NCBI GenBank assembly: GCA_022826945.1
Contig: JAJDTY010000080.1
Coordinates: 34,005 to 98,004, forward strand
Reading direction: 5' to 3'
Origin: Candidatus Binatia bacterium
Lineage (GTDB): Bacteria; Desulfobacterota; Binatia; Bin18
Length of the DNA: 64,000 bases
Of the stretch, positions 1 to 64,000 are shown one piece after another (within the stretch, counting starts at the first letter, position 1; each line of letters opens with the position of its first letter). The translations under genes and the position numbers were made by a program. Below the pieces are notes generated by a model. That model saw nothing but the letters and a program-made list of their open reading frames with translations, was not told the origin of the DNA and ran no database searches.

Positions 1-986
1 TAGGCAAGGGTGAAGGTTACCTGCCCCATCAGAAAGCCCATCGTCACCTTCTTGCGTCCGATGCGGTCGCTCAGCCAGCCGGCGAAGGTATTACCAACGA
101 TTGCAAACGCCCCGGCCCCAAACGTCATCAGGCCCACGCCGCCCGGTGTCCAGCCGTGCACGTCCTGGAGATATTTCGGGCCGAAAAAATTGGCCCCTGA
201 CTCGGCAACAGCAACCACAAACAACACCGTGGTCACGGCCAGCAGGCGGCCCGGGTACATATGCACGAGATTCACCAGGGGCTGAAGCATGGTGTCTGCG
301 CGCTGCCGGCGATGGGCCTCGAATCGAGCCGTCTCCGGTAGCGCCCGGCGCCAATAGGCCAGCAGCAATAAGGGACCCAGCCCCACCAGATACAGACCCC
401 GCCAGCCGTTCTCCAGGTGGCCGACCACGGCAAAGAGCAGCGCGGCCAGCCCCGCGCCCGTAGACTGGATGGCGGCTAACGCACCAATGCCCCAACCCCG
501 GACTTCGGGGTCAAATTCCTCGGCAATCACGACGACCGCCAACAGTGACTCGGCCACGGCAAAGGTCCGGGCGAAAAACTGGCACACCACAAAAATGGTG
601 GCATTGGGTGAAAAAGCGGTGGCCCCCGTGAACAGGGTATAGGCCAGAATGGTGAACAGCAGCACCCGCCGTCGGCCGATGCGGTCGGCGACCAGGGCGA
701 CGCCAAAGGCCGGCAGCGCACCAAAACGGACAATGGAGCCCAGATAGCCGAGTTGGTCTTCGGCAATCCCCAGTCCGGCCTGTATCTGTTTGAGCGACAG
801 GGTGAACAGATACAGGTCGTACATCTCAAAGAAAGAAGCCGCCGCCACGAGGCCCAGCACACGCCACTGCCGGCGGGTAAGGGCCGGTGGACGGCCCAGA
901 AACCAGGCGAACCGCAGCCAGCCGGGTCGATAGGTGCGGTCCGCCTCAACAGACGGAACCGGTTGGTGAGAGATCGGATCAGACAT
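1..986 (-). CDS. MFS transporter (partial; C-terminus runs off the left window edge)
   Basis: Own translation of the minus strand from the ATG at 986-984: MSDPISHQPVPSVEADRTYRPGWLRFAWFLG...FTILAYTLFTGATAFSPN...GWLSDRIGRKKV. It is hydrophobic with the MFS 'D-R-x-G-R-R/K' loop motif twice. It is absent from the ORF track because no stop lies in the window; the listed 527..994 ORF is in the wrong frame. Confidence 0.8.
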   Translation of the reverse strand, partial: MSDPISHQPVPSVEADRTYRPGWLRFAWFLGRPPALTRRQWRVLGLVAAASFFEMYDLYLFTLSLKQIQAGLGIAEDQLGYLGSIVRFGALPAFGVALVADRIGRRRVLLFTILAYTLFTGATAFSPNATIFVVCQFFARTFAVAESLLAVVVIAEEFDPEVRGWGIGALAAIQSTGAGLAALLFAVVGHLENGWRGLYLVGLGPLLLLAYWRRALPETARFEAHRRQRADTMLQPLVNLVHMYPGRLLAVTTVLFVVAVAESGANFFGPKYLQDVHGWTPGGVGLMTFGAGAFAIVGNTFAGWLSDRIGRKKVTMGFLMGQVTFTLA

Positions 987-1135
987 GGAAGCAAGCTTTC
1001 GGCTGTTGGTCTATGCGCATTCTTGAGTCTAGGGGGTATACAACCTGGCCTCTAGTAGGGAACGCCCCAGAAATGCTAAACAGGGGATGTCGTCTACAGG
1101 AAAGCATCCACAGGAAAGCAAAGGAGGGAACCTGC

Positions 1136-2371
1136 ATGGCCACTGCTGCACTCGACGCACCGCTGAAAAACGGAGCGACCCAGACCTGGCACGAGAAGTA
1201 CAACTTTGACACCGGCCCCATTCCGATTGAGCCGTATATCTCCGAGGACTATTTCAAGCTCGAACAGGAGCGCGTCTTTCGGAAAGTATGGCTGAATGTC
1301 GGTCGGATTGAGCAGATTCCGAACCCCGGCGATTATTTTGTCAAAGACCTGCCCATGTGTCGCACCTCTCTGATCGTGACCCGTGACAAAAAGGGTCAGA
1401 TTCGCGCCTTCCACAATATGTGCGCCCATCGTGGCAACAAGGTGGTGTGGAACAGCGGCGGCTCCTGCCAGAACTTCACCTGCAAGTTTCACGGCTGGAG
1501 TTATGGACTCGACGGGACACTCAAATTCGTGCCAGACGAAGAGAGTTTTTTTGATCTCAAGAAAGAGCAACTTGGATTGACACCAGTGGCGATTGATACC
1601 TGGGAGGGGTTTATTTTCGTTAATGTTGATCCCAACCCGGCTGAAACCCTCCAGGCATACCTGGGCGAATTCGCCGAACGGCTGAGCGGCTATCCCTTTG
1701 CCGAGACGTCCAGCCAGTGTTTTTCCTGGCAAACGGAGATCAAGTGCAACTGGAAACTGATTAAGGACGCCTTTCAGGAAGCCTACCATGTGGCTTTTCT
1801 GCATACCCGCAGCCTGCCCGACTCCTTTACCAGCCGTGACAATCCCTTTGGCCATGCGCTCGACTTCCGGCTCTTCGAACGCCACTGCCAGCTCTCCGCC
1901 TTCGGCAATCCCGAACACAAGCCCAGTCCGGTTGAGGCTCTGGCGTATCAGGCCGGATCACTCATTATTCCCAATGAGTTCACGCGTGAATCCCTGCCAT
2001 CAGGGGTGAACCCCACCCGCGACCCGCGCTGGTCGCTCGACCTCAACATCTTTTTCCCCAACTTTTTTGTTGATGTGGGCCACGGCACGTATTTTACGTA
2101 TAATTTCTGGCCGTTGGCGGCTGACCGGTCCCTCTGGGAAGTGCGATCGTATTTCCCAAGGGCGCACACCGCAGCCCAGCGTTTCAGCCAGGAATACAGC
2201 AAGGTCATCTTCCGTGACATCCTCACCGAAGATGCCAGCACGCTGGAGCAGACCCAGGAAGTGCTGGCCTCGGGCGCGAAAAAGGAATTCATCCTCCAAG
2301 ACCAGGAACTCCTGGTGCGCTTCGGTAACCGGGTGCTGGAAGACTATATCAACGGCGCACGAGCGCAGTAA
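1136..2371 (+). CDS. Rieske (2Fe-2S) aromatic ring-hydroxylating oxygenase, alpha subunit
   Basis: Rieske motifs 'CAHRG' and 'CKFHGW'. Mononuclear iron motif 'EAYHVAFLH'. Start set at the ATG at 1136, preceded by the AAGGAGGGA RBS; the 887 start would overlap the divergent MFS gene. Confidence 0.85.
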   Translation: MATAALDAPLKNGATQTWHEKYNFDTGPIPIEPYISEDYFKLEQERVFRKVWLNVGRIEQIPNPGDYFVKDLPMCRTSLIVTRDKKGQIRAFHNMCAHRGNKVVWNSGGSCQNFTCKFHGWSYGLDGTLKFVPDEESFFDLKKEQLGLTPVAIDTWEGFIFVNVDPNPAETLQAYLGEFAERLSGYPFAETSSQCFSWQTEIKCNWKLIKDAFQEAYHVAFLHTRSLPDSFTSRDNPFGHALDFRLFERHCQLSAFGNPEHKPSPVEALAYQAGSLIIPNEFTRESLPSGVNPTRDPRWSLDLNIFFPNFFVDVGHGTYFTYNFWPLAADRSLWEVRSYFPRAHTAAQRFSQEYSKVIFRDILTEDASTLEQTQEVLASGAKKEFILQDQELLVRFGNRVLEDYINGARAQ

Positions 2372-2394
2372 CACAGGAATCTCACCGCAACAGG

Positions 2395-2419
2395 GGCGAC
2401 CTCCGGGTCGCCTTTTTTT
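2395..2419. terminator. Rho-independent terminator between convergent genes
   Basis: ggcgacc-tccg-ggtcgcc followed by ttttttt, directly after the Rieske stop codon and abutting the hydrolase stop codon. Confidence 0.75.
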
Positions 2420-3200
2420 ACAGAAAGCGTTGCAAAAACGAGACGGCCGCCCGGTTGAACGCTTCCGGCGCTTCAAGGTTGACTGCATGCCCGGCCTCGG
2501 CTTCAACAACTTCCAAATGGGGTAAGGTCTGCTCGGCAAAGCGGCGGCGTGGCTCGAAGCGTTCTTCTTGCGTGCCACACACCAGCAGGGTCGGCACCCG
2601 ATTGGTTTTCATTAATGCCGGATCAATGGGATCGGCGAGTGAGGTATAGCGCGCCGTGTAGGCGGCTCCGAGGGGATCGTGGCGCGTCGCATCCGTGCAC
2701 AGCGCCTGTTTGAATTCCGGGGCGAGACGGCGCGCATTCTTTGGGTGGACGGCGATTCTTTCGAGCGCGGCCGCCCCATCGCGCTTCGCCAGCGCAATCA
2801 GTTTGTCGGTCCCCGGCCGGACCTCTCGTACCCAGTCCATACTGCTGAACGCGGTCGAGGAATTGGTCACCAGGTGAGCCAGGACTCGGTCCGGATGGGC
2901 CAAGACATAGCGGAGGGTCAGGCCGGCTCCAAGCGACTGACCAATGACAAACCAGTCTGCTACGCCAAGCGTTTCCCGGATGCATTCAAACGCCTCCACG
3001 TAGCGCTCCGGAGCGTACTCGTGGGGGTTGTCGGGGGCGGGTGAGCGGCCGTGGCCGAACAGCTCAACCACCACCGGGCGGCACACCGTAGACAGCGCCG
3101 CCAGATTGGGCAGCCACTGCGCCCGGCTTGAGAGAAAGCCGTGCAGCATCAGCGCATACGGTCCCTGTCCGGCCTGGACCTCGTAGTATGGCAGCAGCAT
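2418..3200 (-). CDS. Alpha/beta-fold hydrolase
   Basis: 'HGFLSS' oxyanion region and 'GQSLGAG' nucleophile elbow (GxSxG). Start placed at the internal Met (MLLPYYEVQ); the upstream 55 codons of the ORF look non-coding. Confidence 0.8.
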   Translation of the reverse strand: MLLPYYEVQAGQGPYALMLHGFLSSRAQWLPNLAALSTVCRPVVVELFGHGRSPAPDNPHEYAPERYVEAFECIRETLGVADWFVIGQSLGAGLTLRYVLAHPDRVLAHLVTNSSTAFSSMDWVREVRPGTDKLIALAKRDGAAALERIAVHPKNARRLAPEFKQALCTDATRHDPLGAAYTARYTSLADPIDPALMKTNRVPTLLVCGTQEERFEPRRRFAEQTLPHLEVVEAEAGHAVNLEAPEAFNRAAVSFLQRFL

Positions 3201-3279
3201 GGACGGTGTTCTTAACACGAACACAGGTAAGCGGGATATGGGGGAATACGGTCTGCTTGAAACTTCCTGTGACTGGTAT

Positions 3280-3750
3280 TCACCATTGCTGGACGGGCGA
3301 TTCGGGCGATGGCGGACAGACGCCAAGACACCTTTCCTGCTGAGAAGAATCCGGTAATCCCTCAATCTGCGCAGGGTTTACCGCGCTGATCAGAAAGGTG
3401 CGCTTTTTATAATACAGCCGTCCTTCAAAATGCAGCGGCAGCCCTTCGGCTGCATCACTTTGGATATATTTCATGATGGAGGCCGGTCCGGTAAAGAAAA
3501 GAAAGCGCCCAAAATGGCGGAGCACCGTCGGCGTAGAGTTGCCGGCCATCCGTACCTCAACATCCCGGATGCGCATTTTCCATACTGCGCCGTCCAGACT
3601 GATTTCAAAGTACGGATACAGCTCGCTGATCTCATCGTCCGGGCGAATCAACACACCGGTCAACCGTATGGGGACGCTCTGCGCGGCGGCGCTGAGCGCG
3701 TCAGACAACAGGAGGAGGGCAATAAAAAGTACACAAGCGGTCGGTCGCAT
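3280..3750 (-). CDS. Hypothetical secreted protein (paralog of 34993..35475)
   Basis: Signal peptide MRPTACVLFIALLLLSDALSAAAQ. Same layout as the 34993..35475 product, including a shared C-terminal motif (GRLYYKKRTFLISAV vs GFFYRTSGRLTLVSAI). Confidence 0.55.
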   Translation of the reverse strand: MRPTACVLFIALLLLSDALSAAAQSVPIRLTGVLIRPDDEISELYPYFEISLDGAVWKMRIRDVEVRMAGNSTPTVLRHFGRFLFFTGPASIMKYIQSDAAEGLPLHFEGRLYYKKRTFLISAVNPAQIEGLPDSSQQERCLGVCPPSPESPVQQW

Positions 3751-3884
3751 ACATCCTCTGTGTCTTCGGCGTCCCCCTGGTTTAGACGGCTGAAGGACGA
3801 CACGGAATATGGAAATACTCTGGTCACATATATGGATTCTGCTACAAGGCAGGGGAATGCTACAAGCAAGGAGCCACAGCACCC

Positions 3885-4160
3885 ATGAATACGGAACAGA
3901 TCAAGAGCTCTCTCAATACCGAAGGCGCGGCCATGCTGTATTGGATTTGTCTGATGCTTGGTGTCTTCATGTGGACGATAGGCGAACTCACCACCACCTC
4001 GCACCTCCGACAGATATCACGCGATGTCGAGGAACTGAAAGCCCTGGTGGAGGAGGTCCAGGAGCAGACCGAATGTGTGGAAATGGCGCACGGGACCGAC
4101 CCCAAGCGCAACGTCTCCAGCCAGGATCGATATGGCCCGGACTGGGCGGGTCAAACGTAA
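3885..4160 (+). CDS. Hypothetical small membrane protein
   Basis: 91-aa ORF with one hydrophobic helix (AAMLYWICLMLGVFMWTIG) followed by a charged coiled tail. AAGGAG lies 12 nt upstream. Confidence 0.4.
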   Translation: MNTEQIKSSLNTEGAAMLYWICLMLGVFMWTIGELTTTSHLRQISRDVEELKALVEEVQEQTECVEMAHGTDPKRNVSSQDRYGPDWAGQT

Positions 4161-4253
4161 AAAAAGCCGCGCATGCTCTGAATGAGGACCTTACCACCGG
4201 ACACAACGCCAAGACCGCGAAACGGTATCCGTGCGGAATCAGGGGAGCACCAA

Positions 4254-4466
4254 ATGGGCACTGGATACACCATCGTTATCGAGAAGGACGAAGACGGGTA
4301 TTACGTGGGGAGTGTTCCTGCCCTTCCTGGCTGTCATACCCAAGGTACGTCCATTGACCAGTTGCTCGAACGGATGCAGGAGGCAATCTCCCTCTAGCTT
4401 GAGGTTGAGGGTGAAGACGCACCACGCCCACTGGAACTGGTCGGTGTCCAAAGAATCTCTGTATGA
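4254..4466 (+). pseudogene. hicB: HicB-family antitoxin (UPF0150) interrupted by an in-frame TAG at 4395-4397
   Basis: MGTGYTIVIEKDEDGYYVGSVPALPGCHTQGTSIDQLLERMQEAISL*LEVEGEDAPRPLELVGVQRISV*. The HicB-like sequence continues in frame after the TAG to the TGA at 4464-4466. Confidence 0.7.
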
Positions 4467-4500
4467 CCAGACTCCCGCACGTGACGGGCGCAGTTCTTCC
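4463..4500 (+). pseudogene. HicA toxin N-terminal stub (remnant)
   Basis: Its ATG overlaps the hicB TGA (ATGA). 'MTRLPHVTGA' resembles the HicA N-terminal 'M..LP.vsG' motif. No further HicA-like sequence follows in any frame before the GST start at 4580. Confidence 0.35.
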
Positions 4501-4579
4501 TCCCTCACTCATAGACGCGACCAAGCCCCTTCCCGTATGTTGGGCTCCTGTCCAACATACCTGGAAGGAGTACCTCGTC

Positions 4580-5185
4580 ATGCACCTCTACGATTTTCCA
4601 CAGTCGCCCAACTGCCGCCGGGTACGGATGTATCTGGCGGAAAAAGGGATCACTCTTAGTCTCAAACCGCTCGACTTGTTGAGCGGTGAGCAAAGAACAC
4701 CGGCCTACCTCCACAAAAATCCCTTTGGCGCAGTCCCGCTGCTTGAACTCGACGACGGCTCGGTCATTCCGGAGTCGCTGGCCATTATCGAATATCTGGA
4801 AGAGTATCATCCCGACCCGCCACTGTTTGGCACGACGCCGCTTGAACGCGCCCAAGTGCGGGCGTGGGAGCGCCGGGCGGAGTTTGGGGTCTTGCTCCAA
4901 GGAACCCGCCGCTTTTTACATACCAGCCCGTATTTTGCCGAGCGGGTCGAACAAAGTCCGAAAGTGGTCGAGGAAGCCGGTCAGGTGCTCAGCGAACGGC
5001 TCTCCCTCTTCAATACGCATCTGCAAGACCACGAATGGCTGGCCGGTGCCTACTCGGTGGCCGACATCTCGCTGTTTGTAGCCATTGAGTTTGCCGCCAT
5101 GTCGGACTTTCAACTCGATCCGGCCTGGGAGGACATGCAGCGCTGGTACTCGGTTATCCGGCAACGTCCAAGCGCGGCGGCGTGA
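4580..5185 (+). CDS. Glutathione S-transferase
   Basis: MHLYDFPQSPNCRRVRMYLAEKGI...VPLLELDDGSVIPESLAIIEYL is a GST N-terminal thioredoxin-like fold. GGAAGGAG RBS precedes the ATG at 4580. Confidence 0.85.
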   Translation: MHLYDFPQSPNCRRVRMYLAEKGITLSLKPLDLLSGEQRTPAYLHKNPFGAVPLLELDDGSVIPESLAIIEYLEEYHPDPPLFGTTPLERAQVRAWERRAEFGVLLQGTRRFLHTSPYFAERVEQSPKVVEEAGQVLSERLSLFNTHLQDHEWLAGAYSVADISLFVAIEFAAMSDFQLDPAWEDMQRWYSVIRQRPSAAA

Positions 5186-5312
5186 TACGTCTTCTGACGT
5201 ATGCCGCAAATGAGATTGCCCGGCGGTTTTGCCCTCATCCCCAGCCTGAGCTTGTCGAAAGGCCGGGTGAGGGGTACAACGGCTGCCGATACTGCGTGAG
5301 AAGGAGAGAAAT

Positions 5313-6281
5313 ATGAAAGCCGTTGTTTTCGACCAGCTCGGTGGTCCGGAGGTCTTACAACTTGGGGATGCGCCCGACCCGGAGGTACGGCGGGGCAAGG
5401 TGTTGATCAAGAATCATGCAATCGGCATCAACTTCGCGGATACCCTCTTCCGCCAGGGCCAGTATGCCATGCAGCCCAAGCTGCCGGACATCCCAGGGCT
5501 TGAAGCGGCCGGAGTGGTTGAGGCGGTTGGTGACGGTGTGGAGGGGATCAAACCGGGCGACCGGGTGACTTCGATCGGCATGAAGACATATGCCGAATAC
5601 TCGCTTGCGTCAGCCGGCCAGGTCATGGCCCTGCCCGACTCGGTCAGTTTTGAGCAGGGTGCGGCCTTTCCGATTCAGGTGCTGACCGCCTATCATATGC
5701 TTTTCACCTCCCATAATCTGACCGCCGACCAGTCGGTCATCGTCCATTCGGCAGCCGGCGGTGTTGGCCTCGCCGCGGTGCAGATTGCCAAAGCGGTCGG
5801 GGCGCGAGTGATCGGTACGGTCTCGACCGAGGAGAAGGCAGTCCTGGCCAAGGAGTACGGCGCGGACGAGGTCATCAATTATGCCACCCAGGACTTCGCG
5901 GAGGAGACGCTCAAGCTGACCGACGGCAAAGGCGTGGACCTGATTCTTGATGCGGTGGGTAAGCCTACCCTGGAGAAGGGCCTGGGCTGTCTGGCGCCGT
6001 TCGGCCATCTGATTCTCTACGGTCGGTCCGGCGGCGTGCCCGACCCGCTCAATCTGTTTGGGCTGTTCCAGAAATCCATCAAGGTCAGCGGCTTTATTTT
6101 ATATACGGTCTCGGCCATGCCGGAGGTCCATCAGAAAGGCATTCGGCAATCGCTCCAGTTCATGGACGAGGGCAAGCTCAAGCTGCTGATTGGCAAGTCC
6201 TTTCCTCTGGCGGAAGCGGCCGAGGCCCATCGCCACATGGAGTCGCGCCAGTCGGTTGGAAAGCTCGTCTTGATTCCGTAG
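5313..6281 (+). CDS. NADPH:quinone oxidoreductase / zinc-type MDR family
   Basis: MDR fold with the nucleotide-binding motif 'AAGGVGLAAVQIAKAVGARVIG'. GAAGGAGAG RBS. Confidence 0.85.
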   Translation: MKAVVFDQLGGPEVLQLGDAPDPEVRRGKVLIKNHAIGINFADTLFRQGQYAMQPKLPDIPGLEAAGVVEAVGDGVEGIKPGDRVTSIGMKTYAEYSLASAGQVMALPDSVSFEQGAAFPIQVLTAYHMLFTSHNLTADQSVIVHSAAGGVGLAAVQIAKAVGARVIGTVSTEEKAVLAKEYGADEVINYATQDFAEETLKLTDGKGVDLILDAVGKPTLEKGLGCLAPFGHLILYGRSGGVPDPLNLFGLFQKSIKVSGFILYTVSAMPEVHQKGIRQSLQFMDEGKLKLLIGKSFPLAEAAEAHRHMESRQSVGKLVLIP

Positions 6282-6313
6282 GACGGGCGACGGCGAGACA
6301 AGGAGGCTCCGCC

Positions 6314-7633
6314 ATGACCTGGCAAGCACAGTGGAGCGATAAACTGGTGAGCGCGGACGCCGCGCTCGACCGGATCGCGCCGACCGACCACGTTTTTACC
6401 GCCGGCCTAACCGGGACGCCGTTTACGCTGTGCCGGGCGCTGGTCGAAAACAGGGAACGCTTGCGGGGTCTGCGCCTCAACACGCTGATTTCCCTGTTTG
6501 ACTGGAATCTGCCCGGCCTCGACGCATACTTTCATTTCGAGTCGTGGTATCTGAGCCGGCGCGAACGGCCCCTGCTCTACCAGGGCAAGCTCGACTATGT
6601 GCCGGTTTCCTACTTCCGAGCGGAGGCCCTCCCCTACGGTATTGACGATCTGGACGTGTATCTGGTGACCGTGTCGCCGCCCGACCGGCACGGCAACTGT
6701 AGTTTTGGCACGTGCGTCGGCATGTCGCCGCTGATGACGCAGCGGGCCGCCCGGGTCATTGTCGAAGTTGACCCGAGTTTCGTCAGAACGGGCGGGACGA
6801 ACACGATTCATGTCTCGGAAATTGACTGCTTGGTCGAACGTCAGAGTCCGCCGGCCACGCTGGTCACACCCGAGACCTTTACTCAGGAAAAGCAGGACAT
6901 GATCGACGCCATCTGTATGCAGATCGCCAACGATTTGCTGGAAGATGGGGATACGATTCAGATTGGAGCGGGCGATATGACCAGCCCGCTGCTCGGTTAT
7001 GTGTATGGTCGGCGTGATCTCGGGATGCAGACCGAGATTATTCCGCCGGGGGTCGTGGCACTGGTGCGGGAAGGCATCCTGACCGGAACAAACAAGACTG
7101 TTCATCCGGGCAAAGTGGTGGGCACCGCCTTCCACCCGCAGTTGAGTGCTGAAGAGCTGGACTTTATTGACCGGAACCCGGTCTTTGAGCTGTACGATTT
7201 CAACTATACCGACGACATTCGGCTGCTGAGCAAAGACCCGCGCTTCACGGCCATCAATAATGCCTTGAGCGTTGATCTCACCGGACAGGTCGCGTCCGAA
7301 TCCATCGGCTGGCAGATGTTCACCGGCACGGGCGGCCAGACCGCGTTCGCCATTGCGGCCTGTCTGGCCGGCGGAAAATCCATTATTGCGGTGCCGTCGA
7401 GTTCGTTCCTCGATGGCGCGCGGATTTCCCGCATCGTGCCTACCTTGGCCCCCGGAACCGTTGTCACGACTCCGCGGGCTTTTGTGGACTATCTGGTCAC
7501 GGAATACGGGATCGCCACGTTGCGCGGCAAGAGTCTCCGCCAACGCGCACAGGCTCTGACCAGCGTGGCACATCCGGACTTTCGGGCCGAGCTGCAGGAA
7601 GAAGCGGAACGGATGTTTCATGGACAGGACTGA
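6314..7633 (+). CDS. Acetyl-CoA hydrolase/transferase family protein (4-hydroxybutyrate CoA-transferase-like)
   Basis: Family-typical C-terminal region 'GTGGQTAFAIAA' and 'VTEYGIATLRGKSLRQRAQALTSVAHPDFR'. Paralog of 45501..46745. Confidence 0.8.
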   Translation: MTWQAQWSDKLVSADAALDRIAPTDHVFTAGLTGTPFTLCRALVENRERLRGLRLNTLISLFDWNLPGLDAYFHFESWYLSRRERPLLYQGKLDYVPVSYFRAEALPYGIDDLDVYLVTVSPPDRHGNCSFGTCVGMSPLMTQRAARVIVEVDPSFVRTGGTNTIHVSEIDCLVERQSPPATLVTPETFTQEKQDMIDAICMQIANDLLEDGDTIQIGAGDMTSPLLGYVYGRRDLGMQTEIIPPGVVALVREGILTGTNKTVHPGKVVGTAFHPQLSAEELDFIDRNPVFELYDFNYTDDIRLLSKDPRFTAINNALSVDLTGQVASESIGWQMFTGTGGQTAFAIAACLAGGKSIIAVPSSSFLDGARISRIVPTLAPGTVVTTPRAFVDYLVTEYGIATLRGKSLRQRAQALTSVAHPDFRAELQEEAERMFHGQD

Positions 7634-7716
7634 ACCCGCGATTCCACTCCCTCATTGACCCGGCGCGCGCAAGCTGTCATGAAAAGGGCTCATATCTTCA
7701 CCCTAAGGAGGACGCA

Positions 7717-8559
7717 GTGAAAATTGGTATTACGATGTTTGCAACGGACTATGCCATTCGGCCTGATACCCTGGCCAAGGAATGTGAGGACCGGGGCTTC
7801 GAGTCCATCTGGTTTCCCGAACACACTCATATCCCGGCCAGCCGCAAGAGCCCGTGGCCGGGCGGTGGGGAGCTGCCCAAGGAATATTGGCATACCCATG
7901 ATTTGTTTGTCGCGCTGACGGCAGCCGCGGCGGTGACCAGTACGATCAAGATCGGCAGTGGCATTTGCTTGGTGATCGAGCGTGACCCGATTACCATGGC
8001 CAACGAAGTGGCCTCCTTGGATCAACTCTCCAACGGGCGCTTGCTGTTCGGCATTGGCGGCGGCTGGAACGCCGAGGAAATGGAAAACCACGGCACGCCG
8101 TTCAATCGACGCTGGAAGGTTTGCCGCGAGCGTATCGAGGCCATGAAAGAAATCTGGGCCAATGAAGAGGCCGAGTATCACGGTGAGTTCGTGGACTTCG
8201 ATCCGATCTGGGCTTACCCCAAGCCGGTTCAGAAGCCTCACCCGCCGATTCTGATGGGAACCTTCAACGGCGGCTTGAAGCGGGTCGTCAATTATTGTGA
8301 CGGCTGGATTCCGGTCGGCTTTGATACCTCGACGCTGCCCGAATCGATAAAAGAGCTGCACGCCCTGGCTGAGCAGGCCGGTCGCTCGCCCGAGGAAGTG
8401 CCGGTCTCGGTTTTTGGCTCCTCCGATAAGGAAGAAGCCTTGGCCAGCCATCAAGAATTAGGCGTTGAGCGGGCCGTGCTGTTTCTCCCCTCGGCCGATG
8501 CGGACACCGTGCTGCCGCTCCTGGATCAGTACCAGCCCTATATCGCAAAGTTTGCGTAA
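7717..8559 (+). CDS. LLM-class (luciferase-like) F420-dependent oxidoreductase
   Basis: MKIGITMFATDYAIRPDTLAKECEDRGFESIWFPEHTHIP...GIGGGWNAEEMENHG. GTG start with AAGGAGGA RBS. Confidence 0.8.
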   Translation: MKIGITMFATDYAIRPDTLAKECEDRGFESIWFPEHTHIPASRKSPWPGGGELPKEYWHTHDLFVALTAAAAVTSTIKIGSGICLVIERDPITMANEVASLDQLSNGRLLFGIGGGWNAEEMENHGTPFNRRWKVCRERIEAMKEIWANEEAEYHGEFVDFDPIWAYPKPVQKPHPPILMGTFNGGLKRVVNYCDGWIPVGFDTSTLPESIKELHALAEQAGRSPEEVPVSVFGSSDKEEALASHQELGVERAVLFLPSADADTVLPLLDQYQPYIAKFA

Positions 8560-8566
8560 GTCGTTC

Positions 8567-8590
8567 AGGGGCGCACGGCCGTGCGCCCCT
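8567..8590. terminator. Perfect 10-bp GC hairpin after the LLM gene (no T-run)
   Basis: aggggcgcac-ggcc-gtgcgcccct, 8 nt after the stop codon. Confidence 0.5.
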
Positions 8591-8838
8591 CATAGTTCCT
8601 GATTACGAACACATCCACCGGAGTGTCTCTTGACATCGCCTCGGCACGAGAGGAGAGTGGATACGCCAACTGTGGGCGATTCACGCTTACCCTCTTCCGC
8701 ATCTCGCTTAAGCATCTATCCTCCATCGTTGACCGGTTTCTGACATCTCACCGTGCGGAGGTGTCGCTTACCTGGACGCTTACCGGTCGAGCCATGGGAG
8801 GAACTGGTAGTGCGCGGCGTTCGGAGGAGGATACCAGG

Positions 8839-8946
8839 ATGTTCGGCATACCGCTGGAAATTATTGCGATAGTGGGCTTTATTGTAGTGGCAGCCATTGC
8901 GATGTATCGGGCGGATCAAAAGAGAAAAAGCGCCTCAAGCGAATGA
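8839..8946 (+). CDS. Possible 35-aa single-helix membrane peptide
   Basis: MFGIPLEIIAIVGFIVVAAIAMYRADQKRKSASSE, preceded by GGAGGAGGA. The longer 8623 ORF upstream looks non-coding. Confidence 0.3.
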   Translation: MFGIPLEIIAIVGFIVVAAIAMYRADQKRKSASSE

Positions 8947-9120
8947 GTTGATCCGTCTTCACGGGAAGGTTGCTACGGGGCTGCTAGCGGCGTCTCAGCA
9001 GTCCCGTGAGTCAGACCTACAGTCCAGGCTGGCGTGATGCTGCGCAGGAAAGCCCAACCGCTTCCGAACGACGAACGAAGGCGGGTTTGAGGACTCCTGG
9101 TATGCATCCGTCCGTCCTTT

Positions 9121-9486
9121 CTACAGCCGGGTATTCCACGTAGGTGCTTTCCCGTTCCTGGGACCACACCAGCGATACTTGTCCAGATTGACCTTACCGT
9201 TGCGGTTGAACGCCACCCCTTCTTCCTCCAGCAGCCAGCGTTGTTCTTCGGCGCGCAAAACATCGCCCCGCAGACTGATGCCGCCCGAGGCGTTAATCAC
9301 CCGTTGCCATGGGACTTTTTTCGTTAAAGGGCGCGGTAGGTGTCGAAGGGCCGTGCCGACCGCCCGCGCGGCCCGGGGTGCGCCAAGCAGGGCTGCCACC
9401 TGCCCATAGGTTACCACTTTTCCGCGTGGCACCTGTGCGACCAAACGATAGACATGGGCAAAAAAGCGCGGCGGTCGGTCAGGCAT
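9121..9486 (-). CDS. Alkyltransferase-like (ATL) protein; MGMT DNA-binding domain with Trp in place of the active Cys
   Basis: 'VPWQRVIN' occupies the position of the canonical 'PCHRV' motif. The helix-turn-helix region 'TYGQVAALLGAPRAARAVG' is conserved. Confidence 0.8.
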   Translation of the reverse strand: MPDRPPRFFAHVYRLVAQVPRGKVVTYGQVAALLGAPRAARAVGTALRHLPRPLTKKVPWQRVINASGGISLRGDVLRAEEQRWLLEEEGVAFNRNGKVNLDKYRWCGPRNGKAPTWNTRL

Positions 9487-9507
9487 GGAAAACGGGTTTC
9501 CCCTCTC

Positions 9508-9927
9508 TTACGAGGCAAGCACCCCAAGCTGCTTGAACAGCCCAAACACGTCCCACGACAGCCAGACTTCTTCAATCTTCTCGTCCGCCAGGCGATACAC
9601 TGCCACACCCGCGACCACGACTTCCCTACCCGTTGGCGCAACACCCATGAAGTTGCCGTCGTGCGTGCCGTGGAAGGTCCAGCGGGCAACCACTTTTTCG
9701 CCTTGCGAGACAAAATCCTCTATCGTGAAATGGACGTTTGGAAATCCCCTGCGCACCGAAGAGACGATCTGTTTGACATCGTCCGGCCCGCCGCCAAGAT
9801 CATAGCCGGCCGGATAGTGACTGACATAGGTCGGAGAAATGAGTTCATCAATGGTCTCCATTTTGCCCTGATTGAGACAGTCTTCAAAATAGCGACGAAC
9901 AATGGCTTTATTTTTTGCAATAGACAT
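9508..9927 (-). CDS. SnoaL-like ester cyclase family protein
   Basis: MSIAKNKAIVRRYFEDCLNQGKMETIDELISPTYVSH...ARWTFHGTHDGNFMGVAPTGREV is typical of the NTF2-like ester cyclase family. Confidence 0.75.
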   Translation of the reverse strand: MSIAKNKAIVRRYFEDCLNQGKMETIDELISPTYVSHYPAGYDLGGGPDDVKQIVSSVRRGFPNVHFTIEDFVSQGEKVVARWTFHGTHDGNFMGVAPTGREVVVAGVAVYRLADEKIEEVWLSWDVFGLFKQLGVLAS

Positions 9928-9963
9928 GAGTGTGCTTCCGATTACGTGTTGTGGGTCTCGTGC

Positions 9964-10815
9964 TTATACATCCTGCTGTTCGGGTGAAGGTGATGAGGCG
10001 TCCTGCCGTCTGCGGCGCTCGGTCCGCTGGACACCGGGTACGAGCTTGGACACGGTTGTTGCGCCCTGCCAGTCACCCTGAACGTCTGCGGCAATAACGG
10101 TGACCCGAACCATTTCACTGACACCCTGAGGATTCGGGAGGAGATTCGCCTCCAAGCGACCGTCCCTGGGTAGCAGGGCATCGACATCCGGCGGAGGGAG
10201 AACGCCGGGGTCTTCGGGATAGTTGCCAATGGCCACGCGGTAACGGGTCTGGGGTTGCTGTTGCACAACGACGGCCACCGGGTAGTCCAGGCCGGTCGGC
10301 AGCCGGTCCGGCACCTCAATCGTCACATTCGGTGAAGACTCGCCAAATCGCCCCTCCCGATAGGTAGCCAGGCGTTTGTCGGTGTAGATTTGCCACTGCC
10401 CCGCGTCCTTCCGTAGGAGATGGGACAAAATATCGGTAATGACCACCTCACCGGCTCCGATATTGCGGAAACGGTCGGTATAACGCAGGCGCATAGAGGT
10501 CGTGATTGTCGCGCGCATATCGTCCGCCTCCGTCACATCGATCTTCTCAACGCTCAGCGACACCTTGCTCTGCCGTAGCCGCGTCAGCACCTCGCCCACA
10601 CCGCGCTTTGATCGCCCGGTGCCGCTGATGAAATCATCCGCATAGACGGCCAGCACCTGTTCCGGATCAAAAGCTTCCAGCCCGTCAGCGAGTTGCTCCA
10701 GGGTCTGTCGCAGGTCGGATGGAACCGATGGATCAGCGGAGTCGTCCGGGTATTCGCAGGCCGCCCCCATATACAGAGAAAGCAGCACCGCGGGAACGAG
10801 ACGCAAGGCGTTCAT
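9964..10815 (-). CDS. Hypothetical lipoprotein with an NTF2-like (DUF4440-like) N-terminal domain
   Basis: Lipobox 'LYMGAAC' in MNALRLVPAVLLSLYMGAACEY. Start moved to this Met. Confidence 0.55.
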   Translation of the reverse strand: MNALRLVPAVLLSLYMGAACEYPDDSADPSVPSDLRQTLEQLADGLEAFDPEQVLAVYADDFISGTGRSKRGVGEVLTRLRQSKVSLSVEKIDVTEADDMRATITTSMRLRYTDRFRNIGAGEVVITDILSHLLRKDAGQWQIYTDKRLATYREGRFGESSPNVTIEVPDRLPTGLDYPVAVVVQQQPQTRYRVAIGNYPEDPGVLPPPDVDALLPRDGRLEANLLPNPQGVSEMVRVTVIAADVQGDWQGATTVSKLVPGVQRTERRRRQDASSPSPEQQDV

Positions 10816-10877
10816 ATCTGAGGCTGTACAGAAAAGCGCGCCTCTCGACAAGCCTGGGAGCGACTCTGGCCACAAAC

Positions 10878-11882
10878 TCAGCCCAAGCGCGGCTCGACCG
10901 CTTGGTGTAACGGCTGGAGGTCCGGTCGGCAGACGCCACAGGGCGCATAACCAATGGCTTCCGCTCGGGGACGTGAGGCGATGAATATACGATTCCCCGC
11001 CCGAGTACCCTTTGAAGCCTCACAGCTCGGTCGGCAAAATATCTGTTCCGTTTGCCGACCGACATAGAGCTGATCCTGGGCAATGGCAAAACCTGAGCGT
11101 GACGGAACAGTCGGTATGCCTTCAACCGTAAGAATATCCCGCTTGAGCGCGACTTTATTGCCGGCATAGCCGGTGAGGCTGCCATTACTGCCAACAATGC
11201 GGTGACAGGGAATCCGAATCGGCAGCGGATTGTAACGCAGGGCCTGCGCGACCGCCCGGACGGCTGTGGGCCGACCGATTCTCTCAGCCAGCCCTCCATA
11301 CGTTGTCAGGCTGCCATAAGGAATCTCACTCGCCGCCCGTAGGACCTGACGCTGAAAATCGCTCCGCATGAGGGCATCATCAATCACCCAATCAAGCGCT
11401 TGGCGCGAGCCGCTCAAGTATGCTTCAAGTTTCCAGGTCAGCGCCGCGATAGTGCCGCCATGACCTTGAGAGTGCTCAACCGCAAATTTTTCTCCGAACT
11501 CCTTTGCACTACCCCTGGGGTCGTCAGGAGAAACGAACTCAACCAGCGCCACTCCCTTATCCGTTGTGCCAATCCGCAGCGGCCCGATAGGTGAATCCCA
11601 GATGCTCAGGACGAGGCGCGGACGAGCGTCCGCAGTCAAGCGGGTCAACTGTCTGTCGAGTGCGCGTCGAGCTGAGGCGAGTCCGGTCTCCGGGGCGGGT
11701 AAAGAACCAAGCTGAAAGCGGATCTGTTTGTAGTGTTCCAAGAGCTGACCACAGTCGGGACAGGTGGTCAGGTGACGCTGGACTTTCTGCCGTATAAGCT
11801 GCGGATTTTCTCCGAGCGCTTCGGCGATAATATCGTCTTCCGCAAAGCCACATGCGAGCGTGTTACGCTTTTTGGTTGGCAT
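10878..11882 (-). CDS. Fusion protein: ZAS-type anti-sigma zinc finger + O6-alkylguanine-DNA alkyltransferase (Ogt) + Ada-type Cys4 methyl-acceptor zinc domain
   Basis: aa 37-44 'HLTTCPDC' (HxxxCxxC). aa 85-262 MGMT with 'IPCHRIVGSNGSLTGYAG' (Cys226 codon at 11205-11207). aa 283-318 'CRPSC...(27)...CGVCRP' fits the Ada_Zn_binding pattern. No TM helix. Overlaps the sigma gene by 20 nt. Confidence 0.8.
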   Translation of the reverse strand: MPTKKRNTLACGFAEDDIIAEALGENPQLIRQKVQRHLTTCPDCGQLLEHYKQIRFQLGSLPAPETGLASARRALDRQLTRLTADARPRLVLSIWDSPIGPLRIGTTDKGVALVEFVSPDDPRGSAKEFGEKFAVEHSQGHGGTIAALTWKLEAYLSGSRQALDWVIDDALMRSDFQRQVLRAASEIPYGSLTTYGGLAERIGRPTAVRAVAQALRYNPLPIRIPCHRIVGSNGSLTGYAGNKVALKRDILTVEGIPTVPSRSGFAIAQDQLYVGRQTEQIFCRPSCEASKGTRAGNRIFIASRPRAEAIGYAPCGVCRPDLQPLHQAVEPRLG

Positions 11883-12426
11883 GGCACCTCCTCTCTTCTC
11901 CTGTCGCGGTCTGTTGCCAGCAGGCGCGTAGCTTCTTCAGGGCTTGATACACATGCGCCCGGGCGCTGTCTTCAGAGCAGTCCAGGTTCTCGGCAATCTC
12001 CCGATAGGCGAGCCCTTCAAGCTGCCGCTGTATCAATGCTGTACGCTGTCGGAAGGGTAAGGCACTAATCGCGTTCAGGAGGAGTTGGGCTGTCTCTTGC
12101 GAGTGAAACGTCTGTTCTGGCGTTGTCGGATGAACTTTTGAGGAAGGTATGGGACCGTCCGCGACAAATACTTTTCGATAACGCTGGCGGCCACGGATAT
12201 AATTTCTTACGAGATTTGTTGCGATCCGAAAGAGCCAGGCCCGGTGGTTCGCATCAGTTGGCAGGTCGCCGTAGGCGCGATAGGCACGGAGGAAGGTCTC
12301 CTGAAACAACTCCTGCGCGTCGTCGTTGTTGCCCGTACAGCGGACGAGATAGCGATAGACGGCGCGCTGATGGAGATCGACGATCTCCTCAAATGCGCTC
12401 GCCGTGTTGCCGGATTGTTCTGTCAC
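11863..12426 (-). CDS. ECF-type RNA polymerase sigma-70 family factor
   Basis: Region 2 'HQRAVYRYLVRCTGNNDDAQELFQETFLRAYRAY'. Region 4 'LPFRQRTALIQRQLEGLAYREIAENLDCSEDSARAHVYQALKKLR'. GTG start. Confidence 0.85.
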   Translation of the reverse strand: MTEQSGNTASAFEEIVDLHQRAVYRYLVRCTGNNDDAQELFQETFLRAYRAYGDLPTDANHRAWLFRIATNLVRNYIRGRQRYRKVFVADGPIPSSKVHPTTPEQTFHSQETAQLLLNAISALPFRQRTALIQRQLEGLAYREIAENLDCSEDSARAHVYQALKKLRACWQQTATGEERRCHANQKA

Positions 12427-12703
12427 AGGTGCTATTCCAATGTCGTAGAGCAGGCTTTCTATAACATTCTTCCGCTTGAAGAAGTCAGACCCAGAATCCT
12501 GCTGGCAGGGGGGCGAGAGTCCCGAGAAAGCAAGTCAGTGAAAACCACGCAATGAGCAACGAGCGACATGTAGACATAAACACCAACCTCCCTATTCTTT
12601 TACGTTCTCTATAGAAGACACCGGAAGGTGCTCGATGTGAAAAGAATGAGTGCCTGAAAACCGTTGTTGCCGGAGAGTAGAACCTTTAACCGACAGCATG
12701 CCG

Positions 12704-12745
12704 GATGCTTAGGACGAGGCGCGGCCGAGCGGCCTCAGGCAAAGG
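12704..12745. repeat. Relic copy (35/42 identical) of a segment of the Ogt-fusion gene (11601..11642)
   Basis: gatgcttaggacgaggcgcggccgagcggcctcaggcaaagg vs gatgctcaggacgaggcgcggacgagcgtccgcagtcaagcg. On the minus strand it would read LPEAARPRLVLSIRH, against LTADARPRLVLSIWD in the intact gene. Confidence 0.7.
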
Positions 12746-12912
12746 GGCGAGGGTATAGGGCCTTTGGATTAGCATAGCTTCCTATTCATCTCTCATCGTA
12801 GTCTGTCACCGAAGAGTATATAACTGCAGTATTTACATATCATCTGTGTGCATTATATAAATTCATCTAGCCGGCATTCGGAGTGATGTATCTGATAGGG
12901 AAGGAGACCCAC

Positions 12913-13569
12913 ATGGCCACAGGAATAGACATTCAATGGGAACGGAAAGATGGAGTTTTGGTTGCAGCGATCATTGGGCGTGTCGACGGCGGCAACGCCG
13001 ATGAATTTCAGCGCCTCTTGGAAACCGGCATTGAGCCGGGCGACAATGCCTTGATCCTGGACCTTGAACAACTGGCCTTCATTAGCAGTGCAGGTCTGCG
13101 GGTCGGTCTGATTATTGCCAGGAAATTCAACGAGCCGGGTAAGCGGTTTGGCGTTTGTACGCTCCCCACTCATGTTCGTGGGGTGATCACCGTCAGCGGC
13201 TTTGACCAGATGATTGCCGTGTATGAATCACGGGCCGCCGCACTCAGCGCAATCGCAGGGAGTCCTAGCAGTGATGGCGACGACCAAGAGCCAAAAACAG
13301 AAGAAAAAATGGCAACCATGAGAGGCGTCGTCGATTATGACATCGTGGGGAGTAACGTACAGGAGATTGCCGATTTTACCATCGAGAAATATGAATTCCG
13401 AAACAACACGACCCTCTCCGCCGAGATACGTGAGGAAGGGATCGCCCAAATCAAGGATGTGTTGTGGAAGCGGATTGAGCTCTTGAGACAGCGGCGCGAG
13501 CAGCTTCGGAAATCCATGTTCGACGCAGCGGAAGAGGCGCTTGCTGAATTTGTCGATAAGAAGTCGTGA
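12913..13569 (+). CDS. STAS-domain protein (anti-sigma-antagonist fold) with ~105-aa C-terminal extension
   Basis: 'ILDLEQLAFISSAGLRVGLIIARKF...GVITVSGFDQMIAVYESRAAAL' is a STAS core. Start at the ATG at 12913 after GGGAAGGAG. The acidic linker and helical tail have no family I recognise. Confidence 0.75.
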   Translation: MATGIDIQWERKDGVLVAAIIGRVDGGNADEFQRLLETGIEPGDNALILDLEQLAFISSAGLRVGLIIARKFNEPGKRFGVCTLPTHVRGVITVSGFDQMIAVYESRAAALSAIAGSPSSDGDDQEPKTEEKMATMRGVVDYDIVGSNVQEIADFTIEKYEFRNNTTLSAEIREEGIAQIKDVLWKRIELLRQRREQLRKSMFDAAEEALAEFVDKKS

Positions 13570-13580
13570 GGACAGCCAAC

Positions 13581-16080
13581 ATGGCTGACCCGTCCGTTGC
13601 TGACAGAAGGGTTGCGCCGCTCGTGGGAGCGCTGCCGCCGCACTGTCAGCAGGATGTCAATACCCTACGGAGATTCATTCATGCGACCGTCAGCCAGGAG
13701 TCGCCGGCCGAAGCCGTCCCTCCGACTGCCTTTCAAGAGGTCTTGCTGACCGGGGCGACCGGATTTGTCGGTCGCTTTTTCCTGCGTGACCTGCTGCGGC
13801 AGAAGGGCGGCCTGGTGGTGCACTGCCTCGTCCGGGCCGAGACTGTCGAGCATGGGTTTGCGCGTGTGCGGGCCGCCCTGGAGCAGGCAGACCTTTGGGA
13901 TGAGGCATTCACACCGCGCATCCGCATAGTGGTCGGTGATATCGGTCAGGCTCGATTCGGCCTCAGCGAAGCGGAGTTCGACGACCTCTGTCAGCGGATC
14001 GATGCCATCTATCATCTTGCCGCCGATCTGGCCCTGGCTTCGTCCTATCTCGCCATACGTAAGATCAACACGCTCAGTATGCAGAGTGTGTTCGAGCTGT
14101 GTTTGCGCGTCCGCTATAAGTATGTGTTCTACGCTTCGTCTATGGGTGTCTTCCCCCAGTATTTTTGCAGCTTCGCCAATGAGTTCAGCCAGAGCCGCAT
14201 TGACCATCAGATGCAGCCGGACCTCACCAGCATGAAAAAGATGTTCCCCCTCGGAGTCCTCGGCTATCCGTGGAGCAAGCTGGTGGTTGAGCAGAGTTTG
14301 TTGTTCGCGCACATGGCCGGTCTGCCTATGGCGATTTTCCGGCTGCCGCAAACCAGTCTGTCCAGTACGGGATTTCCTCAGGTGGACAATATCTCCATGC
14401 GTCTCTTTTCGGCAATGGTCGATGTTGAAATGGTGCTACAGGGTGTATCACTTCAGAGATACAACGAGCCGGTCGATACGCTGAGTCAGATATGCACGGC
14501 CATTTCGCTCAACCCGCGGCGACGGTTCACGATCTACCACTGCTGCGACCCGCGGCCAGCTCGTTGCGACCTCGAATTCGCCGATTTCGGCAACTATTTT
14601 CGTGAGGTTCCCTACGGGGTGTTCAAGCAGGCATGTCAGGCCCGTGGCGAGAACTCACCGCTGCATGGATACTGGGCCTTGCTTGATCATTTTGCGCCCT
14701 ATTGGTTCAGCGACCGTAGGGCAAGCGCCACCCTGCCCATCTGCGACCGTACTCTGCGTGAAGATTGTCCGCGTCCAATCAAATGGCCGGGCCTGTTGAC
14801 CAAGTATGCACGTGCCAACGATTGGGTGCAGCGTCATCGGCAACAGTGGCCGTATGCTGTCCGGCACGGTCGTGTGGACGCTGACTGTCTGCTCGCCCGA
14901 GCCAAGCACTATGCCGAGCGTATGAGTGTGCCCTTTGAACGGGCCTATCCCGAGTGGATACACCGCAGCCTGCATCGCTTGGTACAGGCGCTGAATGCGC
15001 CAGAGGCTCGGCTGCTGGAGGCGAAGCGGAGTTCCGTCGCCTACGGTTTGAGCCATCTCTTGGAGATGAATGCTGCGCTCACTCGTGAACGGCAGCAGCT
15101 CCCGGAGATCGAACGCGAGGAGATTGCTCGACCGGTTTTCATTGTCGGCATCAACCGGACTGGTACGACCCTGCTGCACCGCCTGTTGGCTCGGGACAAG
15201 CGCTGCTGGACGCTGCGAAGCTACGAGTTGCTTGAGCCGGTCCTGCCGACGGGCGAGTCTGCCACGTTAGCCGGTACACCGGCTGACCCGCGCCGGGCCT
15301 ACCTCGAAGATATGCTTGCCGCCTCAAAAATGGAGGAAGTCTTCAAGGGCATCCACCACGTTGATATCGACGAGCCGGAGGAGGATATCCAGCTTTTGCG
15401 ATTATCCTTCTCGTCCTGGGCTTCTACGGTTCAATACTACGTGCCGGATTTCGGTCAGTGGCTGGCAGCGACCAGTTCCCGGGATGCCTATGCCCACCAC
15501 CGTCGCACTCTACAGCATTTTACCTATCAACGCCGGCAGCGCGAGTCGCAGGGCCAGTGGGTCTTGAAGATGCCTTTTCATCTCATGGAGTTGGAGACCG
15601 TGATTGAGACCTATCCGGACGCCCTGTTCATTCAGACCCATCGAGACCCCACGCGGTTCATGGGCTCCTGGAACAGCCTGGTGGAACGGGTGCGCTCTCT
15701 GTCCAGTGAACCGCCCGCGCCACGACCTCGGCGCCGAACAACTAGCCTTCATGAGCGACATGCTTGATCGGGCAGTGCGCTTTCGCAGGACCCATCCCGA
15801 ACTGGAACACCGCTGGGTCGATGTGAACTATGCCGATCTGGTCGAGGAGCCGCTGGCCGTTGTCCGCACCATCTATGAGCGGTTCAATTGGCCGCTTGAG
15901 CGGGCGGCCATCAACGCTATGGATGACTGGTTGTTCCGGCAGGAAGAACAGCGACAACAGGAGGAGCGGCATCGCTACACCCTTGAGAAGTATGGTCTCA
16001 CGCCGGAGGCGGTCAATACTGCCTTTGCTCAGTACCGGGACTTTATCGCCACCCATGGGATTCGAGGGTTTCGTCTCTGA
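13581..16080 (+). CDS. Thioester-reductase (NAD_binding_4) / sulfotransferase fusion, interrupted by a +1 frame change near 15700-15720 (ORFs 13581..15767 and 15718..16080)
   Basis: R domain: 'LLTGATGFVGRFFLRDLL' and catalytic 'GYPWSK' (YxxxK). ST domain: PAPS 5'-phosphosulfate loop 'INRTGTTLLHRLL', 'WVLKMPFH', 'THRDP'. The ST C-terminus (LGAEQLAFMSDMLDRA...WVDVNYADLVEEPLAVVRTIYERFNWPL...HRYTLEKYGL) continues in the +1 frame. Confidence 0.8.
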
Positions 16081-16156
16081 TGCGGAGTGACGCACTGGCA
16101 AGGGAATCCGTGCGTAGCGAAATGTGATGCCGGGTGTTCCAGCAAAAGGGGAAAAA

Positions 16157-19100
16157 ATGAATACAGCGCCGTCCGACGGTGCAGTTGCCATCGTCGGGTA
16201 CAGTTATCGCATGCCGGGAGGAATCCGGACCGACGACGACCTCTGGCGTTTGCTAAGCGAACGCGAGATCGTCCAGGAGCCCATCACCGACCGCTACGGC
16301 AGAGGCTATCAGCCGATCGGCGGATTCTCCGGTCCAGGTCGATTTGCCAGTCCCTACGAAGGGCTGATTCGCGAGGAAGGGGAGCAGCAGATCGATCGGA
16401 GTCTCTTCGGAGTCTCTCGTAATGAAATGATGTATCTGGACCCGCAGGTGAGAATGTTGTTGAACTGCGCCTGGGAGACCTGTGAGCGGGCCGGCTGGGG
16501 TTTACACTCGTTGCGCAATAGTCCGACGGGTGTCTTCATTGGCGCACAGACGCCGGCGGTGGCGAACTGGCGGGCAATGCACGGCGTCAATGAGTTTTCC
16601 ATTCTCAGCATCGATCCGTCCATGATGGCCAACCGCATCTCCTACCATCTTAACCTGATGGGGCCGTCGATAGCCTGTTGCACGGCGTGTTCCGCCGGCC
16701 TGAGCGCTTTGCACACGGCGATGAATGCGATACAGCGCGGCGACTGTCACCAGGCCCTCGTCGGATCGGCCCAGTACCTGGGATCAGCCAGACTCAGTAG
16801 CGGCTTCAATGCGCTGGGGATCGTCAGCCCGGATGGCAAGTGTCATTCCTTTGACGCGGAAGCGAATGGCTACGTGCGTTCGGAAGGAGCATTTATCTTC
16901 GCGCTGAAGCCCCTGGAGGTGGCGGAAAGAGACGGAGATCGCATCTACGCCGTGGTGGAGGCGACCGCAGTCAATACGGCCGGGGCAGCCGACGGCACCG
17001 ATGGTCTGGCACAGGGGCGCTATATTACCGCGCCGACCCGCCACGCCCAGGTTGAGTTGATGCGTACCGCCTACACCCGCGCCGGGCGTGGGCCAGGAGA
17101 CTTTGATTATATTGAAGCCCATGCGACCGGCACCGTGGTCGGTGATCGTATGGAAGGCAACGCCATCGCAGAGGCGTTCGGCGGTGTCGACCGCGCGGTT
17201 CCGCTCCGAGTTTCCAGCGTCAAGAGCAATGTCGGGCATATGGAGGCCGCGGCGTTCCACTGCTCTCTGCTCAAGGTCATCCTGATGATGCAGCAGCGCA
17301 CATTTGCGCCGACCTCGAAGAATTTCCTGGTGCCGAATCCGGAGATTGACTTCGACCGGGTTCCCATGCAGGTGCAGACGGCCTGTGAACCCTTTCCCGA
17401 ACGGCCGGTCGTGGTGGGTATCAATTCGTTCGGCTTTGGTGGGGCCAACGGGCACTGCGTGGTGCGGGAATACCGCCCGGCCCAACCCCGGGTCTGGTCG
17501 GTGGCCCTGGCCCCGGAGGCCGGTTTCATGATTCCCCTGTCAGCCCGTACATCCGACGCACTAACGCAGAGCGCCCGACAGTTACGGGAAACGCTCGACA
17601 ACCAGGCGATAGACCTGTATACGCTGGCCGGCAACCTCAGCCGCCGCCGTACCCACTTCGCTACGCGTACGGCCTTGGCGGTTCGCAGCCAGAAAGAACT
17701 TACCGAGGCGCTAGACGCCTTCACGGAAGAGCCTACACCGGTCGCTGCCGTGGAAGAAGGCGAGAAGCGGCTGGCCATGGTATTCTCCGGTCAGGGGACG
17801 CAGTGGGCCGGTTGCGGTCGCGGGCTGTACGACACGGACCCTGTATTCCGCCGCGTGATCGATGCCATTGAGGGACACTGGCGGGAGCACTCGGACATCT
17901 CGCTGCGCGAGGCCTGTTTCTCGGCCAGCCAGGAAGAACTGAACGAAGTGCAACTGGCGCAGCCCGTCATTTTCATGTTGCAGTGCGCGCTGGTGGAGCT
18001 GTTCAAGACCTGGGGCGTGTATGCGGACTGCGTGGTTGGCCACAGTTCCGGCGAGGTCGCCGCAGCGTACGCCTGCGGAGCGCTTTCGCTGGCAGAAGCC
18101 ACGCGCCTGGTCTTCCATCGCGCCACCTTGCAACAGCGAACGGCCGGTTCCGGTCGTATGCTGGCGATCGGCCTCGACCGACCCGGTGTGGAGGACATAC
18201 TTGAAACGCTCCGCATTCCCTTCAGCACCGAGAATGGTCAGCCGACCCAGGTTGAGATCGCCTGCGAGAACGCACCGGCCAGTACCGTCATCTGCGGCAA
18301 GGAGGCTGCCTTGCAGCCCGTCATGGCGGAATTGGATGGGCGCAAGCTGCAACATCGGCTGCTTCCGGGTAATATTGCCTTCCATTCCAGTGCCATGGAC
18401 CCGCTCGAAGACGACGCCCTGGAGGCCCTGTCCTTTTTGAACGGCTGCGCCTTTGACGCCGATGTGCCATTCGTTTCTTCGGTCACCGGTGTGAAAACAG
18501 AGTGCCTGGACAACGCCTATTGGTGGTCAAATATCCGCCAGCCGGTACGGTTCGCGGCGGCCGTGGAAACCGTCAAGCGGGAGTATCAGGCTGACGTGAT
18601 ACTGGAAATCGCGCCGCATAGCGCCCTGCAACCCACTATTGCCCAGTGTCTGGAAGACGGCGTTCCGGTGCCGGCCTGCATTCCGACGCTCATGAGAGAT
18701 ACGGATGTCTGCCTCGGCTTTCACGAGGCTCTGGGTGCCCTTTTCCGGGCCGGCGTAGACCTGGATTTTGCGGCCCAGTATCCGCGCCCGGAGCCCATCG
18801 CCCATCTCCTGCCCGGCCATCCGCGAGAAGAGCGGGCGACAAAGGATGTCATGGCCGACAACGAGTTTCTTGTTCAACAGGGGGAGTACTCCCACGGCCC
18901 GCTGGTCGGGCACAAGGTTCCTTCTGACCACCTGCTCTTCGAAGCGCGGCTTTCGGAGAGGGACTTTCCCTGGTTGGCAGAGCACCGCGTCCATCATGCG
19001 TCGATCATTCCGGCAGCCGGCTATATTGAGTTGATCCTGCAGGCTCTTGAGGGCGTACCGGTCTATTGCGAAGAGATTGAATTCCTCCAGCCCTGTCCCA

Positions 19101-22100
19101 TCCCCAAAGCTCCGGTACGGCTGCAAACGGCCTTGTATCCGGTCGCTGGTGCCCCGGACGAGTTTACCTTCACCATTTCTTCCCGGTCGTACGACATCGA
19201 AAAGGAAAGTACGTTGCATTGCCGTGGCCAGGTGCGTCGGGTGAGTGAAGAACACACGGTGGACGTCCCAAGGCAACTGTCGGATATCGACACGACCGGC
19301 TTTGAGACCGCACCCTTTACGAAAGACGGCGAATTTTACGAGCACGTGGAGGGAATCCTCGGAGACGCCTTCCAATATGGTCCTTTTTTTCGGACCATCC
19401 AAAAGATCGATAAGGATAGGAAGTCCGAGCATCTTTTGGTTGACGTGGAGGTTGATGAGGAACTGTGGGCAACCGGCCGAGCGGAGGGGTATGTCTTGCT
19501 GCCGTCCTTAATCGACGGCGGGCTGCAGATCTTCCTGTACCATCTGATGCGTATCCCTGATCTTTTCTCCATGCCACAGCGAGCCCGGCACGTAACGTTT
19601 GTTCGTCCGCCGACAACGCAACGGATCACCTGTTATGTAGCAAAACCCGCCAATGAGTTGTTCGATATGATTGAAAAGGGGCAATATGCCGTTCATACCG
19701 GCGAGAGGTCCGGTGGCAGCATCAGTTTCTACGATAGCGCGACGGGATCTCTCATCGCCTATATCGAAGAATATCGCTCCTTCAACACCAATCCGAGATG
19801 GATCGACCTGCCGCACAGCAAACATATTGTCTCCTGGCAGCCCAGGTTCGTCCCCGACGCTCGGCCACTTGTGGACAGATTGCCAGACGGAGAGATCGAG
19901 CCGACCGCTTTGATTGCTGCTCTTGAGCAGTTCGACTGCGACGACCGCCATGCCTGCAATGCCGTTGAGTTCGCTGCCGGTCGAGAGCCCGACCAGACCA
20001 TCCTCAAACAATGTCTTGAGCATCTCTCGGGTACAGATAGCCAGACCGAATTCTGGCTCGTCGGTGACAGTGAAGAAGGGACTCAGGCGCACTACGATGC
20101 CTTCAATCAAAATGATGCCACCCTGCGTTTCGAGCGCCTTGATCTGTCCGCCCAGCCAGCGCCGGAACTGAATGCCGGCCTGCTGCGTCCGGGTGTCGCC
20201 GATATCCTGTTCCTGCATGGGGAGGCCGTTGCGTTCGGACTGGAGGACTGGCGATTCTGGCGCCGGTTGGCGGTCGCTGGTGGTCTGGCGCTAGTCTGCC
20301 ACGACGAGGGCGAGGTGATCACACCAGGCGACGGATGGACCATCGTCCGTGCTGGACAGCGTACGACCCTGCTGCAAGCGCCGCAGTCCTATGCTCTTGA
20401 CGCAACGGACAGGCCAGGACCGCGCTGGGTGCTGGGTGAGTCGGAGAGTTGGGCTGCGGACTGGGTGTCTCTGCTCAATGCGCCCGAGGTGTCCCCGATT
20501 TCCTATGACTCCCTTCGGAGCGGTGATTTCCATGCGCTCGAGGAATGGTCGCAAGTGGCCGATGTGCAAGCGATTGACTTCTTCTGTGGGACAGACCCGC
20601 AGGACCCGACAGGGGAAAAGGTGGTATCGCGCTGCGTCGCCTTTATCCAGGCATTGGTCTCCTCCAGAATCGAGCAGGCGAACGACAGGTGCCGCTTGAC
20701 CGTGATCACACGCCGGGCGGCCTACGATGTGGAAGAGCCACGCGGACATGCGCTGTGGGGAGTGGTACGCAGTATGGCCGCCGAAGTCGATGAGGAGGCC
20801 AAGCTCGACTTCCGCCTAGTGGACTTGGGTGCCTCCGACGACTTGGAGACCTTGGCTTGGCTGGGTCGGTGCGATGTGCGGGAGCGTGAACTGGCGGTAC
20901 GGCAGCAACGCGTGTGGGCTCCGCGGTTGGTCAGTATTCGGAAGCGATTTCCTCACGTTTCTGCCGGTGAGGAGCCTGCCTACCGACTCTGCTTGGACAA
21001 TCCGGGACAGGTCGGCGGTTTGCAGATGAAGACGTACGAACCCGCGGCACTGGGAGCGCGAGACGTGGAGATCGAAGTGGCGGCGGCCGCGCTTAACTTC
21101 CGGGACGTCATGGTCACGCTGGGGTTGTTGCCGGCCCTGTCATACGAACGCTCTGCGCTTGGGCGTGAAGTCGGCATCGAGGCCAGCGGTGTCGTTCGCC
21201 GTGTCGGCTCGGCGGTGCGCTGGCACTCCGTCGGTGACGCAGTGGCATTCACCAAGGGGGGGTGTATTGCCAATCGTGTGGTGGTTGACGAGCATCTCGT
21301 TTTTGCCAAGCCCGCCCGCTTGAGTATGGAGGAGGCTGCCTCGTCGTTATCGGCCTACGTGACCGCCTACTATGCCCTGAGACATCTAGCGCGCCTCGGG
21401 AAGGGCCAACGGGTGCTGATCCACTCGGCTATGGGCGGAGTCGGCCAGGCTGCCATTGCCCTAGCCAAACATGTCGGAGCGGAAATCTACGCCACTGCGG
21501 GCAGCGAGAGCAAGCGAGCGCAATTGTTGGCGCTGGGCGTCCGTGCGGCCTTCGATTCTCACAGCTACGATTGGTACGACGACGTCATGGTGGCGACCGG
21601 AGGCGAGGGCGTTGACATCGTGTTGAATTCCCTGGCCGGTCGCCATATTGCCCTGTGTCTGGAGGCCTTACGGCCGGGTGGCTGGCACTGCGAGATTGGC
21701 AAGGTCGATATCTACGCCGACAATGCACTCAGCCTGCGTGTCTTTCGCAAGAACCTGCGCTTTGTGGCGATTGACGTTGATCGTCTCATGATGGACGACC
21801 CGGCCCTCTCGCACCAACTCTCTCGGGCCTGCCTGGACCTGCTTGACCGAGGCGCGGTACCGCCATTGCCGGTCACGGTCTTTCCGTACAAGGACTATGA
21901 TAAGGCCCTGCGTTTGATGATCAACGGCCAACACCAGGGAAAATTGGTCCTGACGGCCCCGCCGGCGTCTGTCGGTCCTGACTTCCCGATTGCCGACCGA
22001 CGGCCATTTCTCGATCCCGATGCGACCTACCTTGTGACCGGCGGCCTGGGTGGTCTCGGCCTGCGCTTTTTGCCCTATCTGGTCGCTTCGGGGGCACGCC

Positions 22101-23227
22101 ATCTCACCTTGATGGACCGCGATCCCGAGCGCCGTCGGAGCGTTGATTGGGTCCGTCAGTCGAGTACTCTGGCCGACATGGATGAAGAGGTCGAGATCGG
22201 CATTGTTGCGGGTGATGTGGCGGAAGAGGCCGATGTCCAGCGCTGTATCGCTCAACTGCACCGGCCGCTCAAGGGTGTGTTCCACCTCGCCGGTGTGCTG
22301 GATGACCGTTATCTGGCCGACATGTCGCCCGAATCCCTGACAAGGGTATTCGCGTCCAAGGCCTATGGCGCTCTCCATCTTCACCGGGCGACAGCTGGCT
22401 GCCCACTTGAGCATTTTGTTCTGTTCTCCTCTATGGCCTCGACCTTTGGCAACCCCGGACAAATCAATTACAGCGCCGCCAATGCTTTCTTAGACGGGTT
22501 GGCTGCCTATCGCCGTCGGCAGAGCCTGCCGGGTTTGGCTTACAACCTCGCTGCCGTTACGGAAGTCGGCATGGCCGCGCGGAATGCCCAGTTGTTGCGC
22601 ATGATGAGGACTGCCGGCCTGCCTCCGGTCAGCAGCGATTTTGCCATTACCAACCTCGATTACGCCATGCGGACGATGTCTGACCGGGACCATTTGGTCA
22701 CCGCCCTGTTCAAGCGTCCGCCGTGGACGGTTGACTCTCTGGACTATATGCGGAGTGGCCGTTTGCTGACCAATCAGGACGCCTTCCGAGTGAATGCAGA
22801 CGGCCAACTGACACTTGACAGCGTGGTGGCGCAGATCGCCGACAAGGTCGCCGAACTCTGCGGTCATGACGAGGGTGGTGTGGAGGAACCATTGTCCAGT
22901 TTTGGGCTCACGTCGATCTCGGTCGCCGAGTTGGGGACGTTCATCCTGACGCAATTCAACTACCAGGTCAGCGCGCTCGAACTGATGACTACGGCCTCCG
23001 CGCTGTCGTTGGCTCACGATATCATCTACGGCAAGAAGGACGCTGAAGAAGGTCAGACCGAGACGGAGACGGACGGGCCTGAGGAGGCGTCTCTCGTTGT
23101 ACAACCGCGCGTCCGCCGCGTGCCGTCGGCTTTCGCCAGCGCGATTGAAGACCACTTTCCGCAGGGGAACGGCGTGCCCCATGGGAGCGGCGTGGAACCG
23201 AGTCCTTTCGCCATCCACTCACCCTGA
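16157..23227 (+). CDS. Single-module, fully reducing type I polyketide synthase (KS-AT-DH-psiMT/psiKR-ER-KR-ACP), MAS/FAS-like, probably iterative
   Basis: All catalytic motifs are found (see the domain features). Start at the ATG at 16157 (MNTAPSDGAVAIVGYSYRMPGG). No TE or R domain in cis. Confidence 0.95.
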   Translation: MNTAPSDGAVAIVGYSYRMPGGIRTDDDLWRLLSEREIVQEPITDRYGRGYQPIGGFSGPGRFASPYEGLIREEGEQQIDRSLFGVSRNEMMYLDPQVRMLLNCAWETCERAGWGLHSLRNSPTGVFIGAQTPAVANWRAMHGVNEFSILSIDPSMMANRISYHLNLMGPSIACCTACSAGLSALHTAMNAIQRGDCHQALVGSAQYLGSARLSSGFNALGIVSPDGKCHSFDAEANGYVRSEGAFIFALKPLEVAERDGDRIYAVVEATAVNTAGAADGTDGLAQGRYITAPTRHAQVELMRTAYTRAGRGPGDFDYIEAHATGTVVGDRMEGNAIAEAFGGVDRAVPLRVSSVKSNVGHMEAAAFHCSLLKVILMMQQRTFAPTSKNFLVPNPEIDFDRVPMQVQTACEPFPERPVVVGINSFGFGGANGHCVVREYRPAQPRVWSVALAPEAGFMIPLSARTSDALTQSARQLRETLDNQAIDLYTLAGNLSRRRTHFATRTALAVRSQKELTEALDAFTEEPTPVAAVEEGEKRLAMVFSGQGTQWAGCGRGLYDTDPVFRRVIDAIEGHWREHSDISLREACFSASQEELNEVQLAQPVIFMLQCALVELFKTWGVYADCVVGHSSGEVAAAYACGALSLAEATRLVFHRATLQQRTAGSGRMLAIGLDRPGVEDILETLRIPFSTENGQPTQVEIACENAPASTVICGKEAALQPVMAELDGRKLQHRLLPGNIAFHSSAMDPLEDDALEALSFLNGCAFDADVPFVSSVTGVKTECLDNAYWWSNIRQPVRFAAAVETVKREYQADVILEIAPHSALQPTIAQCLEDGVPVPACIPTLMRDTDVCLGFHEALGALFRAGVDLDFAAQYPRPEPIAHLLPGHPREERATKDVMADNEFLVQQGEYSHGPLVGHKVPSDHLLFEARLSERDFPWLAEHRVHHASIIPAAGYIELILQALEGVPVYCEEIEFLQPCPIPKAPVRLQTALYPVAGAPDEFTFTISSRSYDIEKESTLHCRGQVRRVSEEHTVDVPRQLSDIDTTGFETAPFTKDGEFYEHVEGILGDAFQYGPFFRTIQKIDKDRKSEHLLVDVEVDEELWATGRAEGYVLLPSLIDGGLQIFLYHLMRIPDLFSMPQRARHVTFVRPPTTQRITCYVAKPANELFDMIEKGQYAVHTGERSGGSISFYDSATGSLIAYIEEYRSFNTNPRWIDLPHSKHIVSWQPRFVPDARPLVDRLPDGEIEPTALIAALEQFDCDDRHACNAVEFAAGREPDQTILKQCLEHLSGTDSQTEFWLVGDSEEGTQAHYDAFNQNDATLRFERLDLSAQPAPELNAGLLRPGVADILFLHGEAVAFGLEDWRFWRRLAVAGGLALVCHDEGEVITPGDGWTIVRAGQRTTLLQAPQSYALDATDRPGPRWVLGESESWAADWVSLLNAPEVSPISYDSLRSGDFHALEEWSQVADVQAIDFFCGTDPQDPTGEKVVSRCVAFIQALVSSRIEQANDRCRLTVITRRAAYDVEEPRGHALWGVVRSMAAEVDEEAKLDFRLVDLGASDDLETLAWLGRCDVRERELAVRQQRVWAPRLVSIRKRFPHVSAGEEPAYRLCLDNPGQVGGLQMKTYEPAALGARDVEIEVAAAALNFRDVMVTLGLLPALSYERSALGREVGIEASGVVRRVGSAVRWHSVGDAVAFTKGGCIANRVVVDEHLVFAKPARLSMEEAASSLSAYVTAYYALRHLARLGKGQRVLIHSAMGGVGQAAIALAKHVGAEIYATAGSESKRAQLLALGVRAAFDSHSYDWYDDVMVATGGEGVDIVLNSLAGRHIALCLEALRPGGWHCEIGKVDIYADNALSLRVFRKNLRFVAIDVDRLMMDDPALSHQLSRACLDLLDRGAVPPLPVTVFPYKDYDKALRLMINGQHQGKLVLTAPPASVGPDFPIADRRPFLDPDATYLVTGGLGGLGLRFLPYLVASGARHLTLMDRDPERRRSVDWVRQSSTLADMDEEVEIGIVAGDVAEEADVQRCIAQLHRPLKGVFHLAGVLDDRYLADMSPESLTRVFASKAYGALHLHRATAGCPLEHFVLFSSMASTFGNPGQINYSAANAFLDGLAAYRRRQSLPGLAYNLAAVTEVGMAARNAQLLRMMRTAGLPPVSSDFAITNLDYAMRTMSDRDHLVTALFKRPPWTVDSLDYMRSGRLLTNQDAFRVNADGQLTLDSVVAQIADKVAELCGHDEGGVEEPLSSFGLTSISVAELGTFILTQFNYQVSALELMTTASALSLAHDIIYGKKDAEEGQTETETDGPEEASLVVQPRVRRVPSAFASAIEDHFPQGNGVPHGSGVEPSPFAIHSP
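16184..17467 (+). other. PKS ketosynthase domain
   Basis: 'ACCTACSAGL' (Cys codon at 16688-16690), 'EAHATGT', 'SNVGHMEAAA'. Confidence 0.9.
17768..18673 (+). other. PKS acyltransferase domain (malonyl-type signature)
   Basis: 'VFSGQGTQW', 'GHSSGEVAAAYA', and 'IAFHS' (xAFH rather than YASH). Confidence 0.85.
18866..19768 (+). other. PKS dehydratase domain
   Basis: 'LAEHRVHHASIIPAAGYIE' (catalytic His) and 'LIDGGLQ' (DxxxQ). Confidence 0.8.
19886..20953 (+). other. Structural psi-methyltransferase / psi-KR interdomain region
   Basis: ~355 aa between DH and ER. 'NAVEFAAGREPDQT' sits where a SAM-binding 'VLEIGAGTG' would be, so the motif is degenerate. Confidence 0.5.
20975..21958 (+). other. 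PKS enoylreductase domain
   Basis: 'VEIEVAAAALNFRDVM', 'LIHSAMGGVGQAAIALAKHVGAEIYATAGS'. Confidence 0.85.
22019..22573 (+). other. PKS ketoreductase catalytic domain
   Basis: 'TYLVTGGLGGLGLRF', 'FSSMASTFGNPGQINYSAANAFLD'. Confidence 0.85.
22805..23038 (+). other. PKS acyl carrier protein domain
   Basis: 'LSSFGLTSISVAEL'. The phosphopantetheine Ser codon is at 22913-22915, and the motif reads TSI rather than DSL. A ~60-aa acidic/Pro-rich tail follows. Confidence 0.75.
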
Positions 23228-23252
23228 AGGTGAAGGAGAGGAGAACATCGCC

Positions 23253-24992
23253 ATGCCGAATGCACTTTTGGTGTATCCCGAAAACCCCCCTGCCTACTGG
23301 GGGGCGAAATATGCTCTGGAGATGCTTGGTATAAAGGCAGCCTTTCCCCCCTTAGGTCTGCTCACCATCGCCGCGATGTTTCCACCGGAATACGACCTCC
23401 GCGTCGTGGATATGAATGTGTCTCCCCTGGAGGACTCGGACCTGGAATGGGCGGATATGGTGTTTACCTCCACCATGATCGTTCAGCGAGTCTCTCTGCA
23501 AACCATCATTGAGCGATGCAACCGGGCCGGGGTTCTCGTGGTGGCCGGGGGGCCTCATCCCACCACATATCATGATGAGATCACAGGCGTGGATCATTTC
23601 GTGCTGGATGAGGCAGAGGAGATCTTTCCCGGATTTCTGCGCGACCTGGAAAACGGCATGGCCAAAGCCATGTATCGCGAGCCGCGCAAGCCGGATGTGA
23701 CGCAGACCCCCATTCCACGCTTCGACCTCATCGATATGGAGCACTATTACTCCATGAGCGTGCAGTTCTCGCGCGGGTGTCCGTTCGACTGTGAGTTCTG
23801 CGACATTACCAAGCTCTACGGGCGGGTGCCCAGGACCAAGTCGCCAGAGCAAATGGTGAACGAGTTCGAAGCCCTGTATGGACTGGGCTGGCGAGGTCCT
23901 TTGCTTCTGGTTGACGACAACTTCATTGGCAACAAGCGAGATGCCTTGAAACTCCTGCCGGAGATCGCCGAGTGGCAAAAGGCCCGTGGATATCCCTTCT
24001 CCCTCTTCACGGAAGCGACGGTGAATCTGGCCCGCATGGATGAACTGATGGACCTCATGGTCGAGGCGGGTTTCAATTCCGTATTTTTGGGCATTGAAAC
24101 GCCCAATCCCAAGGCATTGCTCAAGACGAAGAAACCACAAAACGTCAACAAGCAGGAAGAGCATTTCCTTTTGAATGCTGTTCGTAAAATCCAGCACAAA
24201 GGGATGCAGGTCCAAGGAGGATTCATCCTAGGTCTGGATGAAGATGACGAGGGCGTGTTTGACGCCCAGATCGATTTTATTCAGGCTGCCGGCATTCCCA
24301 TGGCCCCGATCTATATGTTGGCTGCTCTGAAGAATACGAATCTATATAATCGCCTGAAGTCGGAGAACCGGCTTTTGGACGTACCCATTGAAATTGACGC
24401 CACAGCCCTCAACTTCAAGCCGGAGCTGAATCCCAAGACGTTGATCGAGGGATATCGACGCGTGACCACCACCATTTACGACCCAACGCTTGAGCATTAC
24501 TTCAAGCGCTGCCTGACGTTATTTGAGCACCTCGCGCCCGTCCCGCACCTGCAAAAGCCGAGGAGTAAGAACACTCTTTTTTTGGCTCTGATGAGCGTAC
24601 GCCGCCGGCTTTCCTCCAGGCAACTTCCGGCCTACAACAAGTTCATTGCCAAGGTCTCCAAGGACCATCCCCGTATGCTCCCGGAGGCGATCAGTCTGGC
24701 CGCTATGGGCTACCACTTTGAAAAGGTCACCCGTCAGCAGATTGCGATCCGCGAGTTCAAGGAGTTTTTGACGGCCGAATTGAAGGGGTTCAAGGAAGCG
24801 GCCTCGCATCAGTCACGGGAAGTGGAAAAAATCCAGAAACAGCAGCAGGAGTTGCTCGCGCGAGTCCAGGCGCGCTACAAATCGATACCTGACGATTTTC
24901 GATACCAGGGAGATGGAATCGAGCCGACTCTGGAGGCCTTCCGAAGCGCGGTGAATACACAGGCAGACCACCTCACTCACGCGGCGGTATAA
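23253..24992 (+). CDS. B12-binding-domain radical SAM protein (class B, DUF4070-type C-terminus)
   Basis: N-terminal cobalamin-binding Rossmann region (LGLLTIAAMFPPEYDLRVVDMN...VVAGGPHPT). Radical SAM cluster 'SRGCPFDCEFCDI' (CxxxCxxC). AAGGAGAGGAG RBS. Confidence 0.85.
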   Translation: MPNALLVYPENPPAYWGAKYALEMLGIKAAFPPLGLLTIAAMFPPEYDLRVVDMNVSPLEDSDLEWADMVFTSTMIVQRVSLQTIIERCNRAGVLVVAGGPHPTTYHDEITGVDHFVLDEAEEIFPGFLRDLENGMAKAMYREPRKPDVTQTPIPRFDLIDMEHYYSMSVQFSRGCPFDCEFCDITKLYGRVPRTKSPEQMVNEFEALYGLGWRGPLLLVDDNFIGNKRDALKLLPEIAEWQKARGYPFSLFTEATVNLARMDELMDLMVEAGFNSVFLGIETPNPKALLKTKKPQNVNKQEEHFLLNAVRKIQHKGMQVQGGFILGLDEDDEGVFDAQIDFIQAAGIPMAPIYMLAALKNTNLYNRLKSENRLLDVPIEIDATALNFKPELNPKTLIEGYRRVTTTIYDPTLEHYFKRCLTLFEHLAPVPHLQKPRSKNTLFLALMSVRRRLSSRQLPAYNKFIAKVSKDHPRMLPEAISLAAMGYHFEKVTRQQIAIREFKEFLTAELKGFKEAASHQSREVEKIQKQQQELLARVQARYKSIPDDFRYQGDGIEPTLEAFRSAVNTQADHLTHAAV

Positions 24993-25095
24993 GGAGCAGG
25001 ACGTACTTGCATGGGCACTCGAAGACCACTTCCCGCCGGAGGCGAGTGTTGGAGCGGAGCTAGTCCAAGCCGTGGCTATCGGGTAGCAGTATCAG

Positions 25096-25857
25096 ATGGA
25101 TCGGGAATCGGATTGTGAGGCCGCAGGGAGTGAGGCGGGTATGTCCTCAACGGATGAATGTTGGTGGCGTCCGTTCAGGAAAACCGACAGGGCTGCTGTC
25201 TATCATGTTGATCTGACACCTCATGCGGCCCGCGAGCGAGCCGCCGTGGCCTGGCTCGACAAGCAAGAACATGTGCGTTGGCAGCGCTACCCGTATGCGC
25301 GTCCTCGGCGCGAGTTTGCCCTGTGCCGCGCAGCGCTCCGTGCCCTGCTGTGTGGTCGGCTCGATTGTCGCAATGATGAATTAGCCTTTGGTGCCTCGCA
25401 GTATGGAAAGCCGTTTGCCTTTGTGAGTGGGACGCCGGTGCCCATCAGCTTTAATATCAGTCACAGCGGCGCGCACGGATTGATCGCGTTTGCAGCAGCC
25501 GGCCGTATCGGGGTGGATGTGGAGGAGCGGGTCACTCGTCGCGATCTTGACGGAATAAGCCAGACGGTCTTTACGCCGGGCGAACGCGCGGCGCTGGCCG
25601 CGACGAGTGGAGAGCGGAAGGTCCACCTGTTCTTCAGTCTGTGGACGCTGAAGGAAGCGCTGATTAAGGCGCTCGGTCCGGGCTTTTCTTTGGACCCGTC
25701 CCGATTCGAGATTCCAGCGGCCATGTGTCGCGGCCTGCCTACCAGCGTCTTTCGGTTCCCTCACCTCCCCGCGGCCAGTTGGCGGCTCGAAAATCTGGAC
25801 AACACCGCTTTTGCCGCCGCCATCGCCCATGAACTGGGACTCGGTCCCACAGAGTAA
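25096..25857 (+). CDS. Sfp-type 4'-phosphopantetheinyl transferase
   Basis: 'FNISHSG', 'GVDVEE', 'FSLWTLKEALIKALG'. The start is uncertain (25096 or 25141). Confidence 0.85.
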   Translation: MDRESDCEAAGSEAGMSSTDECWWRPFRKTDRAAVYHVDLTPHAARERAAVAWLDKQEHVRWQRYPYARPRREFALCRAALRALLCGRLDCRNDELAFGASQYGKPFAFVSGTPVPISFNISHSGAHGLIAFAAAGRIGVDVEERVTRRDLDGISQTVFTPGERAALAATSGERKVHLFFSLWTLKEALIKALGPGFSLDPSRFEIPAAMCRGLPTSVFRFPHLPAASWRLENLDNTAFAAAIAHELGLGPTE

Positions 25858-25956
25858 ACGGACCCTCAACGGAGATGTTGGCGCGTCTACTCTTTGCTCC
25901 GGTGAGGAGCAGGGAGCCGCTCACGCGTGTCACGGCCGCAGTTCTGTCTCAAGAGC

Positions 25957-27210
25957 TCAAGCCTTTTGATGCAGTCCGTCGTCGGTCCGACGTTCCTCGT
26001 GGGTCGGTCGCTCACCCACGCCTGGCTGGGTGAGAACTCGCCAGTAGGCTCCAAGAAAAATGAGAAACGCCCCTGACCACAGGAGAACGGAGACGGTGAC
26101 TGCAAGTGACTCTGCCTCTGGTATGACGAGGGGACCGAAGACGCGCACCACCGCTGCCAGGTGAACCAGCACGAATGTCGCCGTCTCCGCCTGCCCGCCC
26201 GAGATTGCACGGCCCGTGTAGGTCTGGGCACTGCGCGTCATCATCCCCAGCAGCATCCCGCTCATTGCTCCCATTTTCAGCCCGTAAAAGACGACGGTCT
26301 CCGGTATGTCGGCACCCGTCAGCCCCAGGGCGTGCAACACCAGCGACACCGGCAGCCACGCATAGGACAGGACCAGGACCCACAGCAAGGGTTCGCGTAG
26401 CGTCGAGGTCGGGTCCCAGAGCCACAGACGGATACTGTGCGCAACCGCCCCGATCATCGCGACCGCGGCCAGCCCCAGGTTCCCGCCCAACCACCCTGCG
26501 CCAGCGACCCCGGCAAGAGCGAGCACGCCGAGCGAACCGAAGGCCATGAGGTCCACGTACCGATTCTGCCGCGGCCGTGCCCCTGGAACCAGGCTGGGAA
26601 TGAGGTCTGGAATCAGCCGTCCCCCGCTCAGCGCGATCAGGATAAAGGACAGGTCTTGCGCCAGCGTTGCGTCCCGGCCGGTAATCAGATCGGTATAATT
26701 CAGATGGAACAGCAGGTTGGCCAGCGCGAGCAGGGCCGGCACGGCCACCACCAAGAGGAGACGGTAGAAGCGGGGTCTGAGGGCCGGGCTGGCGGAGAGC
26801 AGGCGGCGGAGCCTGATGGCCGGGCCGGCGAAGACCATCGAGACACCGACCAGGAAGAGACAGTCAACCGCAATAGCCGGGACTGCCGGGCCGGTGACTA
26901 CCAGAATACGACCCAAGACCCAGAGGCCGACCAGCGCGGCGAGCCGAGCGCCCGACAGGGGCGGCAGACTGCTTCGAGCCGGCACTGCCGTCAGCAGGAG
27001 CCCGGTCAGGCCGGCAGCAACGAGCCCGAAGACCATCTCATGGGTATGCCAGGCTGAACCGGTAAGATATCCGTCGGCGAGCAAGCGACCGGGCCAGAGT
27101 TGCCACACGGGAAAGGCGACCGTGCCAAACACCGCCGCCAACAGGTAGAAGGGCCGAAACCCCATACGGAATATGGGAACCGGACAGAGACGTTGGGGCT
27201 CGTCACGCAT
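25957..27210 (-). CDS. NnrS family membrane protein
   Basis: 'FRMGFRPFYLLAAVFGTVAFPVWQ' followed by about 12 hydrophobic segments, as in the NnrS family. Confidence 0.75.
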   Translation of the reverse strand: MRDEPQRLCPVPIFRMGFRPFYLLAAVFGTVAFPVWQLWPGRLLADGYLTGSAWHTHEMVFGLVAAGLTGLLLTAVPARSSLPPLSGARLAALVGLWVLGRILVVTGPAVPAIAVDCLFLVGVSMVFAGPAIRLRRLLSASPALRPRFYRLLLVVAVPALLALANLLFHLNYTDLITGRDATLAQDLSFILIALSGGRLIPDLIPSLVPGARPRQNRYVDLMAFGSLGVLALAGVAGAGWLGGNLGLAAVAMIGAVAHSIRLWLWDPTSTLREPLLWVLVLSYAWLPVSLVLHALGLTGADIPETVVFYGLKMGAMSGMLLGMMTRSAQTYTGRAISGGQAETATFVLVHLAAVVRVFGPLVIPEAESLAVTVSVLLWSGAFLIFLGAYWRVLTQPGVGERPTHEERRTDDGLHQKA

Positions 27211-27285
27211 CGGTCACATCAATGGTGTTCCGGGTCTGAAAAAATCGTTGCCTGGCAGCAGTCCGGTCCGTATAGTCCATATGCT

Positions 27286-28014
27286 ATGCAGAGCCTCGGC
27301 GCAACGCTCGTTGCCAGCCTCGTTCTGGGCGCGCTTTCGAGCCTCTTGACGACACCGTCTCCCGTTGGGCGAGCGAGTTTTTTCCCGCTCGCCCTGCATA
27401 ACACCTGGACGCATGAGGTGAAATTCTCCGGGGGAGATTACCATTACTATATGACGGAAACCGTGATCCGAGATGATTTTCCGCTGCTTGACGGCGTGTC
27501 CTACATTGTTGCCGAGGAGTATGAACCCTTAACCGACAGAGCGCCCGAGGCGAAAAGCACGGTCGCCTATATGCGCAAAGACGGCTTTCTCCTCCGCTAC
27601 CCCTGGCTTGATTCCGAACATGACACCGTGTGGGACACAAATCTTGGGGAAGGAATTGAACGGGTCCTGCCCAGCCCCTATACTGGAGAGCGGAGTTGGG
27701 AGGCCGGGCTCCAGACCAATGCTTGGCCGCTTGAGGGCGGTCAGGATGTGACGGCCTCGGCCCACGCGCGGATTGACCCTGTAGCGGTTCGGGTCCCAGC
27801 CGGAACGTTCCGCAATTGTCTCCGCGTGGAAACCAGGACAACGAGTCGGGTCGCTGACCCCAGACGCAAGACCACGGTATTCCACCTGCACTACACCGAG
27901 TGGTACGCCCGGGGGGTGGGCTTGGTGAAAGCCATCAGTAGCGAAGGCGCGGGCACGCCGGTCAAGAGCGTTACCGAACTGGTATCCTATCGGGTCTACC
28001 CGCCGTCGGACTAA
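27286..28014 (+). CDS. Hypothetical secreted protein
   Basis: Signal-like N-terminus MQSLGATLVASLVLGALSSLL. Protein-like composition, no recognised motif. Confidence 0.5.
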   Translation: MQSLGATLVASLVLGALSSLLTTPSPVGRASFFPLALHNTWTHEVKFSGGDYHYYMTETVIRDDFPLLDGVSYIVAEEYEPLTDRAPEAKSTVAYMRKDGFLLRYPWLDSEHDTVWDTNLGEGIERVLPSPYTGERSWEAGLQTNAWPLEGGQDVTASAHARIDPVAVRVPAGTFRNCLRVETRTTSRVADPRRKTTVFHLHYTEWYARGVGLVKAISSEGAGTPVKSVTELVSYRVYPPSD

Positions 28015-28144
28015 CGTCAGTCTCGACCGGAAAACCTGACAATCTTCGCTTTTACGCCTCGGAGGATACGGACGACTGGCGTAAGAGCAGTTTTCGCTTG
28101 ACTTCCCATTCCGGTTTGCTAGGCAGCAGGGAGGGGGGGACAGG

Positions 28145-29020
28145 ATGTATCCCAAAGCCATCGAGAATTATTTTGCACCGACTGATGTCGCTGAGGTGCT
28201 GACGCTCCTTAATCAATACGGAGAGCAGGCAAAACTTCTGGCCGGTGGCCAGAGTCTGATGCCGCTGATGAAGCTGCGGCTGGCCGAGCCGCAGACCATT
28301 ATTGATCTGAACCAGGTGGCTGCGCTCGACAACATTCGCGAGGAGGATGGGCGCCTCCACATCGGCGCGCTCGCCCGTCACTCCGACGTAGCCACCCACC
28401 CGCTCATTCTGCAATCCTATGCGCTCCTGGCGGACGCCGCTCGGAATATCGGTGACCCGCAAATCCGAAACCGGGGGACGATTGCCGGAAGTCTCGTTCA
28501 TGCCGACCCTTCGGCCGATTATCCGCCGGCGGTTATGGCCCTGGACGGCCAGCTCATCGTGGCCAAGGCGGATGGTGGCACGCGGACAGTCCTGATTGAT
28601 GACTTTCTGGCCGGTCCGCTGATGAGTGATATTGGCGAGGATGAATTGGTCACGCGGATTGAATGTCCGGCTCCTGCCGCTCATTCCGGTGGCGCATACG
28701 CAAAGCACAGTCAGGTCGCTGGCGACTTTGCCATCATCAGCGTGGCGGCCCAGATTACGCGAGACCCGAGTGGGGTGTGCCAGCAGGCAAATATCGTTGT
28801 TGGTGGTGTGATGCCCAAGCCGTGCCGGGCTGAGCAGGCCGCCAGTCTGCTGCAAGGAAAGGCCCTTGACGCGACGCTCCTGACCCAGGCTGGAGAAGCC
28901 GCGGCCGAGGAAGTGGAAACCGAGGATGATGTCAGAGCCTCGGCAGCCTATCGTCGCCAGCTTATTCGCGTCACGGTGCCAGAGGTGGTGCGTCAGGCCA
29001 GCGCCCGAGCAGAAGAGTAA
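28145..29020 (+). CDS. Molybdenum hydroxylase FAD-binding (medium, CoxM-like) subunit
   Basis: 'LLAGGQSLMPLMKLRL', 'IRNRGTIAGSLVHADPSADYP'. Confidence 0.85.
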   Translation: MYPKAIENYFAPTDVAEVLTLLNQYGEQAKLLAGGQSLMPLMKLRLAEPQTIIDLNQVAALDNIREEDGRLHIGALARHSDVATHPLILQSYALLADAARNIGDPQIRNRGTIAGSLVHADPSADYPPAVMALDGQLIVAKADGGTRTVLIDDFLAGPLMSDIGEDELVTRIECPAPAAHSGGAYAKHSQVAGDFAIISVAAQITRDPSGVCQQANIVVGGVMPKPCRAEQAASLLQGKALDATLLTQAGEAAAEEVETEDDVRASAAYRRQLIRVTVPEVVRQASARAEE

Positions 29021-29056
29021 ACGCTCCCTCCATATTTGCTCTTGAGGAGAGTCGGC

Positions 29057-29563
29057 ATGAAACGAAGCATAGGTATAACGATTAACGGTGAAGTCTACGA
29101 GGAGACGGTTGACCAGCGTCTCCTGCTGGTTGACTTCATTCGCGAGGTGGCGGGACTGACCGGGACGCATGTTGGCTGTTCGGTCGAGGGGCGCTGCGGG
29201 GCGTGTACGGTGGTTCTGAACGGCAAGGCCGTCAAGTCATGCCTCCTGCTGGCGGTTCAGGCAGACGGAGCCAGCGTGCTGACCATCGAAGGCTTGGCGA
29301 GAGATGATGCGCTCCACCCCATTCAAGAGGGATTCTGGGAGAAGCACGGCTTGCAGTGCGGGTTTTGCACGCCCGGCTTGCTGATGACCCTGTACGAATT
29401 TCTCCAGAATCCCAAGCATTCGGACGAAGAAATCCGCACCGCCATGTCGGGGGTGATCTGCCGCTGTACTGGCTACGTCCATATCGTCGAGGCGGTCAAG
29501 CACGCCATCGCCACGGTCGAGGCGCTGTCGCCAGAAGAGCGCAAACAGTGGTTTCCAGTGTAA
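29057..29563 (+). CDS. Molybdenum hydroxylase [2Fe-2S] (small, CoxS-like) subunit
   Basis: 'GCSVEGRCGACTV' and 'CGFCTPG...CRCTGY'. GAGGAGA RBS before the ATG at 29057. Confidence 0.9.
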   Translation: MKRSIGITINGEVYEETVDQRLLLVDFIREVAGLTGTHVGCSVEGRCGACTVVLNGKAVKSCLLLAVQADGASVLTIEGLARDDALHPIQEGFWEKHGLQCGFCTPGLLMTLYEFLQNPKHSDEEIRTAMSGVICRCTGYVHIVEAVKHAIATVEALSPEERKQWFPV

Positions 29564-29578
29564 ACAGGGGAGCGCGTC

Positions 29579-31945
29579 ATGGCTACTGCAAACGCCTGGG
29601 TCGGACAATCCATTAAACGTAAAGAGGATCGCCGTTTATTAGTTGGAGACGGACAATACCTACCTGATATTGTCTTACCACGCATGGTCGTCATGGGCTT
29701 TGTGCGTAGCATCTACGCCCACGCAAAAATTACGTCCATAGACACCACTCAGGCGGCTGCCCTGCCCGGCGTGCGGGCCGTGCTCACCGGTGCAGATGTC
29801 AAACACCTCGGGTCGGTGCTGTCGGACATGAGTACGCCGAATCTGCCCGGCGAAACCAACAGGCCGATCTTTTGGCCGCTGTCGATTGATGAGGTGAAAT
29901 ACGTCGGCGACCCGCTGGCCGTTGTGGTGGCCCGCGATAAATATACCCTCGAAGATGCGATTGAGCTGGTCGACGTTGAGTATGAGCCGCTCGATATCGT
30001 AATCGACCCCGAGCACGCCCTCCAGGCTGAGGCGCCACGTCTCTATCCTGACTGGGGCGACAATGTGCTCTACCACCAGCATATTCCTGCCGGTGATACC
30101 GATGCGGCCTTTGTCCAGGCGGACCTGATTATTAAAGAACGCTTTCGGTGCCACCGCACCGGCGGTCAGCCCATGGAGACCCGTGGCTGCCTGGCAATGT
30201 ACAATCCAGGCGAGGGGCTGACCCTGTGGCTGACCACGCAGCGCCCGCACATCAAACGTCACCTGTTGGCCGAATACCTCAACCTGCCGCACAGCCAGGT
30301 GCGGGTGATTATGCCTAAAGACATGGGCGGCGCGTTTGGGACAAAGGCTCCGCTCTATCGGGAAGAGCTCATGGCCTGTCATTTGGCCATGAAACTCCGC
30401 CGTCCGGTGAAATGGGTCGAGAATCGCCAGGAAAGTCTGATGAATGTGGGCCAGGGGCGGGATCAGATTCATCAGCTTGAACTGGCCGTAAAGAAGGACG
30501 GCACCATTCTTGGCCTGCGGGATAGGATTCTGGCCGATTGCGGCGATGCCCGGACAGCCATTTACGTCGGCTTTGCCATGCCCTTTTTGGGGGCGATGTA
30601 CCTCATTAACGGCTACGACATCCCCAACGTGGATATCGATCTCACCTGTGTGGTGACCAACAAAGCCTGTCTTACACCGAGTCGGGCGTTCGGTTCGTTT
30701 GCCGGACGCTTTGCGCTCGACCGGGCTGTTGAAATGGCCGCCCGCGCTCTGGAGATCGACCCGGTTGAGATTCGTCTCAAAAACGCGATCAAGACCTTCC
30801 CGCACGTCTCCGCGGTTGGCGTACACGTAGACTCGGGGGACTTTCCCGGCTCGTTTGCCAAGGCGTGCGCCGCGCTGGATTACGACAATTTTCGGCAAGA
30901 ACAGTCCGAGGCATGGGAAAACGGACGTTATCTTGGTGTCGGCTTCAGCATGGGGGTGGAAATTTCCGGTGTTCCCTCAGAGGTACTAGTCCCCATGGAA
31001 CGCCAGCCCGGCTTTGGCGTGGCAACGGTCCAGTTCGACGCGCACGGCAAAGTTCAGGTGGCCGAAGGCGACTCGCCGCATGGCCAGGGGCATGAGACAA
31101 CGATTGCTCAAGTCGTCGCTGGCGAACTCGGCCTGTCGCCGGAGGATATTTATGTCACATACGGTGACACCCACTCCGGCCCCTTTGCCGCGGGTACCAT
31201 TGGCTCCCGCGGCGCTTCCTATACGCTCAGCGCTGCGGTGCTGGCCGCGCGCGCCCTGCGGCCCAAGATGGCCAATATTGCCGCCCACCTGCTGCATATC
31301 GAAGCTGGCGAGGACGATTTTGTCTTTCGTGGCGGACACGCCATTTTGACTAAAGACGAGAGCCAGCGCGTGCCGATTGCCAAGATTGCCGAGGTAGCGC
31401 TGCTCTCCCCCACCGAGCTGCCGCCCGGCATGGAGGCCGGCCTTGAACATACCTCCCATTTTGAAGCCGAGACCGCGGGTATGCATAGCTGCAACGTCCA
31501 TGCGGCCCAGGTCGAAGTGTTTCCCGACACGGGGGAATATAAAATTATGCGCTATGTTGCGGTGGATGACGCCGGGCAGCCCATTAATCCCATGGTGGTT
31601 CGGGGTCAAATTCACGGTGGAGTGGCCATGGGGATAGGCAATGCGTGTATGGAAGAGTTTATCTATGACGAAAACGGCCAGCAACTCACGACCACGCTGT
31701 TAGACTACCACATCCCATCCTCCCTTGATCTCCCGCATATTGAGACCATCGAACACAATGTTCCCTCCCCGCACACCCCATTAGGTTCAAAGGGAAAAGG
31801 CGAGGGTACACCTGGGATGGTGCCGGCCGCGGTGGCGAATGCGATCGAGGACGCCTTGCAACCCCTGGGCGTCAAAATTACGGACCTGCCGCTCACGCCA
31901 GAGCGAATTTGGAAGCTGATTCAAGCGGCGCAGTCAAAAGAATAA
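29579..31945 (+). CDS. Molybdopterin-binding large subunit of a xanthine dehydrogenase / aldehyde oxidase family enzyme (CoxL-like, not form I CODH)
   Basis: 'GQSIKRKEDRRLL', 'GGAFGTK', 'GSKGKGEG'. The translation contains neither an 'AYRCSFR' nor an 'AYRGAGR' loop; 'PSRAFGSFAGR' stands in its place. Confidence 0.85.
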   Translation: MATANAWVGQSIKRKEDRRLLVGDGQYLPDIVLPRMVVMGFVRSIYAHAKITSIDTTQAAALPGVRAVLTGADVKHLGSVLSDMSTPNLPGETNRPIFWPLSIDEVKYVGDPLAVVVARDKYTLEDAIELVDVEYEPLDIVIDPEHALQAEAPRLYPDWGDNVLYHQHIPAGDTDAAFVQADLIIKERFRCHRTGGQPMETRGCLAMYNPGEGLTLWLTTQRPHIKRHLLAEYLNLPHSQVRVIMPKDMGGAFGTKAPLYREELMACHLAMKLRRPVKWVENRQESLMNVGQGRDQIHQLELAVKKDGTILGLRDRILADCGDARTAIYVGFAMPFLGAMYLINGYDIPNVDIDLTCVVTNKACLTPSRAFGSFAGRFALDRAVEMAARALEIDPVEIRLKNAIKTFPHVSAVGVHVDSGDFPGSFAKACAALDYDNFRQEQSEAWENGRYLGVGFSMGVEISGVPSEVLVPMERQPGFGVATVQFDAHGKVQVAEGDSPHGQGHETTIAQVVAGELGLSPEDIYVTYGDTHSGPFAAGTIGSRGASYTLSAAVLAARALRPKMANIAAHLLHIEAGEDDFVFRGGHAILTKDESQRVPIAKIAEVALLSPTELPPGMEAGLEHTSHFEAETAGMHSCNVHAAQVEVFPDTGEYKIMRYVAVDDAGQPINPMVVRGQIHGGVAMGIGNACMEEFIYDENGQQLTTTLLDYHIPSSLDLPHIETIEHNVPSPHTPLGSKGKGEGTPGMVPAAVANAIEDALQPLGVKITDLPLTPERIWKLIQAAQSKE

Positions 31946-32029
31946 GGTACGGGAAGACTTCGTTGTTGCTCCTCGGGGAAACAGGGGGTCTCAGACGCCG
32001 GTCGTTCTGAAGACGAAGGAGGGATGAGT

Positions 32030-32794
32030 ATGGCATCACTGACTGGGAGAGTAGTCATCGTGACCGGGGCGGCGCGGGGGATCGGCCAGGAATACTGCTG
32101 CGCCTTTGCGCGGGAGGGAGCCCGGGTAGTCGCTTCCGACGTCCTGTCGTGCGAGGAGACCGTCGCCAGAGTCCAGGACTCGGGGGGTGAGGTGGTGGAG
32201 GTGACTACCGATGTCACGAGCGCCCAGAGTACCGAAGCCATGGCCGCTACGACACTCGAGCGTTTTGGCCAGATCGATATCCTGGTCAACAATGCTGCCC
32301 TGTATGGAGGGATGTGGGTCGGCCCGTTCGATCAGATTGCGGAAGCCGAATGGGATCGGATGATGGAGGTGAATGTCAAAGGCATCTGGCTGTGCTGTAA
32401 GGCAGTCGTGCCGACGATGAAGGAGCAGGGAAAAGGCAAAATCATTAATGTTTCGTCGAGTACGATCTGGGCCGGCGATCCGTTTGCCCTCCATTACGTC
32501 GCCTCAAAGGGGGCGGTGTTTTCCCTCACTCGCGCGCTGGCGAGAGAACTCGCCGGGACAGGGATTAATGTAAACGCCATCACCCCTGGCCACACGATGA
32601 CCGAAGCGAGCAAAACGATCCTTGATCCCGAAACCTTTGAGCGGTTCCGGCGGCAGTCGGTCAAGCGGCAGATTATCAAGCGCAACGAAGAGCCGGCAGA
32701 TGTGGCGGGGACAGTCCTCTTTTTAGCATCGGATGCGAGTGACTTTATGAGCGGGCAAACGCTCAACATCGATGGTGGACGGTGCCATTACTAA
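32030..32794 (+). CDS. SDR family oxidoreductase (FabG-like)
   Basis: 'VIVTGAARGIGQEY', 'NNAA', 'YVASKGAV' (YxxxK). Confidence 0.85.
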   Translation: MASLTGRVVIVTGAARGIGQEYCCAFAREGARVVASDVLSCEETVARVQDSGGEVVEVTTDVTSAQSTEAMAATTLERFGQIDILVNNAALYGGMWVGPFDQIAEAEWDRMMEVNVKGIWLCCKAVVPTMKEQGKGKIINVSSSTIWAGDPFALHYVASKGAVFSLTRALARELAGTGINVNAITPGHTMTEASKTILDPETFERFRRQSVKRQIIKRNEEPADVAGTVLFLASDASDFMSGQTLNIDGGRCHY

Positions 32795-32838
32795 CGACCG
32801 GACAAAACCGGAGAAGAAATCGGCTTTTTTCTTCCGCC

Positions 32839-33399
32839 TTACATCTTGACCTGCACGGTCACTCCGGTCCGGGCGACCAGATTCTTTTTATCAAGGTCCG
32901 GCCCGTGCGCTTCCCCATCAACGACGTTATCGGGCATGAGGTTCTGCGTGGTCTCCCGCCGCAGGATAACGATCACATTTGACTGATCGACCAGGGCAAA
33001 CGGAAACTCGTGCCAGGTTCCGACCTTCATCGTAAAGCCAGACGAGCCGTCGAACAGGAGCGCCCGGGCCTGTTCGAGGTCTGGCATGTCGCCCTCGGTT
33101 GGTGGGGCAAGGACAACGACGAACGGTTTCCCCTCAAGCGGAATGAAGGTCTGCGTATGCTTGAAATGGCGCTCCATCCATTGGACCTGCATCTCGCGGC
33201 GGTCAACGCTGGCCAGAGTGAGCATGGTCTCTTCATCGGACTCGAAAGTCACCGGAGCGTAGACGCTGACCTTGCCATCATAGAAGGCGACCGGCAGCGG
33301 CTTGGCCTGCTCATGGATGCCGAGCAGTTGTCCGAATGGCGCAACCGTTTCAGGGGTAGCCTGCTCTACGGGAATTTCATGGATGGTTGGGGTTGTCAT
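32839..33399 (-). CDS. Ureidoglycolate lyase (AllA)-like cupin protein
   Basis: 'HFKHTQTFIPLEGKPFVVVLAP...GTWHEFPFAL' is family-typical. AAGGAGGG RBS before the MTTPTIHEI start. Confidence 0.65.
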   Translation of the reverse strand: MTTPTIHEIPVEQATPETVAPFGQLLGIHEQAKPLPVAFYDGKVSVYAPVTFESDEETMLTLASVDRREMQVQWMERHFKHTQTFIPLEGKPFVVVLAPPTEGDMPDLEQARALLFDGSSGFTMKVGTWHEFPFALVDQSNVIVILRRETTQNLMPDNVVDGEAHGPDLDKKNLVARTGVTVQVKM

Positions 33400-33522
33400 A
33401 CGAGGCCCTCCTTTGTCGGGGATTGTGCCAAGCCCGAAGCCATTCGACAACCTGGCGTCTCCTAGTGCTCCCTCCGGGGAATAGATATGTTCTGTCAAGC
33501 CCAACGAGAAGAAGAGGACATC

Positions 33523-34194
33523 ATGGCCGAGACCGATCTGTTTGACATCATGTATTCCTGCCGCAGCATGCGCCGCCTCAAGACCGACCCGGTTCCATTA
33601 GAGTTTATTTACAAAGTGATTGAAGCCGGCACCCAGGGACCGAGTGGGGGCGGGGTCCAAGCCTGGCGCTTTGTGGTAGTCACGGAACAGCAGGTAAAAG
33701 AACAGATTGCCGAGATCTATCTGCGTGGCTGGCGTATGGCGGAAACCAATTATGCCAAAGCCGGGCTCACGCCAGAGAATAGCAAAAACGTACGCGCGGC
33801 CGCCTATCTGGCCGAGCACTTGGCTGAGGCACCGGTCCTGCTTATCCCCTGTCTCCGCTCGCGCAAGAGTCATGAGGCCCGTCTCAACGGACCGAATAGA
33901 GAAACCTTTCTGCGGATTCTGGGCGGGAGTATCTATCCGGCGATTCAGAATATCCTGCTGGCGTGCCGGGCCCTTGGTCTGGGTGCCTCACTCACGACGA
34001 TTACGACGCTGTATGAGGACGAGATGCGGAAGATTCTCGACCTGCCCGAATTTATTACAACGTATGCGCTCATTCCGATTGGCTATCCCAAAGGAAAATT
34101 CGGACCAGTGACCCGACGCCCGGTCGAAGAAGTGACCTGGCTGAATCGATATGGGGAGGCGTTTCCACAGCGGGGAGCGACGGAAAGAGCCTAG
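33523..34194 (+). CDS. Nitroreductase family protein
   Basis: 'MYSCRSMRRLKTDPVP', 'QAWRFVVV', 'GGSIYPAIQNILLACRALGLGASLT'. Confidence 0.8.
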   Translation: MAETDLFDIMYSCRSMRRLKTDPVPLEFIYKVIEAGTQGPSGGGVQAWRFVVVTEQQVKEQIAEIYLRGWRMAETNYAKAGLTPENSKNVRAAAYLAEHLAEAPVLLIPCLRSRKSHEARLNGPNRETFLRILGGSIYPAIQNILLACRALGLGASLTTITTLYEDEMRKILDLPEFITTYALIPIGYPKGKFGPVTRRPVEEVTWLNRYGEAFPQRGATERA

Positions 34195-34207
34195 GAGATT
34201 GAGGGTA

Positions 34208-34229
34208 GGGCAGCCCTGTACGGCTGCCC
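34208..34229. terminator. Bidirectional hairpin between convergent genes
   Basis: gggcagcc-ctgtac-ggctgccc, an 8-bp GC stem between the nitroreductase and MaoC stop codons. Confidence 0.55.
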
Positions 34230-34235
34230 CTCTGT

Positions 34236-34739
34236 CTAACCCTGTTTTAGCTCCGGAAAGAGGTCACGCTTGGGGACATGCGCCTTTTTCCAGACCATCA
34301 CGTTGCGCGTGTACTGGCACACCAAGGTGCCGTCTTGTTTGACTCCTCGCGTCTCAACTTTGATGATTCCCCACTGCGGCTTGGACTTGGATTCGCGCTT
34401 CTCCAGGACTTCCGACTCGGAATACAGCGTATCGCCGGCAAACACCGGATTTGGGAGGGTGACATTATCCCAGCCCAGGTTAAAGCCGTTCTCACTCACA
34501 TCGGCGACACCGAGCCCAGCAACAATCGCCAGGGTGAGCCCGCTGTTAATCAGGCATTGACCGAATTCGGTCTGTTTGCCGTATTCGTTGTTAAAATGGA
34601 TTTGATTGGTGTTACAGGTCAGCAAGGTAAACCAGGTATTATCCGTCTCAGTCACCGTCCGCCCCAAGCGACAGCGATAGACATCCCCGATGTCAAAGTC
34701 TTCGTAGCAACGTCCTTCCCAGCCAGGTTTGACCGCCAT
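34236..34739 (-). CDS. MaoC-family (R-specific enoyl-CoA hydratase-like) dehydratase
   Basis: Hot-dog fold sequence 'FTLLTCNTNQIHFNNEYGKQTEFGQCLINSGLTLAIVAG'. TAAGGAGG RBS before MAVKPGW. Confidence 0.8.
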   Translation of the reverse strand: MAVKPGWEGRCYEDFDIGDVYRCRLGRTVTETDNTWFTLLTCNTNQIHFNNEYGKQTEFGQCLINSGLTLAIVAGLGVADVSENGFNLGWDNVTLPNPVFAGDTLYSESEVLEKRESKSKPQWGIIKVETRGVKQDGTLVCQYTRNVMVWKKAHVPKRDLFPELKQG

Positions 34740-34992
34740 AGGAACCTCCTTACATAGTCTGATGTGGACCGCAGTGTACCACAGGACCTCTGTCCGGAGG
34801 AGTGTGGGATGGGAGGACACCTAGACTAGAGCAGTTTTCAGGTGGTGTAGCGAGGTACTATCTATAGTATCGGCGATAACTGGCCCGCTCAGCCGGGGCG
34901 AAGCCCTCAATCGCACACCCGCAAACCATTGGGCGCTACACTAATGTCAATTTGGCTCTAGCCCAAGGGCATCCCTCTAAGGAGAAGGAGAT

Positions 34993-35475
34993 TCACCAGT
35001 AGTGCGCTTTTGGTTGCGGAGTCTGCTGGGCGGGAGGCGTTTCCTCTTCCTCTTCGAGGATGGCCGAGACAAGAGTGAGCCGACCACTCGTTCGGTAGAA
35101 AAATCCGGCCAACAGAACGGGTTTCCGAATATGCTCTTCGGTCAGGAGCGGAGCTAAAATCTCTCCGTTGAGGATACGCAGATTCGGTTTGTGTCGGCGC
35201 ATAGCTCGGAGCACAGAAAGCTCGCTTTGCATTCGACTCGTGGTGTGGAATTCATCAACCTGAAGATAGACTTCCTTTTCTTTGGAAATCCCGAAGGCCA
35301 GGAGGTCGTCATGCCGGCCAGGCTCGCCGGTTGGAACGAAATAGAGCTTCCCACTGAAACGGACTGGCAGCGGAGGACCTTCAGCGCCAGACCTTGACGG
35401 GAGAGCGAGTAAAAGAATGAACGCCCCGGCTAGGAGACTGAGAGGTCGGAAATATTGCCTGAACATCGGACGCAT
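34993..35475 (-). CDS. Hypothetical secreted protein (paralog of 3280..3750), last gene of the two-component operon
   Basis: Signal peptide 'LSLLAGAFILLLALPSRSGAEG'. Its start lies 22 nt downstream of the kinase stop codon. Confidence 0.55.
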   Translation of the reverse strand: MRPMFRQYFRPLSLLAGAFILLLALPSRSGAEGPPLPVRFSGKLYFVPTGEPGRHDDLLAFGISKEKEVYLQVDEFHTTSRMQSELSVLRAMRRHKPNLRILNGEILAPLLTEEHIRKPVLLAGFFYRTSGRLTLVSAILEEEEETPPAQQTPQPKAHYW

Positions 35476-35497
35476 GTCTGATACGCTCTCCCGTCGC

Positions 35498-36991
35498 TCA
35501 CTCTCTCCGCTCGCCTTCCGACTTGGACTCCCCCTGACCTGGAGGTAGGACAGGCTGCTGCACTGAGACCAGCGGCAGCCGGACAGTGAAACAGCTCCCT
35601 TGCCCTACGCGGCTCTCGACACTGATCTGCCCGCCATGCGCGAGCACAATTGAACGGGCGAGTGCCAGACCGAGACCAGTTCCTCCGCGGCTCCGGGCCG
35701 GGTCGGCGCGATAAAAGCGATCAAAGATATGAGGCTGCTCCTCGGCGGCAATACCGGCTCCAGTGTCTCTCACCGCTAGGTCTGCTTCTGTCCCGCGTGG
35801 TTCCAGGGTCAGCGTCACAGTCCCGCCCTCCGGGGTGTATTTAATAGCATTCTCACCCAGGTTGAACAGAAGCCGGAACAGCATGGTCTCGCTGCCCCGC
35901 ACCCAGAGTTCGGTTGGCGCATCATGCTTGAAGCTCATATGTGCCGCCTCGGCCAGCGCGCCCAGCGCGACACAAACATCGCGCAGGACTGCTGTCAGAT
36001 TGACCGGCGTGCGCGCGATGCTCATATTGCCGCTGTCAGAGCGGGCCAGAAAGAGCAAGTCCGTAACGAGCGTGCTGAGGCGGTCAACTTCTTCAAGGCA
36101 GCTGACCAGGACGGAGCGATATTCCTCCGGTGTCGGAGGAGAACGGAGCGCAACCTCAATCTCACCTTTTAAGATCGTAAGCGGGGTGCGCAGTTCATGA
36201 GCGGCATCGGCGCTAAAGTGCTTGACAGCGGTAAACGCACGTTCCAGCCGCTCCAGCATGGCGTTTAAGACGGCGGCCAGACGGCCGAGCTCGTCCGTGC
36301 TGTCCGCGGCCTCGATCCGGCGCGAGAGGTCTTCCGCCTCTATTGCCCGGGCCGTATCAACCATCGCATCCACGGGAGCCAGAGCGCGCCGCGCCAGAAA
36401 CCAGCCGCCCACCCCAGCTCCCCCGAGCGCCAGTGGGATCAGACCCAAGAGAATCAAGAGAAACCGGGAACGGGCCGCGTCCGCACTCTCAAGGGGCATG
36501 GCGACCTGAACGAGATGAATCATCCGGCCGCGTTCAATAACCGGCAGCGTCAGCAGCCGGACCGGTATTCCCTCCCTATCCCCCCTCTGAGGAGGGGGTA
36601 AGGTGATGGTCTGATAGGTTTCCCGGCCTTGCCGGGCGTTCAACTGCGCTTCCGGGCTGAGTGGGAATTGCATACGCGGGCGCGGCACGATGCGGGGGTC
36701 CGGACGACCGAATGGATCAAGTAAACGGAAGAACCGAGAAGTCGGCCCAGGACCAAACGGACCAAGCAGCGCGTTCAGAGCCGCATCTAAATCACGTCCC
36801 GGCGACGAGGGACGTCGGACTGAATCGGCAATGGATACGGCGACCGATTTCAGCGAGGTATCGATGTTGTCGCGCAAGCCCCGGTCGAGAAGGATGAGGG
36901 CCGTTGTCCCAAGGAGGGCCAACATCCCGGTCAGCAGAGCCGTATACCACAGCGTCAGGCGCGCTCGCAGGCTGGAAAAGAGGATCCGCAT
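35498..36991 (-). CDS. Sensor histidine kinase (2 TM, HAMP, HisKA, HATPase_c)
   Basis: H-box 'FSADAAHELRTPLT', N-box 'LLFNLGENAIKYT', G-boxes 'VRDTGAGI' and 'GTGLGLAL'. Confidence 0.9.
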   Translation of the reverse strand: MRILFSSLRARLTLWYTALLTGMLALLGTTALILLDRGLRDNIDTSLKSVAVSIADSVRRPSSPGRDLDAALNALLGPFGPGPTSRFFRLLDPFGRPDPRIVPRPRMQFPLSPEAQLNARQGRETYQTITLPPPQRGDREGIPVRLLTLPVIERGRMIHLVQVAMPLESADAARSRFLLILLGLIPLALGGAGVGGWFLARRALAPVDAMVDTARAIEAEDLSRRIEAADSTDELGRLAAVLNAMLERLERAFTAVKHFSADAAHELRTPLTILKGEIEVALRSPPTPEEYRSVLVSCLEEVDRLSTLVTDLLFLARSDSGNMSIARTPVNLTAVLRDVCVALGALAEAAHMSFKHDAPTELWVRGSETMLFRLLFNLGENAIKYTPEGGTVTLTLEPRGTEADLAVRDTGAGIAAEEQPHIFDRFYRADPARSRGGTGLGLALARSIVLAHGGQISVESRVGQGSCFTVRLPLVSVQQPVLPPGQGESKSEGERRE

Positions 36992-37668
36992 TATTCCTCA
37001 GGTTCCTTTATGACATAGCCCGCCCCGCGCACGGTATGGATCAGCTTGGTGGGAAACCCCGCATCAATTTTTTTCCTGAGATAGTTGACATACACGTCAA
37101 TCACATTGGTGAAGGTGTCGAAATCCACGCCCCACACATGCTGGGCGATAAGGGCGCGGCTGAGCACACGCCCCGGGTGACGTAAAAAGAATTCGAGCAG
37201 GGCGAACTCCTTTGCGGTTAGTTCAATCCGGGTGTCCGCACGCGTGACCTCGCGTGAAACCAGATCGAGCTCCAAGTCCGCCACGCTCAAGGTGGAGGGA
37301 GACAGGGGGCTGCCCCGACGCAGCAAGGCGCGAATCCGCGCGAGCAGTTCTTCAAAGGCAAACGGTTTTGCCAGATAGTCATCCGCGCCTCGATCCAGCC
37401 CGGCGACTTTATCCGCAACCGTATCACGCGCGGTGAGCATCAGAACCGGAACGTAGAGCTTATGCCTCCGCATCTCCTGAAGGACGCTCAAGCCATCCCG
37501 CTTGGGCAGCATCACGTCCAGAATGACCAGATCGTACTCGTGATCGAACGCTCGGGTCAGTCCGACCTCACCGTTCGGGGCGATATCAACACGATAGCCC
37601 TCGGCCTCAAGGCCGCGACGGATAAAACTGGCAACTTTTGCTTCGTCTTCGACGACAAGGATACGCAT
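36991..37668 (-). CDS. OmpR-family response regulator
   Basis: 'MRILVVEDE...DLVILDVMLP' receiver domain plus a winged-helix C-terminus 'TVRGAGYVI'. 1-nt TAATG overlap with the kinase start. Confidence 0.9.
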   Translation of the reverse strand: MRILVVEDEAKVASFIRRGLEAEGYRVDIAPNGEVGLTRAFDHEYDLVILDVMLPKRDGLSVLQEMRRHKLYVPVLMLTARDTVADKVAGLDRGADDYLAKPFAFEELLARIRALLRRGSPLSPSTLSVADLELDLVSREVTRADTRIELTAKEFALLEFFLRHPGRVLSRALIAQHVWGVDFDTFTNVIDVYVNYLRKKIDAGFPTKLIHTVRGAGYVIKEPEE

Positions 37669-37787
37669 GTCTCTTCGCTGCCTCAGGTTCACGAACGGCG
37701 CGAATGAGCGTATTGTAGCAGACACCTCGGGAACCACAGACCCATGTCGAGCTGCTTTCTCCGTTCTCTTTGACCGACTACGTGTGA

Positions 37788-38108
37788 GTGCATATGCCTC
37801 TAGGACGCCCGAGCCTGTCCCCTCTTCACATTCTGAAACTCGTCCGGCATCTGCCCCAGTTTGCCAAGCTGTTCTGGCGGTTGTTCCGCGACCGACGGGT
37901 GCCGCTCCGGGCCAAGGCTGTGCTGGTCGGCGCATTCGTCTATATGCTGCTGCCTATGGACTTGCTACCCGATATTCTACCTTTTGTCGGTGTTGCCGAC
38001 GATATTACCGTCCTGTTACTTGCCGGTCGCTGGTTCCTTTCCCTGTGTCCACCTGACGTGGTACAGGAGCAGGTGAAAGCATTGAGTGAGGAAGCCGCTG
38101 GCTCATGA
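37788..38108 (+). CDS. DUF1232 (YkvA-like) membrane protein
   Basis: 'YMLLPMDLLPDILPFVGVADD' is the family signature. Confidence 0.7.
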   Translation: MHMPLGRPSLSPLHILKLVRHLPQFAKLFWRLFRDRRVPLRAKAVLVGAFVYMLLPMDLLPDILPFVGVADDITVLLLAGRWFLSLCPPDVVQEQVKALSEEAAGS

Positions 38109-38188
38109 CTGTTTGTCTTGTCAACAAAAGTCTCGAGAATGACCGCTGATTGGATTGAGGATTCTCGAGACTTCTGAAGGAGTGATCT

Positions 38189-39940
38189 ATGGCCTATCGC
38201 CCGACTCTGATGAGTACACGAGGGATGATTTCGACTGAACACTATTTGTCCGCCGAAGCCGGTATGCATATTCTCCGTGCCGGGGGTAACGCGTTTGATG
38301 CGGCCGTTGGTGCGGCGTTGGCCGAAGGTGTGCTCAACCCTCATATGCATACGTTCGGGGGCGAACTGTCTGCGCTCGCCTATAGTGCGGCGGACAAAAA
38401 AGTCTTCTCGATTAACGGCAATACCGTTGCGCCCAAAGCGGCAACTCTCGAGTGGTTTCAAGAGCAGGGCATTACCCTCATTCCAGGCAGCGGAGCCCTG
38501 GCCGCCGGACCGTGTGCGGCTCCGGACGCCTTTATTTCTGTGCTGCAACGCTTTGGGACCTGTAGCTTTGCTCAGGTGGTCGCTCCCGCGCTGGAACTGG
38601 CTGAGAACGGTTTTCCCATGCATTGTGCCTTACGGGGCCCGGCACCGGCCTATCTGAATATGGATTTCTCGATTGCCGGGAATGCCGAGCATTTCAGGAA
38701 ACACTGGCCGTCTTCAGCCAAGGTCTATCTGCCGGACGGACACCTGCCCGATGTCGGTCAAGTCATGACGAACCCGGATCTGGCCCGGACATTTCGGCGT
38801 CTGATAGTGGCCGAAGAACGGGCCGGTGGTAACCGCCTCGACGGTCTGGCAGCCGCCCGGGCCGAGTTTTATGAAGGGTCTATCGCCCAGACCATAGCGG
38901 CCCACGCGAAAGAACAGGGGGGGCTGCTGAGCGCGGAAGACCTGGCCGAATTTCATATGCAGATCGAAGAGCCGACGACCCTCAACTACCGTGGCTATGA
39001 TGTCTACAAATGTGGTCCTTGGAGCCAAGGCCCGGTGTTCCTGCAGCAACTGGCCCTGCTTGAAGGGTTTGATCTCAGGGCGATGGGCCTGAATAGTGCG
39101 GATTATATTCATACGGTTACAGAAGCGGCCAAGCTTGCCTTCGCCGACCGTGAGCAATACTACGGCGACCCGGATTTTACCGATGTGCCGCTGGAAGGAC
39201 TCCTCTCCAAAGGCTATGCGTCCAGTCGACGTGAGCTGGTCGACAACGGGCAGGCGTCGCTTGACCAGCGACCAGGGAATCCGCGGACCGGCGCCGCGTT
39301 GCTCGAAGGGGAAGATATCTTTGCGGCCCGAAATTGGGGCCCGGGTACCGTCTATGTGGCAGTGATCGATAAAGAGCGGAATATGGCCTCTTTTACCCCG
39401 AGCGGGGCCTGGATTCCGTCCTCGCCGGTAATAGACGGCCTCGGCTTCCCGCTGGGGACCCGGGTGCAGACATTCTTCCTGGATGCAAAGCATCCGAACG
39501 CCTTGGTGCCGGGGAAACGCCCGCGTACCACCCTGACGCCGACCCTGGTCATGCGAGATGGAAACCCCTGTATGGTTTTTGGCACGCCGGGTGGAGACCA
39601 GCAGGATCAGTGGACGCTCCAGTTCTTTCTGGCCGTAGCTGATTTTGAAATGGAAGTGCAGGATGCCATCGAAGCGCCCCGATTTTCGACCTCCCACTTC
39701 CCGACGAGTTTCTATCCGCATAATGGTGTTCCCGGTCTGCTCCGAGTTGAGGAGCGGATTGCTGAAGAGGTACAGCGTGAACTCAAAGCTCGTGGACATA
39801 GGCTCCAGGTCAACCCGGCGTGGAGCGAGGGGGACGTGCTGGGCATCCGCATTGATGCCAAATCTGGCACGCTGTACGGCGGAGCGGATATCCGTGGGGA
39901 ACAGAGCAAACGTATGCCGTCACATATCATTGGGTGGTAA
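38189..39940 (+). CDS. Gamma-glutamyltransferase family protein
   Basis: 'STEHYLSAEAGMHILRAGGNAFDAAV', the autoprocessing region 'GPGTVYVAVID', and 'FGTPGGDQQ'. Confidence 0.85.
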   Translation: MAYRPTLMSTRGMISTEHYLSAEAGMHILRAGGNAFDAAVGAALAEGVLNPHMHTFGGELSALAYSAADKKVFSINGNTVAPKAATLEWFQEQGITLIPGSGALAAGPCAAPDAFISVLQRFGTCSFAQVVAPALELAENGFPMHCALRGPAPAYLNMDFSIAGNAEHFRKHWPSSAKVYLPDGHLPDVGQVMTNPDLARTFRRLIVAEERAGGNRLDGLAAARAEFYEGSIAQTIAAHAKEQGGLLSAEDLAEFHMQIEEPTTLNYRGYDVYKCGPWSQGPVFLQQLALLEGFDLRAMGLNSADYIHTVTEAAKLAFADREQYYGDPDFTDVPLEGLLSKGYASSRRELVDNGQASLDQRPGNPRTGAALLEGEDIFAARNWGPGTVYVAVIDKERNMASFTPSGAWIPSSPVIDGLGFPLGTRVQTFFLDAKHPNALVPGKRPRTTLTPTLVMRDGNPCMVFGTPGGDQQDQWTLQFFLAVADFEMEVQDAIEAPRFSTSHFPTSFYPHNGVPGLLRVEERIAEEVQRELKARGHRLQVNPAWSEGDVLGIRIDAKSGTLYGGADIRGEQSKRMPSHIIGW

Positions 39941-40345
39941 GGTTTTCCGTGGGCGGTGGAATGCTTTTTTTATCCTCCCACCATTCGCGTCCATCTCTAT
40001 TAGAATAACTAAAATTCAATTTTAGCCTTGACTCTCAATGTGAGAGTGCTAGGTAGGAAATAGAGGTGTGTGGAAGGTCGTGGCGAGGTACCATCGTCCA
40101 CGGACTGATAGAGAGGAGGACAGCTGCTCTATATGCCAACTCGGGAGCAACATCTCAGCTCCGTTCCTCCCCGCCGAACGATTCGGCTTTTTCCATCCAC
40201 ACAAATTTCCTCTATTCTCTTCCGTTCAAAAACATTTCCCTTTCGGACTGTTGACGTCTTTTCTGCCCGGCAGCGTCCGCCCCCATCCATCTTACGCTGA
40301 GATAGGCCTTTTTATGTGAACCCAAAGAGTTGGAGGAGTAGAAGT

Positions 40346-40696
40346 ATGCAACTTCCAGTGCAAATCGTCTCTCGCGACCTACATCTTTCCAGACACCTAG
40401 AGACAGCTATTCATGAGAAGGCCGACAAGCTTGACACCTTTTATAGCCGTATTACCCGCTGCCAAGTCGTTATTGAATCCCAGACCCATCATCACTGGAA
40501 GAGTAAATCCTATAAGGTTCGGATCGACCTGAGCGTTCCTGGTGCTGAGCTGGTCGTCAACCACCATGAAAACCAGGATTTGAAAGTCGCTATTCGAGAC
40601 GCCTTTGGTGCGGCCAAACGTCAGTTGCAAAACTATGCCCATCAACAACGCGGCGATGTGAAAGCGCATTCCGCAACAGCGGAGGCGTGGCATTAG
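40346..40696 (+). CDS. hpf: HPF/RaiA-family ribosome hibernation factor
   Basis: 'MQLPVQIVSRDLHLSRHLETAIHEKADKLDTFYSRITRCQVVIE'. GGAGGAG RBS. Confidence 0.75.
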   Translation: MQLPVQIVSRDLHLSRHLETAIHEKADKLDTFYSRITRCQVVIESQTHHHWKSKSYKVRIDLSVPGAELVVNHHENQDLKVAIRDAFGAAKRQLQNYAHQQRGDVKAHSATAEAWH

Positions 40697-40741
40697 AACG
40701 AATGACAGACCGTTCCTGTTTCCTGAAGGAAAGGACAAACT

Positions 40742-41653
40742 ATGGCTGAGGGATTTCGCAAGATCGTGTGTCCTGTCTATTTGGATGAAACATCGTCCCA
40801 GACGCTCTCGTATGCGCGACACTTCGCCCAGCTCGGAGAGGGGACCATCTACCTCCTTCATGTCGTGCCCACCGATGAGTTGCATCTCCTACGCAGGGTC
40901 TATAGGCCGGACGAAAGTGGCGGGGCGGATATCAGTACGGCAGAACGCGTTGCCCGAGAACAGTTAGAGGCGATTGCTCTGGAACATTTCAGCGATACCA
41001 ACTATGCCATTCTGACCCAATTCAATAGCAATCCGGCTGCTGGAATTCTGGAAGCCCAGAAAGAAGTCGGCGCTGACCTTGTGGTAATGTCTTCGCACGG
41101 TCGAACCGGATTTGCCCATCTCATTCTGGGGAGTGTTGCCGAAAGGGTCGTACGGGAGGCCGTCTGCCCAGTGTTGACCATTCGCCAAGGAGATGAGGAA
41201 GTCACCACCTCTGCATTCCAGAATATCCTTGTTCCAGTTGACATTGCCGACCGGTCGGCGACTGCCCTCATCTGTGCCAGGCAGATTGCGGCACAGCACG
41301 GGGGAACCGTCTATCCACTCCACGTTGTTCCAACCGAAGATATCTACCTCCAGCGCGATGTCTATCGGCTTCAGGAGGGAGAAGGAACGAATCTTGTACG
41401 AGCGGAAAAGGTGGCCAAAGAGCGGTTGGCAGAAATCTCGCAGACCTATCTTGGTGAGGTTCGATATGAACCGGTTGTCCATGTGAGTGGTGACCCGGCG
41501 CGCACTTTTCTCGAAATGGAAAAAGAAGTTGGCGCGGATTTACTGGTGATGGCGACCCATGGGTTTACCGGCCTGTTTCACCTTTTGCTCGGGAGTCTGA
41601 CCGAAAAAATGATGCGTGAAGCGGGCTGCCCGGTCTTGGCCCTTCACCAGTAA
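40742..41653 (+). CDS. Tandem universal stress protein (2 x Usp domain)
   Basis: Two repeats, each ending 'DLVVMSSHGRTGFAHLILGSVAERVVREAVCPVLT' or 'DLLVMATHGFTGLFHLLLGSLTEKMMREAGCPVLA'. Confidence 0.9.
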   Translation: MAEGFRKIVCPVYLDETSSQTLSYARHFAQLGEGTIYLLHVVPTDELHLLRRVYRPDESGGADISTAERVAREQLEAIALEHFSDTNYAILTQFNSNPAAGILEAQKEVGADLVVMSSHGRTGFAHLILGSVAERVVREAVCPVLTIRQGDEEVTTSAFQNILVPVDIADRSATALICARQIAAQHGGTVYPLHVVPTEDIYLQRDVYRLQEGEGTNLVRAEKVAKERLAEISQTYLGEVRYEPVVHVSGDPARTFLEMEKEVGADLLVMATHGFTGLFHLLLGSLTEKMMREAGCPVLALHQ

Positions 41654-41707
41654 CCGAAAGAAGGAACGACGGAGTCTGATCCACAACACAAGAGAAGGGG
41701 CACTCTG

Positions 41708-42217
41708 ATGAAGGATACAGCCTATAGGATTGTGAGTGAATCTCTGAAAGACGAGTTGCGGGCTATTGATTTTTACTTGCTTGCTGCGGATGTTGCGCCC
41801 ACCCCAGCCGCTCGACTTGCAGCCCGGCAGTTCGCCAGGGAAGAAGAGCAGCATCTTGACGACCTCATCGAGTGGATTGAATGGGAAGACGACCCAGAAC
41901 TCCGCACGGTCTTACGAAATATCCACCTCCTCCAGTACGATAGGTCGCCCCAAATCGATGCCGTGCGGCACTGGGTAGAGCTTTGTCACCAGCAGAAGGT
42001 CTCCGATCCCGTGCGGACGCTGTTTGAAATAGCGCTAGCAAAAGAGCAAGCGTCGCTCGGGCACTACCACGCCCTGGAGCGCCAAGTCACAGAGCCGCTC
42101 GCTCGTCGGGTGCTGCACACAATCTGCCAGGCCGAAGAACAGCACCAGCGGTTCCTGGAAGAGCAGTATCATCGGCTGGTGGCCGAGCGTGAGGAGTCCA
42201 CACAGTCCTGGCACTGA
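41708..42217 (+). CDS. Ferritin-like / rubrerythrin-like di-iron domain protein
   Basis: Two ExxH motifs: 'REEEQHLDDL' and 'QAEEQHQRFL'. Confidence 0.6.
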   Translation: MKDTAYRIVSESLKDELRAIDFYLLAADVAPTPAARLAARQFAREEEQHLDDLIEWIEWEDDPELRTVLRNIHLLQYDRSPQIDAVRHWVELCHQQKVSDPVRTLFEIALAKEQASLGHYHALERQVTEPLARRVLHTICQAEEQHQRFLEEQYHRLVAEREESTQSWH

Positions 42218-42260
42218 ACGGGAAACGCGTGAAGTGCGCTAGTCTTGCGCTGCCGTCAGG

Positions 42261-43667
42261 TCAAAACTCCATCTCTCTGACGTCTTCCGCAATATGGAGG
42301 GGGGCGGCAGTCGCCGCCCGTACTGCGTCGGGAGTGACGCCCGGCGCAAATTCTTTTAAGACAAAGCCCTGAGAGGTCACCTGGATCAAGGCCAGATTTG
42401 TCAGCACCCACGAGACACACGCACGGGCGGTGAGCGGATAAGTACATGTGGGGAGCAGTTTTGGCTTACCCGCCTTCGTGGTGTGATGCATCACAACAAT
42501 CAACCGGCGTGTTCCGGCGGCAAGGTCCATGGCCCCGCCAATTGAACCGGCCTGCATATGCGGGGCTTTCCAGTTTGCCAGGTCACCGTTTGCTGCAACC
42601 TGAAAGCCACCGAGTATGACCGTGTCCACGTGTCTCCCGCGGGCCATGGCAAACGCATCTGTACTATCAAAGAAACTGGCCCCCGGTTGCAGCGTCACCA
42701 ACTGGGAACTGGCATTATAGAGATCGATATCCTCTTCTCCATCTGCGGCAAGCGGACCATAGCCCAGCACGCCGTTCTCGGCGTGGAGCGTTACGTTGTC
42801 GGCAATAAAATCCGAGACTAGGGTTGGCAGACCGATACCGAGGTTCACATACTGACCAGGCTCCAAGAGGCGCGCGGCGCGTAGCGCCATGAGCTCTGGC
42901 GTCAGGCCGCTTGGAGACCCAGCGGCCTGCTCTGCCGTTGTGATCGTCCGGCCTTGGGCCCGCATGAGCTCTAACACCTGAGCACGGGCGAGCGGTTTTT
43001 CACGCAGAACAAGACGGTCAACAAATATGCCTGGGGTGACAATTACCTCTGGATCAAGCTGCCCTGACTCGATAATTTCATCGACCTCAACGATGGTGAC
43101 CGCCGCCGCGGAGGCGAACGGGGGGTTAAAATTACGCGCCGTACCGCGGTAGATCAGATTCCCAGCCGTATCAGCTTTGTACGCCCGAATGAGGGCAAAG
43201 TCGGCGTGGAGTGCGGTTTCCATGAGATACTCTCGGCCGTCAAAGGTCCGTTTCTCTTTTCCTTCCGCGACGACCGTGCCAACCCCGGTGGGAGTGAAAA
43301 ACGCGGGAATCCCCGCTCCAGCAGCACGAATGCGTTCGGCCAAGGTGCCCTGGGGCACGATTTCAAAGGCGACTTCACCCCGTCCAATCTGCTCGGACAG
43401 CGGCGTTGTGCGGTAGGCATACCCTCCGAAAGAGGCGATCAGTTTCGAGATTTGGCCGTTTTCAGCGAGAATTTGAGGAGATAGCGGTCCGAATCCGGGA
43501 GAATTGCAGATGATGGTCAGGTCGCTCATGCCGCTGTCCCGGAGGGCAAAGAGCAATTCGTGAGGCCAGCCCTGGAGTACGCCAAACCCGCCTATCAGAA
43601 TACTCGCTCCGTCCTGGACATCGGCAATCGCTTCGACCGCGGAGTAACGAGCCTTTTGTACACTCAT
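42261..43667 (-). CDS. 3-oxoacid CoA-transferase, fused A and B subunits
   Basis: 'ASILIGGFG', 'GEVAFEIVPQGTLAERIRAAGAG', and B-half 'ENGVLGYGP' and 'GGFQV'. Confidence 0.85.
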   Translation of the reverse strand: MSVQKARYSAVEAIADVQDGASILIGGFGVLQGWPHELLFALRDSGMSDLTIICNSPGFGPLSPQILAENGQISKLIASFGGYAYRTTPLSEQIGRGEVAFEIVPQGTLAERIRAAGAGIPAFFTPTGVGTVVAEGKEKRTFDGREYLMETALHADFALIRAYKADTAGNLIYRGTARNFNPPFASAAAVTIVEVDEIIESGQLDPEVIVTPGIFVDRLVLREKPLARAQVLELMRAQGRTITTAEQAAGSPSGLTPELMALRAARLLEPGQYVNLGIGLPTLVSDFIADNVTLHAENGVLGYGPLAADGEEDIDLYNASSQLVTLQPGASFFDSTDAFAMARGRHVDTVILGGFQVAANGDLANWKAPHMQAGSIGGAMDLAAGTRRLIVVMHHTTKAGKPKLLPTCTYPLTARACVSWVLTNLALIQVTSQGFVLKEFAPGVTPDAVRAATAAPLHIAEDVREMEF

Positions 43668-43818
43668 ACAACCCTCATACACGAGAAAAAAGATTTGGGC
43701 TGACCGCTCGGTCAGGTTGATCTTCGTTCTCCCGCCCCGTAATATAGCTCATCAGGCCGATACGTGCTCAAGGGGGAGGGCGGAGTGAGCGAATATAAGC
43801 GCGCAGGAAGGATAACCA

Positions 43819-44379
43819 GTGGCTGACCATCCAGTGTGGCTCTCACAAGGCGTCCCTCAGGGGGAGACACCGCCGCTCGTGGTATTTCACTATCCACTCG
43901 CTTTTACCCTTGTCAGCCGAGAAGCTGGAGCCCCGTTGACGGTGACGGTAGAAACCGCACTTGATGATATTCGTGCGGAAGACCTTGTATACATGGAGAA
44001 GGTTCTGAATTTTGTGACGGAACAGCATCAGAGCGGCCAAGTCCGGCTGCGTGACTCTCAACCCTCCCCAGCGGGAACAATGCCAACCGGTCGGATGTGC
44101 GACCTGTGTGAGATGGCCCATTATACGCAGTGGTATGCCGAGTTTTACGCTCCCTTCCGTTTTACCATTCTCGACTGCGATTCCTGTGAGGTGCCTATCG
44201 CGGTCCTTGGCGAGCACCGCGTTGATGTGCGTCCGGAAGAGGTTGCCTTTATGGAAGACGCTCTTAATCTCGTGGCCGAACAAAAGTATATCGGGAAATT
44301 CCCAAAGTGGATGTTCGACCACAATATGCGGCAGATTCCGGATCATTATCATTTTCATGTCCGCCCCTTGTTATGGTGA
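43819..44379 (+). CDS. Hypothetical protein with internal duplication, CxxC/CxxC pair and HxHxH (HIT-like) C-terminal motif
   Basis: 'CDLC...CDSC...DHYHFHVRP'. The two halves align (LAFTLVSREAGAPLTVTV...VYMEKVLNFVTEQ vs FRFTILDCDSCEVPIAVL...AFMEDALNLVAEQ). Confidence 0.5.
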   Translation: MADHPVWLSQGVPQGETPPLVVFHYPLAFTLVSREAGAPLTVTVETALDDIRAEDLVYMEKVLNFVTEQHQSGQVRLRDSQPSPAGTMPTGRMCDLCEMAHYTQWYAEFYAPFRFTILDCDSCEVPIAVLGEHRVDVRPEEVAFMEDALNLVAEQKYIGKFPKWMFDHNMRQIPDHYHFHVRPLLW

Positions 44380-44434
44380 AAAGAGGAAACGTGCCCTCCA
44401 ATCATTTGCAAAAGCTGGACATGTTTCCTCTTTG
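44379..44434 (+). repeat. Palindromic element copy X (intergenic, between the stop codon at 44377-44379 and the ADH start)
   Basis: aaaagaggaaacgtgccctccaatcatttgcaaaagctggacatgtttcctctttg. 12-bp arms agaggaaacgtg / catgtttcctct with one G.U. Confidence 0.8.
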
Positions 44435-44459
44435 CGGCGAGGAAAAGGAAGTGACGACT

Positions 44460-45485
44460 ATGCAGGCGATGTTATTGCTTGGCCCAGGGAAGATTGCCTG
44501 TCAGGAATTACCCGTGCCAGAACCGGGCCCCGAAGATGTCGTGCTGAAGGTTGAGTCTGCCTTGACCTGCGGAACGGACCTCAAGGCCTTTTTGCGTGGC
44601 CATCCCAAGATGCCCCCGCCGATCCGTTTTGGCCATGAATACTCCGGAACGATTACCGCGCGCGGGTCGCAGGTCAAAAATTTCTGTGAAGGCGACGCGG
44701 TCATGCTTGCGCCAACCGGCCCGTGCGGTCGCTGTTTTTATTGTCAGCATGATCAAGAAAACCTGTGTACGTCACTCATGACGACCATGGCATTTGGCGG
44801 TTATGCGGAATATGTCAGCCTTCCCGGTCGGATTGTCAGATCCAATATGTTCCAGAAGCCCAAAAGCCTGCCTTTTGTCGAAGCCGCGTTGTTGGAGCCC
44901 GTGTCGTGCGTGGTCTTTGGATTACAGCAGGTGACGTTCACGCCCGAAGACACGGTGGTGATTATTGGCGCAGGTGGCTTTGGGCTGTTACACCTCATCC
45001 TCTTAAAAATGTTTGGTCTGGAACGGGTCTATATGGTGGCTCGGAACCCGGACCGGGCCAGAGTTGCGGACGAACTTGGTGCATGCCGCGTGATTGCCCG
45101 TCCGGCTGAGGAGGCCCGGGAGGAAGTCTTGGAGGCCACGGGGGGCCGGGGGGCTGACCTGGTCATTGAGTGTACGGCCCAGCCGAGCGTTTGGGAGGAA
45201 TCCCTGTTCTTTGCTCGTCCCGGCGGTCAAGTTGTTCTCTTTGGTGGCTGCCCGCAGGGAACCAAGGTTTCGCTGGACGCAACTCGGCTGCACTACGATC
45301 AGATTCATCTGTCGAGCCCCTTTCACTTTAACCCGGCCGCTGTGCGGAAAGCGTCCGAATTGCTCATATCCGGGCAGATTCCAACCGAGTACCTGATTAG
45401 TGGTCGCTACCCCCTGGTTGACCTCTGCCAGGCGTTCGATCGGATGCGGCGTGGCGAGGGGATCAAATACGAAGTCGTACCCTGA
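44460..45485 (+). CDS. Zinc-dependent alcohol dehydrogenase (threonine/sorbitol DH-like MDR)
   Basis: 'CGTDLKAF', 'GHEYSG', the structural Zn site 'CGRCFYCQHDQENLC', and 'IIGAGGFG'. Confidence 0.85.
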   Translation: MQAMLLLGPGKIACQELPVPEPGPEDVVLKVESALTCGTDLKAFLRGHPKMPPPIRFGHEYSGTITARGSQVKNFCEGDAVMLAPTGPCGRCFYCQHDQENLCTSLMTTMAFGGYAEYVSLPGRIVRSNMFQKPKSLPFVEAALLEPVSCVVFGLQQVTFTPEDTVVIIGAGGFGLLHLILLKMFGLERVYMVARNPDRARVADELGACRVIARPAEEAREEVLEATGGRGADLVIECTAQPSVWEESLFFARPGGQVVLFGGCPQGTKVSLDATRLHYDQIHLSSPFHFNPAAVRKASELLISGQIPTEYLISGRYPLVDLCQAFDRMRRGEGIKYEVVP

Positions 45486-45500
45486 GGGCGAGAGGCTGTC

Positions 45501-46745
45501 ATGAAGATTGTCACCCCGAACGAAGCCGTACGAGCCATCCCCGATGGCAGCATTGCGATTTTCCCCCACAGCTGTGTCGAACCGACGACCTTCTATACGG
45601 CTTTCCAGCACGAGGTTGAGCGCTTTAACAACCTAACCGTGTATTCCGGGCTGGCGTTTGGGAAATATCCCTTTCTGGAGAAGGGATTGGGGACGAATTT
45701 CCGCTATGTGACCTGGCAGGCCGCGCCCCAGCTTCGGCGTTTGTTCAAAGAAAACGACCCGCGCAAGATTGGTTTTGCCCCCATGCGGTTTAGCGAGATC
45801 ACCCGCATTGTGAACAAAAACGGGATTATCAAGCCGGATGTCGTCGTGGCGCAAGTCTCGCCGCCCGATCAGGATGGAACGGTCAGTTTGGGGATTTCGG
45901 TCAGTATCTATCAAGACTTCATCGATAGCGCGAAAATGGTGATCGCTGAGATAAACACTCATATGCCGGCAACGCACGGCCAGAGCCGAGTGCCGGTTGA
46001 GAAAATTGATTTTGCCCTAGAGTCCGCCGAACCTCTCGGGACCTATCGCTCGCCCCACCAAAGCGAGCGTGACGCCACAATCGTTGACTATGTTCTCGAC
46101 CTAGTTCCTGACTTGGCTTGGGTGCAGCTCGGTATAGGTTCCGTCCCCGATGCAGTGCTGGGCCGATTGGCAGACAAACGAGGGGTGAACCTCTACTCGG
46201 GCATGCTGTCACAGGGGCTGATCCAGTTTCTTGATCAGGTGAAACATACCCCCAAGATTCTCACCGGCGAGCTTGCCGGTGACCAGGAATTCTTTGATTT
46301 TTGCGGTCGCAATCCGCTCGTAGAAATGGCGACCGTCGATGTCACCCACAATATTCTGGAGTTGGCAAAGCTGCCGCGCTTCGTCTCCATCAATTCCGCC
46401 GTGGAAATTGACCTGCACGGCCAGAGTAATGGCGAGACCATTGGACCGGTACAGATCAGCGGCGTCGGCGGCAGCCTCGACTATGTGGAAGCTGCGGCGC
46501 TGGCCGAGGACGGTGTGTCCATTATTGCCCTGCCGTCGACGACCGAAGATGGCAAGCGCTCAAAGATTGTCGCCAGCCTAGCCACTGGCGCCGTTGTCAC
46601 CACGCCCCGCTTTTGTACCGACTATATCGTGACCGAATACGGCATCGCCCGCATGAAGGGCAAAGACCTCCACGGGCGAGCCGAAGCCCTCATCCAAATC
46701 GCCCACCCGGATTTTCAGCCTGAATTGGAGAAACAGTTAGGATAG
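45501..46745 (+). CDS. Acetyl-CoA hydrolase/transferase family protein (second copy)
   Basis: 'SGVGGSLDYVEAA', 'VTEYGIARMKGKDLHGRAEALIQIAHPDFQ'. Paralog of 6314..7633. Confidence 0.8.
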   Translation: MKIVTPNEAVRAIPDGSIAIFPHSCVEPTTFYTAFQHEVERFNNLTVYSGLAFGKYPFLEKGLGTNFRYVTWQAAPQLRRLFKENDPRKIGFAPMRFSEITRIVNKNGIIKPDVVVAQVSPPDQDGTVSLGISVSIYQDFIDSAKMVIAEINTHMPATHGQSRVPVEKIDFALESAEPLGTYRSPHQSERDATIVDYVLDLVPDLAWVQLGIGSVPDAVLGRLADKRGVNLYSGMLSQGLIQFLDQVKHTPKILTGELAGDQEFFDFCGRNPLVEMATVDVTHNILELAKLPRFVSINSAVEIDLHGQSNGETIGPVQISGVGGSLDYVEAAALAEDGVSIIALPSTTEDGKRSKIVASLATGAVVTTPRFCTDYIVTEYGIARMKGKDLHGRAEALIQIAHPDFQPELEKQLG

Positions 46746-46907
46746 GAACTGTTCCGTTCGTCCATGTGAGGGATGATCCATATCCGGTTTCTCGTCGCTC
46801 GCCTTTTTTCTCTCCGACCTGTTTGCTACGCTCAGTCTCTCGCTGGTACCGTATGTATCGCTTGCCGAGGCTGCCAGGCAGGAACCAGTCTGCATGAGGG
46901 AACGATT

Positions 46908-48191
46908 ATGATTGAACGGGCCGCTATCCTGAGCACGGGGGATGAAATCACGACCGGTAAAGTCGTTGATACCAACTCTAACTATATTGCGGATAAGCTG
47001 ATTGAAGCCGGGCTAGACGTTGCCTCAATTGTCACGGTTGGCGATGTGACAGAGCGGATTGTATGGGCCTGGGAACAGGCCATGGTGCACGCCGACGTAA
47101 TCATTTCCACCGGTGGTATTGGACCCACGGCAGATGATCTCACGACCGAACTGGTCGCCAAGGTTGCCGGAGTCGGGTTAACCTTCTCTGAAGAAGTCGC
47201 TGAGAATATTCGGCGGATTTTTGCCTCGCTGAACCGCACCATGCCGGAGAATAATCTCAAGCAAGCTCAGTTCCCCGCCGGAGCGACCATTATTCCCAAC
47301 CATCTCGGGACGGCGCCGGGCTACCGCCTAACGCTGGAGACACCGCACGGTCGGAAGCATCTGATTGTCCTGCCAGGTGTCCCGCGCGAGATGAAGCCCA
47401 TGATGGAAGAAAGCGTTATCCCCTGGATTGGTGAAATGCGGGGTGGGGGCGATGTCTTTCTGACCCGGACGTTTCAGACCTTCGGTATCAGTGAGTCCGG
47501 ACTGGACGAACTGGTGTCCGGCGTGGTTGCTGAAGACGAGGGGAAGCTGGCCTTTCGGGCCAACTTCCCCCAAATTTCCATGCGCGTAACTGTCCGGGGG
47601 AAGGCAGACGAGATTGAGCGACGGGTCGAAGTACTGGCGCAGCGGCTGCGCGAGAAAATCGGTCCGTATGTCTACGGCGAGGGTGACGTCAGTATGGAAG
47701 GCGTGGTGGGGCAGCTCCTCAAAAAGCAGGGGAAAACAGTCGGCTTTGCCGAGGCGTGCTCGGGCGGCCTGAGCAGCCATCGCCTGACGAATGTGCCGGG
47801 CAGCTCAGACTATTTTCTGGGTAGCATTATTGCCTATTCGGACAAAGCAAAAACCCAGTTGCTCAATGTCAACCCCGACACCCTGAGTCAGCACGGCGCG
47901 GTCAGCGAGGAGACAGTCAAGGAAATGGCTAGCGGCGTCCGAACCCGTCTGGGAACCGATATTGGTGTTGCGGTAACAGGTATTGCCGGACCGGACGGCG
48001 GCACCCCGGACAAGCCGGTCGGGACTGCCTGCCTGGCGCTTGCCATGGATGGAACACTGGTGTCGCGGCAGTACAAGCTCTGGGGCAACCGGGAGTGGAT
48101 AAAAACCTTGACCTCCCAGCTGTGCCTGGACTGGGTGCGGCGTGCGCTTCTTGACATTCCGATTGCAGAATCAGGATTTATACGTCGCTAA
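46908..48191 (+). CDS. cinA: CinA: competence/damage-inducible protein A (MoCF domain + nicotinamide-nucleotide amidase)
   Basis: 'AILSTGDEITTGKVVDTNSNYIADKL', 'TGGIGPTADDLT', and the C-terminal 'AESCSGG'-type region 'AEACSGGLSS'. Confidence 0.9.
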   Translation: MIERAAILSTGDEITTGKVVDTNSNYIADKLIEAGLDVASIVTVGDVTERIVWAWEQAMVHADVIISTGGIGPTADDLTTELVAKVAGVGLTFSEEVAENIRRIFASLNRTMPENNLKQAQFPAGATIIPNHLGTAPGYRLTLETPHGRKHLIVLPGVPREMKPMMEESVIPWIGEMRGGGDVFLTRTFQTFGISESGLDELVSGVVAEDEGKLAFRANFPQISMRVTVRGKADEIERRVEVLAQRLREKIGPYVYGEGDVSMEGVVGQLLKKQGKTVGFAEACSGGLSSHRLTNVPGSSDYFLGSIIAYSDKAKTQLLNVNPDTLSQHGAVSEETVKEMASGVRTRLGTDIGVAVTGIAGPDGGTPDKPVGTACLALAMDGTLVSRQYKLWGNREWIKTLTSQLCLDWVRRALLDIPIAESGFIRR

Positions 48192-48207
48192 GGAAAGAGC
48201 GGACTCC

Positions 48208-48801
48208 TTGTTGATTCGCGCCTTCATCGCAGCTAATCTAGCCCCCTCAGTAAGCGAAGAAATGGCAAAAGTCCAATCCGCTCTCCAAAAGGCAAGAGGC
48301 GATATACGCTGGGTCAAACCGCAGGGATTTCATCTGACGTTTCGGTTTCTTGGGAATATCGAGCCGACTCGCGTTGCGTCTATCCTGACCGCATTGCGAG
48401 CAGCCGTGAAGTTTCATCCTCAGTTCCGAGTCCGAACGCAAGGACTCGGGGCTTTTCCTTCACTCACCCGGCCGCGGGTGCTGTGGGCTCGTCTGACCGG
48501 CGACGGTCTACAAGAGCTGCATACAAAGATCGAGTCGGCTCTCGGCTCCTGCGGCTTTCCGTCCGAGGACCGCGCGTTTCGCCCGCATATCACCCTGGGC
48601 CGGGTCCGTTCCCTGCGTGGCTGGAGTCAGGTACTGGAAGGGATTAAGGTGTATCTCCAGTACGATTTTGGTGAGAGTCTTATTGACAAAGTGACCCTGT
48701 ATCAGAGTGACCTGAGGCCAGGCGGAGCAGTATATACGCCACTCGGCGTCGCTCCTCTGGATCCTATTCAAGGTATATCAATCCACCGCCTACAACAGTA
48801 A
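48208..48801 (+). CDS. thpR: RNA 2',3'-cyclic phosphodiesterase (LigT/ThpR, 2H family)
   Basis: Two HxT/S motifs: 'FHLTFRFLG' and 'PHITLGR'. Probable TTG start after AAGGAAAGAG; the exact start is uncertain. Confidence 0.8.
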   Translation: MLIRAFIAANLAPSVSEEMAKVQSALQKARGDIRWVKPQGFHLTFRFLGNIEPTRVASILTALRAAVKFHPQFRVRTQGLGAFPSLTRPRVLWARLTGDGLQELHTKIESALGSCGFPSEDRAFRPHITLGRVRSLRGWSQVLEGIKVYLQYDFGESLIDKVTLYQSDLRPGGAVYTPLGVAPLDPIQGISIHRLQQ

Positions 48802-48810
48802 GGAGTGTAT

Positions 48811-49857
48811 ATGGCAGAGGACAGAGATCGTGAACGAGCGTTGGACTTAGCGGTCAGCCAGATCGAAAAGCAGTTTGGCAAGGGCTCGATCATGAAGCTC
48901 GGCGAGGACGCCCTGGTGCGTAACATCGCTTCGATTTCGACTGGCTCGCTGGGCCTGGACCTCGCTCTTGGTATTGGTGGCCTGCCGCGCGGACGTGTGG
49001 TCGAGATCTACGGACCTGAATCATCGGGGAAAACTACACTCGCTCTACACGTCGTTGCTCAGGCGCAAAAGGTGGATGGTGCCTGCGCCTATATTGACGC
49101 GGAACACGCCCTGGACGTGAGCTATGCCGGAAAACTTGGGGTGAAAGTTGACGAGGTGTTGATCTCTCAGCCCGACAACGGTGAACAGGCGCTCGAAATC
49201 ACGGACACCTTAGTCAGAAGCGGTGCGCTGGATGTGATTGTGGTCGATTCTGTGGCTGCCCTGGTTCCCCGCTCTGAGCTCGAAGGCGATATGGGTGAGC
49301 CGCAGATGGGCCTGCAGGCCAGACTCATGTCGCAAGCGCTACGGAAACTCGTCAGTACGATCTCACGCTCGCGCACCTTGGTTATCTTCATCAATCAGAT
49401 TCGGATGAAGATCGGCGTCATGTTCGGCAGCCCCGAGACCACAACCGGTGGCAATGCCCTCAAATTTTATTCCTCCGTCCGCATGGACATCCGCCGTACG
49501 GGCGCCGTCAAGCAGGGCGCCCAAGTGGTTGGGAATCACACTCGGGTCAAAGTGGTCAAAAATAAGGTTGCCCCGCCATTCAAGGAAGCGGAATTTGATA
49601 TTTTGTACGGAAGCGGAATATCCAAAGAGGGTGAGCTGATCGACATTGGTGTGGACAACAATATCGTTGAAAAGGCTGGCGCCTGGTATTCTTTTGCTGG
49701 AGAGCGGATCGGTCAGGGTCGGGAGAACGCCAGAGAATATCTGCGAGACAACCCCGAGGTGTCCGCGACGATAGAGCATCAGGTTCGGGAGAAGTTTGGT
49801 CTCAGCACCCCTCAAGCCGAAGCCGCAGTGGGAGAAGAGGTGACTGAGAACGCCTAG
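48811..49857 (+). CDS. recA: Recombinase RecA
   Basis: '[12 protein letters not shown]' Walker A and '[14 protein letters not shown]'. AAGGAG RBS. Confidence 0.98.
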
Positions 49858-49863
49858 CGTTGT

Positions 49864-50349
49864 ATGCCTTTACTTATGAGTCATCCGCGTTCCTCTTCTG
49901 AGCAGACCCCGCTGCATTATGCCTATAGTCTCCTGGCGCGGGGCGACTACAGCGCGGCTCGCTTACACGAGAAATTACGGCTCAAGGGATTCACGTCACA
50001 AGTCATAACCGAGACGGTTGACACACTGAGGGAGCGCGGCCATCTGAACGATGCTCGCCTAGCGCGTGGTCTGGCTGAGCGATTTCAGAAGCAAGGCTTT
50101 GGTCGGTGTGGGGTGTGGGCCAAACTCCAGCAACGGGGACTACCGGACGACGTGATTGCAACTGCGCTGAGCGAGTGGGAAGAACCGACGGAGATCAAGC
50201 TCGCCGAGCAGCTTATCCAGCGTCGTTTCCCTCCTGTCGCGCTCGAAGAGCCCAAGACACGCGCTCGCGCGTATCGATTCCTATTGCGACGAGGATACTC
50301 TGCCAGTGTTGCGGCAAGCGTGCTAGGAAGAGAAGCGTATGACGACTAG
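49864..50349 (+). CDS. recX: Recombination regulator RecX
   Basis: Position directly after recA. Three-repeat helical pattern 'YAYSLLARGDYSAARLHEKLRLKGF...'. Confidence 0.8.
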   Translation: MPLLMSHPRSSSEQTPLHYAYSLLARGDYSAARLHEKLRLKGFTSQVITETVDTLRERGHLNDARLARGLAERFQKQGFGRCGVWAKLQQRGLPDDVIATALSEWEEPTEIKLAEQLIQRRFPPVALEEPKTRARAYRFLLRRGYSASVAASVLGREAYDD

Positions 50350-50370
50350 CGAACGGAAAGAGTAGCCGCC

Positions 50371-53013
50371 ATGACAGGGAACGAGATACGCAACAGCTTC
50401 CTGCAATTCTTTGCCGACCGGGGTCACCAGATTGTCCCGAGTGCGTCTTTGATTCCAGCAAATGACCCGACGCTGCTGTTTACCAATGCCGGGATGGTAC
50501 CGTTCAAGAATATTTTTCTCGGGATTGAACGGCCGACCCACCGGCGTGTGGTCGATTCCCAAAAATGTCTGCGCGTCTCCGGGAAGCATAACGATTTGGA
50601 AGAAGTGGGTCGCGATACCTACCACCACACCTTCTTTGAGATGCTGGGGAATTGGTCGTTTGGCGATTACTACAAAAAGGAAGCCATCCGCTGGGCCTGG
50701 GAATTGCTGACCGAGGTCTGGAAGCTTCCCAAGCCGAAACTCTGGGCAACCGTGTATACGACAGACGACGAAGCCGACGAGTGGTGGCGGACCCAAACCG
50801 ACATTGACCCGCAACAGATTCTGCGTTTTGCTGAAAAGGACAATTTCTGGGAGATGGGTGAGACGGGTCCCTGTGGACCGTGCTCGGAAATCCATATTGA
50901 CCGTGGTTCCCAGGCCTGCGAGTTAGCCAACACCCCGGGCCATACCTGCGCGGTCAATGGTGGCTGCCCGCGCTATATTGAGTTATGGAATCTGGTGTTC
51001 ATCCAGTACAACCGCAATGCGGATCAATCCCTGGACGACCTGCCCGAGACGCATGTCGATACGGGTATGGGCTTGGAGCGCATTGTCTCTGTTCTCCAGG
51101 ACGTGCCGGGCAATTATGACTCCGACCTGCTGCGCGACATTATTACCTTTGCCGAGGGGTTAGGCGATAAGCGCTACGGCGAGACGAGTGAACAGGACGT
51201 GTCGTTTCGGGTGATTGCCGACCACGCGCGTACGGCAGCATTTGCCATTGCCGACGGTGTGGTCCCGACCAACGAGGGGCGAGGCTATGTATTACGGCGG
51301 ATTATGCGCCGCGCCTTACGCCACGGACGACTCCTCGGCTTTGAGGGGCCGTTTTTCTCTCAGGTCGCCGGGAGCGTGGTCCAGCTCCTGGGCTCAGCCT
51401 ACCCCGAGCTGATTGAGCGACGGAATTATCTGACTGAGGTCATACACAACGAGGAGACCCGTTTCTCGGAAACACTGGACAAGGGTCTGGCCCTGCTCGA
51501 ACAAGAAATCCACGATCTACGTCAGCGCAACGCCACAACCCTGTCCGGCGAAACCGCTTTCCGCTTGTACGATACTTACGGCTTCCCGCTGGATATGACC
51601 GAGGATTTCCTTTCGTCCGAAGACTTCAGCGTCGACCACGATGAATTTCAGAAGGCCATGGAAGAGCAGCGGACGCGCGCGCGTGAGGGACAAAAGGGTT
51701 CGGTCTCTATCAGCACCGGGCTCTCCGATTCGGATGTGCGTTCCAGTTTCGTTGGTGACCGCCAGGCCGAGCACGAATCCGAGGTGCGCATGCTGCTGGT
51801 GGACGGACAGCCCCGAACAGACGCAGTAGGCGAAGGGGAAGTGGTTGATCTGATCACTGCCGAGACGCCTTTTTATGGTGAGTCTGGGGGACAGGTCGGG
51901 GATACCGGGACGATACGAACGAGCCGCGGCGATCTCATTGAGGTGCTGGATACGCTCAAACCGCAGCCTTCACTCATCGTGCATAAAGGCCGGGTAGTGC
52001 AGGGCACGATACAGACCGGAGATGCCGTTCAGCTCAGTATTGACGCACCGCGGCGCGAGGCCATTCGTTTGAACCATTCCGCGACGCATATTATGCATTC
52101 CGCGCTGCGCGAGCTCTTAGGCTCCCACGTCCGGCAGGCCGGCTCCCTGGTCACTCCGGATCGACTCCGTTTCGACTTTACGCATACCAGTCCGGTCAAG
52201 GACGATGTCCTCAATGAAATTGAAGATATGGTGAACCACCATATTCGGGAAAATGCCGCAGTAACGAGTGAGGAGATGTCCTTTACCGACGCGATCCAAA
52301 AGGGGGCGTTGGCCTTCTTCGGCGAGAAGTACGGCGAGATCGTTCGGGTGTTACGGATGGGAGATTTTTCAACCGAGCTGTGTGGCGGAACCCATGTGAG
52401 CCGGACCGGAGACGTGGGGCTGTTCAGATTCAGAGCGGAGACAGGCGTGGCGTCCGGTATCCGACGGGTCGAGGCGGTCACGGGCGAGGGTGCCCTCAAC
52501 TGGGTGCGTCAGCGCGAGCGCGTGCTCAAGGACATGGGCAGTATCCTGAGGGGGTCTGAGGAGGACGCGCTTGAGCGCTTGGAAAAATTGCTGAGCCGGC
52601 AACACGAGCTTGAAAAACAACTCGATCAGCTCCAGAGTCAACTCGCCGGCTCACAAAGCGATGATCTTGCTTCCCAAGTCCGTCAGACCAATGGAGTCAA
52701 TGTGATTGCCAGTCGGGTCGAGGGCGTAGATCAGAAAGCCCTCCGGGAGATGGCGGATACGCTGCGCGACAAACACCATCCTGCGGTTGTTGTCCTCGGA
52801 GCAACGAACGGGGCGAAAGTGTCGCTTCTCGCCGCGGTGAGTAAGGATTTGGTGCGGCAGTATCACGCAGGAAAGATTATCAAAGCGATTGCCCCGCTGG
52901 TTGGCGGCGGTGGGGGCGGACGGCCCGATTTTGCTCAGGCCGGCGGAAAAGATCCGAAGCGCCTGGATGAAGCCCTCCAAAAGGTGTATGAGCTGATTGA
53001 AAAAGGTACATAA
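50371..53013 (+). CDS. alaS: Alanine--tRNA ligase
   Basis: 'FTNAGMVPFK', 'HHTFFEMLGNWSFGDYYK', editing-domain 'HSATHIMH' and 'CGGTHV'. Confidence 0.98.
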   Translation: MTGNEIRNSFLQFFADRGHQIVPSASLIPANDPTLLFTNAGMVPFKNIFLGIERPTHRRVVDSQKCLRVSGKHNDLEEVGRDTYHHTFFEMLGNWSFGDYYKKEAIRWAWELLTEVWKLPKPKLWATVYTTDDEADEWWRTQTDIDPQQILRFAEKDNFWEMGETGPCGPCSEIHIDRGSQACELANTPGHTCAVNGGCPRYIELWNLVFIQYNRNADQSLDDLPETHVDTGMGLERIVSVLQDVPGNYDSDLLRDIITFAEGLGDKRYGETSEQDVSFRVIADHARTAAFAIADGVVPTNEGRGYVLRRIMRRALRHGRLLGFEGPFFSQVAGSVVQLLGSAYPELIERRNYLTEVIHNEETRFSETLDKGLALLEQEIHDLRQRNATTLSGETAFRLYDTYGFPLDMTEDFLSSEDFSVDHDEFQKAMEEQRTRAREGQKGSVSISTGLSDSDVRSSFVGDRQAEHESEVRMLLVDGQPRTDAVGEGEVVDLITAETPFYGESGGQVGDTGTIRTSRGDLIEVLDTLKPQPSLIVHKGRVVQGTIQTGDAVQLSIDAPRREAIRLNHSATHIMHSALRELLGSHVRQAGSLVTPDRLRFDFTHTSPVKDDVLNEIEDMVNHHIRENAAVTSEEMSFTDAIQKGALAFFGEKYGEIVRVLRMGDFSTELCGGTHVSRTGDVGLFRFRAETGVASGIRRVEAVTGEGALNWVRQRERVLKDMGSILRGSEEDALERLEKLLSRQHELEKQLDQLQSQLAGSQSDDLASQVRQTNGVNVIASRVEGVDQKALREMADTLRDKHHPAVVVLGATNGAKVSLLAAVSKDLVRQYHAGKIIKAIAPLVGGGGGGRPDFAQAGGKDPKRLDEALQKVYELIEKGT

Positions 53014-53047
53014 AGTGTAACTGTTTTACGCTTTTGACGGAGGCTGC

Positions 53048-54220
53048 TTGGCTGAAGTAGAACAGGTGACAGCAGAAACATCTCATATCGAGTTTGGTAA
53101 TCATCGCTTCTTACGCGATCTCCTCGGCCAACACGACGCGCACCTGCACGGCCTGGAGAACGCGCTCGGCGTGAAAATCTCAGCCTCCGGCAACGCCCTC
53201 ATCATTGCCGGAGAAGAGCCCCAGCGCGATTTGGCGGGTCGGGTGGCGACCCAACTGTACGACCTCATCCAACGGGGCTACCCCGTCTATCCGAGTGATG
53301 TGGATTACGCGGTCCGCATCCTCAGCCGTGACCATACGGCGAACCTTCAGGATATTTTTCTCGACACGGTCTATGTGTCGTCCAACCGCCGAACCATTAC
53401 TCCCAAGAGCCTTGCTCAGAAAGCCTACATTGATGCCATTCGCAACTACGATATTGTATTTGGTATCGGACCGGCTGGCACGGGGAAAACGTATCTGGCG
53501 ATGGCCGTCGCGGTCGCCGAGCTGATGAAGCGTAAAGTGAGTCGGGTCGTCCTCACCCGGCCTGCGGTCGAGGCCGGGGAGAAGCTGGGTTTTCTGCCGG
53601 GCGATCTGGCCGAAAAAATTAATCCCTACCTGCGGCCCTTGTACGATGCCCTGCACGACATGGTTGACTTTGATCGCGCCCAAAAAATGATTGAGCGCGG
53701 CGTGATTGAAGTGGCTCCGCTGGCATTCATGCGGGGCCGGACGCTTAATGATTCCTTTGTCATATTGGACGAAGCGCAGAATACGACCCGCGAGCAAATG
53801 AAAATGTTCCTCACCCGACTGGGCTATGGGTCGAAAGCCGTGATCACCGGCGATATCACCCAAATCGATCTCCCCGCCGGGACGCGCTCAGGCTTAAAAG
53901 AGGCCCGGCACATTCTGCGCGATGTTGATGGGATCCAATTTACGCTTTTCACGGAAAAAGACGTGGTCCGCCATCGTCTTGTTCAGGATGTGATTACTGC
54001 CTATGAACGCGCCCAAGAAGCCCAGGAGCGCCGCAACCAAGAAAGTCGTACCCTCCGCCGCAATCGCCTCCAGGCCCGGTCTGAGCGTAGACATCAGCGG
54101 CACGGTGCCGGGTCTGAGCCGGCCCCAGATTCGCCGCTGGAGCCAAACGATCCTGCGTCATCTGAAGTTGAAACAGGCCGAGCTGAGTCTGGCTTTCGTG
54201 ACGGATCAGACCATCCATGA
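53048..54220 (+). CDS. phoH: PhoH-family ATPase (YbeZ-like), with unusual ~65-aa low-complexity tail overlapping ybeY
   Basis: 'GPAGTGKTYLAMA', 'ILDEAQN', 'ITGDITQIDLP'. The family-typical end is around '...VITAYERA' (~54010). TTG start is uncertain. Confidence 0.85.
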   Translation: MAEVEQVTAETSHIEFGNHRFLRDLLGQHDAHLHGLENALGVKISASGNALIIAGEEPQRDLAGRVATQLYDLIQRGYPVYPSDVDYAVRILSRDHTANLQDIFLDTVYVSSNRRTITPKSLAQKAYIDAIRNYDIVFGIGPAGTGKTYLAMAVAVAELMKRKVSRVVLTRPAVEAGEKLGFLPGDLAEKINPYLRPLYDALHDMVDFDRAQKMIERGVIEVAPLAFMRGRTLNDSFVILDEAQNTTREQMKMFLTRLGYGSKAVITGDITQIDLPAGTRSGLKEARHILRDVDGIQFTLFTEKDVVRHRLVQDVITAYERAQEAQERRNQESRTLRRNRLQARSERRHQRHGAGSEPAPDSPLEPNDPASSEVETGRAESGFRDGSDHP

Positions 54221-54509
54221 ACTGAATCGGCAGTACCGGCACAAAGACCGGCCAACGGACGTGTTGTCGTTTCCGCTGGCCGATGAACGCTGTCCGACTC
54301 TTCTGGGCGACGTGGTCATATCGATCGATACCGCCCGTCGGCAGGCCCGGCAGCGCAAACGCGCCTTTACCGACGAACTGCGCGCCCTGCTCATCCACGG
54401 CATTCTGCACCTGCTCGGCTACGACCACGAAGTGTCGGACAGCGAAGCCGTCCGCATGCGCCGAAAAGAGCGTGAGCTGAAGGTCCTGTTGCAAGATCAT
54501 GATCGATAA
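54003..54509 (+). CDS. ybeY: Endoribonuclease YbeY (start uncertain: ATG at 54003 or GTG at 54105)
   Basis: 'RPTDVLSFPL' and the zinc motif 'HGILHLLGYDH'. Confidence 0.85.
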   Translation: MNAPKKPRSAATKKVVPSAAIASRPGLSVDISGTVPGLSRPQIRRWSQTILRHLKLKQAELSLAFVTDQTIHELNRQYRHKDRPTDVLSFPLADERCPTLLGDVVISIDTARRQARQRKRAFTDELRALLIHGILHLLGYDHEVSDSEAVRMRRKERELKVLLQDHDR

Positions 54510-54524
54510 GCGCGACAAAGGCTG

Positions 54525-54604
54525 AAGTCGTAAAACAGACCGCCTTGAAACCGGGACCGGCGGCATGTCTAGCTCTCGTGTGTTTGGAGGACACGTTTAC
54601 GCTT
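54525..54604 (+). repeat. Degenerate palindromic-element copy U (ybeY-lnt intergenic)
   Basis: Shares 'catgtct...ttggaggacacgtt.ac.ctt' with copy V. The left arm aagtcgtaaaac pairs only partly with the right arm gtttacgctt. Confidence 0.45.
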
Positions 54605-54648
54605 GTTGGCCTTTCCAGGCTGGGAGAGTCAGGCTAGGCTGCGTCTGT

Positions 54649-56280
54649 ATGCAGCGTTTGTGGCCCATTCCGCTCGCCGGTGTAAGCGGTGTTCTGCTTG
54701 CCCTGGCCTTTCCGAAAGTCGATTGGAATATTCTGGCCTGGGTTGCTTTTATCCCGCTACTCTGGATGACGCAGGGGCAGACGCTACGCCGTGCTTTCAG
54801 CCTTGGCTGGATTGCCGGTATGGGGTTTTATCTCTGTACGCTGTATTGGGTCGTCGATACGATAGGCCTGTACAGCAATATTCCTCATATTATTGCCGTC
54901 GGTCCGTTGCTCCTGATGTGTGCCATTTTATCAGCATACACCGGAGTCTTTGCTGTCGGCCTGTGTGTCTATCACAAGAGCCGGCCGCACAACAGCGGTT
55001 GGTCACTCCTCGTATTCGGACCCATGCTCTGGGTCGCCCTGGAATGGGTTCGCTCGTTCTTTTTTATTGGATTTCCCTGGGTCAGTCTGGGCTATTCACA
55101 ATACAACTTCGTAAACCTGATTCAGTTTGTCGAATACACTGGTGTCTACGGGCTGTCGGCGCTGGTGATCTTTGGCAATGCTGTTCTCTTTCTCGTTTTT
55201 TCCCGTCAGGGCCGTGGGCGCTTGGTGCTGGTTCTACTCCTGGTGATCGCGGGATTGTGGGGCTGGGGAAACTGGCGTCGCAGTCAGTTGGCTGCGCTAC
55301 CCACGACCCATACGCTGCACGTTGGGATCGCCCAGGGGAATATCGCTCAGGATCAAAAATGGGATCCTGATTACCAAGAAGTCACCATCGCCCGCTATGA
55401 GCAACTCACGCGTCAGATCACGGAACAAGCAACCGACCTGGTTATTTGGCCGGAGGCAGCAGTGCCATTTTTCTTTCAGTCCGAGGTGACCTACCGTGGC
55501 CGGCTGCTAGACTTGGCCCAAGACACCAACACGCCCATCCTGTTTGGGAGCCCTGCCTTTCGAGTCGATGATACGGAACTCACGCTGTTCAACCGGGCCT
55601 ATCTCCTGTCTCCGGACACGACGATTCTGGGGCATTATGACAAGATGATCCTTACCCCCTTTGGCGAATACATCCCCTTTCAAGACAGTGTACTCTTCTT
55701 TCTGGATAAATGGGTGGAAGGGATAGGCGACTTTGCGCCAGGGACGACGCCGACCGTTTTTTCTCTTCCCCTAAAGAGTCGACCTGTCCTCCACCCGGAT
55801 GACAAAGCTGGACACGTTGATGCCTTTGAGACTTTTGGCGTACTCGTCTGCTATGAGGGTGTGTTCCCTGACCTTGCGCGTCGCTTCGTTCATAATGGTG
55901 CGCGGCTGCTGATCAATGTGACCAATGATGCCTGGTTTGGAGAGACTTCGGCTCCCTATCAACATCTGGCCATGGAGGCCATGCGGGCCGTCGAGAATCG
56001 AGTGCCCCTGGTGCGGTCCGCAAATACCGGGATCTCAGCCATCGTGCATATTGATGGACAGATTCAGGCCCAAACCGCGCTCCTGGAGACCACCTTTATT
56101 GCCGACCAGCTTGCCTGGCCTCACGTGACCTCCTTCTATACCCAGTACGGTGATTGGTTTGTGACGTTGTGCGTCGTCGGGACGCTCGTTATGCTAGGCT
56201 ACATAGGGATAATTGTATTATTCGTTAAGCGAAACGGAGGAGGCGGAGATGCTGGCAGAAATCAGAGAAAAATTACATGA
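54649..56280 (+). CDS. lnt: Apolipoprotein N-acyltransferase
   Basis: Multi-TM N-terminus. CN-hydrolase domain with 'VLVCYEGVFPD' (catalytic Cys) and 'NDAWFG'. Confidence 0.9.
   Translation: MQRLWPIPLAGVSGVLLALAFPKVDWNILAWVAFIPLLWMTQGQTLRRAFSLGWIAGMGFYLCTLYWVVDTIGLYSNIPHIIAVGPLLLMCAILSAYTGVFAVGLCVYHKSRPHNSGWSLLVFGPMLWVALEWVRSFFFIGFPWVSLGYSQYNFVNLIQFVEYTGVYGLSALVIFGNAVLFLVFSRQGRGRLVLVLLLVIAGLWGWGNWRRSQLAALPTTHTLHVGIAQGNIAQDQKWDPDYQEVTIARYEQLTRQITEQATDLVIWPEAAVPFFFQSEVTYRGRLLDLAQDTNTPILFGSPAFRVDDTELTLFNRAYLLSPDTTILGHYDKMILTPFGEYIPFQDSVLFFLDKWVEGIGDFAPGTTPTVFSLPLKSRPVLHPDDKAGHVDAFETFGVLVCYEGVFPDLARRFVHNGARLLINVTNDAWFGETSAPYQHLAMEAMRAVENRVPLVRSANTGISAIVHIDGQIQAQTALLETTFIADQLAWPHVTSFYTQYGDWFVTLCVVGTLVMLGYIGIIVLFVKRNGGGGDAGRNQRKIT
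55773..55828 (+). repeat. Palindromic element copy W, in frame inside lnt
   Basis: aaagagtcgacctgtcctccacccggatgacaaagctggacacgttgatgcctttg, encoding LKSRPVLHPDDKAGHVDAFE just upstream of the catalytic CYE motif. Confidence 0.75.
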
Positions 56281-57353
56281 GTTGAGCGCACGCATTGAGA
56301 GTCTTGGGAGGCATCTTTGACATCCCGGATAAGGAAGCCCGTGCCGCCGCACTGGAAGAACAAACGCTGGCCGACGGATTTTGGCAAGATCAGGAGAAGG
56401 CGCAAGCCATCCTCAAGGAGCGAGCAAGCTTACTCGACACGGTAACGGAGTGGAAAAAGCAGACCCAGACCGTATCTGACGCGCTGCTCTTTCTGGAACT
56501 GGCCGAAGCCGGAGACGCCGAGGCGGTTGAAGAAGTCGAACGGACGGTGCCCGAGCTTGAAACGATCGTGAGTCGGGCAGAGTTGCAGTGGATGCTGGGC
56601 GGAGAACACGATGGGCAGAGTGCCATCGTCAGTCTCCACCCCGGCGCCGGTGGTCTCGAAGCCCAGGACTGGGCCGATATGCTCCTCCGACTCTATCTGC
56701 GCTGGGCGGAACGCCGCAGCTATAGCGTAGAGATGGCTGAACACCTGCTTGGTGAAGGCGGGGGGGTAAAAAGTGCGACCTTTACCGTTGAGGGGGCCTA
56801 CGCTTACGGCTATCTGCGGGCGGAGGCGGGCATTCATCGGCTCGTTCGAATTTCGCCGTTTGATGCCAATGCCCGGCGGCATACCTCCTTTGCCTCTGTT
56901 TTTGTTTATCCGGATATTGATGAAGCTGTCGAAGTTGATATCCGTCCTGAAGATTTGCGCGTTGATACCTACCGGGCCAGTGGGGCTGGGGGACAGCACG
57001 TCAACAAAACCGACTCCGCGATCCGTCTGACCCACATCCCGAGTGGGATCGTGGTGGCGTGTCAGAATGAACGGTCCCAACATCGGAATCGAACCATGGC
57101 GATGAAAATTCTCCGTGCCCGTTTATACGAGCTGGAGATGGAAAAACAAAAGGAGAAGATGGAGGGCCTACATAAAAGCAAAAAGGATATTGCCTGGGGA
57201 AGTCAGATTCGCTCGTATGTCCTTCATCCCTACCGGATGGTCAAAGACCATCGCACCAACGTGGAGGTCGGGGATACAGACGCGGTCCTGGATGGCGATA
57301 TCGATCAGTTTATCGAAGCCTATCTGCTCCAACAGTCGACGGCAGCCGAGTAA
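56249..57353 (+). CDS. prfB: Peptide chain release factor 2, join(56249..56317,56319..57353) via programmed +1 frameshift
   Basis: Frame 0: MLAEIREKLHELSARIESLGRHL-TGA. The +1 frame continues DIPDKEARAAALEE...; 'SGAGGQHVNKTDSA' (GGQ) and the 'SPF' motif are present. Confidence 0.95.
56306..56320 (+). other. prfB recoding site: SD-like GGGAGG, 3-nt spacer, CTT TGA C
   Basis: gggaggcatctttgac. The in-frame TGA is at 56318-56320, and the +1 reading resumes at GAC at 56319. Confidence 0.9.
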
Positions 57354-57489
57354 TGGTCTCGACCGTTCTCGGTCCGCGAACCGGGTGGCGAGACCAGCGT
57401 AATCTCTTGGCAATCATCCGGGAAGCAGGTACACTCCTGCGACCTGTCCTTGCCTGAGATCAAGGGGTAAGCGCCTCTAGGGGGAGACC

Positions 57490-58407
57490 ATGAACGCGTT
57501 GACGATTGAACGAATTCCGGAACTAAACGACCCTGTCCTGATTGTCGCCTTTGCCGGCTGGAACGATGCCGGTAGCGCGGCGACGCATGCCACGCAGTTC
57601 CTCATCAAGCGCCTCCAGGCACAGCGTTTCGCGACGATCGACCCTGAAGAATTTTATAATTTCAGTGAGGTTCGGCCCCACGTGCGCCTGCGAGACGGGC
57701 TCTACCGCGAGATTCGCTGGCCGGCCAATGAATTCTTTGCGACGAGCGCAGAGCAGCTCAAGCGCAGCATGGTCCTGGGTCAGGGCATTGAACCGCATCT
57801 CCGCTGGAAGGCGTATTCAGCGGCCTGTCTGGATGTTGCCAAGCAGTGTGGGGTGCGCCTCGTGATTACCCTCGGGGCGCTCTTGGCCGATGTGGCCTAT
57901 TCCAGGCCGGTACGCGTGGTTGGATTTAGCAGCGACCCCGATATTGCGACGCAACTCCAACTCACCCAGTCCCGTTACGAGGGGCCAACGGGCATCGTGG
58001 GGGTGCTGAATGATGCCTGCCGTCAGGCTGGATTGACGTCCATCAGTTTCTGGGCCAACGTACCGCACTATATTTCCGCTTCTCCAAACCCCAAGGCAGC
58101 CCTGGCTCTCGTCAGCCGTCTTGAGTCCTTTCTCCAATTCGCCCTGGATACCACCGAGCTGGTGACAGGCGCGGCGGAGTTTGACGCACAGGTCGCCAAG
58201 GCGATTACCGAAAACCCCAACCTGGCCGCCTACGTCAAACGCTTGGAAGAACAGGAGCAGGAAGAGGGGCTGGAAACGGAGCCCGCTGCGCAGGACAAAG
58301 CCGGCAACGGACACGGCAACGGCAATGGGCATGCCAACGGCAAGGATATGGCTGAAGAACTTCAGCGTTTCTTGCAGCAGCGTAAGGATCGTAAAGATGA
58401 CGAGTGA
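57490..58407 (+). CDS. PAC2 (proteasome assembly chaperone 2-like) family protein
   Basis: 'PVLIVAFAGWNDAGSAATHA' is the family N-terminal signature. Confidence 0.7.
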   Translation: MNALTIERIPELNDPVLIVAFAGWNDAGSAATHATQFLIKRLQAQRFATIDPEEFYNFSEVRPHVRLRDGLYREIRWPANEFFATSAEQLKRSMVLGQGIEPHLRWKAYSAACLDVAKQCGVRLVITLGALLADVAYSRPVRVVGFSSDPDIATQLQLTQSRYEGPTGIVGVLNDACRQAGLTSISFWANVPHYISASPNPKAALALVSRLESFLQFALDTTELVTGAAEFDAQVAKAITENPNLAAYVKRLEEQEQEEGLETEPAAQDKAGNGHGNGNGHANGKDMAEELQRFLQQRKDRKDDE

Positions 58408-59851
58408 GGCCCGGTCCGGCCCGGATAAGTCCGTGTATCTGGTGAATCTGGGTTGCCCTAAAAATCTCGTGGACGGCGAGGTCATGCTCGGCCTGCTGGC
58501 GGATGCGGGCTATACGCTAAGCCTCGACCCGGAACAGGCCGGGGTCCTGATGGTCAATACGTGCAGCTTTATCGACGAGGCCAAGGAGGAGTCGATTGAG
58601 ACGATCTTGGATCTGGCGGCCTATAAGGCGACGGGGACAAAGAGGAAACGTATCCTCTCAGACAAAGCTAGACATGTTTCCTCATTCGAGAAACAGCTCA
58701 TTGTGACCGGTTGTCTCGCTCAGCGTTATGGCCGGGAACTGCGCGAACTCCTACCCGAAGTGGACGTTTTTGTGGGAACGGGAGAGTTTCTGCGGATCAC
58801 CGAGATATTGGCACAGAAGCAGCGCGTGCTTGATGGTCCCACCCTGTATCTGGGGGCCTCCCATGTCCTGCCGGATCATACCGTTCCGCGTATCCCGACC
58901 ACCCATTTTTACTCCGCCTATCTCAAGGTTGCCGAAGGCTGCAACCATAAATGCGCCTTTTGTATTATTCCGAAAATTCGTGGCTTACAGGAAAGTCGGC
59001 CGATTGCTTCTCTCGTGGCCGAAGCCACCGGACTGGTTGCGCAAGGGGTGCGAGAAATCAATCTCATTGCGCAAGACCTGACCGCCTACGGGCGAGAGCG
59101 CCGTGATGGGACGACTCTGCTCGCCCTGCTCAAATCCCTCGTGCATGTTGAGGGGCTGGACTGGATTCGGCTGTTGTATTGCTATCCGAATTATCTCGAT
59201 GAATCCCTGTTAAAGTTCATTGCCGCGGAAGAAAAGGTGTGTCCGTATATTGATATGCCCCTCCAGCACATCAGCGACCGGATGTTGAGGCGGATGAAGC
59301 GGGAGAAAAGCGGGGACGGCATTCGCCGTGTATTGGATCGGATTCGGGACGCTATTCCCGGTGTGATTGTACGCTCGTCTTTTATTGTAGGCTTCCCTGG
59401 TGAGCGAGAGGAGGATTTTCGACAACTGTGCGATTTCGTGACCGAGGCGAAACTCGATCACGTGGGGGTGTTTCGCTATTCCCAGGAGGAAGGGACGGCT
59501 GCGGGCATAATGACCGACCAAGTTAGCGAAGAGATTAAGGAGGAACGCTGGCATAAATTGATGGCCTGTCAGGCCGAGGTCGTGCGTAAAAAAAATAGCG
59601 CGCTGGTGGGTGAGGAACGATCGGTACTCGTCTGTGGTCAGGACGATCACGGCCGCTGGTGGGGACGAATGCAGTGCCAGGCTCCGGATATCGATGGCAT
59701 CGTCTTCCTGGAACAGTGCCTGGCTGACAGCGGCGACATGGTCCGCGTCCGGATTACCGGGGCGTCCGGCTATGACCTGCAAGCGCGCTGTCTTCCCGAA
59801 CAGCCGCTGCAAACGCCCATAGCTCTTGACTTGGCAGCCGCTTCTCCCTAA
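58397..59851 (+). CDS. rimO: Ribosomal protein S12 methylthiotransferase RimO
   Basis: MTTase N-domain 'VNLGCPKNLVDGE...NTCSFI', radical SAM 'EGCNHKCAFCIIP', and a TRAM domain. Start at MTSEARSG (58397). Confidence 0.9.
   Translation: MTSEARSGPDKSVYLVNLGCPKNLVDGEVMLGLLADAGYTLSLDPEQAGVLMVNTCSFIDEAKEESIETILDLAAYKATGTKRKRILSDKARHVSSFEKQLIVTGCLAQRYGRELRELLPEVDVFVGTGEFLRITEILAQKQRVLDGPTLYLGASHVLPDHTVPRIPTTHFYSAYLKVAEGCNHKCAFCIIPKIRGLQESRPIASLVAEATGLVAQGVREINLIAQDLTAYGRERRDGTTLLALLKSLVHVEGLDWIRLLYCYPNYLDESLLKFIAAEEKVCPYIDMPLQHISDRMLRRMKREKSGDGIRRVLDRIRDAIPGVIVRSSFIVGFPGEREEDFRQLCDFVTEAKLDHVGVFRYSQEEGTAAGIMTDQVSEEIKEERWHKLMACQAEVVRKKNSALVGEERSVLVCGQDDHGRWWGRMQCQAPDIDGIVFLEQCLADSGDMVRVRITGASGYDLQARCLPEQPLQTPIALDLAAASP
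58639..58688 (+). repeat. Palindromic element copy Y, in frame inside rimO
   Basis: aaagaggaaacgtatcctctcagacaaagctagacatgtttcctcattcg, encoding KRKRILSDKARHVSSFE between 'LAAYK' and 'LIVTGCLAQRY'. Confidence 0.75.
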
Positions 59852-59884
59852 GGTGTCTGTCCTTTTTATCTCGACCGTGGTGAA

Positions 59885-59940
59885 AAAGAGTTGGCGTGCC
59901 CTCCACTCATCCAAATAAAGCTGGACACGTTGACTCTTTG
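59885..59940 (+). repeat. Palindromic element copy Z (rimO-dksA intergenic)
   Basis: aaagagttggcgtgccctccactcatccaaataaagctggacacgttgactctttg. Arms agagttggcgtg / cacgttgactct pair over 12 bp, three of them G.U. Confidence 0.8.
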
Positions 59941-59951
59941 GAGAAGGCGTC

Positions 59952-60371
59952 ATGAGAAAAACGTTCCTCAAAAAAATGCGGACGACGCTCGCTGGCCAAA
60001 AGCAGCAAATCCTGATGCAGCTTGACGAAGAGATTCGAGAGGGTAAAGAGAGTGAACTGGACGAAGGAATGGATACCTACGATCTCGCCAGCGAGGAGCG
60101 CGAACGAGAAATCCATCTGATCCTGAGTGACCGTGATCGAGATAAACTGCAAGCCATAGAAAACGCACTGGAGCGGATCGAAGAGGGCGAATACGGTATT
60201 TGCGAAGACTGCGAAGAAGAGATCGCCCAAGCACGCCTTGAAGCGTTGCCGTTCACCAGACTATGTGTCGCCTGTCAAGAGGAACGCGAAAAGGAAGCGC
60301 GCTTTCAGCGCCGTATTGATGACGGGGGTGGATTCGGTCGGTCCAACTTGGTTGATCTGGACGACGGGTAA
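59952..60371 (+). CDS. TraR/DksA-family C4 zinc-finger protein
   Basis: 'GEYGICEDCEEEIAQARLEALPFTRLCVACQ'. Confidence 0.8.
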   Translation: MRKTFLKKMRTTLAGQKQQILMQLDEEIREGKESELDEGMDTYDLASEEREREIHLILSDRDRDKLQAIENALERIEEGEYGICEDCEEEIAQARLEALPFTRLCVACQEEREKEARFQRRIDDGGGFGRSNLVDLDDG

Positions 60372-60448
60372 AATCAGCCCCGTCTTTTTCCTCGGTCTAT
60401 TTTGGTTGCCTGCGCAAGGCACTCCCTCTGTCGGCCCGCAGTGATGAG

Positions 60449-61885
60449 ATGCGACCCGACGACCACACGCTCCTCACTACGCTTTTTCGGACGGCCATTG
60501 AGGCGGTTCATCCACGCCATCTGATCCCACAGACTGTTACGATTGAAAAGGAACAGCTGCTCGTTCGGCCACGGGACAAAGAGGGAACGTATCCAGCTTT
60601 TTTAGATGATTGGGGGGCACGTTCCCTCTTCGAGGCCGCTGATGCGTTGACGCTCACTCTGACGGGTCGCCTCTTCCTGATTGGGGCAGGGAAGGGGGCA
60701 GGCAGTATGGCCCAGGCGCTAATGCCCGTGCTCGGTCCGAGGCGCATTGGCGGGTGTGTCATCATTCCGAGCGAGCAAGCGGTGTCCGACCTGTCCCTAC
60801 CTGGAATACGGGTTGTGCAAGGAGAGCATCCATTGCCCGGACCGGGCAGTGAGTCCGCGACCCAAGTGCTTGTGGAGAGCCTCTCCCAGGTCCAACCCCA
60901 CGACCTCGTCCTGGTGTGTCTGACTGGCGGAGCCTCCAGCCTGCTTGTGCGTCCCGCGGTCGGGCTGACGCTTTCGGACAAGACCCTTACCAATGCTGTC
61001 TTGTTGGAATGTGGGGCGGATATCCTGGCGCTGAACACCGTACGCAAACATATATCCCAGGTAAAAGGCGGCTGGCTCGCACACCACGCGCAGCCCGCGA
61101 CTGTGGTCAGTCTGATTCTGTCGGACGTGATTGGTGACGATCTGAGTGTGATCGGCTCAGGCCCGACCGTCGCTGATCCCACGACGTTTATGGACGCGTG
61201 GCGGGTGGTGGAGCAGTACGGCATCGCACCGCGGCTCCCCCAGTCCGTGTGCACACATCTGCAGCAAGGCGTCCGCGGGAGCATACCTGAGACGCCAAAA
61301 CCCGGAGACTCGCTCTTCTCTCGCGTCCACAATATGCTGATTGGGTCGAATCACCTAGCGTTGCAGGCTGTCCGCGAGGCTGCCGCGCACCGAGGGCTAC
61401 GCTCTCACCTGATTGCTCAACCTCTCGCTGATGACTCACTCGTGGCCGGACATAATTTTGCCCAAACTCTGCGTGCCGTTCGTCAGCACTGCTCTGGCCC
61501 GACGTGTCTGCTGGCTGGTGGCGAGACAACGGTACAGGTCCGAGGCACTGGGAAAGGAGGGCGCAATCAAGAGTTTGCGCTGGCTGTCGCCCAGGAACTC
61601 GCCGGGGAAGCCGGGTGGAGCCTGCTGAGTGCGGGAACGGACGGCATAGATGGTCCGACCGACGCTGCCGGAGCCTTTGTGGACGGCCGGACGCTGGGTC
61701 GAGCGCGTCGTAAAAATCTCGATCCCGCTCGATTCCTGCGTAATAATGACACTTACACCTTCTTTTCTGTTCTCGGTGACTTATTTCGCCCAGGCTCAAC
61801 AGGAACAAACGTGATGGATATTAAAATTGCGCTTGTGGATCCTCCCGACGCTGAAGAGTGCTTCGACAAACAGGACAGAGAGTAG
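60449..61885 (+). CDS. Glycerate 2-kinase / hydroxypyruvate reductase-like (DUF4147 + MOFRL)
   Basis: 'LIGAGKGAGSMAQAL', 'LLAGGETTVQVRGTGKGGRNQEFALA', 'GTDGIDGPTDAAGA'. Confidence 0.8.
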   Translation: MRPDDHTLLTTLFRTAIEAVHPRHLIPQTVTIEKEQLLVRPRDKEGTYPAFLDDWGARSLFEAADALTLTLTGRLFLIGAGKGAGSMAQALMPVLGPRRIGGCVIIPSEQAVSDLSLPGIRVVQGEHPLPGPGSESATQVLVESLSQVQPHDLVLVCLTGGASSLLVRPAVGLTLSDKTLTNAVLLECGADILALNTVRKHISQVKGGWLAHHAQPATVVSLILSDVIGDDLSVIGSGPTVADPTTFMDAWRVVEQYGIAPRLPQSVCTHLQQGVRGSIPETPKPGDSLFSRVHNMLIGSNHLALQAVREAAAHRGLRSHLIAQPLADDSLVAGHNFAQTLRAVRQHCSGPTCLLAGGETTVQVRGTGKGGRNQEFALAVAQELAGEAGWSLLSAGTDGIDGPTDAAGAFVDGRTLGRARRKNLDPARFLRNNDTYTFFSVLGDLFRPGSTGTNVMDIKIALVDPPDAEECFDKQDRE

Positions 61886-61888
61886 AGT

Positions 61889-62239
61889 ATGTCCCGTCGT
61901 CTGTTGTTACGCGGAGTGGCGGCTTTTAACGCGGGCCATTTCTTTGAAGCGCATGAAATCTGGGAAGCGCTCTGGAATGAGACGGTTGGCGAAGAGAAAC
62001 GTTTTGTCCAGGGGCTTGTGCAGTTGGCCGCCGGTTACCTCAAGCTCTCCAGCGCTCAATACCCCGGCGCTCTCAAACTGCTCACGCGCGCTTGTCAGAC
62101 CCTGCGGACCTATCCACCAATATATGCGGGACTCCAAGTTAGCCTGCTGTCTGACGCCAGCCTCACCGTTGTCCGCCAACTGGAAACGGGGAGGACGGGT
62201 ACAGATATTCAGCCTCCGCAAATCCAAACTGTGCCGTAA
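61889..62239 (+). CDS. DUF309 domain protein
   Basis: 'FNAGHFFEAHEIWEALW...FVQGLVQLAAGY'. Confidence 0.7.
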   Translation: MSRRLLLRGVAAFNAGHFFEAHEIWEALWNETVGEEKRFVQGLVQLAAGYLKLSSAQYPGALKLLTRACQTLRTYPPIYAGLQVSLLSDASLTVVRQLETGRTGTDIQPPQIQTVP

Positions 62240-62379
62240 GAACCCTCGCTTTTCTTATTCTGAATGGACATTCAGTCAGTTTTTCTTGACAAAACCCCAG
62301 TGTCAATAATATGATTATCCATCCGGACAGTGCGAGGATGGAGTGGAAAAAAGTGAGGTCCATGTCCGAAGAAGTCTGC

Positions 62380-63417
62380 ATGGCTGTCTACACCGTCCTT
62401 GACCGCAAAGCCGTTAATCGTCTCGTCAAAGACTATGGATTAGGGCGTCTGTCAACTATTCATGGTATTTCTGCCGGGTCGGTGAACACCCATTATGGCC
62501 TTGAGTCCGCGAAGGGGAAATTCATTCTGCGGATCGATGAGGTCAAAGACACCAGCGATGTGCAGCGTGAAGTCGACTTTCTGCTCTTCCTGCGTAAACA
62601 TGGCTTTCCGTGCCCACGGCCGGTGGCTGATAAAAATGGGTCCTATCTCCAGCACTACGAAAAGAAAGCGGTCTCCATCTATCGTCATCTGGCCGGTAAA
62701 GACTTCTCGGCCGCAACGCTCACCACTGACCATATAGAAAAGATTGGACAGACCCTGGCTCGGCTCCATCTCATTGGCCAGGAATATGATACCCCGATCA
62801 GAAATCGGTTTGCCTTTGATCGTGTACGTAGCATCTATCAAAGTCTGCGTGGCCGGATTGCGGTCCATCTGAAGCATATTGGTCACGTTCTGGATGATGA
62901 AATCGCCCATCAGGAAGAATATCGGGAAGAAAAGCTACCAAAAGGTATGATCCACGGTGACCTCTTTCCTGATAACGTCCTGTTTCGTGGTGGAAGAGTG
63001 GTTGGGGTGCTCGACTTTGAAGCGGCCTGTTTTGGAAAGTTTATTGCCGACCTGGCAACTGCCGTAAACGCCATGTGCTATCACGAGGAGCGCTACCATA
63101 TCGGTCGGTTCAACGCCCTCCTTGACGGCTATCAGTCCGAACGTACGCTGTCGCTGGCCGAGTGGGACGCCTTTCCGAATGAGCTCCGTTTTTCCGCCTT
63201 CCGCTTTACCCTGACCCGTCTACGTGATTTTTTCTTTCGTCATATGGATGAAAAACGGCGCGTGAATAAGGATTATCGGGAATTCTTTCACCGTCTCAGA
63301 ATCCTCCGCCGGGAGCGGAGCGGTGGGATGGACCAGATGCTCCTCACGATGGCAACGGGCTATGATTACCGCAAGTATCAAAAGATCCACGCTGAGGAAA
63401 AAGGCGTGAACGCCTAA
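62380..63417 (+). CDS. thrB: Homoserine kinase type II (APH/protein-kinase fold)
   Basis: 'MAVYTVL...GISAGSVNTHYGL' and 'IHGDLFPDNVLF'. An alternative ATG lies at 62362. Confidence 0.7.
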   Translation: MAVYTVLDRKAVNRLVKDYGLGRLSTIHGISAGSVNTHYGLESAKGKFILRIDEVKDTSDVQREVDFLLFLRKHGFPCPRPVADKNGSYLQHYEKKAVSIYRHLAGKDFSAATLTTDHIEKIGQTLARLHLIGQEYDTPIRNRFAFDRVRSIYQSLRGRIAVHLKHIGHVLDDEIAHQEEYREEKLPKGMIHGDLFPDNVLFRGGRVVGVLDFEAACFGKFIADLATAVNAMCYHEERYHIGRFNALLDGYQSERTLSLAEWDAFPNELRFSAFRFTLTRLRDFFFRHMDEKRRVNKDYREFFHRLRILRRERSGGMDQMLLTMATGYDYRKYQKIHAEEKGVNA

Positions 63418-63433
63418 GTCCGGTACAGGAAAC

Positions 63434-63480
63434 GAAGAGGAAGCGTGTCCATGTCTGATTGGAGGACACGTTCACTCTTC
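63434..63480 (+). repeat. Short-loop palindromic element copy V (thrB-accC intergenic)
   Basis: gaagaggaagcgtgtcc-atgtctgattgga-ggacacgttcactcttc. 17-position stem with a 2-nt internal mismatch and one G.U. Confidence 0.7.
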
Positions 63481-63526
63481 GCCCGCTCCTGCATCCTGAC
63501 AACGTTGCGGAGGCACCCAGATCACT

Positions 63527-64000
63527 GTGTTCTCAAAAATACTCATTGCAAATCGAGGCGAGATCGCCACTCGTATCGCCCGGACCTGTCGCGAAATGGG
63601 TATTGCGACAGTGGTTGTGTACTCAGAGGCTGACCGTTCTTCACCCCATTTGTATGCGGCGGACGAGGCCGTGTGCGTGGGGCCGGCTCAGGCAAGCGAG
63701 AGCTACCTTAACGTGGAGTCCATCCTGACCGCGGCCCGTCAGACCGGGGTGGACGCGATCCATCCGGGATATGGGTTTTTATCGGAGAATGCGATCTTTG
63801 CTCGGGCCGTGGCTGATGCCGGCCTGACCTTTGTCGGTCCTGCTCCGGATGCCCTGTCTGCGGTTGGCAACAAGATTATTGCGCGCCGGACAGTGGCTCA
63901 GCTCGGTGTTCCGGTGATTCCCGCGCTTGAAGACCCGGCGACCGACCCCGAGGCTGTACGTGAGCAAGTCGCGACCCTCGGTTACCCCCTTCTGATTAAA
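63527..64000 (+). CDS. accC: Biotin carboxylase (acetyl-CoA/acyl-CoA carboxylase ATP-grasp subunit), partial, continues beyond the window
   Basis: Own translation from the GTG at 63527: VFSKILIANRGEIATRIARTCREMGIATVVVYSEADRSSPHLYAADEAV...IHPGYGFLSENAIFA. It is not in the ORF track because no stop lies in the window. Confidence 0.85.
   Translation, partial: MFSKILIANRGEIATRIARTCREMGIATVVVYSEADRSSPHLYAADEAVCVGPAQASESYLNVESILTAARQTGVDAIHPGYGFLSENAIFARAVADAGLTFVGPAPDALSAVGNKIIARRTVAQLGVPVIPALEDPATDPEAVREQVATLGYPLLIK

Follow-up and report, generated by a model that had tools for sequence, protein, structure and literature searches.

A swf-family operon with a predicted reductase-sulfotransferase pathway in a Candidatus Binatia bacterium

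The swf cluster and the operon in the window

The swf cluster, described in 2013 from marine-sponge symbionts, comprises swfA, encoding a PKS/FAS, swfB, encoding a thioester reductase (R) joined to a sulfotransferase (ST), and swfC, encoding a radical SAM enzyme (Della Sala et al. 2013, Environ Microbiol Rep 5:809, PMC3908369). It represents one of two PKS families that dominate PKS amplicons of bacteria-rich marine sponges. The published gene orders are A-B-C, A-C-B and A-B, swfC being optional and missing from fosmid PSA11D7, and homologues of POR_0546, annotated 'anti-anti-sigma factor', occur beside swfA (Table 1, PMC3908369). An alkyl sulfate, possibly methylated by SwfC, was already hypothesised as the product in the same paper. 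Papers as late as 2023 describe the function of swf as unknown. When a swf cluster was expressed in E. coli BAP1, no new metabolite was seen; no swf product has been detected in the literature, and alkyl sulfates are not known to be widespread in sponges.

A type I PKS is combined with a PAPS sulfotransferase in the CurM/OLS systems also. There, however, the ST stands in cis and is followed by a TE, a beta-hydroxyl is sulfated and the sulfate then leaves. The only other proteins with contiguous R and ST are coccidian synthases (PMC3908369), multimodular type I FAS/PKS whose C-terminal R-ST didomain stands, by description, in cis on a giant eukaryotic synthase. On the PKS side, Pks2 and MAS are the closest relatives of SwfA by NCBIfam and PDB, but the product of Pks2 is esterified to sulfated trehalose, unlike the chemistry proposed for swf.

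The window analysed here, a stretch of 64,000 nucleotides from a Candidatus Binatia bacterium, contains a co-directional operon of five genes (12913-25857), all with Pfam domain calls:

12913..13569, + strand: STAS-domain protein, 218 aa (Pfam STAS, E 3e-13)
13581..16080, + strand: swfB, encoding a thioester reductase (R) fused to a PAPS-type sulfotransferase (ST) (Pfam NAD_binding_4 and Sulfotransfer_3, over two frames)
16157..23227, + strand: swfA, single-module type I PKS/FAS (Pfam domains)
23253..24992, + strand: swfC, radical SAM enzyme of class B (B12-binding) that ends in a DUF4070 domain (Pfam B12-binding, Radical_SAM, DUF4070)
25096..25857, + strand: Sfp/HetI-type 4'-phosphopantetheinyl transferase, PPTase (Pfam ACPS and AASDHPPT_N)

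An earlier, sequence-only reading of this DNA had described five tightly packed co-directional genes with gaps of 11, 76, 25 and about 103 nt. Pfam backs each of its domain calls, and the gaps are matched exactly (11, 76, 25 and 103 nt) when gene starts are picked by agreement with homologues. Its view of an unrecognised orphan gene set did not hold, the three-gene core having been named swf in 2013 (PMC3908369). The literature match that the earlier reading had named as its refutation exists in part, the same gene set being described there without a characterised product. What was found in the window is an already known cluster, rediscovered.

The operon is assigned to the swf family by its motifs, its gene content and its architecture; the type sequences PS11G3, PSA11D7 and POR_0547-0550 were taken by their published description. 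It shares with the published clusters the three core genes, the domain orders, the R-ST fusion, a B12 radical SAM enzyme with a CX3CX2C motif, every published SwfA signature motif and the proposed chemistry; STAS/POR_0546-like ORFs also adjoin swfA in a published fosmid. It differs from them in its order, STAS-swfB-swfA-swfC-PPTase, in the addition of a dedicated Sfp-type PPTase and in the frameshift of its swfB copy. RecA also points to a host that is probably Binatia-like. This gene order, common only to three close relatives, is newly reported here. An ECF sigma gene, seen in the lineage of the window only, lies upstream and is divergently transcribed.

Domain content of the Swf proteins

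SwfA has the Pfam order KS-AT-DH-ER-KR-ACP, with a conserved region of no assigned family between DH and ER, and has no other catalytic domain. Neither a release domain nor a thioesterase was found in SwfA, nor a thioesterase across the operon, with Pfam. Among solved structures SwfA is closest to mycocerosic acid synthase (9d2z, E 3e-219), and the earlier description of a MAS/FAS-like synthase without an in-cis release domain agrees with these results. SwfA was rejected as a Pks2 equivalog, scoring 885.9 bits with NCBIfam NF041183, far under the cut-off of 2400. The conserved region of about 340 aa between DH and ER, a putative degenerate MT, matches no Pfam family and no solved structure in profile searches. 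Published SwfA signatures are DPQ(I/V)R replacing DPQQR, HATGT replacing HGTGT, GHSSGE and IAFH in the AT, and a unique QCALVEL (PMC3908369). In the window these read DPQVR (95), HATGT (322), QCALVEL (609), GHSSGE (628) and IAFH (740). Among 64 full-length SwfA homologues, HATGT, GHSSGE and IAFH are present in all 64 and QCALVE in 49, and DPQQR and HGTGT in none. A published experiment demonstrated that the ACP of SwfA can be phosphopantetheinylated by Svp, an Sfp-type enzyme, but not by the AcpS of E. coli.

More than 750 homologues of the R-ST fusion were found, at a constant length of about 835 aa. Among solved structures, the R domain comes closest to the myxalamid R domain of MxaA (4u7w, E 2e-39; also 4w4t), followed by 8v1x, a PKS thioreductase. 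MxaA is a structural match too. The AF2 model of R is poor (pLDDT <50) at residues 187-256, which span the catalytic Tyr and Lys. Both proteins have a Rossmann fold with TGxxGxxG, Tyr and Lys motifs, and reductive release of a chain from a carrier protein, as carried out by MxaA, is counted here as a further likeness. MxaA, however, forms the end of a PKS-NRPS; SwfB is free-standing and would act in trans, and their identity is only 26-28%. The TGxTGFxG motif of R, with Ser191, Tyr234 and Lys238, is invariant in 78 SwfB sequences, and such invariant catalytic motifs argue for a redox-active enzyme.

The PAPS-binding loops of ST, NRTGTT and HRxP...S, are invariant in the same 78 sequences. By sequence, the best relatives of ST are mycobacterial Stf1 (2zq5, E 2.5e-36) and Stf9 (2z6v, E 2e-28), which are also its structural matches (TM 0.84 and 0.80). 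Both have the PAPS-binding loops as well, but stand alone, without an R domain; we know of no established physiological acceptor for either. The ST of OLS (4gox) is a distant structural match only (E 5e-4) and was missed by the sequence search. A CurM/OLS-type ST-TE module was considered and rejected, the operon having no TE and its ST being fused to R on a separate protein; an organisation unlike CurM/OLS had been noted from the sequence.

A frameshift had also been mentioned, and lies in the sulfotransferase part of swfB. The frame-0 ORF of swfB stops at 15767, and what is left of the domain is encoded in the +1 frame, as far as 16080. Compared with the locus of a close relative (L081, 96.5% DNA identity), the window is without 2 nt (CG) between 15711 and 15712, and this deletion is the sole indel across an alignment of 10.5 kb. 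swfB is intact in three relatives (833, 834 and 832 aa), so that the deletion, a further new observation, has no counterpart in them. Judged by sequence, the copy in the window would either be unable to carry out sulfation or be the result of an assembly error.

SwfC is 72-79% identical to SwfC of other loci and carries the cluster motif CPFDCEFC (CX3CX2C), found in 48 of 51 homologues. No NCBIfam model scores above its cut-off, and only weak PDB relatives were found (9ccb, and CysS 9n1b). In the 2013 tree, SwfC falls among radical SAM methylases (PMC3908369). Methylation is most plausibly its reaction, as the most common precedent only, SwfC being without a close characterised relative.

In the STAS protein, an anti-sigma-antagonist domain resembling SpoIIAA is followed by a disordered linker and then by two long C-terminal helices ('POR_0546-like'). 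It matches the NCBIfam model ant_ant_sig. In its AF2 model (pLDDT 84), the N-terminal domain matches SpoIIAA (1th8_B, E 6e-9), and the C-terminal helices match no PDB entry. ISSAGLR is invariant in 31 homologues, and fold and motif fit a SpoIIAA-type anti-sigma-factor antagonist, a kind that has a conserved phosphorylatable Ser and a partner anti-sigma kinase. No SpoIIAB/RsbW-like kinase was found among the scanned neighbours of swf loci. The PPTase matches a HetI-like NCBIfam model below its cut-off.

Distribution and conserved gene neighbours

A genome scan gave 191 loci, of which the best 80 were examined, 63 of them complete. swfA adjoins swfB in 75 of these best 80 and in all 63 complete loci, and swfB lies downstream of swfA in all 80. 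The arrangement is far beyond chance: the PKS is regularly adjacent to a fusion with more than 750 homologues of near-constant length. swfC is present in 45 of the 63 complete loci, and this optional occurrence fits a tailoring role. The STAS gene stands beside the swf genes in 32 of the 80 loci (28 of the 63 complete ones) and in none from Proteobacteria. The PPTase gene was found in none of 80 other loci and in the window's own lineage only, where the relative L083 has it at the same position. Co-conservation is thus strong for PKS and R-ST (63/63), frequent for the radical SAM enzyme (45/63), confined to some lineages for STAS (28/63) and confined to the window's own lineage for the PPTase. 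That the STAS protein is a lineage-restricted accessory, swfC optional and the PPTase lineage-specific is new here.

The swf-bearing MAGs span at least 12 phylum-level lineages. Homologous loci occur in Nitrospirota, Latescibacterota, Acidobacteriota and Tectomicrobia, MAG lineages from which swf-like clusters of sponges were later reported. Several loci are linked to sponges by MAG names and source studies (Poriferihabitaceae; Langseth sponge-ground MAG), and for most the sponge origin is a reading of MAG names, not of a record field. In 10 Nitrospirales loci, swfB is followed after 0.3-0.6 kb by a cysN/cysC fusion, which serves PAPS synthesis; this linkage is likewise first noted here. One alphaproteobacterial locus has such a fusion 4 kb away; this is essentially about two independent events, one in a syntenic lineage and one in the other locus. 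Besides A, B, C and STAS, the neighbourhood comparison revealed no family common to more than 19 of 83 loci, and the neighbour scan revealed no conserved capsule or glycosyltransferase genes around swf.

Proposed pathway, alternatives and meaning

From domain content, catalytic-residue conservation, gene linkage and the published phosphopantetheinylation of the SwfA ACP, we infer each of the following chemical steps and the product. The Sfp/HetI-type PPTase of the operon would presumably convert the ACP of SwfA to its holo form. SwfA would load malonyl units and act iteratively, with full reduction by KR, DH and ER, to give a saturated acyl-S-ACP. As SwfA is without a thioesterase, release is assigned to the R domain of SwfB, which would use NAD(P)H to free the chain by reduction, probably via the aldehyde to the primary alcohol. 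The fused Stf1/Stf9-like ST would then transfer sulfate from PAPS onto this alcohol, giving a long-chain alkyl sulfate. SwfC could act as an optional tailoring enzyme, most plausibly methylating an unactivated carbon, and the STAS protein may be a regulatory accessory or a protein-protein adaptor. The same logic of acyl-ACP, reductive release and O-sulfation, with a radical SAM enzyme as possible C-methylase, had been put forward from the sequence, and is consistent with domains, conserved motifs and linkage. As a whole, the pathway from SwfA chain to SwfB reduction and sulfation, with SwfC optional, is the best explanation of the operon, at somewhat better than even confidence. Two-electron and four-electron reductive release are indistinguishable from sequence.

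Sulfation might, alternatively, be an activation step, the sulfate being lost later with formation of a terminal alkene, or of an ether, amine or C-C bond by alkyl transfer (possibly by SwfC), so that the final product would be sulfate-free. Curacin and the olefin synthase provide precedents for sulfate as a leaving group (cited in PMC3908369), the ST of OLS is a distant structural match, and a later loss would explain the absence of reported widespread sponge alkyl sulfates. Against this, the ST is far nearer to Stf1/Stf9 than to CurM/OLS, and neither a linked thioesterase nor a conserved sulfate-ester-using partner was seen in the neighbourhood comparison. Moreover, CurM decarboxylative elimination requires a beta-sulfated carboxylate, which reductive release does not yield, and we consider loss of the sulfate unlikely. 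It is similarly improbable that R halts at the aldehyde and that ST sulfates another hydroxyl (mid-chain or beta, via DH/ER skipping) or another acceptor, giving a sulfated hydroxy-aldehyde or a similar compound. Such an outcome would accord with the thioreductase 8v1x as second-best relative of R, with the toxadocials, sponge metabolites from sulfated long-chain aldehydes, and with the skipping of reductive steps by iterative PKSs, noted for SwfA (PMC3908369). The constancy of the R-ST fusion is, however, most simply explained if the product of R is handed to ST, and the nearest solved R domain is the myxalamid terminal reductase. That enzyme, in the 2015 work of Barajas et al., reportedly reduces fully to the alcohol.

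The 2-nt deletion may also be real, in which case ST would be truncated after residue ~716 and the pathway broken in this genome, leaving a recent pseudogene or an unsulfated alcohol or aldehyde. This is quite possible, even if we lean against it: the deletion falls in a short repeat rich in CG, AACCGCGCCCGCGCC, where slippage is plausible, and is not found in the relatives L081, L082 and L083, but no other indel occurs in 10.5 kb at 96.5% identity, the other genes of the operon are all intact with their catalytic motifs, the 120 residues lost are conserved, and sequencing error was held responsible when swfA appeared similarly split in the first published genome. A WcbR/RkpA-type system, making the lipid moiety of a capsular polysaccharide or lipopolysaccharide, corresponds to the original annotation of the first copy found and has a PKS of similar single-module architecture. 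WcbR and RkpA nevertheless keep DPQQR and HGTGT and form a separate KS clade (PMC3908369). Both motifs are replaced in the window and missing from the 64 SwfA homologues, and with no capsule or glycosyltransferase genes conserved around swf this reading is very improbable.

Returning to the alkyl sulfate pathway, a wider reading can tentatively be proposed, which we hold to be rather doubtful as a whole: a long-chain, optionally methyl-branched alkyl sulfate as product, with the cluster spread horizontally through at least 12 phylum-level lineages of sponge symbionts, which would fit a symbiosis factor, and with STAS as a real fourth component in a subset of lineages. If so, the product would be an anionic, surfactant-like bacterial lipid, missed by standard sponge lipid work-ups (saponification, methylation). 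STAS, with its helical tail, might for instance dock on the ACP of SwfA or couple production to a signal; a STAS-ACP complex has a precedent in YchM (PDB 3ny7). The lineage of the window, with its in-operon PPTase, would be the best template for expressing the pathway.

Thirteen years after its description swf is still without a known product, and the comparative data sharpen the question. The core is swfA plus swfB, with swfC and STAS optional, and both halves of SwfB keep their catalytic residues over at least 12 phylum-level lineages. Genes for PAPS synthesis accompany swf in some loci, and the PPTase of one lineage bears on the failure of the sole published attempt at expression. Should the product indeed be an alkyl sulfate, it would represent a new class of bacterial lipids and a possible biomarker or symbiosis factor.

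Organization and identity of the operon

The sequence-only reading had described five tightly packed, co-directional genes, and the ORF listing and Pfam matches confirm this layout, on the plus strand. The gene starts, set by agreement with homologues, leave gaps of 11, 76, 25 and 103 nt, the values given in that reading.

Genes of the operon and its immediate flanks (window positions, strand, product; evidence in brackets)
10878-12426, minus: Ada-like methyltransferase and ECF sigma factor; 5′ flank, divergent from the STAS gene
12913-13569, plus: STAS protein, 218 aa (ORF listing and Pfam)
13581-16080, plus: swfB, fusion of a thioester reductase (R, NAD_binding_4) and a PAPS-type sulfotransferase (ST, Sulfotransfer_3) (ORF listing and Pfam)
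16157-23227, plus: swfA, type I synthase of 2356 aa with KS, AT, DH, ER, KR and ACP (Pfam)
23253-24992, plus: swfC, B12-binding radical SAM protein with DUF4070 (Pfam)
25096-25857, plus: PPTase, Sfp/HetI-like phosphopantetheinyl transferase (Pfam)
25957-27210, minus: NnrS; 3′ flank

The swf clusters of sponge symbionts comprise swfA, coding for a KS-AT-DH-ER-KR-ACP synthase, swfB, coding for a reductase joined to a sulphotransferase, and swfC, coding for a B12 radical SAM protein; signatures distinguishing SwfA from other synthases were also given (Della Sala et al., 2013; PMC3908369). All of these signatures are found in the window protein: DPQVR (replacing DPQQR), HATGT (replacing HGTGT), the AT motifs GHSSGE and IAFH, and QCALVEL, which is unique to SwfA. 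Of the 64 full-length SwfA homologues encoded in the retrieved loci, all have HATGT, GHSSGE and IAFH, and none has the canonical DPQQR or HGTGT. It is almost certain that the operon is a swf cluster. The idea that the gene set was an unrecognised one must be abandoned, since it was named, with the same hypothesis as to its product, in PMC3908369. Both the cluster family and the alkyl-sulfate hypothesis are already known, hence the operon is a rediscovery; what is unusual in the window is the gene order and the presence of the PPTase gene inside the operon.

The original assignment of swf to Poribacteria was withdrawn in a 2014 paper, and swf-like clusters were later reported in MAGs of Nitrospirota, Latescibacterota and Acidobacteriota (2022 paper) and in 'Thalassonella' (Tectomicrobia; 2023 paper). 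All three papers still call the function of swf unknown, and no assignment of a product was found in the literature up to 2026. The ACP of SwfA is activated by the Sfp-type Svp, not by E. coli AcpS, and a complete cluster expressed in E. coli BAP1 did not yield any new metabolite (PMC3908369).

The genes flanking the operon are ordinary chromosomal genes, with RecA, alanyl-tRNA synthetase, PhoH, Lnt, RF-2 and MiaB beyond NnrS, and GC content is even throughout the region. The host is tentatively placed as Binatia-like: the nearest named homologues of the window RecA are from Candidatus Binatia MAGs (82-84% identity), and other relatives reach 95-99%. Rfam (gathering threshold) and tRNA scans of the 64-kb window gave no family and no tRNA gene; there was no Rfam match in the 486-nt gap between the sigma factor and STAS genes and no riboswitch ahead of the operon. 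In the promoter and terminator scan, sites did not exceed the shuffled-sequence level, and none of the five operon proteins reached the cut-off of any NCBIfam model. Elsewhere in the window, a pair of paralogues (6314-7633 and 45501-46745) code for acetyl-CoA hydrolase/transferases, and a CoA-transferase gene lies at 42261-43682.

Distribution and gene order

After repair of its reading frame, SwfB has more than 750 homologues, which are 58-98% identical to it and of near-constant length (about 835 aa). A scan with one genome per species gave 191 loci, of which the best 80, all from MAGs, were kept. These include Nitrospirales, Latescibacterota, Acidobacteriota, Gammaproteobacteria, Binatia, Gemmatimonadota, Tectimicrobiota, Poriferihabitaceae and others, and Alphaproteobacteria are numerous among them. 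Several MAG names and source studies point to an origin in marine sponges.

Co-conservation was counted by tblastn with the window proteins against the 80 loci, 63 of which have full 10-kb flanks. A swfA gene adjoins swfB in 75/80 loci, the five others being truncated contigs, and in 63/63 loci with full flanks. swfC is found in 58/80 (45/63 with full flanks) and the STAS protein in 32/80 (28/63). The latter is near-constant in Nitrospirota, Latescibacterota and Binatia, and is found in 0/37 proteobacterial loci (two Poriferihabitaceae loci counted in). The PPTase gene is found in 0/80 loci (0/63 with full flanks) by tblastn, and phmmer gave none either.

In 80/80 loci, swfB lies 3′ of swfA; the genes run A-C-B, or A-B with or without an inverted C. 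Outside the window, the order STAS-B-A-C-PPTase was seen only in its nearest relatives, the metagenomic contigs L081, L082 and L083, whose SwfB proteins are 98, 86 and 77% identical to that of the window, respectively. The ECF sigma and NnrS flanks are common to the window and these three contigs; synteny of the Ada/ECF sigma and NnrS flanks is kept in the close relatives L082 and L083 and is missing in the other 80 loci.

The swfB gene of the window is itself interrupted. Frame 0 ends at 15767; the final third of the ST domain is read in the +1 frame, up to 16080. With L081 as reference, two nucleotides (CG) are absent between 15711 and 15712, in AACCGCGCCCGCGCC. This deletion is the sole indel over 10.5 kb of alignment with L081 (96.5% DNA identity), and swfB is unbroken in all three contigs (3/3). 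The deletion could be either a recent real mutation or an assembly error. Its site is a short CG-rich repeat.

The STAS protein

Homologues of the STAS protein are of three kinds: two-domain proteins of 215-223 aa like that of the window, STAS-only proteins of 126 aa, and proteins of 213 aa whose STAS domain, with as much as 83% identity to that of the window, is joined to a different N-terminal domain of about 95 aa (P0156, P0173, P0176 and P0181, which lack the helical tail). In view of these 213-aa fusions, the STAS module seems to have recombined with different partner domains. In the AF2 model (pLDDT 84), a SpoIIAA-like domain (1th8_B, E 6e-9) is followed by a disordered linker and a pair of long C-terminal helices for which no structural match was found; the SpoIIAA-like domain has its invariant ISSAGLR in line with the phosphorylatable serine. 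No partner kinase is linked to the gene, and an ECF sigma gene adjoins it only in the lineage of the window. In the fosmid of PMC3908369, ORF15, a copy of this STAS protein, and ORF18/19, a split copy, adjoin swfA, and POR_0546 sits before POR_0547, one of the type sequences; none of these was counted in the swf operon by the authors.

Enzymes of the cluster and its predicted product

The closest solved structure to SwfA is mycocerosic acid synthase (E 3e-219), which supports its description as a MAS/FAS-like iterative module. The proposed lack of a release domain is likewise borne out, the Pfam scan giving no thioesterase. Compared with mycocerosic acid synthase, SwfA has about 230 extra residues, owing to a DH-ER interdomain stretch of about 340 aa (residues ~1170-1510, nt ~19665-20690). 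This stretch is conserved among homologues (68% mean column identity), and gave no match to Pfam even at E 10, nor to the PDB with a 12-sequence profile. For this stretch, the degenerate in-cis MT of the sequence-only reading stands as a guess that these searches neither support nor refute. Judged by eye, its VEFAGxREP segment, devoid of the glycines, might occupy the position of methyltransferase motif I.

For the R half of SwfB, the top matches are the terminal reductase of myxalamid synthesis (4u7w, E 2e-39) and a PKS thioreductase from Streptomyces (8v1x). All 78 SwfB sequences compared keep the TGxTGFxG nucleotide-binding motif and the Ser/Tyr/Lys triad unchanged, a combination that fits a redox-active enzyme and not a non-redox cyclase. 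In the AF2 model of SwfB, residues 187-256 form the sole long low-confidence stretch of R (pLDDT 30-37); they are highly conserved and contain the invariant Ser191, Tyr234 and Lys238. They may correspond to a mobile lid or a substrate loop, or the low confidence may reflect the limit of a shallow alignment. The ST half resembles mycobacterial Stf1 and Stf9 (E 2.5e-36 and 2e-28; TM 0.84 and 0.80), and only remotely the ST of olefin synthases. Its PAPS-binding loops, NRTGTT and HRxP...S, are invariant, as are several acidic and histidine residues.

SwfC contains a CX3CX2C motif. No close characterised relative was found, PDB sequence matches being weak and NCBIfam matches all below cut-off. Among enzymes of this class, methylation is the most frequent precedent, and it was also suggested for SwfC by the tree in PMC3908369.

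A cysN/cysC fusion lies 0.3-0.6 kb 3′ of swfB in ten Nitrospirales loci and 4 kb away in one alphaproteobacterial locus. Such fusions combine the GTPase subunit of sulfate adenylyltransferase with APS kinase, for PAPS synthesis. They were recognized by eye from sequence motifs in L001 (13050-14624), L004 (13111-14916), L012 (13121-14926), L017 (12794-14380) and L047 (16450-18468), and also in L003, L006, L008, L014, L022 and L031; no adjoining cysD was seen in these loci. This linkage gives weak support, amounting to about two independent events, because the Nitrospirales loci share wider synteny. Sequence reading also placed an MFS transporter within a few kb of swfB in 10 loci, mostly of Acidobacteriota and Latescibacterota (L010, L013, L023, L025-L028, L038, L040, L071), and an RND-type pump in 11, mostly of Alphaproteobacteria (L042, L045-L047, L052, L055, L062, L066, L069, L073, L076). 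These neighbours are possible exporters, compatible, though non-specifically, with export of an amphiphile.

The route to a sulfated long-chain alkyl lipid put forward in the sequence-only reading is reasonable chemistry but not a new proposal, having already been published as a hypothesis (PMC3908369). We give even or marginally better chances to a primary alkyl sulfate as the end product of the swf family.

Follow-up and report, generated by a model that had tools for sequence, protein, structure and literature searches.

The closest described counterpart of the locus reported here is swf, the 'sponge symbiont widespread FAS', a fatty-acid-synthase-like gene cluster that encodes SwfA, SwfB and the radical SAM protein SwfC (Della Sala et al. 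2013, PMC3908369). In the published clusters SwfA has the domain order KS-AT-DH-ER-KR-ACP and carries a set of signatures, DPQ[I/V]R in place of DPQQR, HATGT in place of HGTGT, GHSSGE, IAFH, QCALVEL and FSGQGTQW; SwfB, 832-839 aa long, joins a thioester reductase (R) to a sulfotransferase (ST), and swfC is optional (PMC3908369). Published SwfB records include GenBank JX946307, JX946308 and Poribacteria POR_0550, and the presence of R-ST on Coccidia synthases was noted already in the same work (PMC3908369). In the only heterologous expression reported, the whole swf cluster was placed in E. coli and a new metabolite was absent. We found no biochemically characterised R-ST enzyme in the literature, and papers from 2022-2023 call the function unknown.

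The two halves of SwfB also have separate relatives of known structure. The first is the R domain of the myxalamid PKS-NRPS protein MxaA (4u7w/4w4t), which is the last domain of its assembly line and, unlike SwfB, has no attached sulfotransferase. Barajas et al. are said to have established in 2015 that MxaA R is a four-electron enzyme, from which a primary alcohol is released via two successive NADPH reductions. The relatives of the second half, Stf1 of M. tuberculosis (2zq5) and Stf9 of M. avium (2z6v), are stand-alone proteins of ~385-415 aa that have neither a reductase fusion nor a link to a PKS. The ST-TE modules of CurM and the olefin synthases (OLS) resemble SwfB in using a PAPS-dependent sulfotransferase in PKS or fatty-acyl product release. 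In CurM, however, the sulfotransferase is paired with a thioesterase (TE) and sulfates an ACP-bound beta-hydroxyl, the sulfate being lost in a decarboxylative elimination, whereas SwfB has no TE and its sulfotransferase follows a reductase.

The swf cluster in the window

The window, by which we mean the whole 64,000-nt stretch of Candidatus Binatia DNA that was analysed, holds an swf cluster in the order STAS gene, swfB, swfA, swfC and PPTase gene:

12913..13569, forward strand: STAS gene, anti-sigma-factor-antagonist-like (STAS E 3.4e-13, TIGR00377)
13581..15767, forward strand: swfB frame 1, the complete reductase (aa 1 to ~430) plus the N-terminal two thirds of the sulfotransferase
15711..15712, forward strand: CG-deletion site in an imperfect CCGCGC tandem repeat, a frame shift of -2 (+1) relative to intact relatives
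15715..16080, forward strand: swfB 3' part in the +1 frame, the C-terminal third of the sulfotransferase, stop at 16078-16080
16124..23227, forward strand: swfA, KS-AT-DH-ER-KR-ACP by Pfam, an iterative-type single-module PKS/FAS
23253..24992, forward strand: swfC, with B12-binding, Radical_SAM and DUF4070 domains (Pfam)
25096..25857, forward strand: Sfp-type 4'-phosphopantetheinyl transferase (PPTase) gene, ACPS and AASDHPPT_N (Pfam)

Overall, we believe that the feature is very probably a frameshifted swfB, a chain-release and tailoring gene for which we propose reductive release followed by sulfation, with the sulfation most likely lost in this copy. The identification as SwfB draws on domain order, size, partner genes, SwfA signatures and habitat. 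The same two domains occur in the same order as in published SwfB, the repaired protein has 833 aa against 832-839, SwfC is present, and both settings are sponge metagenomes: the sequencing run that holds 100% of the window's 31-mers (X1) is one, as are most of the other runs that hold words of this region. The adjoining SwfA, a type I PKS whose association with the didomain the preliminary description had already implied, is intact at 2367 aa from GTG 16124 (with an ATG at 16157), and is 97% identical to its copy in the closely related strain L081. It has all six published signatures, namely DPQVR at aa 106, HATGT at 333, GHSSGE at 639, IAFH at 751, QCALVEL at 620 and FSGQGTQW at 554, and contains neither DPQQR nor HGTGT.

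The remaining genes complete the comparison. SwfC likely starts at ATG 23253 (an upstream TTG at 23097 opens the longest ORF) and has a CxxxCxxC motif that reads CPFDCEFC. The STAS protein has a C-terminal extension of ~100 aa beyond the STAS domain, its longest ORF running from GTG 12883, and the gene stops 11 nt upstream of swfB; the same gene with the same 11-nt spacing is found in L081, of 81 loci, 38 have a homologue next to their swf genes, and an anti-anti-sigma (STAS) gene likewise lies upstream in the published swf fosmid pPS11G3. The arrangement STAS-swfB-swfA-swfC nonetheless differs from the published orders, which are swfA-swfB-swfC or swfA-swfC-swfB, and the window cluster further departs from them in the -2 frameshift of its ST domain and in being trailed by a dedicated PPTase gene. 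The latter is unusual, with a homologue within 10 kb in only 1 of the 81 related loci, and its product is a plausible candidate activator of the SwfA ACP. Elsewhere in the window, what looks like an overlap at 57490-59851 resolves into two distinct genes, and the frameshift of prfB is the normal programmed one. By RecA, the nearest relatives that bear a name, at 82-84%, are MAGs assigned to Ca. Binatia or 'Deltaproteobacteria', so the host taxon is given tentatively.

The preliminary description regarded the R-ST fusion as unfamiliar, and this stands insofar as the enzymology is concerned; the architecture itself is common and has been named SwfB since 2013. Because the gene is swfB, the fusion is a genuine and widespread one, though not a novel one. 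A database search returned hundreds of homologues of ~835 aa, together with forms fused to megasynthases; the ~835-aa homologues occur in MAGs of sponge symbionts that span over ten phyla. SwfB is genomically coupled to SwfA, and the coupling is obligatory: SwfA adjoins it in 75 of the 81 loci (SwfC does so in 59), and natural SwfA-SwfB fusions occur, among them P0122, a single polypeptide of 3179 aa with the order KS-AT-DH-ER-KR-ACP-R-ST. The unit of ~820 residues aligns over its entire length, at 31-50% identity, with such fused didomains, both that of P0122 and those that close chromerid, gregarine and coccidian type I synthases; examples are the megasynthases of Chromera velia (6729 aa), Gregarina (5971 aa) and Rhytidocystis (4485 aa). 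In the fused proteins R-ST stands in cis after the last ACP, while the SwfB of the window is free-standing and works in trans. Since the didomain closes many PKS megasynthases, the sulfotransferases of such systems are not paired only with TE domains, and the earlier generalisation that this is their normal partner is overstated.

Domains and predicted fold of SwfB

Pfam assigns the N-terminal half to a thioester reductase (NAD_binding_4, E 2.8e-44, nt 13746-14435) and the C-terminal half to a PAPS-type sulfotransferase (Sulfotransfer_3, E 7.9e-25), and either match far exceeds chance. Both domains had been proposed from short motifs, and the case in which the C-terminal half is not a sulfotransferase did not arise; the five motifs themselves are all present, starting, when counted from ATG 13581, at aa 58 (GATGFVGR), 229 (YPWSK), about 524 (INRTGTTLL), 660 (WVLKMPFH) and 686 (THRDP). 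Alignment to MxaA-R places the TGATGFVG Rossmann motif, the CLVR arginine and S/T187-Y229-K233 in the reductase, which thus has TGxxGxxG, Ser/Thr-Tyr-Lys and an R fold with its C-terminal subdomain. The sulfotransferase has a GINRTGTT 5'-phosphosulfate loop at about aa 521-528 of the window protein (G523-T530 when counted on P0001, the 833-aa protein that heads alignment A3), and alignment to Stf1 identifies its 3'-phosphate-binding R...S motif as QTHR...S, R688/S696 in A3 numbering. This loop, R688/S696 and all of the NADPH and catalytic motifs of the reductase are invariant in 73 homologues. NCBIfam holds no specific model for SwfB, only generic R-domain models, all of which score under cut-off; TIGR01746 (thioester-reductase), for example, reaches 185.8 bits against a curated cut-off of 213.35, over model positions 2-270 of 371.

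MxaA R is the best match to the reductase in sequence (E 7e-38, ~26% identity), sharing TGxxGxxG, CLVR and S/T-Y-K, and also in structure. In a model of the didomain (pLDDT 90.6, pTM 0.87), Foldseek aligns the N-terminal half with 4u7w at a target TM-score (TMt) of 0.80-0.82 over ~420 columns. The C-terminal half of the model aligns with Stf1 (2zq5, TMt 0.85) and Stf9 (2z6v, TMt 0.81), and a phmmer search of this half against the PDB at E<=10 likewise matched only Stf1 (E 1e-36) and Stf9 (E 4e-28). Between them, one complete MxaA-type reductase fold and one complete sulfotransferase fold of the mycobacterial Stf1/Stf9 type account for the entire model. Kinship with the sulfotransferases of CurM and the olefin synthases was considered and set aside, there being no CurM match in the PDB even at E<=10.

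The preliminary description had placed a linker of ~180 aa between the two domains, and here our results differ. Residues ~346-520 are conserved as strongly as the catalytic cores and are predicted to form ordered helices with pLDDT 87-97, and the likeness to Stf1 and Stf9 takes in the N-terminal helical extension of those proteins, which is to say the supposed linker. In the predicted fold, these residues make up parts of the reductase's C-terminal subdomain and of the N-terminal helices of an Stf-type sulfotransferase. Conservation, pLDDT and the coverage of the region by the two folds together rule out a long flexible interdomain linker.

The interrupted reading frame

The gene had been described as spanning 13581-16080, and both ends of this span hold: ATG 13581 is also the start in homologues (MADPS...), and the stop at 16078-16080 gives a homologue-like protein end. 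The span itself, however, is not a continuous ORF. At 2500 nt it is not divisible by 3, so that no single swfB ORF can fill it, and a -2 frameshift had been read through. DNA alignment with L081, 98% identical, shows that CG is missing after 15711 in the window (CCGCGCCCGCGCC -> CCGCCCGCGCC). As a result of the 2-nt deletion, the final ~120 sulfotransferase residues are encoded in a different frame, and the premature TGA that arises at 15765-15767 ends frame 1 after aa 728. The Sulfotransfer_3 profile is accordingly divided, with positions 1-151 of 216 in frame 1 (nt 15132-15698) and 159-215 in the +1 ORF 15604-16080; the window copy lacks a complete fold in one frame, profile positions ~152-216 being out of frame, while P0001, in frame throughout, matches positions 1-215. 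When the two bases are restored, swfB encodes 833 aa collinear with the homologues of ~835 aa, which read SEP-R-PRHDL at the site. The displaced 3' part keeps R736, W746, D748, Y751, R792, H798 and Y800, all invariant in the family, and the Stf1 (2zq5) alignment extends through it to aa 817. The interruption bears on the function of the window copy and not on its homology to SwfB.

Whether the deletion is real deserves consideration. The absent CG could stem from a mistake in sequencing or assembly at a short, GC-rich tandem repeat, in which case swfB is intact in the organism and encodes a normal 833-aa SwfB. The site does sit in an imperfect CCGCGC repeat, the frame 3' of it is nearly unchanged, with 2 differences in 369 nt relative to L081, and the remaining swf genes and the sampled neighbours are intact. 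At the same time, Logan contigs from X1 show the deletion at a word depth of 27, and X1 has no contig with an alternative form; five further metagenome runs (X2, X3, X4, X5 and X11) yield contigs that have CG after 15711, from which it follows that the site is not generally miscalled. This evidence consists of independently built assembled contigs and not of raw reads, and contigs lose rare variants; a systematic read error at the CG site cannot be fully excluded. A second change in the window copy, P286L, affects a position that is invariant in 73 homologues, and also speaks against simple error. Taken together, we regard an intact gene hidden by a miscall as unlikely. General assembly sloppiness was rejected as a cause of the frameshift, a Pfam scan of ~35 neighbouring ORFs having found no other split genes.

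If the deletion is genuine, the frameshift might still be programmed, or two separately translated pieces might reassemble into an active sulfotransferase. In principle, termination-reinitiation could occur at an ATG in the +1 frame at 15760, which overlaps the premature stop (ATGCTTGA). A fragment begun there would, however, lack the residues between 712 and 727, and in the structural model the break would cut through a helix at the centre of the fold. Programmed frameshifting was dismissed for its part because the deletion site has no slippery sequence and the relatives, comprising 120 homologues among the matches listed and the L081 strain, are all in frame. Rescue by either route is extremely improbable. 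We conclude that the swfB of the window most likely yields a reductase whose truncated sulfotransferase is dead, or else is a very recent pseudogene. Metatranscriptome data, which consist of assembled contigs 95-99% similar to swfB and swfA, none of them spanning the frameshift site, suggest transcription of related swf copies.

Proposed chemistry and significance

For the intact enzyme, we consider it likeliest that the chain is released reductively as a fatty alcohol and then sulfated to an alkyl sulfate, with substrates and product inferred. SwfA would iteratively make a largely saturated acyl chain on its own ACP, and SwfC may C-methylate that chain. The SDR-type thioester reductase of SwfB would then free the chain with NADPH, probably in a four-electron reduction to the primary alcohol as in MxaA-R, and the tightly packed Stf1/Stf9-type sulfotransferase would move the sulfate of PAPS onto this alcohol, yielding a primary alkyl sulfate that may be methyl-branched. 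A carrier-protein thioester as the putative substrate of the reductase is indirectly supported by the natural ACP-R-ST fusions.

A different possibility is that the reductase halts at the aldehyde or is non-redox, and that the substrate of the sulfotransferase is an unrelated one, the fusion serving only co-regulation. Two-electron and non-redox R domains are both known (PMC3908369), and two-electron (aldehyde) and four-electron (alcohol) reductases are indistinguishable by sequence, which alone cannot discriminate here. Against this stand the invariance of all the NADPH and catalytic motifs, the position of the alcohol-forming MxaA R as best relative in both sequence and structure, the rigid packing of the two folds predicted at pTM 0.87, and the fact that the didomain has stayed together in bacteria and in alveolate megasynthases alike. 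We therefore consider uncoupled activities very unlikely.

Another reading keeps the didomain active and alters the fate of the sulfate, which might be placed on a hydroxyl other than that at C-1, or might make the chain a transient electrophile from which sulfate leaves in alkyl transfer, ether formation or elimination, possibly with the participation of SwfC. Sulfation to create a leaving group has precedent in the ST-TE modules of curacin and the olefin synthases (PMC3908369). Alkyl sulfates are not known in the literature as widespread sponge metabolites, the reducing domains of SwfA could act optionally, and no NCBIfam model fits SwfC, whose best matches all fall far under their cut-offs. 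The sulfotransferase, on the other hand, is not CurM-like by sequence, its PDB matches being those to Stf1 and Stf9. The 81 loci hold no TE or conserved alkyl-acceptor enzyme as a cluster companion (nor did Pfam find a TE domain in SwfB or its neighbours in the window), and SwfC is missing from about a quarter of them, several of these being truncated contigs. A sulfate that is not the end product, or not at C-1, is in our estimation rather unlikely, and the C-1 alkyl sulfate remains our preferred product. As a long shot, R-ST could be a general bacterial and eukaryotic release module in which that C-1 alkyl sulfate is an activated electrophile and not an end product. If true, the release logic would differ from both TE hydrolysis and the beta-sulfate elimination of the CurM type, and the ST-truncated strain of the window would be a ready-made ST-null comparator.

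Regardless of the specific chemistry, the window brings no new kind of enzyme. What is new is that swfB is frameshifted in one natural population and intact in sister populations, and that the supposed linker is, in the predicted structure, ordered and part of both folds. New as well is a variant of the cluster that includes a PPTase gene of its own and a conserved STAS partner, each of which could aid heterologous expression, an approach that has earlier been unsuccessful. Two PKS/FAS clusters recur in many sponge microbiomes, and swf, which has spread over many bacterial phyla, is one of them; it has been without an assigned product since 2013, and SwfB therefore is still a worthwhile target for biochemistry.

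The swf cluster and its frameshifted swfB

The cluster in the window is the swf cluster of Della Sala et al. 2013 (PMC3908369), described from sponge metagenomes and one poribacterial genome, in which swfA encodes a type I PKS/FAS (KS-AT-DH-ER-KR-ACP), swfB a protein of 832-839 aa with 'R + ST domains' (thioester reductase and sulfotransferase), and swfC a radical SAM enzyme. The window PKS has every published SwfA hallmark (DPQ[I/V]R, HATGT, GHSSGE, IAFH, QCALVEL and FSGQGTQW). The same paper proposed that R + ST turns a terminal carboxylate into a primary sulfate, and noted that R-ST pairs terminate coccidian type I FAS; heterologous expression gave no product, and ACP phosphopantetheinylation was the only activity demonstrated (PMC3908369). 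Later papers report swf-like clusters in Nitrospirota, Latescibacterota, Acidobacteriota and 'Tectomicrobia', with the function still termed unknown, and our literature searches turned up no R-ST enzyme with a biochemical characterisation. The R-ST architecture belongs to a common, named and published family (PMC3908369); the window copy is frameshifted.

The preliminary description had treated swfB as one continuous gene at 13581-16080. This interval is 2500 nt long, which is not divisible by three, and the ORF list and three-frame translation contain no single ORF but two:

GTG 13566 (ATG 13581 is the homologues' start) to a premature TGA at 15765-15767, + strand, first swfB ORF
15604-16080, + strand, second swfB ORF, carrying the remainder in the +1 frame

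In the first ORF, Pfam places NAD_binding_4 at residues 61-290 (E 2.8e-44) and Sulfotransfer_3 at residues 523-711 (E 7.9e-25). The Sulfotransfer_3 match spans just 1-151 of the 216 profile positions, and the second ORF encodes 159-215 (E 1.8e-6). Both domains first proposed are therefore present, and the five motifs cited for them all recur at their described places in the translated gene, but the frameshift that cuts the sulfotransferase in two had been overlooked.

When the two frames are joined, the resulting protein aligns collinearly with over 100 homologues, which are ~835 aa long. The closest, P0001 (98% identity, 833 aa), reads ...SLSSEP-R-PRHDLGAEQ... at the junction in the protein alignment, and is encoded on a contig, L081, with the same gene order as the window, STAS-swfB-swfA-swfC. 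In the DNA alignment the sole junction difference is a CG missing after base 15711 in the window (CCGCGCCCGCGCC -> CCGCCCGCGCC); once CG is put back, no further gap separates the two swfB genes. Over 2502 nt they show 48 differences (31 synonymous and 15 non-synonymous codons), and only 2 of these fall 3' of the deletion. Nothing points to recoding at the junction: a slippery sequence is absent and all relatives are in frame.

Independently assembled contigs from public sequencing runs were mapped onto the region, giving evidence at the contig level. The deleted form occurs in X1, a sponge metagenome run holding 100% of the region's 31-mers, at a word depth of 27, while CG is present in contigs of five other runs (X2, X3, X4, X5 and X11). 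A systematic read error within this GC-rich short repeat could also account for the missing CG, and retains a residual chance; most likely, and with good confidence, the deletion is a genuine mutation of recent date, confined to a single population. Other genes sampled across the window appear intact. In the reductase domain, codon 286 (14436-14438) encodes Leu where Pro is invariant in 73 homologues, the 98%-identical strain included, and P286L may indicate that constraint on this allele is relaxed. As encoded here, the sulfotransferase is without its last ~120 residues, seven family-invariant positions among them, and for this reason its activity should be lost, as judged from the sequence.

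Predicted fold of the didomain

Among solved structures, sequence searches match SwfB residues 43-346 to the terminal reductase MxaA of the myxalamid assembly line (4u7w, E 7e-38), with the Rossmann motif, CLVR arginine and S/T-Y-K triad in register, and residues 505-817 to the mycobacterial sulfotransferases Stf1 (2zq5, E 4e-36) and Stf9 (2z6v), with the PAPS motifs GxxRTGTT and QTHR...S aligned. The Stf1 alignment is continuous across the frameshift site, so the piece displaced at the C-terminus belongs to the sulfotransferase fold itself. With the ST half, a PDB sequence search up to E<=10 found no relative beyond Stf1 and Stf9; a CurM-type identity was rejected on this basis, no sequence relationship to CurM-type sulfotransferases being detected. 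No solved structure spans both halves.

AlphaFold2 was run on the intact relative, rather than on the window allele, with a 73-sequence alignment, and the model is confident over its whole length (mean pLDDT 90.6, pTM 0.87). In Foldseek, ~420 columns superpose on the complete MxaA R domain (target TM-score, TMt, 0.80-0.82), and ~390-420 columns on the entire Stf1 (TMt 0.85) and Stf9 (TMt 0.81). In the model, two complete folds cover essentially all 833 residues of intact SwfB. Residues 346-520, helical with pLDDT 87-97, had been described as a ~180-aa linker; model and Foldseek instead assign this stretch to the reductase C-terminal subdomain and the N-terminal helices of an Stf-type sulfotransferase.

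Genomic setting and distribution

The presence of recA, alaS, prfB, lnt and other housekeeping genes marks the window as chromosomal. Among named organisms, its RecA is closest (82-84%) to those of Candidatus Binatia or 'Deltaproteobacteria' MAGs, which gives a tentative taxon; still closer RecA sequences (95-99%) come from ~5-Mb genomes. Features around swfB and elsewhere in the window include:

10878-11882, - strand, Ada-like protein of unusual domain order
12913-13569, + strand, STAS gene (Pfam STAS at aa 17-120; ~100-aa C-terminal extension without a Pfam match)
25096-25857, + strand, Sfp-type PPTase, directly 3' of swfC
56250-57353, + strand, prfB (release factor 2), frameshift site 56315-56321, CTT TGA C after SD-like GGGAGG

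The prfB site is a canonical programmed +1 frameshift, a known phenomenon, with the PCRF + RF-1 ORF beginning just 3'; apart from swfB it is the only frame change seen in the window. In the Ada-like protein, the O6-methylguanine-DNA methyltransferase DNA-binding domain (aa 174-255) precedes the Ada zinc-binding domain (aa 267-320).

The STAS gene lies 11 nt 5' of swfB, and on the 3' side Pfam identifies a KS-AT-DH-ER-KR-ACP synthase (2367 aa), a B12-binding radical SAM enzyme with DUF4070 and the PPTase. Across 81 related loci, the R-ST gene neighbours a PKS in 75, a radical SAM gene in 59 and a STAS gene in 38; loci missing these neighbours are mostly short contigs. Elsewhere the STAS protein takes a short (~90-120 aa) or long (~210-230 aa) form, its gene lying immediately 5' of swfA or convergent beyond swfB. 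Such ORFs are listed in PMC3908369, including an anti-anti-sigma ORF upstream in one fosmid, yet were not counted among the swf genes; candidate roles are regulation or the binding of an ACP, a lipid or an anion. A PPTase homologue lies within 10 kb in only one of the 81 loci; since E. coli AcpS does not activate the SwfA ACP (PMC3908369), the window PPTase may help heterologous expression. In sponge metagenome runs, contig depth peaks 5- to 25-fold over short parts of swfB, swfA and swfC (15570-15700, 17170-18480, 21540-21976 and 23725-24161), which fits segments conserved at the nucleotide level among many co-resident symbiont taxa with their own swf clusters.

Of 771 scored homologues, the best 120 measure 826-852 aa without exception and have both domains (61-98% identity); where named, they are called only 'SDR family oxidoreductase'. 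GTDB representatives with the gene are MAGs of Nitrospirales, Latescibacterota, several acidobacterial orders, Gemmatimonadota, Alpha- and Gammaproteobacteria, Binatia, Opitutales, Spirochaetia, Anaerolineales, Tectimicrobiota and others, a breadth that implies extensive horizontal transfer. Near-identical swfB/swfA words and contigs occur in three coral-metagenome-labelled runs (X8, X14 and X25), one of them a metatranscriptome with contigs 95-99% similar to swfB/swfA; the cluster may extend beyond sponges, and transcription of related copies seems likely.

Scanned without a profile, 1.8 billion cluster representatives yielded the whole didomain in two settings, as stand-alone proteins of ~770-920 aa or at a megasynthase C-terminus. 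Among eukaryotes it terminates giant synthases of Chromera velia, Gregarina sp. and Rhytidocystis pertsovi (P0136, P0144 and P0159), and P0122 is a single KS-AT-DH-ER-KR-ACP-R-ST chain, a natural SwfA-SwfB fusion (P0122 and P0125 are about 3180 aa).

Proposed role in chain release

Both R and ST have full cofactor and catalytic motif sets, conserved family-wide; the model predicts that they form one compact unit, and the gene is linked genomically, at times covalently, to an iterative reducing PKS. MxaA-R, the best relative of the SwfB reductase, releases a primary alcohol. By analogy, SwfB would release a saturated, perhaps SwfC-methylated, acyl chain by NADPH-dependent reduction to a primary alcohol, which PAPS-dependent O-sulfation would convert to a primary alkyl sulfate. 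We give this product a somewhat better than even chance; the remaining probability is divided among sulfation at another site of the chain, use of the sulfate as a leaving group, and release as an aldehyde. At the sequence level, the SwfA-SwfB fusions are strong evidence, of the 'Rosetta-stone' kind, that the didomain would off-load the chain SwfA builds on its ACP.

Follow-up and report, generated by a model that had tools for sequence, protein, structure and literature searches.

Rickettsia palindromic elements (RPEs; Ogata et al. 2000/2002) were first reported as repeats of ~150 bp; they occur in Rickettsia (Alphaproteobacteria) only (PMC10969869) and comprise ten described sequence families there (PMC10969869, PMC3733652). 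Classical REPs are 20-40-nt palindromes with a conserved GTAG (or CGTC) tag at one end (PMC3733652). REP/REPIN elements are mobilised by RAYT tyrosine (HUH, Y1) transposases (PMC3116915, PMC3733652, bioRxiv 10.1101/2022.05.22.493013); some REPs are intragenic, as exceptions to their extragenic location, and the targets of some are small palindromes (PMC3733652). Bacterial MITEs, including Correia/NEMIS, ERIC, Nezha and RUP, are derived from DDE insertion sequences (ISs) and leave target-site duplications (TSDs) (PMC10969869).

We analysed a 64,000-nt stretch of DNA (the window) from a Candidatus Binatia bacterium, in which a first-pass annotation had recognised a family of short palindromes and read them as structured RNA acting between genes. 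Profile and covariance-model (CM) searches placed eight copies in the window, six clear and two degenerate (Table 1). The annotation had counted at least four copies (X, W, Y and Z, whose coordinates agreed with ours to 1-2 nt) plus two variants, and all six proved real: V is a genuine copy, and U, for which 54525-54604 had been given, is a degenerate copy occupying part of that interval, the rest of which is not homologous. The census had missed copy T, which is 85% complementary to X, and the eighth copy. The nhmmer match to U (E 7e-11) was circular, coming from a small first model built from seven window copies, U included; relatives have a variable ~4-kb gene island at the U locus.

Table 1. 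Copies of the 54-nt repeat in the window, with strand, setting and search scores
Copy	Position	Strand	Structure and setting	Search result
X	44380..44433	+	full 54 nt; G-subfamily arms GAGGAAAC/GTTTCCTC; intergenic, abutting TGA stop of ORF 43819-44379, 26 nt to ATG (44460) of alcohol-dehydrogenase-like gene	CM 70.4 bits, E 3e-16; also nhmmer
U	54556..54604	-	degenerate remnant; spacer from ybeY stop (54509) to lnt	family HMM 22 bits; CM match weak, partial (54564-54595, E 3.8)
W	55773..55826	+	54 nt; in frame in lnt (apolipoprotein N-acyltransferase, ~54691-56280)	CM 47.5 bits
Y	58639..58686	+	48 nt (divisible by 3) after a 6-nt loop deletion; in frame in rimO (~58397-59851)	CM 36.5 bits
Z	59885..59939	+	55 nt; rimO-dksA spacer, end 12 nt 5' of dksA ATG (59952)	CM 51.6 bits
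T	60578..60631	-	full 54 nt; in frame in glycerate-kinase/MOFRL ORF (60449-61885)	CM 65.3 bits; inverted-repeat search
V	63434..63480	-	47 nt, 7-nt loop deletion; intergenic, past APH/homoserine-kinase-like gene (stop 63417)	CM 50.5 bits
Eighth	25849..25895	+	degenerate, 47 nt; convergent-gene spacer; GAG-TAA serves as stop codon of ORF 25096-25857	CM 23.3 bits, E about 1e-3

The scheme that the annotation saw in these copies holds: AAAGAG, an arm, CCTCCA, a loop, AAGCTGGACAYGTT, an arm and CTCTTT. The core motif matched nine times where 1.96 matches were expected (0 of 100 shuffles). Each 54-bp unit consists of two 17-bp inverted arms (AAAGAG-KRAAC-GTGTCC ... GGACAC-GTTYM-CTCTTT) around a loop of ~20 nt, whose edges (TCCA ... 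GCT) are conserved though unpaired and whose centre is free. Across the family, 133 copies measure 54 nt and 58 measure 55 nt.

We scanned GTDB, taking a single genome for each species, for the pattern (at least 117 stretches) and filtered the matches by profile. This gave at least 225 copies, with at least 187 distinct full-length sequences and at least 138 independent sites. Among the matches listed, all that passed the filter came from ~16 Candidatus Binatia MAGs (one labelled Thermodesulfobacteriota), and only two pattern matches lay outside Binatia, both failing the profile. Many of the MAG accessions presumably belong to sponge-metagenome projects, judging by their record names. Rfam returned no match at the gathering threshold for the whole window and none at E≤1 for 58500-63600; the plasmid and viral collections searched contained no matches, and the literature searched yielded no description of the repeat. 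This mobile hairpin repeat has apparently not been described before. Copies within a genome differ at a median of 9-16 positions, near-identical pairs being few, and the subfamilies are defined mainly by one arm pair (TA in 116 copies, GC in 49), the very pair that the annotation had reported as doubly substituted between X and Z (G-C versus T-A).

Presence/absence polymorphism among relatives is clean. We made 34 comparisons of filled and empty sites, of which 29 aligned cleanly, those for X, Y and T among them; the insert measured 54 nt in 21 of these, 55 in two, 56 in four and 52 in two. The ortholog of the X site in L077 is empty, the insert being exactly 54 nt without duplication, and the empty site of T in L104 likewise differs by exactly 54 nt. 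The Y site is filled in L001, L003 and L104 and empty in L002, L004, L005 and L006 (RimO of 468 aa), and RimO alleles carry zero, one or two copies (468, 484 and 504 aa). In 32 of the 34 comparisons the ambiguity of the junction was just 0-1 nt, so there is no target-site duplication, and direct repeats in the flanks occurred at chance level. The unit is pasted in precisely, in either orientation, without a TSD. Its 17-bp terminal inverted repeats, small size, dispersal and occurrence in both orientations would suit an ordinary MITE, in which an IS with a DDE transposase has lost its interior and the remnant is moved by cut-and-paste after a staggered cut in the target. The 29 clean comparisons contradict that origin on the TSD criterion, however, and the repeat falls below the usual MITE size of 70-300 bp (PMC3733652). 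With neither a parent IS nor solo arms in the 1.1 Mb of Binatia DNA that we sampled, and no match in the plasmid and viral collections, we regard a MITE as most improbable.

Across the 138 sites, G stood at -5 in 78 (p 1e-11) and C at +5 in 79 (p 5e-12); A was all but absent from -6 (3 sites, p 9e-11), as was T from +6 (one site, p 3e-13). Positions -1 to -4 were only weakly biased. The two halves of the target are independent (44 joint occurrences versus 44.7 expected), and the preference is present already in empty alleles. The target signature is weak and two-fold symmetric: not-A, G at -6/-5 and C, not-T at +5/+6. This symmetry suggests that a symmetric enzyme recognises the target as duplex DNA, which argues against an RNA/cDNA intermediate, in which the transcribed hairpin would be reverse-transcribed (by an RT of the retron, group II intron or DGR type) and patched into nicks or gaps. 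Precise insertion without a TSD and a hairpin RNA that is stable from either strand would fit such a route; against it, the surroundings of the copies examined showed no RT gene, the copies lack poly-A and priming-site features and form no series of 5' truncations, and those that are partial have internal loop deletions. We give it scarcely any credence.

The same 1.1 Mb contained no solo arms and no longer elements bounded by the same arms: all 401 arm matches fell within complete short copies except two that look like chance. No transposase lay between or beside the copies examined, close pairs included. The sole Y1/RAYT-like gene found (L019:166-834; Y1_Tnp PF01797, E 3e-10) is flanked by repeats of a different REP family. 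Transposition of the IS200/IS605 type usually depends on a conserved tetra- or pentanucleotide immediately upstream, and no such sequence precedes the Binatia repeat at the 138 sites.

Three of the eight window copies (W, Y and T) lie within ORFs. The annotation had placed the family in intercistronic regions; this holds for X and Z, and the intergenic window copies do stand 12-47 nt before the next start codon, but W, Y and T sit in frame in genes. Nor are all copies co-oriented with the flanking genes, as had been claimed: U, V and T are reversed. Family-wide context statistics, which rest on gene calls from a home-made caller, placed 16 of the 138 sites (about 12%) within ORFs, and the spacers used were divergent, convergent and tandem in near-background proportions. 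Relative to transcription, 31 independent sites had the same orientation and 23 the opposite (p=0.34); a crude and weak test gave no replication-strand bias (p 0.24).

The lnt, rimO and glycerate-kinase ORFs run uninterrupted across their copies. Copy W encodes the peptide LKSRPVLHPDDKAGHVDAF just upstream of the strand bearing the catalytic Cys of Lnt (VCYE), where the protein has ~17 residues more than P. aeruginosa Lnt (5n6m); the copy is shared by all six relatives, L001-L006. The peptide from copy Y, TKRKRILSDKARHVSSF, lies between the N-terminal MTTase domain of RimO and its radical-SAM domain. That from T, approximately KEGTYPAFLDDWGARSLF, lies near the N-terminus of the glycerate kinase, and the PDB alignment of the kinase starts beyond the insert. 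Encoded peptides across the family are of the KRKRVLQSDKKAGHVSSL or RGNVSSNRHEMLDTFPL type. On average, 3.7 of the six frames of a copy are open, compared with 2.1 in composition-matched shuffles. Since the unit spans 18 codons and stops are absent from most of its frames, insertions into genes add an 18-residue loop and leave the gene unbroken, and in this way the repeat persists in lnt, rimO and the glycerate-kinase gene.

The covariation seen by the annotation was confirmed statistically. In the family alignment, 93.4% of the stem cells of the 17-bp arms are paired, and 12 of the 17 pairs show double-sided changes, compared with 5.8 in shuffles (none of 500 reached 12). The covariation score was 0.165, versus 0.096 in shuffles and at most 0.072 in slid controls, and compensations were found at independent loci. 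Such strong stem covariation, together with RNA hairpins of -19 to -24 kcal/mol (z about -4.5 to -5), would be expected of a structured RNA that acts in transcripts (in processing, stability, termination or translational control downstream) and whose hairpin is kept by selection. Also consistent with this are the ends of X and Z, 26 and 12 nt before start codons; three transitions in the left arm of Z that create G.T (G.U) pairs on the plus, sense strand; and the SD-like GAGG of the arms and CCUCC of the loop (GGAGG on the reverse strand). The strand specificity of G.U pairing that the annotation had inferred is not borne out, however. Across the family there are 104 G.T and 124 A.C, and when the copies are read in the sense of the transcript G.U is no commoner than A.C (53 versus 73). 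Copy X forms a stable hairpin on either strand, each with a single G.T and a single C.A, and the two strands of X, Z, T and V fold with energies equal within about 2 kcal/mol (-19.0 for plus and -18.8 for minus in Z), so that antisense folds match sense folds. An RNA role is further opposed by the random gene-relative orientation, the presence of copies in divergent promoter regions and within ORFs, and the lack of an Rfam match, even at E≤1 for 58500-63600. The terminator scan called no copy. An intrinsic terminator is a GC-rich hairpin with a short loop and a U-tract behind it, placed at gene 3' ends in the direction of transcription; the repeat has a loop of ~20 nt and a tail of just TTT, and lies in both orientations and in divergent spacers as well.

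Orthologous copies, moreover, decay without compensation. Their divergence is 6.2% in the stem and 5.6% in the loop, and by weighted counts pair-breaking single changes (61) far outnumber compensated ones (4.8). The orthologs of Z in L001-L006 carry differing, uncompensated arm changes; those of V in the same relatives are full length (54-55 nt). In W, an old coding copy, the hairpin has decayed (fold z -0.05), and the fold of U is not significant (z -0.23). After insertion, copies go unmaintained and decay by point mutation. We therefore consider action as RNA very unlikely. What stands of the proposal of a mobile or amplified structured RNA is the mobile, amplified REP/RPE-type palindrome, attested by copies across Binatia and by the clean polymorphism; the RNA action is not supported.

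Elements diverge slightly less than their flanks (6% versus 9%), so some constraint on resident copies in place may exist. This would suit DNA sites domesticated by the host along the lines proposed for certain REP/BIME elements, with hairpins or cruciforms that bind nucleoid, gyrase or IHF-like proteins or act as signals in replication or recombination. The host would keep such sites, and a single-copy domesticated transposase would spread them, on the model of the REPIN-RAYT symbiosis. The presence of the family in ~16 Binatia species (among the matches listed) with many orthologous copies, its old and diversified within-genome population, the conserved yet unpaired TCCA and GCT of the loop edges, and the RAYT-like protein encoded in Binatia point the same way. 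Yet resident stems decay at the rate of the loop, 12% of sites are within ORFs, and the one RAYT-like gene seen adjoins another REP family. We know of no protein that binds the Binatia repeat, which also counts against domestication. As the classical GTAG/CGTC tag is absent too (PMC3733652), we consider domesticated sites unlikely.

Together, the results indicate that the repeat is probably a non-autonomous, REPIN/RPE-like mobile DNA element specific to the Candidatus Binatia lineage, with the look of selfish DNA rather than of a strand-specific regulatory RNA. Such an element would be mobilised in trans. The enzyme, encoded by the host or by an element, would recognise the hairpin or the paired arms and would join DNA with no stagger between the cuts; it might be a single-strand transposase of the HUH/Y1 (RAYT/IS200-like) class or a recombinase that works as a symmetric dimer. 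Against this reading, no mobilising gene turned up in the DNA sampled, and the 5' sequence expected of IS200/IS605-type transposition is missing. The needs of DNA mobilisation account for the covariation better than RNA function does: copies still able to propagate would require complementary arms, and intrastrand templated correction of the palindrome is another possible source. Effects on mRNA structure or on neighbouring RBSs would be by-products. We can also suggest, tentatively and with more doubt than conviction, a new type of coding-compatible selfish DNA, in which the 18-codon length and stop-poor frames are adaptations for colonising genes as well as spacers. A hitherto unrecognised enzyme would recognise the bare 54-bp hairpin or TIR pair and make a blunt insertion at the midpoint of a target with two-fold symmetry (not-A, G, N4 / N4, C, not-T), by a mechanism unlike that of a DDE MITE or of flank-guided IS200/IS605.

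The family offers a clear case outside Rickettsia, in an uncultured lineage, of a palindromic selfish element found routinely in frame in essential genes (lnt, rimO). Clean filled and empty alleles, an exact 54-nt unit, the lack of a TSD and a symmetric target make the mobilising enzyme a tractable question. For annotation, copies give rise to 16-18-residue indels between orthologous proteins and can shift predicted start or stop codons; they are also liable to be taken for conserved RNA motifs, since strong stem covariation arises from mobilisation by itself. The repeat is a ready marker for typing Binatia populations.

With MITEs, the Binatia repeat shares terminal inverted repeats, non-autonomy, dispersal and occasional in-frame fusions to host ORFs, but it has no TSD, measures 54 bp rather than 70-300 bp, and has no parent IS in the 1.1 Mb sampled. 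REP/REPIN elements are likewise short hairpin repeats of up to hundreds of copies without target duplication, lineage-restricted, mostly vertically inherited and diversified within genomes, in which two inverted halves make one long hairpin (Binatia arms 17 bp, 93% paired). The Binatia repeat differs in its termini, AAAGAG...CTCTTT with no GTAG/CGTC at either end (consensus of 187 copies), in arms that are not themselves REP-like palindromes, in the 16 of 138 sites that are not extragenic, and in that no RAYT flanked by the repeat was found in 1.1 Mb. From RPEs it is set apart by size (54 bp) and by host (Binatia only, among the matches listed), and nothing so far suggests homology. Neither encodes a transposase of its own, and both are palindromic, dispersed, selfish repeats that lie in intergenic regions and in frame within functional housekeeping genes (PMC10969869, PMC3733652), where they add a short peptide and the gene is kept.

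All six places at which the first-pass annotation had reported a palindromic repeat (copies X, W, Y, Z, U and V) display the shared pattern when read, and its core, AAAGCTGGACAYGTT, occurs nine times in the window at ≤3 mismatches, compared to 1.96 occurrences expected (0/100 shuffles). A covariance model built from 108 family members and run on the window returned six solid copies (36-70 bits), with U as a weak partial match only. Including copy T, a full copy that the annotation had lacked, and a degenerate eighth copy, the total is 8 copies in 64 kb (see table). U and V align with other window copies only as reverse complements. The repeat is thus real and present above chance, yet it is neither co-oriented with genes nor purely intercistronic, because U, V and T are reversed, while W, Y and T sit inside the lnt, rimO and glycerate-kinase ORFs, respectively.

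Location of element copies and other features (window coordinates unless a locus is named)
Feature	Position	Orientation	Details and source
Copy X	~44380
Copy U	~54556	reverse	degenerate
Copy W	~55773		inside 571-aa ORF (lnt), without stop codons; ORF table
Copy Y	~58639		inside 556-aa ORF (rimO), without stop codons; ORF table
Copy Z	~59885
Copy T	60577-60630	reverse	85% complementary to X (repeat search); inside 478-aa glycerate-kinase ORF, without stop codons (ORF table)
Copy V	~63434	reverse
Eighth copy	25849-25895		degenerate; covariance model 23 bits, E about 1e-3
Possible remnant	29012-29044		13 nt upstream of ATG; covariance model 13.7 bits, E 0.44
50-nt direct repeat	11595-11644 and 12698-12747		82% identity
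Very long ORF	16124-23227		about 2,367 aa
ybeY-lnt junction	54509-54691		without variable island
prfB (RF2) frameshift region	56250-56325		short frame from ATG 56250 to CTT TGA C (56317-56323)
rimO-site comparison	58625-58638 vs L002:8720-8735
Y1_Tnp/RAYT-like gene	L019:166-834 (OZ244620.1, Candidatus Binatia)	minus	MPNHVHVL ... WQ..YFDRAIRD
REP arrays around RAYT-like gene	L019:1-1300

Three further features of the window are recorded here. One sequence (AAGAGTAAACGCTCCCTCCATATTTGCTCTT) may be what is left of the element after an internal deletion, or may be chance; the copy-poor first 44 kb contains a very long ORF; and degenerate copy U is located at the ybeY-lnt junction, where six relatives of the window locus (L001-L006) carry an island of ~4 kb (positions ~500-4650) whose genes differ between them (CAP-domain protein, alpha/beta hydrolase, PhdYeFM antitoxin, MreB-like protein, M10 peptidase).

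Relatives of the window locus, retrieved via their identical DksA protein, carry copies at the same places as the window and at additional places. Many assemblies contain this locus, and 24 contigs were read. When one genome per GTDB species was scanned with an IUPAC pattern that matches 18 of the 26 known copies, at least 117 stretches were identified; among the matches listed, all but two belong to MAGs that bear the name Candidatus Binatia or, in one case, the label Thermodesulfobacteriota. Matches in Litorimonas and Sulfitobacter both fail the profile and are attributed to chance. An nhmmer search of the window and 123 loci (1.12 Mb) yielded 225 copies, 187 of them distinct and full-length, and collapsing orthologous positions left 138 independent sites in this sample. 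The unit spans 54 profile columns (54 nt in 133 copies, 55 nt in 58), with the family consensus AAAGAGTAAACGTGTCC-TCCAATAGACATGAGATGCT-GGACACGTTTACTCTTT. In about 0.92 Mb, the loci contain 54 copies in addition to the 115 for which they were selected; from this and the density in the window, we estimate, roughly and with bias, a few hundred copies for a genome of ~5 Mb. The median difference between copies of one genome is 9-16 positions, and a few pairs are near-identical; the element population within genomes is therefore old and diversified, with some recent activity. Rfam gave no match over the whole window at the gathering threshold and none at E≤1 over 58.5-63.6 kb, a tRNA/tmRNA scan returned nothing, and neither a plasmid BLAST nor a pattern scan of viral contigs produced matches. 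Our literature searches found no account of such a repeat in Binatia or in sponge symbionts.

Among relatives, rimO alleles with 0, 1 and 2 copies encode 468, ~484 and 504 aa in alignment, and the RF2-PAC2 spacer also holds 0, 1 or 2 copies. In a systematic test, both flanks of every copy were joined and then searched for uninterrupted matches, which produced 34 comparisons between filled and empty alleles (with and without the element). The inserted length in the 29 clean alignments was 54 nt in 21 cases, 55 in 2, 56 in 4 and 52 in 2. Window copies with an empty orthologous site include X (in L077), T (in L104) and Y (in L002, L004, L005 and L006). Because the gap slides by only 0 nt (22 of the 34 junctions) or 1 nt (10), no target-site duplication (TSD) is present at these junctions, and a search of the copies' flanks for direct repeats of 1-4 nt likewise revealed none.

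The flanks themselves are biased. G occupies position -5 at 78 of 138 sites (p 1e-11) and A position -6 at only 3 (p 9e-11); the other side is the mirror image, with C at +5 for 79 sites (p 5e-12) and a single site with T at +6 (p 3e-13). Extension of the stem into the flanks is ruled out as the source of this signal, because positions 1-4 are paired less often than chance and the -5 and +5 sides are statistically independent (44 joint occurrences versus 44.7 expected). Because empty alleles already show the bias, it represents a preference for particular targets. Such exact, blunt insertion into the middle of a target with two-fold symmetry is a signature of events at the DNA level.

At the rimO site, filled alleles have GGGGAC or GGAGAC directly 5' of the element and empty alleles have GCAGAC, a difference that could be an excision footprint or no more than divergence between alleles. 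This site is also filled in a different species (locus L104), which suggests either that the insertion is old and was later lost precisely or that the site is a hot spot.

Covariation of the arms, as originally proposed, is borne out by 108 distinct 54-nt copies aligned without gaps. The 17-bp helix shows pairing in 93.4% of cells, double-sided changes in 12 of 17 pairs (5.8 ± 1.3 in shuffles; 0/500) and compensation in 65 cells (20.9 in shuffles); its covariation score is 0.165 versus 0.096, with slid controls reaching at most 0.072. Compensated pairs occur at many unrelated loci, and the main one (T-A 116, G-C 49) separates two subfamilies, both of which can be found in one genome. The strand-specific G.U pairing claimed alongside did not hold up: there is no asymmetry by element orientation (G.T 104 versus A.C 124 cells over 187 copies), by transcript orientation (53 G.U versus 73 A.C in the 93 distinct copies with assignable transcription direction), or by folding of both strands. 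For copies X, Z, T and V, the two strands give equally good folds, whether treated as DNA or as RNA (for instance, RNA folds of the two strands, X -20.8 versus -22.2 and Z -19.0 versus -18.8 kcal/mol). A terminator and promoter scan called no copy, and none resembles an intrinsic terminator.

In 33 orthologous groups, stems diverge by 6.2% and loops by 5.6%, weighted stem differences comprise 61 single pair-breaking versus 4.8 compensated changes, and the old lnt copy, W, folds no better than shuffles (z -0.05). These observations indicate that copies are not maintained once resident. In the simplest reading, arm complementarity would be required of copies that are still propagating. Alternatively, complementarity might be restored by templated correction inside the palindrome; such correction within palindromes is a known DNA process. 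Under either account, the RNA at individual loci does not need this complementarity. Overall, the original observation holds in part and its interpretation finds partial support: the mobile REP/RPE-like repeat that had been proposed is real, whereas its portrayal as a strand-specific intercistronic RNA is not supported.

Gene context was assigned with a home-made codon-usage gene caller, so its figures are approximate: 16 of the 138 independent sites lie within long ORFs that stay open across the element, 54 in tandem, 21 in divergent and 12 in convergent spacers, with the remainder unassigned. Spacer-type proportions are near those of all spacers. Orientation in tandem spacers was the same as that of the genes at 31 sites and opposite at 23 (p 0.34); an apparent bias of 55:31 reflected redundancy and fell to this ratio after orthologous sites were collapsed. 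Inside genes, 13 sites are sense and 3 antisense, and two sense frames dominate, giving KRKRVLQSDKKAGHVSSL-like or RGNVSSNRHEMLDTFPL-like peptides. Copies have a mean of 3.7 stop-free frames of 6, compared to 2.1 in composition-matched shuffles, and the G-subfamily (the arm variant carried by X) averages 4.8. The Lnt insert amounts to about 17 residues more than the P. aeruginosa enzyme (5n6m) and directly precedes the strand with the catalytic Cys, while the glycerate-kinase insert is N-terminal to the region alignable with 1x3l; we infer that both are surface loops.

The start of prfB overlaps the 3' end of lnt. In this gene, an SD-like GGGAGG precedes a canonical programmed +1 frameshift site, and because of this site the ORF list starts RF2 at an internal TTG (56295).

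Of 401 arm matches in the sampled loci, all but two belong to short copies that are complete; neither a longer element sharing these ends (a parent IS) nor solo arms were found there. Among candidate mobilisers, multi-copy protein families in these loci were all metabolic paralogs, and ORFs between closely spaced copies were all housekeeping genes. An HUH-motif search of the same loci identified one 222-aa Y1_Tnp/RAYT-like gene (PF01797, E 3e-10), which lies between arrays of another, GC-rich REP family (GCGGGCTGGAAGCCCGC-ACTCCCAG and GGGAGCGCGGCCATCTTGGCCGC). This arrangement is a classical REPtron; it has no sequence relationship to the 54-nt element and does not occur in the window. Binatia therefore have a classical REP-RAYT system, which in the sampled loci is not visibly tied to the 54-nt element. 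Replication-strand bias, evaluated by a crude and weak test of local GC skew, was not significant. Separately, the window's 50-nt direct repeat contains a GC-rich hairpin (GCGGACGAGCGTCCGC / GCGGCCGAGCGGCC) and could represent a further REP-like family.

New repeat families are common. An exact 18-codon unit, clean blunt insertions with a symmetric target, and frequent residence in essential genes make the 54-nt element a good system for finding the mobilising enzyme, and allow coding-compatible selfish DNA to be studied outside Rickettsia. Like RPEs, it is a palindromic repeat tolerated in frame within housekeeping genes (PMC10969869, PMC3733652); its 54-nt unit and Binatia host set it apart from the RPE families as described. 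Like REPs and REPINs, it is a hairpin repeat without duplication that forms a lineage-bound, diversified population (PMC3116915; bioRxiv 10.1101/2022.05.22.493013), but it is set apart from classical REPs by the lack of a GTAG or CGTC tag and of any RAYT association in the sampled loci. Nor is it a DDE-type MITE, since it lacks a TSD. The 54-nt element belongs among the known small palindromic non-autonomous mobile repeats, as a new one.
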